36,195 nucleotides of DNA from Nanobdellati archaeon (GTDB lineage: Archaea > Nanobdellota > Nanobdellia > Woesearchaeales > JAADFO01). The position numbers and the translations under genes are program-made. Below the pieces are notes generated by a model that saw only the letters and a program-made list of their open reading frames with translations, had not been told where the DNA came from and ran no database searches. Within the stretch, counting starts at the first letter, position 1. Each line of letters begins with the position of its first letter. The DNA is taken from positions 1 through 36,195 of the forward strand of contig JAADFO010000030.1 of the NCBI GenBank assembly GCA_013152815.1. The letters are read 5' to 3'. This document shows positions 1 through 36,195 of this stretch, piece after piece.

Positions 1-1263
1 TGCTACCTGGACCAGGACGGCAAACCCACCTGCGCCAGCACAGGCATCTGCGATGTATGCAACGGACCGTTGGGAATGTTCTTCGATCCGAGTATCATCC
101 CCTCAACAACAAATGCAAATACGTTCACCTGCGAGAACCTGCTCCAATGCTACAAAGACAACAGCCTCACCACGGTCGACCTGGCCAGGGGCTGCGACCA
201 GGTGAGCAGCTGCCAGGACTACTACTCAAAGGATGCCTGCGAGACGAACAAGTGCCTCACTGAAACCGATGGAGACCGGTGCAAATGGAAACCGTTGTAT
301 GGTGAGCTCGGCTTCGGCCTCTGCGTAGATAAGGACCCGGAGAAGATCGACTGCAGCATGTGCGGAGGCAGGATATACAATAAAAGCATAGCTAAAAAGG
401 ATGTAAAACCATATGATTATTACAGCAAGGCATTGGACCTCTGCACAGCCGACTACTGCATGACGTTGAACCCGGAAGGCACCAATGTCTGCTACTACGG
501 AGGAAGCGCGATTGTCTTGGCAAGGATGATATCGGCTGCATCGACTATGGCAACCAGGATGACTGCATAGGACAGACAGGAAATGTTGCGGTAGATGTCG
601 GCTCAACCACCAAGTCAGGAACCAATGAGGTGACGACCAGGAGCGATGATTTCTTCGGCTACGGACTCTGCAAATGGGAAAACAAATGCTTCAAAGATGC
701 TGATAGTGATGACCAGCAAGATGAGACAGGCAAAAGCGACAAGAAGAAAACAGACTTCTACCCGCCGCGGACAAACTTCCTCCCGCTTGAAAAGCATTAC
801 CTTGAAAATACTAACTACAAAACAGAACCAGTGATGAAGGACCAGAACGGCTTCTACGTGACCAACGGGCTTGACCTCGTCTTCTTCGCCAGCGACCAGG
901 TCCCTGCAGGAGACGGGTTCGACGACTGCGAAAGCGACCCCAGAGGATTCCTGCTCAGGCCTCAAGGATACGCTGATAAGCCTCACAGCCTACGGACAAC
1001 CATTGGACTATCCGAACATCGCCTTCTCTAAAACAGATTGCACAGCAGATGACAAATATGACCTCTGCGAGAAAACCTACGAGAACAACGGAGGCACTAT
1101 CCCGGACGATGATGACCATAACTACACCCTTGCCTATTTCAGCCGAGACAACATCCACAATCTCGAGGTGGTCCAGAACTTCCCTCTGCGCATCGACAAG
1201 AAGATACCCAGCATCCTGAACTGGAACCAGCCAGAGAACGGAGATATCCGCTGTATGAGATAG
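1..1263 (+). CDS. Cys-rich N-terminal part of the giant protein, split over ORFs 70-570, 630-1031 and 871-1263
   Basis: Repeated Cys patterns (SCQDYYSKDACETNKC, GCIDYGNQDDC, RCKW/LCKW) run on across the frame changes. Confidence 0.7.
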
Positions 1264-4200
1264 ACAGGGATTTCCTCAACGGCAAGAACTCGAGACTGAC
1301 CATCCACATAGAGGCCGACGAGCTCGTGCAGTGCAACGATGAGCTTCAGAATCCTGCGGGCACATCCATAATCAGTAACCTGAACCAGATGGCCTTGGTC
1401 ATCCATGACCCTCAACTCAAAGACGACTTCAACGTTACCCAAGACAATGAAATCTATTCACGGTTCTGGACCTCTTCCTTCGGCAGCAGAAGCGCAGACA
1501 CTGCTGGCCTGGCAGACGGCCTGTATTGGTATAAGCTTTATTGCACAGACATGGCCGGCAACCTGTATACAGGCACCAAAAGCATCAGGGTGGATGGCGA
1601 CACCAGCACCTACGATCCCTATCCGAAGAACGTCATCGACAATGAAGACGACAAGGTCAGGCTCAGCATACGGACAGAGAACCAGGCAAGATGCAAATAC
1701 AAGCTCGGAGCAGTGGGCACAGGAGATGATGTCTCTGGTGAGACCTGGAAAAATATGGATGAGGATGGAACCTACAGTGCTACGGATACGGACATGCGCT
1801 TCATCAAGGACATCGACCTCACCACAGATTATCCTGACCTTTCAAGCTGGAACACCACCTATGTCTTCGACGTGAACTGCACAATCACCATCGGCGGCAG
1901 CACAAGGGATTCCCTTGACCAAATCAGCTTCACCTTTGACCAGGTCCCACCCACAGTCAACATCTACGACACCGAGAACAAGGAAGAGCCCACTGACATA
2001 GACAGCTGGAGAGGGGACCAGGACATCTTCCTGGAATGCCTGGACAGCCCACGCCATGGCTTCGGATGTGCAAGCGTAGACTACTGCACCGTAAGGGGAG
2101 AAGGCCAGACCTGCGACACCGCAGCCAACCAGGGAACAGTGGAGAACGATGACCTTGCGATCTTCGGGAGCAGCAAAGGCATCGACCTTCCGCCCTACCC
2201 GCATACCTTCTGCTACAGGGCGACCGAGAACACAACGACCAACGGAGACCCAGCCAATACCGCTACACCACCGACCACCAGCCTGCGCTACGGCAATGAT
2301 CATGTCTTCGGCGGCCTGAGCGAAGAAAAATGCGTCTACATCAAGGTGGATGCAGACAGGCCAGAACTGTTCATCACCAACCTCACTCCAGACAGCCAGT
2401 CAGTCTATGCCACCGACAAGATACCCTACACTGTGGAAGGCAAGCTCATCGACTGGAGCTATTACATGAAGAGCGGGGAAGAGCTTCAGACCAACAACGA
2501 AAACCCTGACTACCTTGAAGAATGGACCTTTGCCGACTTCCTCATGAGAGGGACCATCACGAACAACGCCAACCGCAGGAACGCGCTGGACATACTCTTC
2601 AAGGATATTCCTTCAGGGAACAAGTATGTAGCACGCATAGACCAGCGGGACAACACCCTCAAGATATACAAGAACGACCTTACGCAGCCACAGAACATAC
2701 TTGCTGAACTCGACGGGCGGGACATCAATAAAGACACCTATGACTTCGAGCTCAAGGCAGAGACAAAGGATGGCGTCACCGTCTTCATCTTCGATGTCTT
2801 CGACCTCGGAAAGATAACCGCGACCATCCCGGAAGACAACACCTTCGGCAGGGTAGGGGTCAGGGACGCGCTGGATAATGCAGAGCTCTCGAACCTGCTC
2901 GTCCTCGATCCTTCCATCCCTGTGCAGAACAACATCAAATGGGAGATTGCAGGGACAAATACCAAGGATGAGTTCGACTTCACCACCCAGGAGATCAAGA
3001 GTGCGGACGGCAGGACCATCGATGTCACAGGAACAGACGAAGGCATCTACACGGTCAACATCCGGGCCTATGACAAGGGCGGCAACATGCATTTCTCGCC
3101 ATACAGCGATCCCGGAAGCCTCAGGGAAGGGGACTGGGAGCCCTATTACTTCTATCTTGATACAGAACCGCCGACAATCACAAGCCCCCTGCCCGGAGAC
3201 GGCCCGAAACACATCGAATATGGCGCAGACATGACCATCACAGCTCATATCAAAGAAAGCGCTGCCAACGAACCGGCTGCCATCGTCAACGTCAGCCAGG
3301 CCATCCTGAGGACATCGAAGGAATCGGTGCAGATGGTCTTCGACGACAGCGGGAACCCCACAGACAGAGAGGAAGGAGACTGGACTGCTGAGCTTGACCC
3401 ATCCATCTACGGACTGGGAACCTATGAATACAGCATCTGGACAGAGGACGAGTTCCATCATCAGACCTCGATGCTCTACTCGCCTGCAGACGATTCGGGT
3501 TTCGTCATCGAAGATAATACCGCTCCAGTCATCACCCTGGACGATCCTGCGGTGGAATCCTTCAACAAGTGGGTATCAGGGACCTCTGTCGTCACCATCA
3601 GCGGGACCTACACCGAACTGCTGCCGGTGGAGATGAACATCATCGTCATAGGAGAAGACCCCCAGACGCAATACGCAAAGATACCTGTAAGCCTGTCAGG
3701 TGGAGGAAGCGACATCCCCTTCTCTCAGAGCATCAACCTCTTTGAAGGAGAAAACACGATCTATGTCGAGATGCTCGACCAGGGAGAGCAGCTCAGAGGA
3801 GATGATCCGACCGAGTCATCAAGGCTGACCATCTACTATGATACGAAACCGCCTGAACTCAAGGGAGACAAGCCAGACATCCAGGGAGAGAACGCCGGAG
3901 GAGGCAGAGGAACAGACGACCATAAAAAATTCGAGTACGGCTACAACATCACCATCGACGCGACCTTTGACGATCCGCAATGGACAAACATCGTCACCGA
4001 GATAGGGTACAGCATCCGACAGGCTTCACCCCGGTCAGCGACACCATCACCGATTTCCTCGACCAGGACTACTCCCTGCATCACTTTCTGGAATCCAAAG
4101 AAGACCCGGCCATGCCCAACACCTATGACCAACCGGTCGGCAACTACACCCTTCGACTGACAGCCAAGGACTACTACGGCAACACCTATGACCAGGAATT

Positions 4201-7200
4201 CCCCTTTGAGGTCATCGACACAAGACCGCCCATGCTCACGGTCCAGATCAAGGACAATGATGTTGCCGTGTCCACCATCACCAACGGCAAGGGAAGCACA
4301 AAATACTACGACGTCATCATCACGTCGGACGAGCCGCTGGAAGACATAGACCGCTTCGGGTTCAGCTACGGGAACTGCAACGGCCCGTTCATCGACGCCT
4401 TCGACAAACCGGAAATGGTCGGCCAGGACCCCTATACCTGGTCATCACAGATCTTCCTGATCAACGGGCTCACCTGCCTCGAAGGCCAGGAAGGGGATGC
4501 AGACCTCATCATCGAAGGAGCAGACCACAACGGCCAACGCTTCGACACCACCGATGTCGAGAACCCGACCTTCTCCATAGACACGAAGGGGCCTGAGCCG
4601 CCTGCATTCTATGAGTATAGGACAGCCTATGCCCCGGGAGATGCCCAGACCTACTACTATGTCTCCGATGCCAATCTGCAGGTCTACGGATTCACCGCCG
4701 AGCAGCTGTCATCAGCCGGAAGCTACCGGGTCGGCATCAACTACGGAAAGGTGGAGACCGCAGACGAAGAAGCGTTCAGCACGGTATCTGCGCAGGACAA
4801 CCCCTCGACCTTCAACGGAGAAGAGGTCACCGGCGAGGTCCGCACCGACAGCCCGGAAGGATCCACCCTGCTCAACATCAACGAGCAGAAGACCGCATTC
4901 TTCAACGCCGACACCTTTGTCGGCATCACCGCAGACCACAAGTCGGATTTCACCTATTATGACATCGAAAGCTCGGTCTTTGAACAGGAACCCTACTGGA
5001 CATCGATCACGCTGGCAGAGCCTCTCCAGAAGGACGTGACGACCGGAGAGAGCGTCTATCCGTTCGCCTACCAATATCCCACCGGCTGGTTCGATTTCCC
5101 CTACAGCTATGCAGGGGAAGGGAGCCTGTACTTCTTCGGGTTCGCCTATGACCCGTTCGACAACCCCTCTGAGGACAGCAGCGTCTTCCGGGTCATCTAT
5201 GACAACACGCCGCCGGCCATCTCTCTGGAACCGTCCGACGGGACGATAAGCGCAGACGAGACGTCCACCATGACGGCCCATCTGAGCGATACCAACGCCG
5301 GCCTTGACTGTTCCTCCCTGGAGATACGGATCAACAGGTCAGAGATCTTCGACACCTCGACGGTGGTGCAGTCCTGCGGCCCGGACAGCGGAGCATGCCA
5401 GGCGACTTCCTGCCAGGACGGCAACGATGAGCAGCAGATCATCATCGACGGCAGCATGTTCGACAATGATGGGGAACCGGGCATGGACGAAGGAAGCTAT
5501 CTCCTGGAAGTGAAGATAAAGGACAACGCCGGCAACGAGCAGGTATCCCGTTCGGCCTTTGTGCTGGACAGCGGCGTCACCCATGAGCCGGAGATGCACA
5601 TCGACGGCGGCCTCACCTACCCTGAGGATGACCGCATGTACGTGAGCAACCTCAGGCCGACCATCGGGATAGCCTACACCCATGATGTCCCTTTCCTCGT
5701 CGACCTTTTCGACGCATTCAAGCTGCCGACAGACCAGGGCCTTGAGCTGAGCATCGCGCGGGTGGATGACCAGACCTTCACCATCGACTTCAACAGGGAC
5801 CTGGAGGAAGCCTATACGTTCCACCAGGACGACCCCACCCGGCAGACGCTTGAACTCCACTCGAAGAAACAGGTGGACGGAGAGTGGAGCAGGCCGGGAA
5901 GGCACTTCAAGGACTTTGTCATCGACGTGACCCCGCCGGTCATCACCCCGGATCCGTTGGACGCGGTCAACAGCGGGACCTTCACCCTGACCGGGAGCTT
6001 CACCGACTGGAACATCGACCATATCGAGGTCTATGGTGATGACCTCTACATGCCTGCTGAAGGCTACACGGTCGCCCTCGATGACCAGGTCGATGACCAT
6101 GGCCGGTTCAGCGTGGATGTGGAGCTCTACAGCCCGACCAACGAACAGAAGACCGTCCATCTCAAAGGCTACGACAAGGCAGGGAACGTCGGAGAAGAGG
6201 CATCGCTCACCTTCATGCTGGACACCATGGAACCCTATGTCTCCTGCGACGGCTCTACCGACCCCGTCTGGACCAACCAGGATCAGACCATCACCATCAC
6301 CGCGACCGACAGTGGCTCAGGCATCAAGGCCATCTATTACTGCGAGGCAGCGGGCTGCGAACCCTACCCGAACGGGAACATCCACAACGAAAGCGACACC
6401 CTGGTGCTGGAATACACAGGACATAGAGGAGAGCTGCCCATCAGCTTCATGGCCCTGGACAAGGCAGACAACCCATCAGGCACGGGCATGTGCATGGTCA
6501 GGATAGACCAGGAAGTCCCGAAGACATCAGCCACGACCACCCAGGCAGACGGCACCACCTACACCGAAGACACCTGGACCAACCAGGAAGTCATGGTCGA
6601 GCTTGCATCCGCCGACTGTGAAGAGGATTCTGGCTGCGCAGGGACCTTCTACTGCGACGGTGAAGGATGCACGCCTGACCTGCTCTACACAGGACCGGTG
6701 GTGCTCGACGAAGGTACCCATCACTTCCGTTACTCCTCTCACGACCAGGCAGGCAACATAGAAGAGCCGCAGGAACTGACCATCCTCATCGACCAGAGCC
6801 GGCCCTCCCTTGGGCAGATCACCCTCTCCAACGATAATCTGCAATACTATGGACCAGAGAACACGCTCTACACCAACATCCCGGCCCTGACCATCAGCGG
6901 CAGCATGGACGATGACGGCATGATCATCATCGACACCACCGACGCGGTAGGAAGCCCCCATACCATCGAGGTCACCAAGGATGCTCCCTTCAGCGTCGAC
7001 CTGGACTTCGCCGACCAGGGCATCGACTGGCGCGAACACAACATCACCATAACAGGGATGGACAAGGCAGGCAATCCGGTCTCAGCAGACTATCAGAACG
7101 TGGTGGTCTATTCCACCGTGGCCCCGTTGATCACCATGATAGACCCCAGGGAGGTCTGTGAAAGCGGCGGGAGCGACTGCGGCTATTACACCAATGCCCA

Positions 7201-10200
7201 AGACCTGGTGCTGAGTCTCGAGACCCATGAGATCCCAGGAGGAGCAGGATCTGACTGCGAGATCGACCCGCGCTCCAACCTGGTGAACCAGGTGCAGCCC
7301 ATGGCCACCGATGACCATGAGACCCACACCTATGACGGCTACGGAACCGTGGCCGACAACCAGGAGTTCACCTTCATCATCAACTGCAAAGACAGGCTGC
7401 TGGGCAACCAGGGCCAGTTGACAGGGACGTTCCTCGTCGACCAGATGAAACCGGAACTGTCCCTGACCCTTGACAACGGCAAGCTTGCAAATGCAGAGAA
7501 TAACCTCTGGAACCTGCTCCACCGCATCGACTCCCTCAAGCAGACCGACATCGTCGCCAAGGACACCAGCTTCGACAGCGGAGAGCTGGACACCGGCAAG
7601 CTGCGCTGCGAGCATAGCTGCCTGCCGGACGAGACCCACTGCGGCGATGCAGGCTACACCGTCCCCTTCGCCGACGGCGACTCCTACCAGAACGAGCAGA
7701 AGGAGACCATCATCTTCGATGAGGACAGCACCGACCAGGAATATGCCTATGCAGTCACCTGCTATGACAAGGCGGGCAACCACGACACGAAGGAGATACG
7801 GGTCCTTGACCTGGTCGCCACCGGAGAGATGCTCGTCCTCGGAACGAGCCCTGCTGACAAGGGCTTCACCAACGAGAACAGCCTGGTGCTCTCGGCGAAC
7901 ACCTCACAATATGCCCTCTGCCGCATCAGCTTCGACCATGGATCGCTGCAGGACATGGACGGGACCACCATGGAGCACCGCTACCCGACCAGTGCCGATG
8001 AAGGAGCGCACCAGGCGGTCTTCGACTGCGTCTCTACCGACTCCTTCAACGCAGCGCAGAAGACCATCGACTTCACCGTAGATACAATCCCGCCCAGCAT
8101 CCCTGTCATCATCTCCACCACCCACCCTGAGGATACCAAGTCGAGCAGCACCAGCCCGGCCTTCGGATTCACAGCAGCCGACGAGACCTCGGGCATCAGG
8201 GGGTACAGCTTTGACTTCGACCGGAGCCCAAACACCCAACCGGACGAGGTCGTCGAGCCAGGCACGTCGGTCAGCTACCAGGATGTGGAGGACGGCGACT
8301 GGTACTTCCACGTGAGGGCCATCGACCAGGCAGGCAACGCAGGCGACACGGCAACCTACCATATCATCATCGACACGACCGCCCCGGAACCGCCGGTCAT
8401 CATGGTCCAGCCAAAGCTCACGAACGACGGGAACATCGAGATCCTCGGCACCACAGCATCGTCCGACGGACCGGTGACCGTCCAGGTCTACATCCGCGAC
8501 GAGCAGGACAACCTCCTCGACACCCTGACCACAGACTCTGACGGTTCCTTTATCCTGGACACCCAGCTCATGGGCGACACAGAGCATTATTTCATCACCG
8601 CAAAGGCCGACGACAACCTGGGTAATGCACTCAGCATGGCCTCGAACATCGAAGAGGCATGGTACATCACCCAGGCACCAAAATTCCTCTCCATCACGCC
8701 GAGCGACCAGACCCGTACCTGCAAGGTGGACAAGGTCGTCGCGCTCCTCGAACGCTACGGCACAGCCGAAATCTCGCAGGATTCGACCGTTACGGTGATT
8801 GACAGCTCAGGCGGGGAGATGGTCACCGACAAGGGTGTCGACTTCCGCTCCCTGGAAGGAGGAGAGTACGGACAGCTGACCTTCACGCCTGCCGCAGGGA
8901 CTTTCCCTGACGGTAGCTATGACGTATCGATCCTCGCCCTGGATGAGCTTGGTAACAGCAAGACCTACCAAAGCTACTTCGAGGTGAACGAGTTCGCCCC
9001 CTGCACAGGATGGAACATCACCGACGTCATGCCTCTCAACAGGATACACCTCCAGGACATCCCGAGCCCGACCAACCAGGATACGATCACCATCGCAGGA
9101 ACCCTTACCTATGAGGACAACAGCCCAGCCGAGAACGCGACGGTCATCATGGCCGTCAAATACGACGACCAGGCCTATGAGGAGATAGCGAGGCAGCGCA
9201 CCGACAGCCAGGGAAGGTTCTCCCAGGACTACCGGTTCAGCGAAGGAGAAGGCCCCTATTACATCTATGTGGAGGCCCATGACGTCACCGGCTCGGACTC
9301 GGATTCGCTCACCAAGCAGGTCAACTACGTCACCAGCGCCCCTCTGTTCGAGACCATCCTGCCGGCAGAAGGGGATACCCTGAGATCTGTGGACGAGATC
9401 ACCTACCAGATCCTCCAGAACGACGATGCAACCCTGGTCTTCCATGATGCGACCGACATCGATCTCTACCGGCAGGACAACAGCATCGTGCAGACCGGCA
9501 AGAGCGCCATGGAGTGTGGTGTCCCGGGCTGTCTCATGGGCAAGCTGACCATCAACAGCCCCCTCGAAGACGGCACCTATCATGTACGGGCGACCACTGC
9601 AGACATCCTGGGCAACCGGGAGACCTATGACAGTCCCTTCACCATCGACACGGACGCTCCGGAGATCGCGTTCGTCAGGCCCACAAGCCAGGAGTTCGCC
9701 GACGACGAGGTCTATGTGGTGGACTCCTCCTTCGAGATCTTCGGCAAGGTCAGCTCTCCCTATCCGCCCTTCAGCGGGACGGTCAGACAGAACAACGATC
9801 CGGCAATCACACTCAACATCTACGAGGCAGACGGAGAATGGCTCTTCACCAACTTCTTCACCCTGCGGGATGGAGACAACGATTTCGTGTACACCATCAC
9901 CGATGCGCTGGGCAACACCGCAACCACGACCGTGACGGCCCACAAACGTCCCTCCGGATATGCGCCCAGCATCACCATCACATCGCCAGAGGAAGGAAGC
10001 ACCTACTTCCAGGACCAGGTCCTCAGAGGCACCTACACCTACCAAGAAGAAGACCTCCTGCAGCTCTCCCTCTACCGCAACGGCATCTACGAGAAGGACA
10101 TCGAAGGGTTCGGCGACGGTAGCTTCTCTGAGCCCATCTCGCTGGAGGAAGGCTCCAACGATATCCGTGTGGTGGCCACCGACCGCTGGGGAGGGACCGA

Positions 10201-13200
10201 AGAGGACAATGTCGTCATCGACTACGGAAGCGGCGCGTTCCCCTACACCATCATCCTCGACCCGCTGGTCTCGCCGACCAACAGCAAGAATCTCAACGTC
10301 ACCGGGACTGTCCTCTCGCTCAGCAACGAACCGGCAGCAGGCATCACCGTCGAGGTCTCGGTGGACGGCTCCACCCGGAGGACCCTGAGCGACGGACAGG
10401 GAAGGTTCTCTGTCGATACGTTCACGCTCTCCAAGAGCAACTACGAGTACAGCATCACCGCAGCAGCCATCGTCGGAGACAGCATCGAATACTACAGCGA
10501 CCTTGCCATGGAATCGGTCTGGCATATCGATACCATCCCGCCCACGGCCATGAGTCCTGACGAGACCCAGAGCTATTATGAGGTCGACCACATCAGCCTC
10601 ATGACAGAGGAGGTGGACGGCACAACAAGTTCCATCAGCAATCCCGAGCTGGTCAAGGGAGGCACCATCTATGCATTGGTCGAGACCGCGCAGGGAAGCT
10701 GCGGAGACCACTGCAGGATCTTCAACTGGGACATCACCGGCGGACTGACAGAGGACGGCAGATACACGTTCCGTTTCGACATCAGCGACGGCCTCAACTC
10801 GGAATCGCAGACCCATGAGTTCACCATCGACAGGAATGCCCTGCAGATCACCTTCACCGACCCTGCCGAACTGGAGGTCCCGCCAGGAAGCACCGAAGGC
10901 ATCTATGTGACCGACCAGCACATGACCCTCTACGGCAAGGTGGACGGCACCAACGTGGACACGCCGGACGATATCAGCAGCCATGACTTCACCCGCATCT
11001 TCACCTGCCAGGACGGGGGCGTCTGCTTCACCAAGGATGTCGACCTGATCCCAGGCACCAATGACATCACCCTGACCGCGACGGCGAACGACGGCAGGAG
11101 CGGCTCGAAGACCGCGACCATCAACCTGCAGGGGACGAGCTATAACCCGAAGATAACCATCCTCAACCCAGCGGACGGCAGCAGGTCCTTCATCTCCAAG
11201 ATCGTCGTCTCCGGCACCTACTCCATCGATGACAGCCTCCTGACCGACCTGACCCTTCAGGTGGATGACGGGAATCCTGTCAGCATCGAACATGCCAACG
11301 GAGCGTTCTCCCATCTGGTGAGCTTCACCGACGAGAAGCCCTATCTCATCACGGTCAGCATGACCGACAAATGGGGAACAACCTACCAGGACAGCGTCGT
11401 CGTGACCTACGGCGGCAGCAGTGCAGATGTCCCGCTGCAGGTAACGCTTGATCCCATCGACAGCCCCACCAACATGCTGCCGCTCATCCTCACCGGACAG
11501 GTCATGGATACGGACACGGACAGCCCTGCCGCAGACACCCTGGTCGTACTCGACTATGACAACCGGGAGGACAGGACGACCACCGACCAGGACGGACGCT
11601 TCTCCTTCGACATCCCTGACCCCGAAGAGAACCATCACTTCACCTTCCTCAGCTATGCCCTGGAAGGCGACGGGTTCCCCGGCGGACCAGACACCCTGGA
11701 GCTGTGGCACATCACCCGCATAGAAGATGCATCGGTCTATCCTGCCGTCCCGTCGGATACCATCTATAATGCGGTCCAGGACATCATCATCCAGGTCCCC
11801 CAGATCGACGGCGCAATGGTCGGCCTGGCCGATGAATCCATCACCCTGAGGAAGGACAACAGCGCCCTGTTCTTCACCCTGGGAAGCGTCTCCCGCTCGA
11901 CAGACGGAGAGACCGCGACCTTCACCGTCCCGATCCTGGACGAGCTTCCCACCGATGACTACCTCATCGATTATACCCTCATCGACAGCCTCCAGAACAG
12001 CAGGACAGAGAGCCGGCCGTTCCGCATCGATACCCAAGCTCCTGTCATCGATGTCGATACTCCGGAGGAATTCACCGACCCTCAGAGCAAGGAGAGCATC
12101 GATGGCCTGTACACCACCGAGAACCAGGTCACCATCACCGGGACCGTCAGCGGACTCGGCATCGACAGCCCTGCAGACGTCACCGACCACAACCTTGACC
12201 ATGTCACCGACTGCAGCGGCAAGGTCTGCTACGCGAAAGAGGAACAGCTTGTTCCCGGAAGGAACGAAGTTACGCTGCAGGTCACCGACAGCCAGGGCAG
12301 GACAGGAAAAAGGACGCTCATCTTCCTCAAGAGACCCGACCAATACGACGCCAGCATCACCATCACCGAACCCGCTGCAACCCAGACGTATTACAGCCAC
12401 ACGCCGGTGAGAGGGACCTACAGCATACCGACCGACGACCTCGCAGGCATCACCGCAGACCTCGACGGGACACCCCAGGACGTCCAATATGCAAACGGAC
12501 ACTTCTCCTTCACCACCGACCTGGTCGAAGGGACGAACCACATCACGGTCACCATGACCGACAAATGGGGAACAACCTACCAGGACAGCCACGAGATAGA
12601 GTATGGGACAGCCACCACAGAGGTCCCCTATGACGTGATGCTCGATCCCCTGACAAGCCCCACCGACCACAACAGCGTCACCATCAGCGGAACGGTCCGG
12701 AACACCGACAGCGGAACGCCCGCAGAAGGGATCGCCGTCAACATACACATAGACGATGACCTGATCCAGACAACCTCGGGAACGGCAGGTACCTTCTCCA
12801 CCACCTACGACTTCCCGAGAACCGATGAAGAATACCTCATCAGCGCCCAGGCCGTCGTCGGAGACGGCTTCACCGGAGAACCGGATACCACCCACGTCTG
12901 GTTCATCAGGACACTTCCAGAGACAGCCATCCACCCCAACCCCACAGACAGCTACAACCTCGTCGACAGGATCATCATCCACGCAGACCAGAAGGACGAC
13001 GCAACCCTCAGCATCACCGGCATGAGCCTTCTCAACCAGCAGACGCTCCAGCCCTACGGGTTCCTCGGCACCGCCGAAAGCGACTGCGGCGGACAATGCA
13101 AGAGCTTCTCGACGCCCATAGACATCAACGACCCGAACACCATGCCTGAAGGAACCTATGAGCTCACCTACATCATCCAGGACACCCTGCAGAGCGAACA

Positions 13201-16200
13201 GAGGACAAGCACCTTCACCATCGACCGGTCTGCACCGGACATCGACATCGCCCAGCCATCGGTCTTCTCAGACCCTGAAAGCAAAGAATCCATCGACGGA
13301 TGGTATACCTCGATCCAGGACCTCACCATCACCGGGACCCTGTCAGGACTGGGCATCGGCGACGCTGCAGATGTCATCGCAGACAACCTCGATTCGGTCA
13401 CCGACTGCACCCAGGGCGTCTGCTTCTCAAAGGCCGTGACCCTCTCGTCAGGGACCCAGACCATCACCCTCAGCGTGACCGACGCACAGGGAAGGACAGG
13501 CACCAGGACACTCACCTTCCACCTCCAACCGACAAACTACAACCCATCCATCATCATCCAGGGTCCGGAAAGCGGAGGGACGCTCACCAAAAACAACCTT
13601 ATCTACGGCACCTATACCATCGATGACGCATCCATCGACTCCATGGCCGTCTCTGTCGACGGCACTGGCCAGGAAGATGTCGAACACAGCAACGGCGACT
13701 TCACCGCCCGCATCACCATCTCGGATACAGGAACCTCGACCGTCACCATAAGCATGACCGACAAATGGGGAACAACCTACCAGGACAGCATCAGTCTCAC
13801 CTACGGCGGCACCGACGTCCCCTACAGCATCACCCTGGCAAGCGACACGCCAAGCCCGACCAACGCAGAGAGCGTCCTTCTCTCGGGGACCGTCGCCGAC
13901 ACCACGACGTCAGGACCGGCAGCAGACATCCCTGTCCAGATACGATACGAAGGACAGATCACCACCACAACGACAGCGACAGACGGGACCTATGAAAAAA
14001 GGATCGCCCTCAACAAAGACAACCATCAGTATCTCTTCGATGCCGTGGCCCTTGCAGGGGACGGCTTCCCCAGCGAACCATCCAACACAGTAAAACTATG
14101 GCATGTCAACCGGCTCGGAGACCTCATCATCTACCCCGACAGCACCACCCCCTACAATGACGTGTCGGTCATCAAGATGATAGGCCAGCAGATTGATGAT
14201 GCCACCTTGTCCATACGCAATCCGCAACTCCTCAGAGAACCTTCCACCGACATCCCGCTCGGACCGACCACACAGGCAACCTGCGGAGGACAATGCAGAG
14301 AGTTCTCCATCCCCATCAACACGCCACTGGAGGAAGGCAGCTACACCCTCACCTACACGGTCTCGGACACGCTCCAGGACGAACAACGGCAGGCCACGTT
14401 CACCGTCGACAAGTCCACACCGATCATCACCATCACCACCCCTCCGGCCCTTACCGACCCGGGCAGCACGACATCGCTCACCGGCATCTACACGACCGAA
14501 GACACGATGTACCTTGAGGGGACCATCGACGGACTGGGCATCACCGACGCTACAGACATCGCTGCACACAACTTCGACCAGGTCTTTGACTGCGGAAACG
14601 ACATATGCTTCAACACCCTGGTGGCTCTCAGGCCGGGAACCCAGGAGATCACTCTCACCGCCACAGACCCGCAGGACAGGACCGGCCTCAGATCGTTCAC
14701 GGTCCACAAGCAACCCACCGGCTTCGACCCCGAAGTCACCATCGACATCCCGAGCAGCAGCTCCACGTTCACGAGCAACACGCCGGTCAGAGGAAGCTAC
14801 ACCCTCCCTGAGGACGAGGTAGAGACCGTAAGGCTCCTGCTCAACGGAAATGAGGTCGCCAGGCCAGGCCACAGCAACCAGGAGTTCTCAGGGACCGTGA
14901 CCCTCGACAGCGGAAGCAACACCATCCGGGCAGAAGTCACAGACAAGTGGGGCGACACCCACATAGCGACCCGCACCATCACCTACGGCACAAGCCAGAT
15001 CCCCTACAGCATCATCCTGGACGGGTTGACCAGCCCGACCCTGCTCGGAACCATCACCATCAGCGGAACGGTGACCGACATCAACACGGGCGGAACCGCG
15101 GCAGACGTCCTGGTCAGCATCGAGGATGACTATGACCGGCAACAGACGACCACAGGGAGCGACGGAAGGTTCAGCAGCCGGTTCAGCCTGCCCTATCCTG
15201 ACGAACCGTACCTCTTCAGCGCCACAGCGCTCATCGGCGACGGCTTCCCCGGCGAACCCGCGACTGCCATGCTCTGGTACATCAACGCGATACCGCCCGC
15301 AGTCATCCACCCCAACGACCAAGACACCTACAACAGCGCAGATACAATCATCCTCGAAGTGCAGCAGCTCGACGATGCGACCATCAGCATCCAATCACCC
15401 CGGCTCACCCTCGACAATGTCCTCCAGGACATCGGAACCATCACCCAGACCAGCTGCGGACCGGACTGCAGACACTTCGAGATCCCCGTCCAACAGGCAT
15501 TGGAAGACGGAAGATACGACCTCACCTACCGCATCGATGACACGCTCCAGGAAGAGACCCGACACCACCAGTTCACCATCGACCATACGGCTCCGACCAT
15601 CGGCATCACCACGCCTGCGGAACTGGCAGACCCCAAAAGCACAGAAAGCATCAACGGCATCTACACCGACCAGACGACCATGCTGCTCAACGGACGGCTA
15701 TCGGGCATCGGCATCGATGGCGTGGAAGATGTCAAGCCCGGCCACAACCTCGGATCCCTCTTCCCCTGCAGCGACGACCCCCAGCAGGTCTGTTACAACA
15801 GGATGGTCGTCCTCGACCAAGGGACCACCGAAGTGGAACTTCAAGCAACGGACAAGGACGGACGGCAGGGACACCGTACCATCATCTTCCACAGGAAACC
15901 GTCCAGCTACGCTCCCGGCGTGAGCATCGCCACTCCAAAAGGAAGCACCTTCACGAAGACAAACCCCCTGGAGGGCACCTATACTGTTCCCGAAGACACC
16001 CTGGTGAGCCTTTCGCTCTATCTCAACGGCGCCCATGTCAAGGACCTGGAACCGAACCAGGGACAGTTCCGTGATTCGGTCGTCCTCGATCCTGATGCGC
16101 ACCCGAACATCATCACCGTGACGGCCACCGACAAATGGGGGACCACCTATGAAGACAGCGTCTCGGTCTCCTACGGCGGAGGCGAGTTCCCCTACTTCCT

Positions 16201-19200
16201 GCGCCTGGACAATGGACTCACCTCTCCCACAGACCAGAGAGACATCACCATCAGCGGGACGGTCTTCGACCGGGCAACCGGACAGCCCGCGCCGCTGGTG
16301 GACCTGCTGTTCGACGCCGACGGGACCGAAGAGACCGGCACCTCAAGCCCCAACGGCAGGTTCAACTTTGACTATTCCTACGGAGCAGCCAACAAGAAAT
16401 ATACCTTTGCTGTCTCTGCTGTGGTGGGCGACGGGTTCACCAGCGAACCGGCCATCACCGAAGCGTGGTATGTGACATCAATCCCGTCCATGAACATCTA
16501 CCCCAACAGCAAGGACAGCCACAATACAGTAGAACAGCTTGTCCTGCTGGGGACCCAGGTGGATGATGCCACCCTCACCCTCGACGACATCCAGCTGACC
16601 AGGCAGAACAACGCAGACAATGACCTCATCCGGCTCGACAAGGACAGCCTGCAACGCTTCGGCTGCAGCGATGAGGATCCTCAATGTGTGGGATTTAGCG
16701 TCGATATCGCTCCGGAAGAACAGCCGCTCCCAGAGGGACAGTACCGGATCACCTACCAGCTCTCAGACACCCTGCAAAGCGAACAGAGGACAAGCACGTT
16801 CACCATCGACAGGACCGCTCCCCGGATAAGATTCACCTTCCCCGACGCCCTGAGCGACCCCGCCAGCAGCGAGAGCATCAACGGCATCTACACCGACCAG
16901 GACAACATAGAGCTGAGAGGATACCTGCTTATGGAGGGCAACAGCCAGTGGCAGGACAGCAACATCCAGACCATCTATGACTGCCCGTCGGGTTCCTGCT
17001 TCACCCACCAGGTCTCCCTGGTCCCGGGAACACAGACCATCACCCTCAGCGTGACCGACGACCTGGACAGGACCGGCACCAGGACGGTCATCGTCCACCG
17101 CAAGCCCACCGGAGGGAACAGCGTCAGCATCACCAGCCCGAGCGACGGCATCACGGTCTATTTCAAGGACGTGAGCATCGAAGGCGTCTTCGACGACCCC
17201 TACATCAACCACGTTGAGGTCTCGGTGAACGGCGAGGTGCAACAGGACCTGCAGAACCTCTATGGAAACACTTTCAGCGCAGACGTGACCCTCACGAACG
17301 GCAGCAACGAGATCGTGGTGCGGGAATATGACCAGTGGGACGAATTCAGCCAGGACCAGATCACGCTCTTCTACGACCAGTCCGGCCTCTCCTCGAGCCT
17401 CAGCTGCCCAGGAGGCAACGGCATCTGCTTCACCCGAGCAGAGCAGATCACGATCAACGGCAATATCCCAAGCGCCCTGCCGGTGGAAGCGTCCCTCTTC
17501 GTCGAGAACAGGCAAGGCACCCTTGAGTATCCCCTGACGCTCGCGGGGAACGACAACAGCTTCACCCAGAGCCTCGACCTCGCGGAAGGGGAGAATACGC
17601 TCTACATCCTCGCGACCGATGCCACCACCACGTCACAGTCCAATGAGCTGCTGATCATCAAGGACACGCAGGCACCGAGCATCTCCCTGGAGATGATCGC
17701 GGCAGGCGACACCATCAAGGACCAGGGAGTGACCTCTGAGACCCCTGTCGAAGTGAAGGTCGCCTATCGGGAAGACTATCCCGGCAGGATACATGCAACG
17801 CTCAACGGCCACATCCTCTTTGACGACTATCCTGCAAGCAGCCCTCTCCTCATCGAGGACGTTCCTCTGGACAGCGCAGGGGACGGCAGGAAGGTCCTCG
17901 TAGTCACCATGGACGACCTGGCCGGCAACCGCAACACCTCATCTTCTGTAGTGTATCTCGACACCAGAACACCTGAGACCACCATAACGGCCGTCACCTC
18001 CCATGACGGCCCTGTGGTCTTCAGGGGCGGCATCTACAAGACCGCCCAGGACAAAGCAACCATCCACGGCAGCTACCGGGAAGAGCATCTGGAAGGCATC
18101 TTCCTGGATGACGGCAGGACCGAGGCAGACATCAACAGGGAAGATTCCACATTCACCCTGGACGTTCCGCTGCGCGGCAAGGCAGGGGAAGAGGAGGCCA
18201 ACAACATCACCATACTCACCCTTGACCAGGCAGGCCATGTCGCCGAGACCCGAACCCGGATCGTCCGGGACCAGGCAGCCCCTGCTGTCCAGATAACCTC
18301 CCTGCCCTTCGACGGCAGCAGCTATTACACCCAGGAGGAGACCCCTGAGCTTCATGTGGTCACCGATGAACCGGCAACGTGCAGCATCACCTATCTGCCG
18401 GCCAACTTCACCAACCCGTACACCCAGGCGATGGCAGACAGCGCCAACGGCATCGACCATGATGCGACCATCGAGATCCCGCTGCCCAAGGAGACCGGCA
18501 GCGACAGGACCAGCACCATCACCATCCGCTGCGTCGACGAACTCGGCAACGACCAGCCAGAGACCGAAGCCCGCATCGTGCTTGACGACACGCTTCCCAC
18601 CATCGGCAGCTATGGACTCAGCCAGAGCATCCTTCTCACCGACGAAGGCACCAGGAAATCCTACCTCCTGGTCAAGACGCCCTACACAGAGATCCTGGTG
18701 GACGACGCCTCAGAACCGGTCAGGTGCAGGTACGGGACGACGCCTTCCTTCGAGAGCATGACTGCCTTTCCCGATGAGGCGGCCTTCAAGATGATGAAGC
18801 ACGCCAGCGACACGCTGCAGCTGGAGGACGGCAACGAATATGACTATTATGTGCAGTGCGAGGACCGTGCCCTGCGGAAGACCGGCATGAAACAGCTCCA
18901 TATCAAGGTGAACCTCTCCAAAGACGTCTGGATCATCGATGAAGGACCGAAGGACTACGCCATCGGACCTGACGTCGACGTGTGGGTCAAGACCTTCCGC
19001 AACGCCACCTGCAGCCTCGACACCGCCTATGAGGACGGCAACGCCATCACCGACTGGGTGAAGGACGTGTTCGACCCTGCCACCGAGATGAGTTCCTACC
19101 TCTACGGTCCGACAGCAGGAGAGGACTGCGGGACCATCAGCGGAAGCGGGACAGACACAGAGAGCGAACAGGCATGGGGCTGCATGGGAGAAGCCATGCT

Positions 19201-22200
19201 CGACAATTGCCGGCCGGCATCGGTCTCGATGGAATTTCCGCTGCAAGGCGAGAATGGCCAGACCATCAACCTGGACTATTCCTACCGCATCTACGGCATG
19301 CAAGAGGGAAAATGCGTGATAAGCCTCCAGCTGGTCTCCGGAGACATGCCAGAAGGGGATCTGACACCTGCGTACCAGGAGGGCGCATGGTTTCAATGCC
19401 CGGTGGATACAGCTGCCTACGAACAGGAATCCCGTAACAACGGACAGAACCCTGAAGATGATCTTGCCAAATTCGCGCAAAATGTCTATTTCATATGGGC
19501 ATTCACCCACACAGACCCTGACGCCGGCTGTTTCGGGACCATGGGGACCCCTGACGGCAACCTTCCTCAGGACCCGCCGGGCATCCAGGGCATCGGCCAG
19601 GGCCTGGTCTTCTACCACAGCAAGACCCTCACCGGCCTCGATGACTACACCACCTATGCTTTCGACGTCACCTGCACCGATCCCCAGAACGTCTTCGACG
19701 ATGCCGCCGGCAGGATCTCCTTCCTGGTCATACCCGAGCTGGACATCAGCCTCATCGCGCCGAAACATGGCTACAGCACCTCTTCCATCTATGATGCGGT
19801 CATAGGGACCACAAGGGATGCGGAATGCAGATGGGACATCTCTGGAGTCGCCCTGCCCTTCGACCTCAAACGGCCATTCAACCAGACCGGCGGAAGGACC
19901 CATACGCTCTCACAGATAGACTGGTTCACCCCGAACAACCAGAAGATGCACGTGATGTGCAAAGACACCTACGGATACACCAAGGAGGCCTCCTTCGGCC
20001 TGCACCATGAACCGTTCCCTCCGACCATCACCACCGCAAAGGCCGAACCAGAAGAGATCCTCCAGACGGTCAACAACAACCTCCAGACGACGCTCGTGGT
20101 GGAGACCTACGGCAAGCCGTCGCTCTGCAGGTACAGCACCACCACCATGAACTACAGCCAGATGGAGCATGTGTTCGAACCTTTCGACACCGACAATGCA
20201 GACAGCTACCAGACGACCCATCGTGCGCTCATCACCGGCCTTGCCGACAACGGCCATTATGAGTACAACGTGGCCTGCGAAGGGCTCTCCGGCCTGGTCT
20301 CGAAGACCATGAAGATACGCTTCCTCACCGACCTCGAAAGGAGCCTGCAGATACGCTTCAACCGACCGGCAGACGGCGAGAGCTACAACAGGACGACCCA
20401 GGACCTCAACATCACGACCAACAAGGAGACCCTCTGCTATTACCGGACCGAACCGGACGGCTACCAGATGGGCATGGAGAATTCTGCACAGACGCAGCAT
20501 TTCACGCGGAACGCCGTCCATGTGAGCAAAGAAGGAACCAGCACCGTCTATGTGACCTGCTATTTCGGAGAGGAACAGGCAGATGCCAGCAGCAGCTTCA
20601 TCGTCGACCTGAGCCCGCCGGAAAGGCCTGTCATCACCCAGGACAACGTCACCCGATACACTGACAGGCTGACCGCTTCCTGGACAGCCCAGGACAACCT
20701 TTCAGGCATCGGCTATTATGAGATCGCCATCGGCAGCGCCTCGGCAACACAGGACATCCTGGACTGGACCGATGTAGGACGGGACACCAGCAGGACGGTC
20801 CACGGCCTCAACCTCAGCGACGGCGCAAGATATTACTGGTTCGCACGAGCCACTGACCGGGTCGGCTGGCACGGGCCTTCTGCGGTCAGCACAGGCATCA
20901 GGATAGACACCACCCTGCCGGTGGAGAACAACACGCCCAGCTGCCATGACGGCATCAGGAACCAGGGAGAAGCAGACATCGACTGCGGCGGCTATCTCTG
21001 CTCATCATGCGATATCAACAGCTCATGCAACGATGACAACGACTGCCTTTCCGGCAACTGCAAAGACAAGAGCTGCCAGGAAGCCATCTGCAAGAACGGC
21101 CGCTCAGACGCCGAAAGCCAGGAATCAGACATCGACTGCGGCGGAGACTGCGATGACTGCAGCAACGGAAAGGCCTGCTTCCACGATACAGACTGCGAGA
21201 GCAGGTACTGCGACGGAGGGACCTGCAAGGAATCCAGCTGCAGCGACGGTCTCCACAACGGCTTTGAGACAGATACAGATTGCGGAGGCGGATGTGACCT
21301 CTGCGACATCGGCTTCGGCTGCGGCGGTCCAGGGGATTGTTCCTCCGGCGTCTGCAGCGACGGCGTGTGCAAGGCATCCTCCTGCGACGACGGCCTGAAG
21401 AACGGTGATGAGACCGACGTGGACTGCGGAGGCAGCTGCGACGGCTGCAGCAACGGAGACGCCTGTGAACTGAACATCGACTGCACCTCAGGGATCTGTG
21501 AAAACAGCATCTGCAAGACCGGGAACGGACCAAATGAGACCACTGACACCGACGGCGACGGCATGCCTGACGACTGGGAGACGTTCTATGACCTCAATCC
21601 CAACGACCCCACCGATGCCAATGGTGACCTGGACAAGGACGGCCTGTCCAACCTGGGAGAGTACGAGGAACATACCGACCCGCTCATGACCGACACCGAC
21701 GGCGACACCTATGATGACAACTACGAGCTTCTTGAGGGATACGATCCCACCGACCCGAATTCAAAACCGCCGGGCAGCAACCTGCTCTACATCATCCTCC
21801 TGATACTGCTCATCCTCGCTCTCCTCGGCGGAGGAGGATACATCGGATACAAGGAACTCTACGAGAAGAAAAAAAGACCGCCGCTCAAACCGCTGGTCGC
21901 ATCGAGAAGGACGACAGCCCCCATCAGGAAGAAGGCTCCACCACGACATGGTCCTGCACCCAGTCAGACCAGGATCACCCAGGCCTTCGGCATGGCAAGG
22001 GCAAGAAGACCGACAGCACGGAGCGTCCTGCCTGCCAGGAAACCTGTGCTGAAACAGCCGGCCAGACCGAAAGAGGAATGGATCGAGGTGGGCCAGCTCA
22101 AGAAAAAGATGCCCGAAGGAGACAAGGACGTGCTGGACAAGCTCTCAGGACTCATCAAGACGAATGATGTCTTCGACGAGCTGGAATCGGTCACCAGGGG

Positions 22201-22603
22201 ACTCAAGGAAGGAAAGTTCCCGACCAGGGCAAAGCCTGCGAAGAGCAAGACAGACACACCAGTGCAGAAGAGGCCTCGGGCGAAGAAGGCACAGGAGACC
22301 AGGCCGGCGAAGGACGTCTTCCGAAGCCTGCAGAACCTTGCGCCGGAAGAGACAGAAGAGAAAGCCTTCAAAGACCTGGAGAAGATAGCAGAGGAAGAGA
22401 CCCGGGCGAGGGAACAGAAAAAGAAGGAAACGAAGAAGCCTGGACAACCCAGGAGACAGACCAAGCAGATGCCTGTCCCAAAGAGAAAAATCCCGCAGAG
22501 GACGAAGAAGACGAGACAGAAGAAGACGCCCAGGAGACCGAAGGCTCCGGGAGCGAAGAAGACCTCCAGGAAGCCGAGGAAGAAACATGCGAAGAAATCC
22601 TAG
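1..22603 (+). CDS. Giant membrane-anchored Ig-repeat surface protein (putative adhesin), 5'-truncated, reconstructed across four apparent frameshifts (~508, ~940, ~1243, ~4016), at least ~7,530 aa
   Basis: Frame 1 is open from base 1 (CYLDQDGKPTC...). Protein-like sequence with the same C-ending codon bias continues across each junction in a new frame: CYYGGS|DCLGKDDIGC, DCESD|PEDSCSG, QPENG|YPLYEID, IGYSI|PTGFTPVS. No separate signal peptide at the internal ORF starts. Ends at TAG 22601-22603. Confidence 0.8.
1326..4160 (+). CDS. Ig-like domain segment of the giant protein (coding frame valid from ~1245 to ~4016)
   Basis: DxxPP-type linkers (DQVPP, DTEPP, DNTAP, DTKPP) and DxxGN motifs as in the downstream ORF. 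The C-terminal ~48 aa look out of frame. Confidence 0.8.
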   Translation: MQCNDELQNPAGTSIISNLNQMALVIHDPQLKDDFNVTQDNEIYSRFWTSSFGSRSADTAGLADGLYWYKLYCTDMAGNLYTGTKSIRVDGDTSTYDPYPKNVIDNEDDKVRLSIRTENQARCKYKLGAVGTGDDVSGETWKNMDEDGTYSATDTDMRFIKDIDLTTDYPDLSSWNTTYVFDVNCTITIGGSTRDSLDQISFTFDQVPPTVNIYDTENKEEPTDIDSWRGDQDIFLECLDSPRHGFGCASVDYCTVRGEGQTCDTAANQGTVENDDLAIFGSSKGIDLPPYPHTFCYRATENTTTNGDPANTATPPTTSLRYGNDHVFGGLSEEKCVYIKVDADRPELFITNLTPDSQSVYATDKIPYTVEGKLIDWSYYMKSGEELQTNNENPDYLEEWTFADFLMRGTITNNANRRNALDILFKDIPSGNKYVARIDQRDNTLKIYKNDLTQPQNILAELDGRDINKDTYDFELKAETKDGVTVFIFDVFDLGKITATIPEDNTFGRVGVRDALDNAELSNLLVLDPSIPVQNNIKWEIAGTNTKDEFDFTTQEIKSADGRTIDVTGTDEGIYTVNIRAYDKGGNMHFSPYSDPGSLREGDWEPYYFYLDTEPPTITSPLPGDGPKHIEYGADMTITAHIKESAANEPAAIVNVSQAILRTSKESVQMVFDDSGNPTDREEGDWTAELDPSIYGLGTYEYSIWTEDEFHHQTSMLYSPADDSGFVIEDNTAPVITLDDPAVESFNKWVSGTSVVTISGTYTELLPVEMNIIVIGEDPQTQYAKIPVSLSGGGSDIPFSQSINLFEGENTIYVEMLDQGEQLRGDDPTESSRLTIYYDTKPPELKGDKPDIQGENAGGGRGTDDHKKFEYGYNITIDATFDDPQWTNIVTEIGYSIRQASPRSATPSPISSTRTTPCITFWNPKKTRPCPTPMTNRSATTPFD
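3980..22603 (+). CDS. Main uninterrupted frame (6207 aa) of the giant surface protein: Ig-like repeats, FN3-like domain, Cys-rich repeats, TSP3-like repeats, TM anchor, basic tail
   Basis: 18.6 kb open frame with strong codon bias, many D-x-x-x-P linkers and D-x-A/L-G-N strands, and hydrophobic helix LLYIILLILLILALLGGGGYIGY at 21782-21850. Confidence 0.95.
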   Translation: MDKHRHRDRVQHPTGFTPVSDTITDFLDQDYSLHHFLESKEDPAMPNTYDQPVGNYTLRLTAKDYYGNTYDQEFPFEVIDTRPPMLTVQIKDNDVAVSTITNGKGSTKYYDVIITSDEPLEDIDRFGFSYGNCNGPFIDAFDKPEMVGQDPYTWSSQIFLINGLTCLEGQEGDADLIIEGADHNGQRFDTTDVENPTFSIDTKGPEPPAFYEYRTAYAPGDAQTYYYVSDANLQVYGFTAEQLSSAGSYRVGINYGKVETADEEAFSTVSAQDNPSTFNGEEVTGEVRTDSPEGSTLLNINEQKTAFFNADTFVGITADHKSDFTYYDIESSVFEQEPYWTSITLAEPLQKDVTTGESVYPFAYQYPTGWFDFPYSYAGEGSLYFFGFAYDPFDNPSEDSSVFRVIYDNTPPAISLEPSDGTISADETSTMTAHLSDTNAGLDCSSLEIRINRSEIFDTSTVVQSCGPDSGACQATSCQDGNDEQQIIIDGSMFDNDGEPGMDEGSYLLEVKIKDNAGNEQVSRSAFVLDSGVTHEPEMHIDGGLTYPEDDRMYVSNLRPTIGIAYTHDVPFLVDLFDAFKLPTDQGLELSIARVDDQTFTIDFNRDLEEAYTFHQDDPTRQTLELHSKKQVDGEWSRPGRHFKDFVIDVTPPVITPDPLDAVNSGTFTLTGSFTDWNIDHIEVYGDDLYMPAEGYTVALDDQVDDHGRFSVDVELYSPTNEQKTVHLKGYDKAGNVGEEASLTFMLDTMEPYVSCDGSTDPVWTNQDQTITITATDSGSGIKAIYYCEAAGCEPYPNGNIHNESDTLVLEYTGHRGELPISFMALDKADNPSGTGMCMVRIDQEVPKTSATTTQADGTTYTEDTWTNQEVMVELASADCEEDSGCAGTFYCDGEGCTPDLLYTGPVVLDEGTHHFRYSSHDQAGNIEEPQELTILIDQSRPSLGQITLSNDNLQYYGPENTLYTNIPALTISGSMDDDGMIIIDTTDAVGSPHTIEVTKDAPFSVDLDFADQGIDWREHNITITGMDKAGNPVSADYQNVVVYSTVAPLITMIDPREVCESGGSDCGYYTNAQDLVLSLETHEIPGGAGSDCEIDPRSNLVNQVQPMATDDHETHTYDGYGTVADNQEFTFIINCKDRLLGNQGQLTGTFLVDQMKPELSLTLDNGKLANAENNLWNLLHRIDSLKQTDIVAKDTSFDSGELDTGKLRCEHSCLPDETHCGDAGYTVPFADGDSYQNEQKETIIFDEDSTDQEYAYAVTCYDKAGNHDTKEIRVLDLVATGEMLVLGTSPADKGFTNENSLVLSANTSQYALCRISFDHGSLQDMDGTTMEHRYPTSADEGAHQAVFDCVSTDSFNAAQKTIDFTVDTIPPSIPVIISTTHPEDTKSSSTSPAFGFTAADETSGIRGYSFDFDRSPNTQPDEVVEPGTSVSYQDVEDGDWYFHVRAIDQAGNAGDTATYHIIIDTTAPEPPVIMVQPKLTNDGNIEILGTTASSDGPVTVQVYIRDEQDNLLDTLTTDSDGSFILDTQLMGDTEHYFITAKADDNLGNALSMASNIEEAWYITQAPKFLSITPSDQTRTCKVDKVVALLERYGTAEISQDSTVTVIDSSGGEMVTDKGVDFRSLEGGEYGQLTFTPAAGTFPDGSYDVSILALDELGNSKTYQSYFEVNEFAPCTGWNITDVMPLNRIHLQDIPSPTNQDTITIAGTLTYEDNSPAENATVIMAVKYDDQAYEEIARQRTDSQGRFSQDYRFSEGEGPYYIYVEAHDVTGSDSDSLTKQVNYVTSAPLFETILPAEGDTLRSVDEITYQILQNDDATLVFHDATDIDLYRQDNSIVQTGKSAMECGVPGCLMGKLTINSPLEDGTYHVRATTADILGNRETYDSPFTIDTDAPEIAFVRPTSQEFADDEVYVVDSSFEIFGKVSSPYPPFSGTVRQNNDPAITLNIYEADGEWLFTNFFTLRDGDNDFVYTITDALGNTATTTVTAHKRPSGYAPSITITSPEEGSTYFQDQVLRGTYTYQEEDLLQLSLYRNGIYEKDIEGFGDGSFSEPISLEEGSNDIRVVATDRWGGTEEDNVVIDYGSGAFPYTIILDPLVSPTNSKNLNVTGTVLSLSNEPAAGITVEVSVDGSTRRTLSDGQGRFSVDTFTLSKSNYEYSITAAAIVGDSIEYYSDLAMESVWHIDTIPPTAMSPDETQSYYEVDHISLMTEEVDGTTSSISNPELVKGGTIYALVETAQGSCGDHCRIFNWDITGGLTEDGRYTFRFDISDGLNSESQTHEFTIDRNALQITFTDPAELEVPPGSTEGIYVTDQHMTLYGKVDGTNVDTPDDISSHDFTRIFTCQDGGVCFTKDVDLIPGTNDITLTATANDGRSGSKTATINLQGTSYNPKITILNPADGSRSFISKIVVSGTYSIDDSLLTDLTLQVDDGNPVSIEHANGAFSHLVSFTDEKPYLITVSMTDKWGTTYQDSVVVTYGGSSADVPLQVTLDPIDSPTNMLPLILTGQVMDTDTDSPAADTLVVLDYDNREDRTTTDQDGRFSFDIPDPEENHHFTFLSYALEGDGFPGGPDTLELWHITRIEDASVYPAVPSDTIYNAVQDIIIQVPQIDGAMVGLADESITLRKDNSALFFTLGSVSRSTDGETATFTVPILDELPTDDYLIDYTLIDSLQNSRTESRPFRIDTQAPVIDVDTPEEFTDPQSKESIDGLYTTENQVTITGTVSGLGIDSPADVTDHNLDHVTDCSGKVCYAKEEQLVPGRNEVTLQVTDSQGRTGKRTLIFLKRPDQYDASITITEPAATQTYYSHTPVRGTYSIPTDDLAGITADLDGTPQDVQYANGHFSFTTDLVEGTNHITVTMTDKWGTTYQDSHEIEYGTATTEVPYDVMLDPLTSPTDHNSVTISGTVRNTDSGTPAEGIAVNIHIDDDLIQTTSGTAGTFSTTYDFPRTDEEYLISAQAVVGDGFTGEPDTTHVWFIRTLPETAIHPNPTDSYNLVDRIIIHADQKDDATLSITGMSLLNQQTLQPYGFLGTAESDCGGQCKSFSTPIDINDPNTMPEGTYELTYIIQDTLQSEQRTSTFTIDRSAPDIDIAQPSVFSDPESKESIDGWYTSIQDLTITGTLSGLGIGDAADVIADNLDSVTDCTQGVCFSKAVTLSSGTQTITLSVTDAQGRTGTRTLTFHLQPTNYNPSIIIQGPESGGTLTKNNLIYGTYTIDDASIDSMAVSVDGTGQEDVEHSNGDFTARITISDTGTSTVTISMTDKWGTTYQDSISLTYGGTDVPYSITLASDTPSPTNAESVLLSGTVADTTTSGPAADIPVQIRYEGQITTTTTATDGTYEKRIALNKDNHQYLFDAVALAGDGFPSEPSNTVKLWHVNRLGDLIIYPDSTTPYNDVSVIKMIGQQIDDATLSIRNPQLLREPSTDIPLGPTTQATCGGQCREFSIPINTPLEEGSYTLTYTVSDTLQDEQRQATFTVDKSTPIITITTPPALTDPGSTTSLTGIYTTEDTMYLEGTIDGLGITDATDIAAHNFDQVFDCGNDICFNTLVALRPGTQEITLTATDPQDRTGLRSFTVHKQPTGFDPEVTIDIPSSSSTFTSNTPVRGSYTLPEDEVETVRLLLNGNEVARPGHSNQEFSGTVTLDSGSNTIRAEVTDKWGDTHIATRTITYGTSQIPYSIILDGLTSPTLLGTITISGTVTDINTGGTAADVLVSIEDDYDRQQTTTGSDGRFSSRFSLPYPDEPYLFSATALIGDGFPGEPATAMLWYINAIPPAVIHPNDQDTYNSADTIILEVQQLDDATISIQSPRLTLDNVLQDIGTITQTSCGPDCRHFEIPVQQALEDGRYDLTYRIDDTLQEETRHHQFTIDHTAPTIGITTPAELADPKSTESINGIYTDQTTMLLNGRLSGIGIDGVEDVKPGHNLGSLFPCSDDPQQVCYNRMVVLDQGTTEVELQATDKDGRQGHRTIIFHRKPSSYAPGVSIATPKGSTFTKTNPLEGTYTVPEDTLVSLSLYLNGAHVKDLEPNQGQFRDSVVLDPDAHPNIITVTATDKWGTTYEDSVSVSYGGGEFPYFLRLDNGLTSPTDQRDITISGTVFDRATGQPAPLVDLLFDADGTEETGTSSPNGRFNFDYSYGAANKKYTFAVSAVVGDGFTSEPAITEAWYVTSIPSMNIYPNSKDSHNTVEQLVLLGTQVDDATLTLDDIQLTRQNNADNDLIRLDKDSLQRFGCSDEDPQCVGFSVDIAPEEQPLPEGQYRITYQLSDTLQSEQRTSTFTIDRTAPRIRFTFPDALSDPASSESINGIYTDQDNIELRGYLLMEGNSQWQDSNIQTIYDCPSGSCFTHQVSLVPGTQTITLSVTDDLDRTGTRTVIVHRKPTGGNSVSITSPSDGITVYFKDVSIEGVFDDPYINHVEVSVNGEVQQDLQNLYGNTFSADVTLTNGSNEIVVREYDQWDEFSQDQITLFYDQSGLSSSLSCPGGNGICFTRAEQITINGNIPSALPVEASLFVENRQGTLEYPLTLAGNDNSFTQSLDLAEGENTLYILATDATTTSQSNELLIIKDTQAPSISLEMIAAGDTIKDQGVTSETPVEVKVAYREDYPGRIHATLNGHILFDDYPASSPLLIEDVPLDSAGDGRKVLVVTMDDLAGNRNTSSSVVYLDTRTPETTITAVTSHDGPVVFRGGIYKTAQDKATIHGSYREEHLEGIFLDDGRTEADINREDSTFTLDVPLRGKAGEEEANNITILTLDQAGHVAETRTRIVRDQAAPAVQITSLPFDGSSYYTQEETPELHVVTDEPATCSITYLPANFTNPYTQAMADSANGIDHDATIEIPLPKETGSDRTSTITIRCVDELGNDQPETEARIVLDDTLPTIGSYGLSQSILLTDEGTRKSYLLVKTPYTEILVDDASEPVRCRYGTTPSFESMTAFPDEAAFKMMKHASDTLQLEDGNEYDYYVQCEDRALRKTGMKQLHIKVNLSKDVWIIDEGPKDYAIGPDVDVWVKTFRNATCSLDTAYEDGNAITDWVKDVFDPATEMSSYLYGPTAGEDCGTISGSGTDTESEQAWGCMGEAMLDNCRPASVSMEFPLQGENGQTINLDYSYRIYGMQEGKCVISLQLVSGDMPEGDLTPAYQEGAWFQCPVDTAAYEQESRNNGQNPEDDLAKFAQNVYFIWAFTHTDPDAGCFGTMGTPDGNLPQDPPGIQGIGQGLVFYHSKTLTGLDDYTTYAFDVTCTDPQNVFDDAAGRISFLVIPELDISLIAPKHGYSTSSIYDAVIGTTRDAECRWDISGVALPFDLKRPFNQTGGRTHTLSQIDWFTPNNQKMHVMCKDTYGYTKEASFGLHHEPFPPTITTAKAEPEEILQTVNNNLQTTLVVETYGKPSLCRYSTTTMNYSQMEHVFEPFDTDNADSYQTTHRALITGLADNGHYEYNVACEGLSGLVSKTMKIRFLTDLERSLQIRFNRPADGESYNRTTQDLNITTNKETLCYYRTEPDGYQMGMENSAQTQHFTRNAVHVSKEGTSTVYVTCYFGEEQADASSSFIVDLSPPERPVITQDNVTRYTDRLTASWTAQDNLSGIGYYEIAIGSASATQDILDWTDVGRDTSRTVHGLNLSDGARYYWFARATDRVGWHGPSAVSTGIRIDTTLPVENNTPSCHDGIRNQGEADIDCGGYLCSSCDINSSCNDDNDCLSGNCKDKSCQEAICKNGRSDAESQESDIDCGGDCDDCSNGKACFHDTDCESRYCDGGTCKESSCSDGLHNGFETDTDCGGGCDLCDIGFGCGGPGDCSSGVCSDGVCKASSCDDGLKNGDETDVDCGGSCDGCSNGDACELNIDCTSGICENSICKTGNGPNETTDTDGDGMPDDWETFYDLNPNDPTDANGDLDKDGLSNLGEYEEHTDPLMTDTDGDTYDDNYELLEGYDPTDPNSKPPGSNLLYIILLILLILALLGGGGYIGYKELYEKKKRPPLKPLVASRRTTAPIRKKAPPRHGPAPSQTRITQAFGMARARRPTARSVLPARKPVLKQPARPKEEWIEVGQLKKKMPEGDKDVLDKLSGLIKTNDVFDELESVTRGLKEGKFPTRAKPAKSKTDTPVQKRPRAKKAQETRPAKDVFRSLQNLAPEETEEKAFKDLEKIAEEETRAREQKKKETKKPGQPRRQTKQMPVPKRKIPQRTKKTRQKKTPRRPKAPGAKKTSRKPRKKHAKKS
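9032..17375 (+). repeat. Seven tandem ~1.19 kb (~398 aa) intragenic super-repeats, each of four Ig-like domains
   Basis: Unit starts (P-Y/L...SPT motif) at 9032, 10241, 11432, 12626, 13820, 15002 and 16190. A TDKWG-type motif recurs once per unit. Confidence 0.9.
20942..21516 (+). repeat. Four ~48 aa Cys-rich repeats C-x-D/N-G...E-x-D-x-D-C-G-G-x-C...C
   Basis: Units start at 20942, 21089, 21239 and 21383 (CHDG, CKNG, CSDG, CDDG), each containing DCGG. Confidence 0.9.
21545..21770 (+). repeat. Thrombospondin type 3-like (DxDxDG) Ca2+-binding repeats next to the membrane anchor
   Basis: DTDGDGMPDDWE, DLDKDGLSNLGE, DTDGDTYDDNYE. Confidence 0.85.
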
Positions 22604-23201
22604 TTCTCCGGCGACGAAACGCCCCCTGAAGAAAAAAGGACAGATCATCGGGCAGATCTTCGTCTATCTCATGGGCATCGTCATCATCGGCATGATCGTG
22701 CTCTACGGCTACAAGGTCATCCTCAACTTCCAGGGCAAGACAGAGGATGTCGCGCTGGTTACCTTCAAGACCACGCTGCAGCGTTCGCTCAGGGAGATGG
22801 CCATCGAATACGGCAGCGTCAAGATGCAGATGCTGACCCTTCCATCTGATTTCAACCGGGTCTGCTTCACCGACATCAACAAGGAAGCAGGCGGTTCGTT
22901 CAGATATGACACAGCACACAGGAAAGCTCAGGGACTCTGCACACCAACAACAAATGATGACTACAACCCCATCGCCTGCAACTACTGGTCTGATGAGGAT
23001 GTGGTGGACAATGTCTTCCTCATCGGTCCTGAGCGGGTGGAACCCATCTTCATCGGCGATGACACCGACAAGGACTTCATCAGAGGCTATTTCACCATCG
23101 ACACCCCCGGGTATCTGTGCGTCAAAGCCAAGAGCGGCCAGATCAAGCTGCGCATGGAAGGCATCGGCAAGGGCGTCCTGCTCTCCACCGGGTGGATATG
23201 A
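22587..23201 (+). CDS. Class III signal peptide (prepilin-like) protein, 204 aa
   Basis: Basic leader KKKG|Q followed by hydrophobic IFVYLMGIVIIGMIVLYGY. Start overlaps the giant gene stop by 17 bp. Confidence 0.85.
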   Translation: MRRNPSSPATKRPLKKKGQIIGQIFVYLMGIVIIGMIVLYGYKVILNFQGKTEDVALVTFKTTLQRSLREMAIEYGSVKMQMLTLPSDFNRVCFTDINKEAGGSFRYDTAHRKAQGLCTPTTNDDYNPIACNYWSDEDVVDNVFLIGPERVEPIFIGDDTDKDFIRGYFTIDTPGYLCVKAKSGQIKLRMEGIGKGVLLSTGWI

Positions 23202-24331
23202 TGAGATTCCGTGACAGCAGAAGAGCAGCCATAGCCATCCAGTTCAACTGGATCTTTGTCATCATCATCGGAGGACTGATAATAACGTTCTTCTATTTCG
23301 CCATCGAGAAGCACCGTGGCGTGGCAGAGATCTCCATCAACACCGAGGTACGGACAAAGCTCCAGACCATACTCACTGCAGGCCAGCAGAGCACCGCAAC
23401 CACCTATGCCATCACCATCCCGAACCAGGAGCTGGAGTTCAGCTGCCAGGGGATCGACATGGGCGGCCTGGCACCGCTCAAGTTCCAGCATGCCTTCGCC
23501 CCCACCCGTCTCAAGTCAGAGAAAGACAGGTTCATCGTCTCTGCCCTGCCGTTCTCCTGGCCCTTCAAGGCGGACAATTTCCTCTATGTCACCAGTCCGG
23601 ACATCAGGTACATCTTCTACAACGATGATGATACGAATGCCAGGCCGAACCTGCTTTCCCTGATGCAGGACAAGGAGAACCCCTCCATGCCAGAGGGGAC
23701 GACCACAGAGATGGTCAATGAGACACCTGCAGGACAGGATTGCACAAGCCTCAGTGATGAGAACAACTATCAGGTCATCTTCGTGTTCTTTGCCAACCCG
23801 ACTGATAATACTGCTACGCTTACCGCCAAACAGAAAAAATGTGCATCAACGTTCGCAGGGATGAACCCGAAAGATGCCAAGGCCATCAAGATCAGGCCCA
23901 TTGCAGGAAGCATCGACGGCAGGGGAGTCATCTACTTCTATCAGATGGACAGCAGCGGAAGGTTCAAGCAGGTAACCGCACCGCCGAATGACGGGCTGCC
24001 CTATCTTGGGCGGGAATCAATCCTGGGCGCCATCATCTCAGGAGACCCTGACATCTTCGAATGCGGCATGAAAGAGGCCCTTGACAGGCTTCAGAGGGTC
24101 ACCTACACCTATGAGAAGGAAGCAAATATCCTTTCGGAGTATCTGAAGAATGAGAATAATTGTTATAGCTATCTGGATGATGCAAAGGCAATCCTCACGA
24201 CATTCGGAGGCCTGGCAGGAGCTGACAACTATCCGGGCAGTGATGAACTGCAATCTTTGTATGGCACCATGAACAGGATAGCGAACAAGAACAAGCTCCT
24301 GGCCCTGCACAGCTGCCCGCTGATCTACTGA
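23198..24331 (+). CDS. Class III signal peptide (prepilin-like) protein, 377 aa
   Basis: Start moved to ATG 23198 (ATGA overlap with the upstream stop). SRRA|AIAIQFNWIFVIIIGGLIITFFYF leader plus hydrophobic helix; several Cys residues. Confidence 0.85.
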   Translation: MMRFRDSRRAAIAIQFNWIFVIIIGGLIITFFYFAIEKHRGVAEISINTEVRTKLQTILTAGQQSTATTYAITIPNQELEFSCQGIDMGGLAPLKFQHAFAPTRLKSEKDRFIVSALPFSWPFKADNFLYVTSPDIRYIFYNDDDTNARPNLLSLMQDKENPSMPEGTTTEMVNETPAGQDCTSLSDENNYQVIFVFFANPTDNTATLTAKQKKCASTFAGMNPKDAKAIKIRPIAGSIDGRGVIYFYQMDSSGRFKQVTAPPNDGLPYLGRESILGAIISGDPDIFECGMKEALDRLQRVTYTYEKEANILSEYLKNENNCYSYLDDAKAILTTFGGLAGADNYPGSDELQSLYGTMNRIANKNKLLALHSCPLIY

Positions 24332-24378
24332 ACAGGAACAGAACAAGAAGAAGGATGCCCTGAAGAAGGACGTAAAAG

Positions 24379-25008
24379 ATGAGACCGAGCAGAAAGCACA
24401 GGAAAGCCCAGATCCAGATGGGCGAGACCATCGTGGTGGTGTTCATCTTCATCATCCTCATCACCTTCGGCATCATCGCCTATGTGAACCAGCAGACATC
24501 GAACATCGACGAGCAGAAGAGCGAACAGAACGGGCTGCGGGCAACAGAGGTCGTCCTCAGGGCGTTGTACCTGCCGGAAATACGATGCAGCTTCGACGAT
24601 GTCCCGGTCCATAACTGCATCGACCTCGGAAAATTGGTTGCATTCATGAACTATGACCCCATCAATGATTCGATAAAGAACCCCAACGGAATACTTCCCG
24701 CAGGCTCCGCCAGCAGGGCATACGACAGGTTCAACGCGAAATCAGGAGAACCCACGCCAGAAAAATACCTTCCTGCCTACTACGACCTGTTCGGCTACGC
24801 CACCATCAACCTTTCCATCGTCATCCCGACGGTGGATGAGAACGTGGTGTTCACCATCTATAAGAACAGACCAGACTGGGCAGAGACGGGGGCCACCCGC
24901 AGGACCTTCATCCCGGTCTCTACCTACAACCCCCGGGAAAAAGAAGGCTACCGCTACGGCTACGGCATCCTCGAGGTCACCTCATACTATGGAGGACAGA
25001 CCGCATGA
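24379..25008 (+). CDS. Class III signal peptide (prepilin-like) protein, 209 aa
   Basis: RKHRKA|QIQMGETIVVVFIFIILITFGIIAY. Confidence 0.88.
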   Translation: MRPSRKHRKAQIQMGETIVVVFIFIILITFGIIAYVNQQTSNIDEQKSEQNGLRATEVVLRALYLPEIRCSFDDVPVHNCIDLGKLVAFMNYDPINDSIKNPNGILPAGSASRAYDRFNAKSGEPTPEKYLPAYYDLFGYATINLSIVIPTVDENVVFTIYKNRPDWAETGATRRTFIPVSTYNPREKEGYRYGYGILEVTSYYGGQTA

Positions 25009-25520
25009 AGAAGGCACAGATGGAGATGATGGGCCTGGTCATCATCGTCATACTCATCACCATGATCTTCCTGTTCGTGGTGAAGTTCGACATCAGCAAA
25101 GAACCCGCAACACAGAGGAAGGACTTCATCCACTCAGAGCTCGCAGCCAACACCCTCAACGCCATCCTCAAGATGGACAGCCGCTGCGACAAGCTCTCCA
25201 TGACCGAACTCTTCCAGGACTGCGGAAGAGGAGCGCCCATGGTCGGAAAGACAAAGGTGCAATGTGATAACACCGGAAGTCCGCAGGATTCCTGCCTGGC
25301 AATCAACAGCACGGTCCTTGCCATCCTCAACCAGACCCTGTTCATGCAACAGATCAGCTATAACTTCACGGTAAAGTCCACCACTGAGCCAGACCAGAAC
25401 TATCTGACGCTCAGCCAGGTCCACAGGGGAGACTCCTGCAGCAAGTCACGCAAGACAGAGGTCTATCCCATCCCCCTCGACCCGAAGACCATGTTCGTCC
25501 GGCTGGAGATATGCAGCTGA
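25005..25520 (+). CDS. Class III signal peptide (prepilin-like) protein, 171 aa
   Basis: MKKA|QMEMMGLVIIVILITMIFLF; ATGA overlap; GGAGGA just upstream; six Cys. Confidence 0.88.
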   Translation: MKKAQMEMMGLVIIVILITMIFLFVVKFDISKEPATQRKDFIHSELAANTLNAILKMDSRCDKLSMTELFQDCGRGAPMVGKTKVQCDNTGSPQDSCLAINSTVLAILNQTLFMQQISYNFTVKSTTEPDQNYLTLSQVHRGDSCSKSRKTEVYPIPLDPKTMFVRLEICS

Positions 25521-25564
25521 GAGGCAGGAAGCTGAAAGAAGCGACCGCAAGAAAGAAGGACAGG

Positions 25565-25588
25565 AAAAAAGAGAAAGAAAAGAAAAAA
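25565..25588 (-). terminator. Oligo(T)-rich archaeal-type terminator of hppA
   Basis: Minus strand reads as runs of T separated by C just after the hppA stop, in a convergent intergenic gap. Confidence 0.55.
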
Positions 25589-25596
25589 TATAGGTT

Positions 25597-27576
25597 CTAG
25601 AGCAGCCAGCCGCCATAGTGGGCGATCAACGGCGCGAAGACCAGGGCCACGATGCTCATCAGCTTGATGAGGATGTTAAGCGACGGACCAGAGGTGTCCT
25701 TGAACGGATCTCCCACAGTATCGCCGACCACCGCTGCCTTGTGGGGAGCGCTCCCTTTTCCGCCCAGATGGCCTGACTCGATATATTTCTTGGCATTGTC
25801 CCAGGCTCCGCCTGAATTGGCCATCATGACGGCAAGGAGGAATCCTGTGACGATGGAACCGCCGAGCATGCCGCCCAATGCCTCTGCCCCTAACAGGAGA
25901 CCGACCAGCAAGGGGACGATGATCGCCATGAGAGAGGGGACCACCATCTTCTTCAGGGCCGCATGGGTCGAGATGGAGACGCATCTGCCGTAGTCCGGCT
26001 TGGCCTTTCCGGTCATGATGCCCTTGATCTCCCGGAACTGCCTCCGCACTTCCTCGACCATCTCTTCGGCAGTGGAACCCACTGCCTTCATGGTCATGGC
26101 GCTGAACAGGAACGGCAGAAGCCCGCCTATGAACAGGCCGATGATGACCATCGGATTGATGATGTCGATGACCTTCAGGCCGACCGCCTGGGTGTAGCCG
26201 ACGAAGAGAGCCAGAGCAGTCAATGCTGCAGAACCGATGGCAAACCCTTTGCCGATGGCAGCAGTGGTATTACCTACTGCATCCAGGGCCTCGGCGCGTT
26301 TCCGCACCTCTTTCCCGAGACCCGCCATCTCAGCTATTCCTGCAGCATTGTCGGCCACCGGACCATAGGTGTCAGTGGCAAGAGTGATGCCCAGGGTGGA
26401 GAGCATGCCGACGGCAGCAAGCGCGATTCCATAGAGGCCGCCCAGCCAGAAGGACAGGAAGATCGCGGTCACCACGGCCAGGACAGGGATCATGGTGGAA
26501 TGCATGCCCAATGCAAGGCCGGAGATGATGTTGGTGGCTGCGCCGGTCTGTGAGGCACGGGCGACCTCCTGGGTCGGCTTTCGGTCATCAGAGGTGTAAT
26601 ACTCGGTCGCTTTCCCGATGACCAGGCCGGCAGCCAATCCTGCGAGGGCTGCCCAGAAGAGGTTGATGGTGCCCACAAGCCAGTCGATGATGAAATAGGA
26701 AAGCACTGCCATCAGGACCGATGCTACCCAGATGCCCCGGTTCAGGGCCTTGTGCGGGCTGCTGCCTTCCTTGGCATTGACAAAAAAAGAACCGATGATG
26801 GAAGAGAACAATCCTGCTGCGGCAATCCACAGCGGAAGCCACACGCCTCTGGAGGCTGCGAAGAGCGAGGTTCCCATGACCATGGTCACGATCAGGGAGT
26901 CGACGTAGGACTCGAACAGGTCTGCGCCCATGCCGGCCACATCTCCCACATTGTCTCCCACATTGTCTGCGATGGTGGCAGGATTGCGGGGGTCGTCCTC
27001 AGGGATGCCTGCCTCGATCTTGCCCACCAGGTCAGCGCCGACGTCTGCTGCTTTGGTGAAGATGCCTCCGCCGACCCTTGCGAAGAGGGCGATGGATGAC
27101 GCACCGAAACCGAAACCGTAGATGATCCGGGGGTCGCCGAAGATGTAATAGAGCAGGGTGACGCCGAACAGGCCCAGGCCGGTGACGGTCATGCCCATGA
27201 CCGAGCCCGATGAGAACGCCACCTTCAGGCCAGCGTTCAAAGAAGTCTCACAGGCATGGGCGGTCCGGGCATTCGCCATGGTGGCGATGCGCATGCCGAT
27301 GTTTCCTGCCAGGGCAGAGAAGACCGCACCGATAATAAAAGCGATGGCCAGGTTCCAGGTCAGGGAAAAACCCAGGATCAGGAAGACCGCCAGGACGAAA
27401 ACGACCAGGATGCGGTATTCCTTGTTGAGGAAAGCCATCGCTCCTTCATGGATGGCTTCCATGATCTCTTTCGTCTTCGCTGAACCGACCTTCTGGGCCT
27501 TGACCCGCATGGCGAGGACAACGGCATAGAGAAGGGCAAGGACAGAGACGACCATCACAACGATATCAACAGTCAT
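25597..27576 (-). CDS. hppA: Membrane-bound cation-translocating pyrophosphatase, K+-dependent type, probably Na+-pumping
   Basis: [50 protein letters not shown] and [14 protein letters not shown] motifs; multi-TM; GGAGG upstream. Confidence 0.97.
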
Positions 27577-27633
27577 GTTTCATTCCTCCGTTCAAGTCGA
27601 TGGACCGATGATGAATCGATATTCACCCATCAA

Positions 27634-27658
27634 TTCATTTATAACCTTCATTTATAAA
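27634..27658 (-). promoter_or_regulatory. Tandem TATA-like boxes upstream of hppA
   Basis: 11 bp direct repeat ttcatttataa at 27634-27644 and 27647-27657 (TTATAAATGAA on the minus strand). Confidence 0.5.
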
Positions 27659-27677
27659 CGCGGGGCTGTGAAGAAAT

Positions 27678-28178
27678 TTATAAAGGTTTCGGGGAGGATG
27701 GCTTTTCAGGGAACTTCCTCTGCAGAGCAAGGGCCACGTTGGCCGGGACCATCTTTTTCACATCGCCTCCCCGTTCGACGATCTCCTTGACCATGGAAGA
27801 GGAGATGAACATGACCTCTTTGGAGGCCATGAGATAGATATGCTCGATATCGGGATGGTACTCCCGGTTGAACATGCTCATCTGGAACTCATGCTCGAAG
27901 TCGGTCGATGCGCGAAGAGAACGGATGACGACCGAGCAGTCCCTGGATTTGACAAAATCGACCAACAATCCCGTGTAGGACTCGACTTCCACAGGCAACC
28001 CCTCGGTAGCTTCTCTGACCATCTCAACCCTTTCCTCAGCAGTGAAAGTGTAGTTCTTGCCTGCATTGAAGCCCACTCCAACAATGATCCTGTCAAATAG
28101 TTTCAACGCCCGCCTGAGGATATCGATATGACCATTTGTGATGGGATCAAAACTTCCCGGGAAGACAGCGATGCTCAT
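27678..28178 (-). CDS. coaD: Phosphopantetheine adenylyltransferase, bacterial type
   Basis: MSIAVFPGSFDPITNGHIDI, RSLRASTDFEHE, ISSSMVKEI. Start set at ATG 28178. Confidence 0.95.
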   Translation of the reverse strand: MSIAVFPGSFDPITNGHIDILRRALKLFDRIIVGVGFNAGKNYTFTAEERVEMVREATEGLPVEVESYTGLLVDFVKSRDCSVVIRSLRASTDFEHEFQMSMFNREYHPDIEHIYLMASKEVMFISSSMVKEIVERGGDVKKMVPANVALALQRKFPEKPSSPKPL

Positions 28179-28710
28179 ACTGTTCCCATATCCTGTCCAC
28201 CTGTTCCTGGGTCGATTCCATTCCTTCGCCATTGTCGATCACATAATCTGCTTTTTCTGGTAAATCGATGAATCGCTGCCGTTCCAGCTTCTCTGGCTGG
28301 TCGCACCGTTCCTTGATGATCCCGTCGGGACAATCGACACGGATGGTGACGTCTGGCCTGATGACGTCCCTGCCGATCCCCGGCAGGGGGATGTCGATGA
28401 TGTTCTTCCTGGTCTCGTCGATCGTCGCCCTGATGCGTTCAAGGATCTCGGGATGCATGATGGCATTGAGCTTTTCCACGCTTTCCCTGTCGGCAAAGGC
28501 CTTCTCGGCGAGGCTCTCCGGGACGATCTCGTCGTTTTCCATGATGAGCTCACCGAAGGTCTCCAGCAGATCCTTCTGGACCTCTGGCATACGGAGGACC
28601 TCCCTCGCTATCCTGTCGGCATCGATGAGCAGGGTGTCTTGAAACGATGAGAACATCTCTGCGACCGTCGACTTACCAGAACCGATCTTTCCGATGATGA
28701 AGATGTTCAT
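28147..28710 (-). CDS. coaE: Dephospho-CoA kinase, bacterial CoaE type
   Basis: P-loop GKIGSGKST, IDADRIAREV, LNAIMHPEI, ADYVIDN. Start ATG 28710 overlaps the rpe stop (ATGA). Confidence 0.92.
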   Translation of the reverse strand: MNIFIIGKIGSGKSTVAEMFSSFQDTLLIDADRIAREVLRMPEVQKDLLETFGELIMENDEIVPESLAEKAFADRESVEKLNAIMHPEILERIRATIDETRKNIIDIPLPGIGRDVIRPDVTIRVDCPDGIIKERCDQPEKLERQRFIDLPEKADYVIDNGEGMESTQEQVDRIWEQYEHRCLPGKF

Positions 28711-29342
28711 GGAAACCGTTCTCTGAACTTGGCTATCACCTGCTGAGGCGTGAGTTCCTCGTTCCTGTACAGGAAGGACCCTACAATCAGCAGGTTGGCG
28801 CCTGCATCGACACATCGTCGTGCTGTCTCGAAATTGATGCCGCCATCCACCTCGATGTCCTTCTTGAACATTTTCCTCAGCTCGGTTATCTTCGGCAGGA
28901 CCGAAGGGATGAAGGACTGGCCGCCGAAGCCAGGGAAGACGGTCATGCAGAGGACCATGTCCACAGCATCGAGATAGGGGGTTATCCTGGTCAAAGGCGT
29001 GTCCGGATTGATGGCAAGCCCGGCTTCACATCCGCGCCGGTGTATCATCTCGAAGACAGGAAGAGGGTCTTCAAGGGCTTCACCATGCACGATGATGCGC
29101 CTGGAGCCGGCATCGGCAAAGGCGTCGATGAACTTCTCTGGATTCGATACCATGAGATGGGTCTCGATGGGCAGCTTTGTCCTGATGGACTTTTGTATTG
29201 CAGGGCCCATCGAGATGTTCGGCACGAAGTGGCCGTCCATGACATCCACCTGGATGCTGTCGGCACTGCTGACCCTGTCGACCTCGTCCTGGAGGTGGCC
29301 AAAATCTGCCGACAGGATGGAAGGGATGATCTGTATCTTCAT
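28707..29342 (-). CDS. rpe: Ribulose-phosphate 3-epimerase
   Basis: PSILSADF, DVMDGHFVPN, HLMV, MTVFPGFGGQSF, EVDGGIN. Confidence 0.97.
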   Translation of the reverse strand: MKIQIIPSILSADFGHLQDEVDRVSSADSIQVDVMDGHFVPNISMGPAIQKSIRTKLPIETHLMVSNPEKFIDAFADAGSRRIIVHGEALEDPLPVFEMIHRRGCEAGLAINPDTPLTRITPYLDAVDMVLCMTVFPGFGGQSFIPSVLPKITELRKMFKKDIEVDGGINFETARRCVDAGANLLIVGSFLYRNEELTPQQVIAKFRERFP

Positions 29343-29363
29343 GGTTGATGCGCGTCATTCATC

Positions 29364-29370
29364 ATTTAAG
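29364..29370 (-). promoter_or_regulatory. TATA-like box of the rpe-coaE-coaD operon (leaderless spacing)
   Basis: CTTAAAT on the minus strand ~22 nt before the rpe ATG. Confidence 0.45.
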
Positions 29371-29406
29371 AAGTTTGTTGTCCGGTTACATAACAATGAC
29401 AACCAA

Positions 29407-29413
29407 TATAAAT
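29407..29413 (+). promoter_or_regulatory. TATA box for the 361 aa ORF
   Basis: TATAAAT in the divergent intergenic region upstream of ATG 29451. Confidence 0.45.
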
Positions 29414-29450
29414 CTCAGCAGATTACCCCTCAGAAAGGACTACAATAATA

Positions 29451-30536
29451 ATGGAAACAGATGCAAGGATTGCAAATACTGAAACAGATATCGAAACAAT
29501 AGCTACCAGCCCCGAAGGATTTCTCAACAAACATGGGCTTGAAGAGTTTATCACTGCCCAACCAACGGATTTCTCGCCAGAAGACTGGGCAATCGGAAAG
29601 TATCAGGAAATCCATGATGCATACGACAACAGCATGGAAGCTATTGCGACCTTGAAAGTAAGGATCAAGTCCTTACGAAAAGAGAAACTAAAGAACCATC
29701 TCATCAAAATGAAGAAACTTCCCATCGAACGTACGATGTATAACGATCAAATAGCTGAACTCAATAAACAAATAAGAGAATACAAAGTAGAGATTGCCGC
29801 TGAAAGAAAGAAGATTGACGAAATGTACATCGCTTGCCAAGAAATTGGTGAAGAGAAACTTGTCAACCAAATCATGGAGACCTATTCCCGCATCGATTTA
29901 TCTTTTCTTCAGACCACGAGGAAATTGAGACCAGAAGAAAATCAGAAGATCGCGTTCAAGTACAAAGTAAAAGACTTTTCAAAGAATGGCAACCCCTGGG
30001 TGAAGAAACCGTATGAAAGAGAAGTATCACAATTCATTAATGAATTTCCTCGATTTTGTGTCTATAGACTGGATAAAGACGCCACATCAGTATCGGCAAT
30101 ATTTGTGGACATAAATGCAACTACCGAAACAGAACTACCACGAGAAGTCGACTGTAAGCAGTTTAGGGGAGTGAAGGATGATGCAATCAACGAACATCTG
30201 TTTCCCGAAATTCAGAATAAGCGTTCAGGATATATTTCAAAAAAGAGTTGTCCCGCGACTAAAGTCACATTCACTTCAAAATATCGGGTGGGAGACATTC
30301 CGGCTGATGCCAAGAAGCTCATCAAAGAAGCAGAAGCAGAAATTCCTAATGGCATAACCTACATTATTGCAGAAGCAGAATGGACCGTCGGTCATAAAGT
30401 AAGCAAGGAAGGCATTTATCTTGATCCGCTCATCATCAGGACCAAAGATAAGAATGCATTCTTTATCGGCGAATTCTTAGCGACACCAATCGAAAGATCC
30501 ATAGTGAATTCGTACATCTATCCAAAGAAGAACTAA
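29451..30536 (+). CDS. Hypothetical protein (361 aa), N-terminal coiled-coil-like region, low GC
   Basis: Long ORF filling the gap between rpe and the LOG gene; heptad-like K/E-rich helix; no family recognised. Confidence 0.85.
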   Translation: METDARIANTETDIETIATSPEGFLNKHGLEEFITAQPTDFSPEDWAIGKYQEIHDAYDNSMEAIATLKVRIKSLRKEKLKNHLIKMKKLPIERTMYNDQIAELNKQIREYKVEIAAERKKIDEMYIACQEIGEEKLVNQIMETYSRIDLSFLQTTRKLRPEENQKIAFKYKVKDFSKNGNPWVKKPYEREVSQFINEFPRFCVYRLDKDATSVSAIFVDINATTETELPREVDCKQFRGVKDDAINEHLFPEIQNKRSGYISKKSCPATKVTFTSKYRVGDIPADAKKLIKEAEAEIPNGITYIIAEAEWTVGHKVSKEGIYLDPLIIRTKDKNAFFIGEFLATPIERSIVNSYIYPKKN

Positions 30537-30551
30537 GACTTAAGCGGTTCC

Positions 30552-31085
30552 TCATTTTCTCACCATGCTTATCAGTTTCTTCACCAGCTTATCAGCATTG
30601 CTGTCGATCAGTATCGGAGTATTGAAACGGTCATCCATGATCATGGATTTTATCTCTTCAGCATAATTGGTGATGCCGCCGCTCGCCAAGAGGATGCCGA
30701 TGGGTCTTTTGCCTGCGAAGGAACCTGTCAGCTCATTGAGCGTCCCCACCCCTCCATTGACGATGACACATGCATCTGCTGTCCTGACGTTGATGACGTT
30801 CCTGCCGATGTAGCCGAAGCCGGTGAAGATAAGATGATCATGGAACTCCACCGGCATCCTGTACTGGTGGATGTGCTGTTCCAGGGAGTCTGCAGGAGAG
30901 ATGCCGATGACCTCGCCTCCGGCGAGCTTTGCTCCTCTGGCTGCTTCATAGGGCAGGCCGGTCGTCGCTCCGGTTATCAGGACTGCTCTCTGTTCTCCGA
31001 TGGCCTTTCCAAGGGCAAAGGCCTTCTCCTTGAGTGCGACAGGCGTATCGCCGGAGAAACCGAACACGCCGATCTTTGGTCTCAT
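30552..31085 (-). CDS. LOG/TIGR00725-like Rossmann-fold nucleotide phosphoribohydrolase family protein
   Basis: LITGATTGLP, GRNVINV and GGVGTLNE (LOG PGGxGTxxE-like motif); ATGA overlap with pyrF. Confidence 0.85.
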   Translation of the reverse strand: MRPKIGVFGFSGDTPVALKEKAFALGKAIGEQRAVLITGATTGLPYEAARGAKLAGGEVIGISPADSLEQHIHQYRMPVEFHDHLIFTGFGYIGRNVINVRTADACVIVNGGVGTLNELTGSFAGKRPIGILLASGGITNYAEEIKSMIMDDRFNTPILIDSNADKLVKKLISMVRK

Positions 31086-31789
31086 GACATCACCAGAGCA
31101 GCCACGAGCTCCTTTGCCTTTGCAGCCATATCATCTGCCTGGTACAATGCCCTTCCGATGATGGCATGCCATGAATCGCCGGCTGCCTTGGCCCCCTCGG
31201 TGAGGTCTCCTCCCTGGGAGATGAGACCGGGACTGTAGAAGGCCGGCTTCACGCCCTTTGCTTCGAGAAGCTGCCGATAGGTCGTGATCTGCTCAGGCTT
31301 GTTCCCCGGCACCACGAAGTCGGTGATGCCCTGCTCTGCCGCCAGGGCATATATCCTGGAGGGAGCATCATCACTGATGAAGCCGCCGTCGCTCTGCAGG
31401 AAACCCTTATGGGTCATCTCTCCACCGACGATGACCTGCAGTCCCTGGGCCTGGCAGGCAGCTATCCAAGCGCGCAGGGTCTCAGGACCTGCCTGGGGGA
31501 AAAGGATGACCGCGTCGACACCAGAAGCCTTGCAAACCTTTGCAAAGCGTTCTCCTGTGAAGGGCACGTCGGTGCCTGCCTTCTGATGGTCATAGATGAT
31601 GGGCTTGTCTGTGTGCCTGCGGATGATCTCGACGACTTTCTTCATGCCGAAGGGTATGACCAGCTCGAAGCCTATCTTATAGGCAGATACTCCCTGTATC
31701 ATGCAGGTTGCCTTGACCAGCCGTCCAAGCTCTTCAAGGGTCTCCACATCGCATGCAGGGATGATCGATCTCTTTTCTTTGATGATCAT
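31082..31789 (-). CDS. pyrF: Orotidine-5'-phosphate decarboxylase (variant active-site spacing)
   Basis: IIPACD, AYKIG, DHQKAGTDVP, SPGLISQGG, IIGRALY. Start ATG 31789 overlaps the pyrE stop (TGATG). Confidence 0.88.
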   Translation of the reverse strand: MIIKEKRSIIPACDVETLEELGRLVKATCMIQGVSAYKIGFELVIPFGMKKVVEIIRRHTDKPIIYDHQKAGTDVPFTGERFAKVCKASGVDAVILFPQAGPETLRAWIAACQAQGLQVIVGGEMTHKGFLQSDGGFISDDAPSRIYALAAEQGITDFVVPGNKPEQITTYRQLLEAKGVKPAFYSPGLISQGGDLTEGAKAAGDSWHAIIGRALYQADDMAAKAKELVAALVMS

Positions 31790-32430
31790 CAGGATCCCCT
31801 CCTCTTTGCCCATCCTGACGGGTCTTTGTTCCATTCCTGTATCTTCTCGGCCTCCTCCCGGGTGATGCTGCCCATTGCCCGGGCCTTGGCTATCAGGGTG
31901 GTGAAATCGGTGAGTGTGCTGACCTGGCAGCCGATATCCTGGAAAGCACGTCCTGCCTCATCAAGGCCATAGGTGAAGATGGCCACACAATGAGACACCA
32001 GGGCTCCTGCTTCTCGTGCTGCGTTCACCGCGGCAGCCGAAGAACCGCCTGTGGAGATGAGGTCCTCGATGACAAGGACACGCTGTCCCTCTTTGAGGTC
32101 GCCTTCGACCTGTTTTCCTGCTCCATGAGCCTTCTTGCCGGAACGGATATAGATGAGCGGCTTACCAAGACGCTCTGCGATGATGGAAGCGTAGGGTATA
32201 CCTGACGTGGCGACGCCTGCGACAATGTCGAAGTCCATGTCTTTGACCGCATCCAGGAAGAATCCGATCAACCTGTCCCGTTCTTTAGGATGGCTGATGA
32301 TAATCCTGTTGTCGCAATAGATCGGCGAACGGATGCCTGAGGTGAAGGTGAACGGTTCTTTGTAGTTGAGCTTGACCGCACCCAACCTTAGAAGCAGCTC
32401 TGCCACCTCTTCCTTTGCCGTTGACATCAT
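31789..32430 (-). CDS. pyrE: Orotate phosphoribosyltransferase
   Basis: FTFTSGIRSPIYCDNR, KAHG loop, PRPP motif VLVIEDLISTGGS. Confidence 0.96.
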   Translation of the reverse strand: MMSTAKEEVAELLLRLGAVKLNYKEPFTFTSGIRSPIYCDNRIIISHPKERDRLIGFFLDAVKDMDFDIVAGVATSGIPYASIIAERLGKPLIYIRSGKKAHGAGKQVEGDLKEGQRVLVIEDLISTGGSSAAAVNAAREAGALVSHCVAIFTYGLDEAGRAFQDIGCQVSTLTDFTTLIAKARAMGSITREEAEKIQEWNKDPSGWAKRRGS

Positions 32431-32449
32431 CAGATGAAAGAGCAGGGGG

Positions 32450-32456
32450 TATAAAT
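32450..32456 (-). promoter_or_regulatory. TATA box of pyrE-pyrF-LOG (leaderless spacing)
   Basis: ATTTATA on the minus strand ~20-23 nt before the ATG ATG start. Confidence 0.5.
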
Positions 32457-32587
32457 AATTAATGAAGATGGGTTAATAGGGAGAGAATGGCTGCATAAAA
32501 GACGTGTTTTGTTTATTTTCCATATTGAAGACTATCCAGAAGATTCGATTAATGATACCACCACAGGGTGACAAATATAGAAAAACA

Positions 32588-32594
32588 TATAAAT
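32588..32594 (+). promoter_or_regulatory. BRE/TATA for the 131 aa ORF
   Basis: GAAAAAC followed by ATATAAAT, ~27 nt before ATG 32621. Confidence 0.45.
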
Positions 32595-32620
32595 GAAGAA
32601 GAGGTGAACACCAGACAACG

Positions 32621-33016
32621 ATGCTGCTCTCAAACAAATCACTGTTCACGCTCATCAAGGATGCTGAGAAGGAAATCAAGAAGAGGATTCATCGGTTGCC
32701 GCTCGATGAAGACGTCCTGCTGGTGCCAGACTCGCCGGAAACATCCATCCATCTGAAATATCTCGGCATCTCCGAAGGACTCCTGGAACAGACCAAGCGA
32801 AAAGGAGAATCAGGCCTTCTCTCGGTGAACTATCCGGGACAGGCCGATTCACCGTATCTCTTCGAACTTCGCTTCGGCAAAACCGTCTCGCTCATACCCG
32901 AAAGAGGAGCAGAGATGAAGAAGTACATCGTCAACAAGATGGAAAAAGAGTATGCAGAACTCATGGAATATGGTACGAAAACCGATAAGCTTCTGCACTT
33001 CTGGCACAACCTGTGA
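32621..33016 (+). CDS. Hypothetical protein (131 aa)
   Basis: Fills the gap between pyrE and the DUF4013-like gene; plausible composition; upstream TATA. Confidence 0.7.
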   Translation: MLLSNKSLFTLIKDAEKEIKKRIHRLPLDEDVLLVPDSPETSIHLKYLGISEGLLEQTKRKGESGLLSVNYPGQADSPYLFELRFGKTVSLIPERGAEMKKYIVNKMEKEYAELMEYGTKTDKLLHFWHNL

Positions 33017-33038
33017 ATGGCGTGAATGGCCGGGCAGG

Positions 33039-33056
33039 AAAAGAAAAAAAGAAAAA
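33039..33056 (-). terminator. Oligo(T) terminator of the DUF4013-like gene
   Basis: TTTTTCTTTTTTTCTTTT on the minus strand just after the stop at 33069. Confidence 0.55.
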
Positions 33057-33068
33057 TTGTGCGCATAA

Positions 33069-33656
33069 CTATTTCTTGGATTTCTTTGTCGTCGATTTCT
33101 TGGGCGATGCCCGCGCATAGAGCTTTGCTTCGAGATAGGTGGTGCCGTAGGACAACGCAGGCAGCGTGATCACCAGGGTTATGATGAGTATCGAAGCGAT
33201 GCCCCAGACCACGGCGAGCACGATATAGAAGACGATGAATAATACCACATCACCGAAATGGGAGAATATCATCGCCCATCCTATCGGAAAGTCATAGAGG
33301 TCCTGAAACTTCCTCGACACTGCATAGCGTGGCGTCAGATAGATATAGGGTATGCCCGCGAACAGGGACAGCAACACATACACCCATCCCGGAGCGAGCC
33401 AGGAAATGAGCCCGAGGACTATGTAGAGAGGGACCAGATAGACGAGGAACTTCAGGCCCTCCACGAAATTGGTCCAGAACCCGATGCTCTTCGGAAGCGC
33501 CTTGTCCTTTCCTGTCGCCACCGACCCCAGAATCTGTAGGAAATAGCCATACAGAAAAAACCATCCTATAACGGGCAGGAATATCCAGAGAAAATTCCAG
33601 AAACTCCTGAAGTTCTTGAACGGATACCGAAACGCATCTTTCAGACTGAATTCCAT
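33069..33656 (-). CDS. DUF4013-like multi-pass membrane protein
   Basis: DAFRYPF N-terminus, PVIGWFFLYGY, LP..W..FVEGLK pattern, four hydrophobic segments. GGAGGTGA just upstream supports ATG 33656 as the start. Confidence 0.8.
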   Translation of the reverse strand: MEFSLKDAFRYPFKNFRSFWNFLWIFLPVIGWFFLYGYFLQILGSVATGKDKALPKSIGFWTNFVEGLKFLVYLVPLYIVLGLISWLAPGWVYVLLSLFAGIPYIYLTPRYAVSRKFQDLYDFPIGWAMIFSHFGDVVLFIVFYIVLAVVWGIASILIITLVITLPALSYGTTYLEAKLYARASPKKSTTKKSKK

Positions 33657-33748
33657 ACACTCACCTCCGGGGTAGTCATACATTCATAACTGATAACCGA
33701 TGGAAACCGCGAACAGGACGATGAAAAGACGAGGGAGGACAGGAAAGG

Positions 33749-35344
<1,596 letters not shown>

Positions 35345-35361
<17 letters not shown>

Positions 35362-35428
35362 GAACCCTCGTAGGCACTAAGCCAACAGGCCCTGAACCTG
35401 TCCCGTTTGACCACTCCGGCACCCCCGC
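35345..35428 (-). tRNA. tRNA-Leu(CAG), no intron, CCA not encoded
   Basis: GCGGGGG/CCCCCGC-type acceptor stem, ACAGG-TTCAGGG-CCTGT anticodon arm, long variable arm, GTTCGAAC T-loop, discriminator A. Confidence 0.97.
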
Positions 35429-35455
35429 AGATGGTCCTTGAGAGACCGCCCATGC

Positions 35456-35463
35456 TTTAAAAA
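35456..35463 (-). promoter_or_regulatory. TATA box of tRNA-Leu(CAG)
   Basis: TTTTTAAA on the minus strand ~28 nt upstream of the mature 5' end. Confidence 0.6.
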
Positions 35464-35568
35464 GATTATGGAGTGATTTGGCCGGAGTGATGGAACGTTG
35501 GAGTGCCGCCCAGAGCACAGGATGCATGAAGGGCAAAGGCTTTTATAGGGAACAGGATGAGCAGGGGG

Positions 35569-35985
35569 ATGCTCTACCAACAGCAACCCGAGACACCTCT
35601 GGAAACGAGAACACCGGATGACGGACCGGCCAGATACAGGCAAAGAACCCTGTTTTCTGACCTGAGACAGGTCGTCTCAGACATGAAGAGATTCAAGAAA
35701 TGGCCGCTGATCATCTACACGCTCAACCTTGCAAGCATATTCTACAGCTCTCCGGGAACTGCAACGGACGACAACCGACAGGCCGCACTCACCGCACAGC
35801 TCAACCCCCGACAATATCAGGGAGTCCTGCAGGTTTCAGCTTCAGATTTGGAACCTCCTACCAGACCGACGCGTCTCGACAGCAGCTCAGTTGGCCAGCA
35901 GAACATAGACCAGGCAATAGACACCATCATCATGCCGGAACTTTCACAGGAAAGGCCTGTGGATCACCGGTCGACAGAACGATGA
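35569..35985 (+). CDS. Hypothetical protein with one weak hydrophobic segment (alternative start 35557)
   Basis: ORF fills the gap between the two tRNAs. TTTTATAG at 35541-35548 is spaced for a leaderless start at ATG 35569. KRFKKWPLIIYTLNLASIFY segment. Confidence 0.55.
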   Translation: MLYQQQPETPLETRTPDDGPARYRQRTLFSDLRQVVSDMKRFKKWPLIIYTLNLASIFYSSPGTATDDNRQAALTAQLNPRQYQGVLQVSASDLEPPTRPTRLDSSSVGQQNIDQAIDTIIMPELSQERPVDHRSTER

Positions 35986-36040
35986 CCCCTGATCAAGGCA
36001 TCAAGGAGCATGGCGACCCTGTCCGGTAAGAATACCATGA

Positions 36041-36170
36041 TGCGGAGTGCAGGGTTCGAACCTGCGTAGGCACTAAGCCAGTGGATGCCTCAGTCATCGC
36101 TGCGCACAAAGCAGCTTCTCGCTCAAGACACGCTTGAGTCCACCCCGTTTGACCACTCCGGCAACTCCGC
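36041..36170 (-). tRNA. tRNA-Leu(CAA) with a 46 nt intron at canonical position 37/38 (intron 36087-36132)
   Basis: GCGGAGT/ACTCCGC acceptor stem; GTGGA-CTCAAG[intron]A-TCCAC anticodon arm; variable arm essentially the same as in tRNA-Leu(CAG); CTCA pairs with intron TGAG to give a bulge-helix-bulge. Confidence 0.95.
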
Positions 36171-36195
36171 AAGACTGGCATCAAGAAGACCAGGA

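Follow-up and report, generated by a model that had tools for sequence, protein, structure and literature searches.

The window analysed here is the whole contig JAADFO010000030.1 (36,195 nucleotides) of a Nanobdellati archaeon of the order Woesearchaeales. On its forward strand, a giant gene enters from the contig end, stops at 22603 and overlaps by 17 bp the start of the first of four small genes (22587), here designated P1 to P4. Each small gene encodes a class III signal protein with a basic leader, a G/A cleavage site and one hydrophobic helix, as an earlier sequence-only reading had described. P1 (22587..23201, 204 aa, KKG/QIIG) is related to P2 over its N-terminal ~100 residues and shares an ATGA overlap with it at 23198-23201. 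P2 (23198..24331, 377 aa, RRA/AIAIQFNW) is followed after a gap of 47 bp by P3 (24379..25008, 209 aa, RKA/QIQMGE), which overlaps P4 (25005..25520, 171 aa, KKA/QMEM) by a second ATGA at 25005-25008. The class III site [KR][GAS] recurs in the homologues (P1 40/46, P2 47/52, P3 47/49, P4 44/48). Glutamine at position +1 is frequent in P1 (32/40), P3 (45/47) and P4 (43/44) and present in only 13/47 P2 proteins. Glutamate at +5 is found in none of the four families; it occurs instead at +6 in P3 and at +3 in P4 and P2.

The giant protein has the Ig-repeat character ascribed to it, with Pfam matches to the Ig-like families Big_13, Glucodextran_B and CarboxypepD_reg. No catalytic family exceeded the Pfam cut-off in the parts scanned (bases 568-1250 lie outside the scan). 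The 5' part (1..4020, module X) comprises a Cys-rich region and then Ig-like domains, as revealed by three-frame translation and collinearity with relatives; its X profile match covers profile positions 424-664. Self-comparison showed that 9400..17800 holds about seven super-repeats in tandem, each ~395 aa long and 30-43% identical, with offsets near 395, 795 and 1190 aa in the protein and near 1190 bp in the DNA; they form an Ig spacer of variable length. The portion common to relatives by blastp and the Y profile is the conserved core of module Y (19694..20938), consisting of Ig-like domains with Cys pairs. Cys-rich CxDGxxNxxExDxDCGG repeats and then acidic DxDxDG repeats follow (20939..21778), which are presumably thrombospondin-type-3-like. 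Hydropathy bears out the proposed membrane anchor: a single C-terminal hydrophobic helix begins at 21779, and a Lys/Arg-rich tail of ~250 aa, predicted to be cytoplasmic, extends to the end of the gene (21779..22603). This helix is present in 38/40 Y proteins of the same order versus 0/11 in other orders, where the C-terminal module is reduced in length and has no anchor. Product sizes vary between about 1,100 and more than 7,500 aa, the range for the giant form being 1,700 to over 6,000 aa, and the great length seen in this genome is conserved least of all. Giant size and membrane anchor are lineage add-ons to a Cys-rich/Ig core of 550-1,300 aa.

The suspected coupling of the giant gene to the prepilin-like genes gained strong support from synteny, across the order and in other orders. 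Module Y precedes the P genes in 40/45 testable loci. P2 occurs in 54/60 same-order and 39/130 other-order genomes, and P2 and P3 are co-present in the same 38/130 of the latter. P1 to P4 lie together in 40/54 same-order loci, most of the remainder being cut by contig ends. A further gene, W, is located immediately upstream of X in 19/21 cases, and the full operon, as read from gene order, is V-W-X/Y-P1-P4. X and Y carry ordinary Sec-type signals in relatives; in one genome (G024), Y and P1 fall within one frame. A search among named organisms returned only three loci. Many other-order loci place the operon between a PCNA-like gene, read from sequence, and an S-layer gene, identified for one case by Pfam S_layer_C. 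No description of the operon was found in the literature; its families may be listed in supplements S3-S5 of PMC13705601 and in Table 3 of PMC8204110, where module 98 is given as Woese/Pacearchaeota-specific families.

A single frame of more than 7,500 aa, as initially claimed, was not recovered. Reading bases 1-4020 of the giant gene takes frames 1, 3, 1, 3 and 2 in turn, the four shifts lying near 505, 945, 1250 and 4020; three-frame translation yields 3980-22603 (6,207 aa) as the longest open frame, and the intact 3' frame with its Pfam Ig-like families (4020..22603) counts 6,194 aa from the last shift. The pieces are collinear in blastp with single proteins or ORFs of relatives and hence constitute one gene. 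Its start lies beyond the contig end. Comparison with relatives indicates that about 420-790 N-terminal residues are absent, so that the complete protein would measure about 8,000-8,300 aa. No other contig of the assembly overlaps upstream, and a search of sequencing runs with bases 1-8000 listed none.

The frameshifts are most likely sequence errors. All four lie within the first 4.0 of 22.6 kb, at the contig end (chance about 0.001 if evenly spread), at least three look like one base gained or lost in short C runs, the pieces contain no in-frame stop, and eleven other long frames are unbroken (36,500 codons in all, the giant frame included). A true pseudogene in this strain, a question separate from the operon mechanism, is rather unlikely on these grounds, but has points in its favor besides the shifts themselves. 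V and the N-terminus of X have no match in the assembly, and the W-like genes of this genome are located in other contexts. GC3 is 0.62-0.75 in bases 1-4020 versus 0.71-0.87 downstream, with no drop in the corresponding part of a related genome (G003). One further apparent frameshift lies on contig C43. Of two frameshift controls, one comprised only 26 kb; the other, of 237 kb, recovered 2/4 known sites and gave 4 candidates elsewhere, one looking real. Programmed slippage is unlikely, since the runs at the shifts are only 2-4 bases long.

P1 to P4 matched no Pfam, NCBIfam or PDB-sequence family above cut-off, PF04021 (DUF361) included, and a PDB sequence search with P1 was empty. The P3 family alone comprises 1,563 clusters at 50% identity. 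DUF7288 was rejected for P4 (E 0.08 in 2/48 members; 0/41 genomes above cut-off). Descent from the Epd-type minor pilins of the genome is unproven: the best profile matches fell as expected but reached 40% (P1), 37% (P3) and 15% (P4) probability. Predicted models of P2 and P4 start with a pilin-like helix of ~50 residues, but their globular folds matched no solved pilin. In P2, a first helix of 53 residues is followed by a beta domain, an alpha/beta insert and a C-terminal helical bundle, and fold searches returned helical-bundle matches only, to residues 284-367. P4 shows a broken first helix, two helices and a four-strand sheet. Pilins are absent among the structural neighbors listed for P2 or P4, a listing that does not exclude one. 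A four-chain model of P1 to P4 scored 0.52 versus 0.30 for the best control, with runs agreeing in at least 72% of contacts and partner pLDDT of at least 76. The benchmark mark was reached by 116/157 solved complexes and 2/215 mismatches; at scores up to 0.60, 18 of the 157 solved complexes and both mismatches reach it. The model hints that P1 to P4 may form a hetero-oligomer.

Genes for an assembly ATPase, TadC and a prepilin peptidase are missing from the window, as noted before, but all three occur elsewhere in the genome. An A24 prepilin peptidase is encoded on contig C73 and in 5/5 further genomes. ATPase and TadC genes are present on contigs C27, C33 and C44, unlinked to the operon. Contigs C33 and C44 carry separate Epd-like loci, which are absent from five operon carriers. 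Contig C27 carries a class-wide ATPase with a fused double TadC; the ATPase has an N-terminal extension of ~400 aa and is accompanied by a small, divergent gene whose product probably contains a coiled coil. The ATPase/double-TadC pair occurs in nearly all Nanoarchaeia; in five operon carriers of 99-100% completeness, no other pilus-type motor was found. As the ATPase is present in 147/151 genomes of the class and P2 in 58, their co-occurrence shows nothing specific. The ATPase gene directly precedes W in one genome only (G023), and in another (G039) an Epd-type TadC, rather than the class-wide one, precedes P2.

The candidate major pilin is a Cys-rich family of ~80 aa, encoded here on contig C26. 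One to four tandem members lie within 2 kb after P4 in 20/43 loci versus 0/40 control stretches; in 18 loci of other orders, none follows P4. Related short pilins lie no more than 13 kb from the class-wide ATPase in 34/76 other-order genomes, or 34/37 of those with both on one contig. Beyond the order, matches are weak (E 1e-6 to 1e-13), fall often on frames of 120-170 aa and may belong to another family. Small size and tandem duplication are typical of major pilins (PMC4858521, sections 9 and 12).

The linkage of short major-pilin-like genes and of the ATPase/TadC pair to the operon or to related pilins supports a filament. Of the original proposal, a pilus or pseudopilus working with a long adhesin, the coupling stands and has gained these linkages; the gene is frameshifted in this assembly, and the searches with P2 and P4 listed no pilin fold. 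The operon is interpreted, with moderate confidence, as encoding the minor pilins and the adhesin of a lineage-specific type IV filament in Woesearchaeales-type archaea and some sister orders. Most likely it would provide an as yet undescribed attachment filament with its sticky tip or base. The A24 peptidase would cut W, P1 to P4 and the short pilins; P1 to P4 and W would form a hetero-oligomer that primes assembly, and the class-wide ATPase with its double TadC would polymerise the ~80-aa pilins beneath this priming complex. The Sec-exported, disulfide-rich X/Y module would bind the complex and make surface contact. An anchor-less Y could ride at the filament tip; a membrane-anchored Y cannot sit at a distal tip, a point that counts against the filament reading. 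In this genome X and Y are fused, Ig-lengthened and membrane-tethered, and so would work next to the priming complex as a long, tethered adhesin.

A more far-reaching, tentative version would extend this filament to a class-level host-contact machine. The ATPase/double-TadC pair would build a filament of short pilin. Its priming in Woesearchaeales and sister orders would fall to W and P1 to P4, whose globular fold would differ from that of solved pilins and be Cache-like in P4. X/Y would be an adhesin of tunable length, with a 5' part that strains exchange and that sets host range. If true, this would provide the orphan nanoarchaeal ATPase with its missing pilins.

An alternative, somewhat improbable, dispenses with the filament: the class III signal would only anchor W and P1 to P4 in a fixed surface complex with X/Y, serving as scaffold or in ligand binding or sensing, akin to the class III-signal binding proteins of Sulfolobales. 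A Cache-like domain in P4 would accommodate a small ligand or the loop of a partner; the basic tail of Y could relay contact inward. P4 resembles Cache/PDC-type sensor domains across the leading matches of two structural searches (best Z 8.4, with rmsd 3.6 and 106 aligned; rmsd 2.6-3.6 and 94-106 aligned overall), but a Z of ~8 still counts as a common arrangement on the scale of the tool, matches to ribosomal uS3 domains go up to Z 7.0, and no Cache Pfam match occurred in 48 P4 members. The Y anchor, retained in nearly all same-order cases, would suit such a complex, while the anchor-less Y of other orders needs a carrier. The frequent position between PCNA-like and S-layer genes in other orders is likewise compatible with it, and PibD also cuts substrate-binding proteins (PMC4858521). 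The short major-pilin-like genes after P4, and near the ATPase elsewhere, speak against a fixed complex. A short, type II secretion-like pseudopilus, pushing large V and X/Y through the S-layer as a piston with no lasting pilus, is quite improbable: four minor-pilin-like genes, one of them large, recall the GspH-K pattern, other orders have an S-layer gene next to the operon and Omnitrophota giant genes adjoin such secretion genes (10.1101/2023.11.21.568195), but X and Y have Sec-type signals in relatives, there is no outer membrane to cross, and several short-pilin paralogues suit a long filament.

For the favored type IV filament, the EppA-processed Epd pilus of Methanococcus maripaludis (clade 1, system 1) offers a comparison. 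Shared features are several +1 Gln minor pilins, small stand-alone major pilins and large adhesin-like proteins in the locus (PMC3875500; PMC4858521 section 9). Unlike their Epd counterparts, P1 to P4 lack the +5 Glu and DUF361, and the operon adhesin is a Cys-rich/Ig protein without a DUF2341 match. The Epd-like loci of this genome also lie apart from the operon. In bacteria, the PilY1 and minor-pilin tip complex, GspH-K of the T2SS and TadE/F/G of Tad systems likewise bring together about four distinct prepilins and a large Sec-exported adhesin in an operon. No sequence or fold match to these was found, and the adhesin here differs in being membrane-anchored in this order and variable in size. 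The subsystem 4G adhesins, arCOG05616 (PMC13705601), are likewise large, rich in Ig domains and encoded next to type IV filament genes, and Omnitrophota giant genes have class III neighbors (10.1101/2023.11.21.568195). Both belong to other lineages, and no wall-degrading domains were detected by Pfam in the giant protein. The subclade 4F ATPase of nanoarchaea is described with an extra N-terminal domain, a linked coiled-coil protein and unassigned pilins (PMC4858521 section 12). The class-wide ATPase is likened to it by description, from its extension and its coiled-coil neighbor, and differs in its fused double TadC; its assignment to 4F is a lead only.

This tiny archaeon is probably host-dependent, and the operon bears on the question of how Woesearchaeales and related DPANN find and hold partners. 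For the attachment organelle observed in Nanobdellota YN1, the constituent proteins were stated to be unknown (PMC11420986), and filament genes of Nanobdellati appear scattered and mostly unassignable in section 7 of a 2026 survey (PMC13705601). A near-universal operon of unnamed families, gene-linked to a candidate major pilin and motor, yields named targets that proteomics, cryo-ET and heterologous assembly could address. A promoter and terminator scan with a bacterial consensus gave nothing above shuffles. In an atlas search, one homologue of P2 and a short one of Y matched only unnamed Nanobdellota clusters, one of which, of 166 aa, matches the first half of P2.

The giant gene ending at 22603 and the prepilin-like genes P1-P4 directly behind it (window 22587-25520) form a real, conserved and uncharacterised operon. 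It is an accessory operon and probably a variant of type IV filament systems not previously described. The window spans contig C30 in full. One P2 homologue was found in a record labelled Candidatus Woesearchaeota, and the Atlas neighbours belong to the Nanobdellota, which suggests an archaeon of Woesearchaeales type. P2 is present in 54 of 60 other genomes of the same order, in 139 of 151 genomes of a high-quality draw (mostly of the same order) and in 39 of 130 genomes from other orders; 38 of these 39 also carry P3. The locus analysis covered every one of the 54 in the same order and 20 of the 39 from other orders. P1-P4 occur together at 40 of the 54. The proposed synteny between giant protein and prepilins was upheld: the conserved Ig-like C-terminal core of the giant, Y, precedes the pilins at 40 of 45 same-order loci where 2.5 kb or more of upstream sequence is present, using a profile derived from the same loci; blastp with the window's own protein yielded a nearly identical set. 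The remaining loci show a truncated or divergent Y relative (two) or no Y (L076, L079 and L083).

The Cys-rich N-terminal module X and Y are encoded either as one fused protein (1,700 to over 6,000 aa) or separately, both genes then having a Sec-type start. W, a fifth gene with a class III signal, lies before X in 19 of the 21 cases that could be assessed, and a large secreted protein, V, is frequently encoded ahead of it. In the other orders, a Cys-rich protein 500 aa or longer lies upstream at all 17 testable loci, and the common arrangement is PCNA-W-X-Y-P1-P4-S-layer. The Y matches at 11 of these loci all lack a membrane helix. Together with the variable length of X and Y, this makes giant size and membrane anchor add-ons to a conserved core. 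Six loci of other orders (L109, L110, L113, L114, L124, L127) apparently carry the unit of W and X/Y in tandem duplicate. At L051, no stop separates the basic tail of Y from the class III signal of P1 in the same frame, reflecting either a genuine fusion or a mistake in the assembly. At L046, P1 was not found and the 1,427-aa Y protein itself starts with a class III-like signal.

The giant protein comprises, in order, module X, Ig-like domains, about seven super-repeats of ~395 aa, the Y core, Cys-rich and acidic repeats, one membrane helix and a basic tail. In the regions scanned, no catalytic family exceeded the cut-off. The gene overlaps from the giant to P4 and the gap of 47 bp between P2 and P3 matched the sequence-only reading exactly. 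Its single open frame for the giant gene was refuted by translation of the window, which passes through frames 1, 3, 1, 3 and 2 with shifts near 505, 945, 1250 and 4020. The intact frame comprises 6,207 aa. All four shifts are confined to the outermost 4 kb at the 5' end of the contig, where GC3 is reduced. At least three resemble one-base changes in short C runs, and no in-frame stops were found in the shifted pieces. By alignment, the pieces follow in order along one and the same protein in relatives, for example a protein of 6,098 aa in a same-family genome. The genome (1.49 Mb, 76 contigs, 91% complete) has its other long frames unbroken, and a homology-based search for frameshifts in 237 kb turned up four candidates besides the giant, one of them convincing: an apparent frameshift in a glycosyltransferase-like gene (contig C43 near 8250). 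The shifted 4 kb probably vary between strains, have low coverage and contain errors in the consensus. Window base 1 corresponds to about residue 790 by the alignment to relatives and to position 424 by profile, so the whole protein would measure about 8,000-8,300 aa. Further giant ORFs of secreted appearance are located on contigs C48 (27969-52739), C76, C5, C73 and C16, the largest exceeding 8,250 aa and open at a contig end.

The class III signals read on the four prepilin-like genes were confirmed, with the site conserved in all four families. Gln occupies +1 in the P1, P3 and P4 families; Glu at +5 occurs in none of the four, which are therefore not DUF361/Epd pilins by the definition in PMC3875500. 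P1 is related to the first half of P2. Predicted models of P2 (pLDDT 93.8) and P4 (pLDDT 89.8) each start with a long helix. Pilins were absent from the listed structural-search neighbours of both; the best for P4 are Cache/PDC domains (Z 8.4, a middling score). A four-chain model of P1-P4 with hydrophobic helices removed scored 0.52 versus 0.30 for the best control, a value graded weak by the tool: of 157 true complexes, 18 fall in the same range, as do the only two false passes among 215. Contact agreement was at least 72% and partner pLDDT at least 76; the score fell to 0 once P3 was replaced.

The genome carries two Epd-like loci (C33:9700-23000 and C44:35000-45000). Each comprises an ATPase gene, two genes for TadC and several pilins with Glu at +5. 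A peptidase gene lies on C73, and C27 holds a third ATPase together with a double TadC in fused form. No TadC Pfam match was obtained in seven of 60 relatives. Five operon carriers of 99-100% completeness were examined, three from these seven and two whose matches were weak. No pilus-type motor other than the C27 pair was found in them, one search behind this result having run without a positive control. All five possess a peptidase. The C27-type ATPase occurs in 147 of 151 class genomes, so it is at most necessary, not specific. It lies directly 5' of W in one genome (G023); the TadC before P2 in another (G039) is Epd-type.

A candidate major pilin is a ~80-aa Cys-rich class III family (C26), found in one to four copies after P4 at 20 of the 43 same-order loci long enough to show it; left out were three loci where fewer than 900 bp follow P4 and a fourth whose P4 lies outside the operon. 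The family was absent from 40 control stretches and from the region after P4 at 18 other-order loci. In the other orders, the family has weaker matches. Of 76 genomes where these and the ATPase are both among the matches listed, 34 have them no more than 13 kb apart; where the listed matches share a contig, the figure is 34 of 37. A further 14 matching genomes fall outside this count. Usual major pilins are described as small and tandem, and a nanoarchaeal ATPase has been reported without cognate pilins (PMC4858521). On C26 (1264-11141), about nine class III-signal genes form a run, short pilins among them.

The chain of linkage from the ATPase via the short pilin, P1-P4 and X/Y to W favours a type IV filament. 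The operon fairly likely encodes its minor-pilin and adhesin set. The main rival, a fixed membrane complex held by class III anchors, is rather unlikely, and a pseudopilus exporter is less likely still. Lifestyle alone would suggest host attachment.

No published description of the operon was found in the literature; PMC8204110 describes a module common to Woese- and Pacearchaeota, made up of 51 families that are mostly unknown, and it may include the families of this operon. Nanobdellati filament genes are characterised as scattered and ambiguous in a 2026 survey (PMC13705601). A term search of the main text of a study on 208 complete genomes returned none of the words pilin, pilus and giant (10.64898/2026.05.13.725050).

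Housekeeping genes occupy window 25597-35145. Pfam matches identify an H+-pyrophosphatase, a cytidylyltransferase-like (CoaD-type) protein and PyrI; PyrB-, PyrE- and PyrF-like, dephospho-CoA kinase-like and epimerase-like genes were read from the sequence. Pyrimidine synthesis genes are thereby carried by a DPANN genome. Within this stretch, a 361-aa ORF (29451-30536) of low GC (45%) and with no Pfam match was possibly acquired. A tRNA-Leu(CAG) (35343-35429, minus strand) is adjoined at about 35185-35252 by a 69-bp partial copy, 91% identical, a possible integration scar. At its right-hand edge, the window matches the end of contig C70 over 91 bp.
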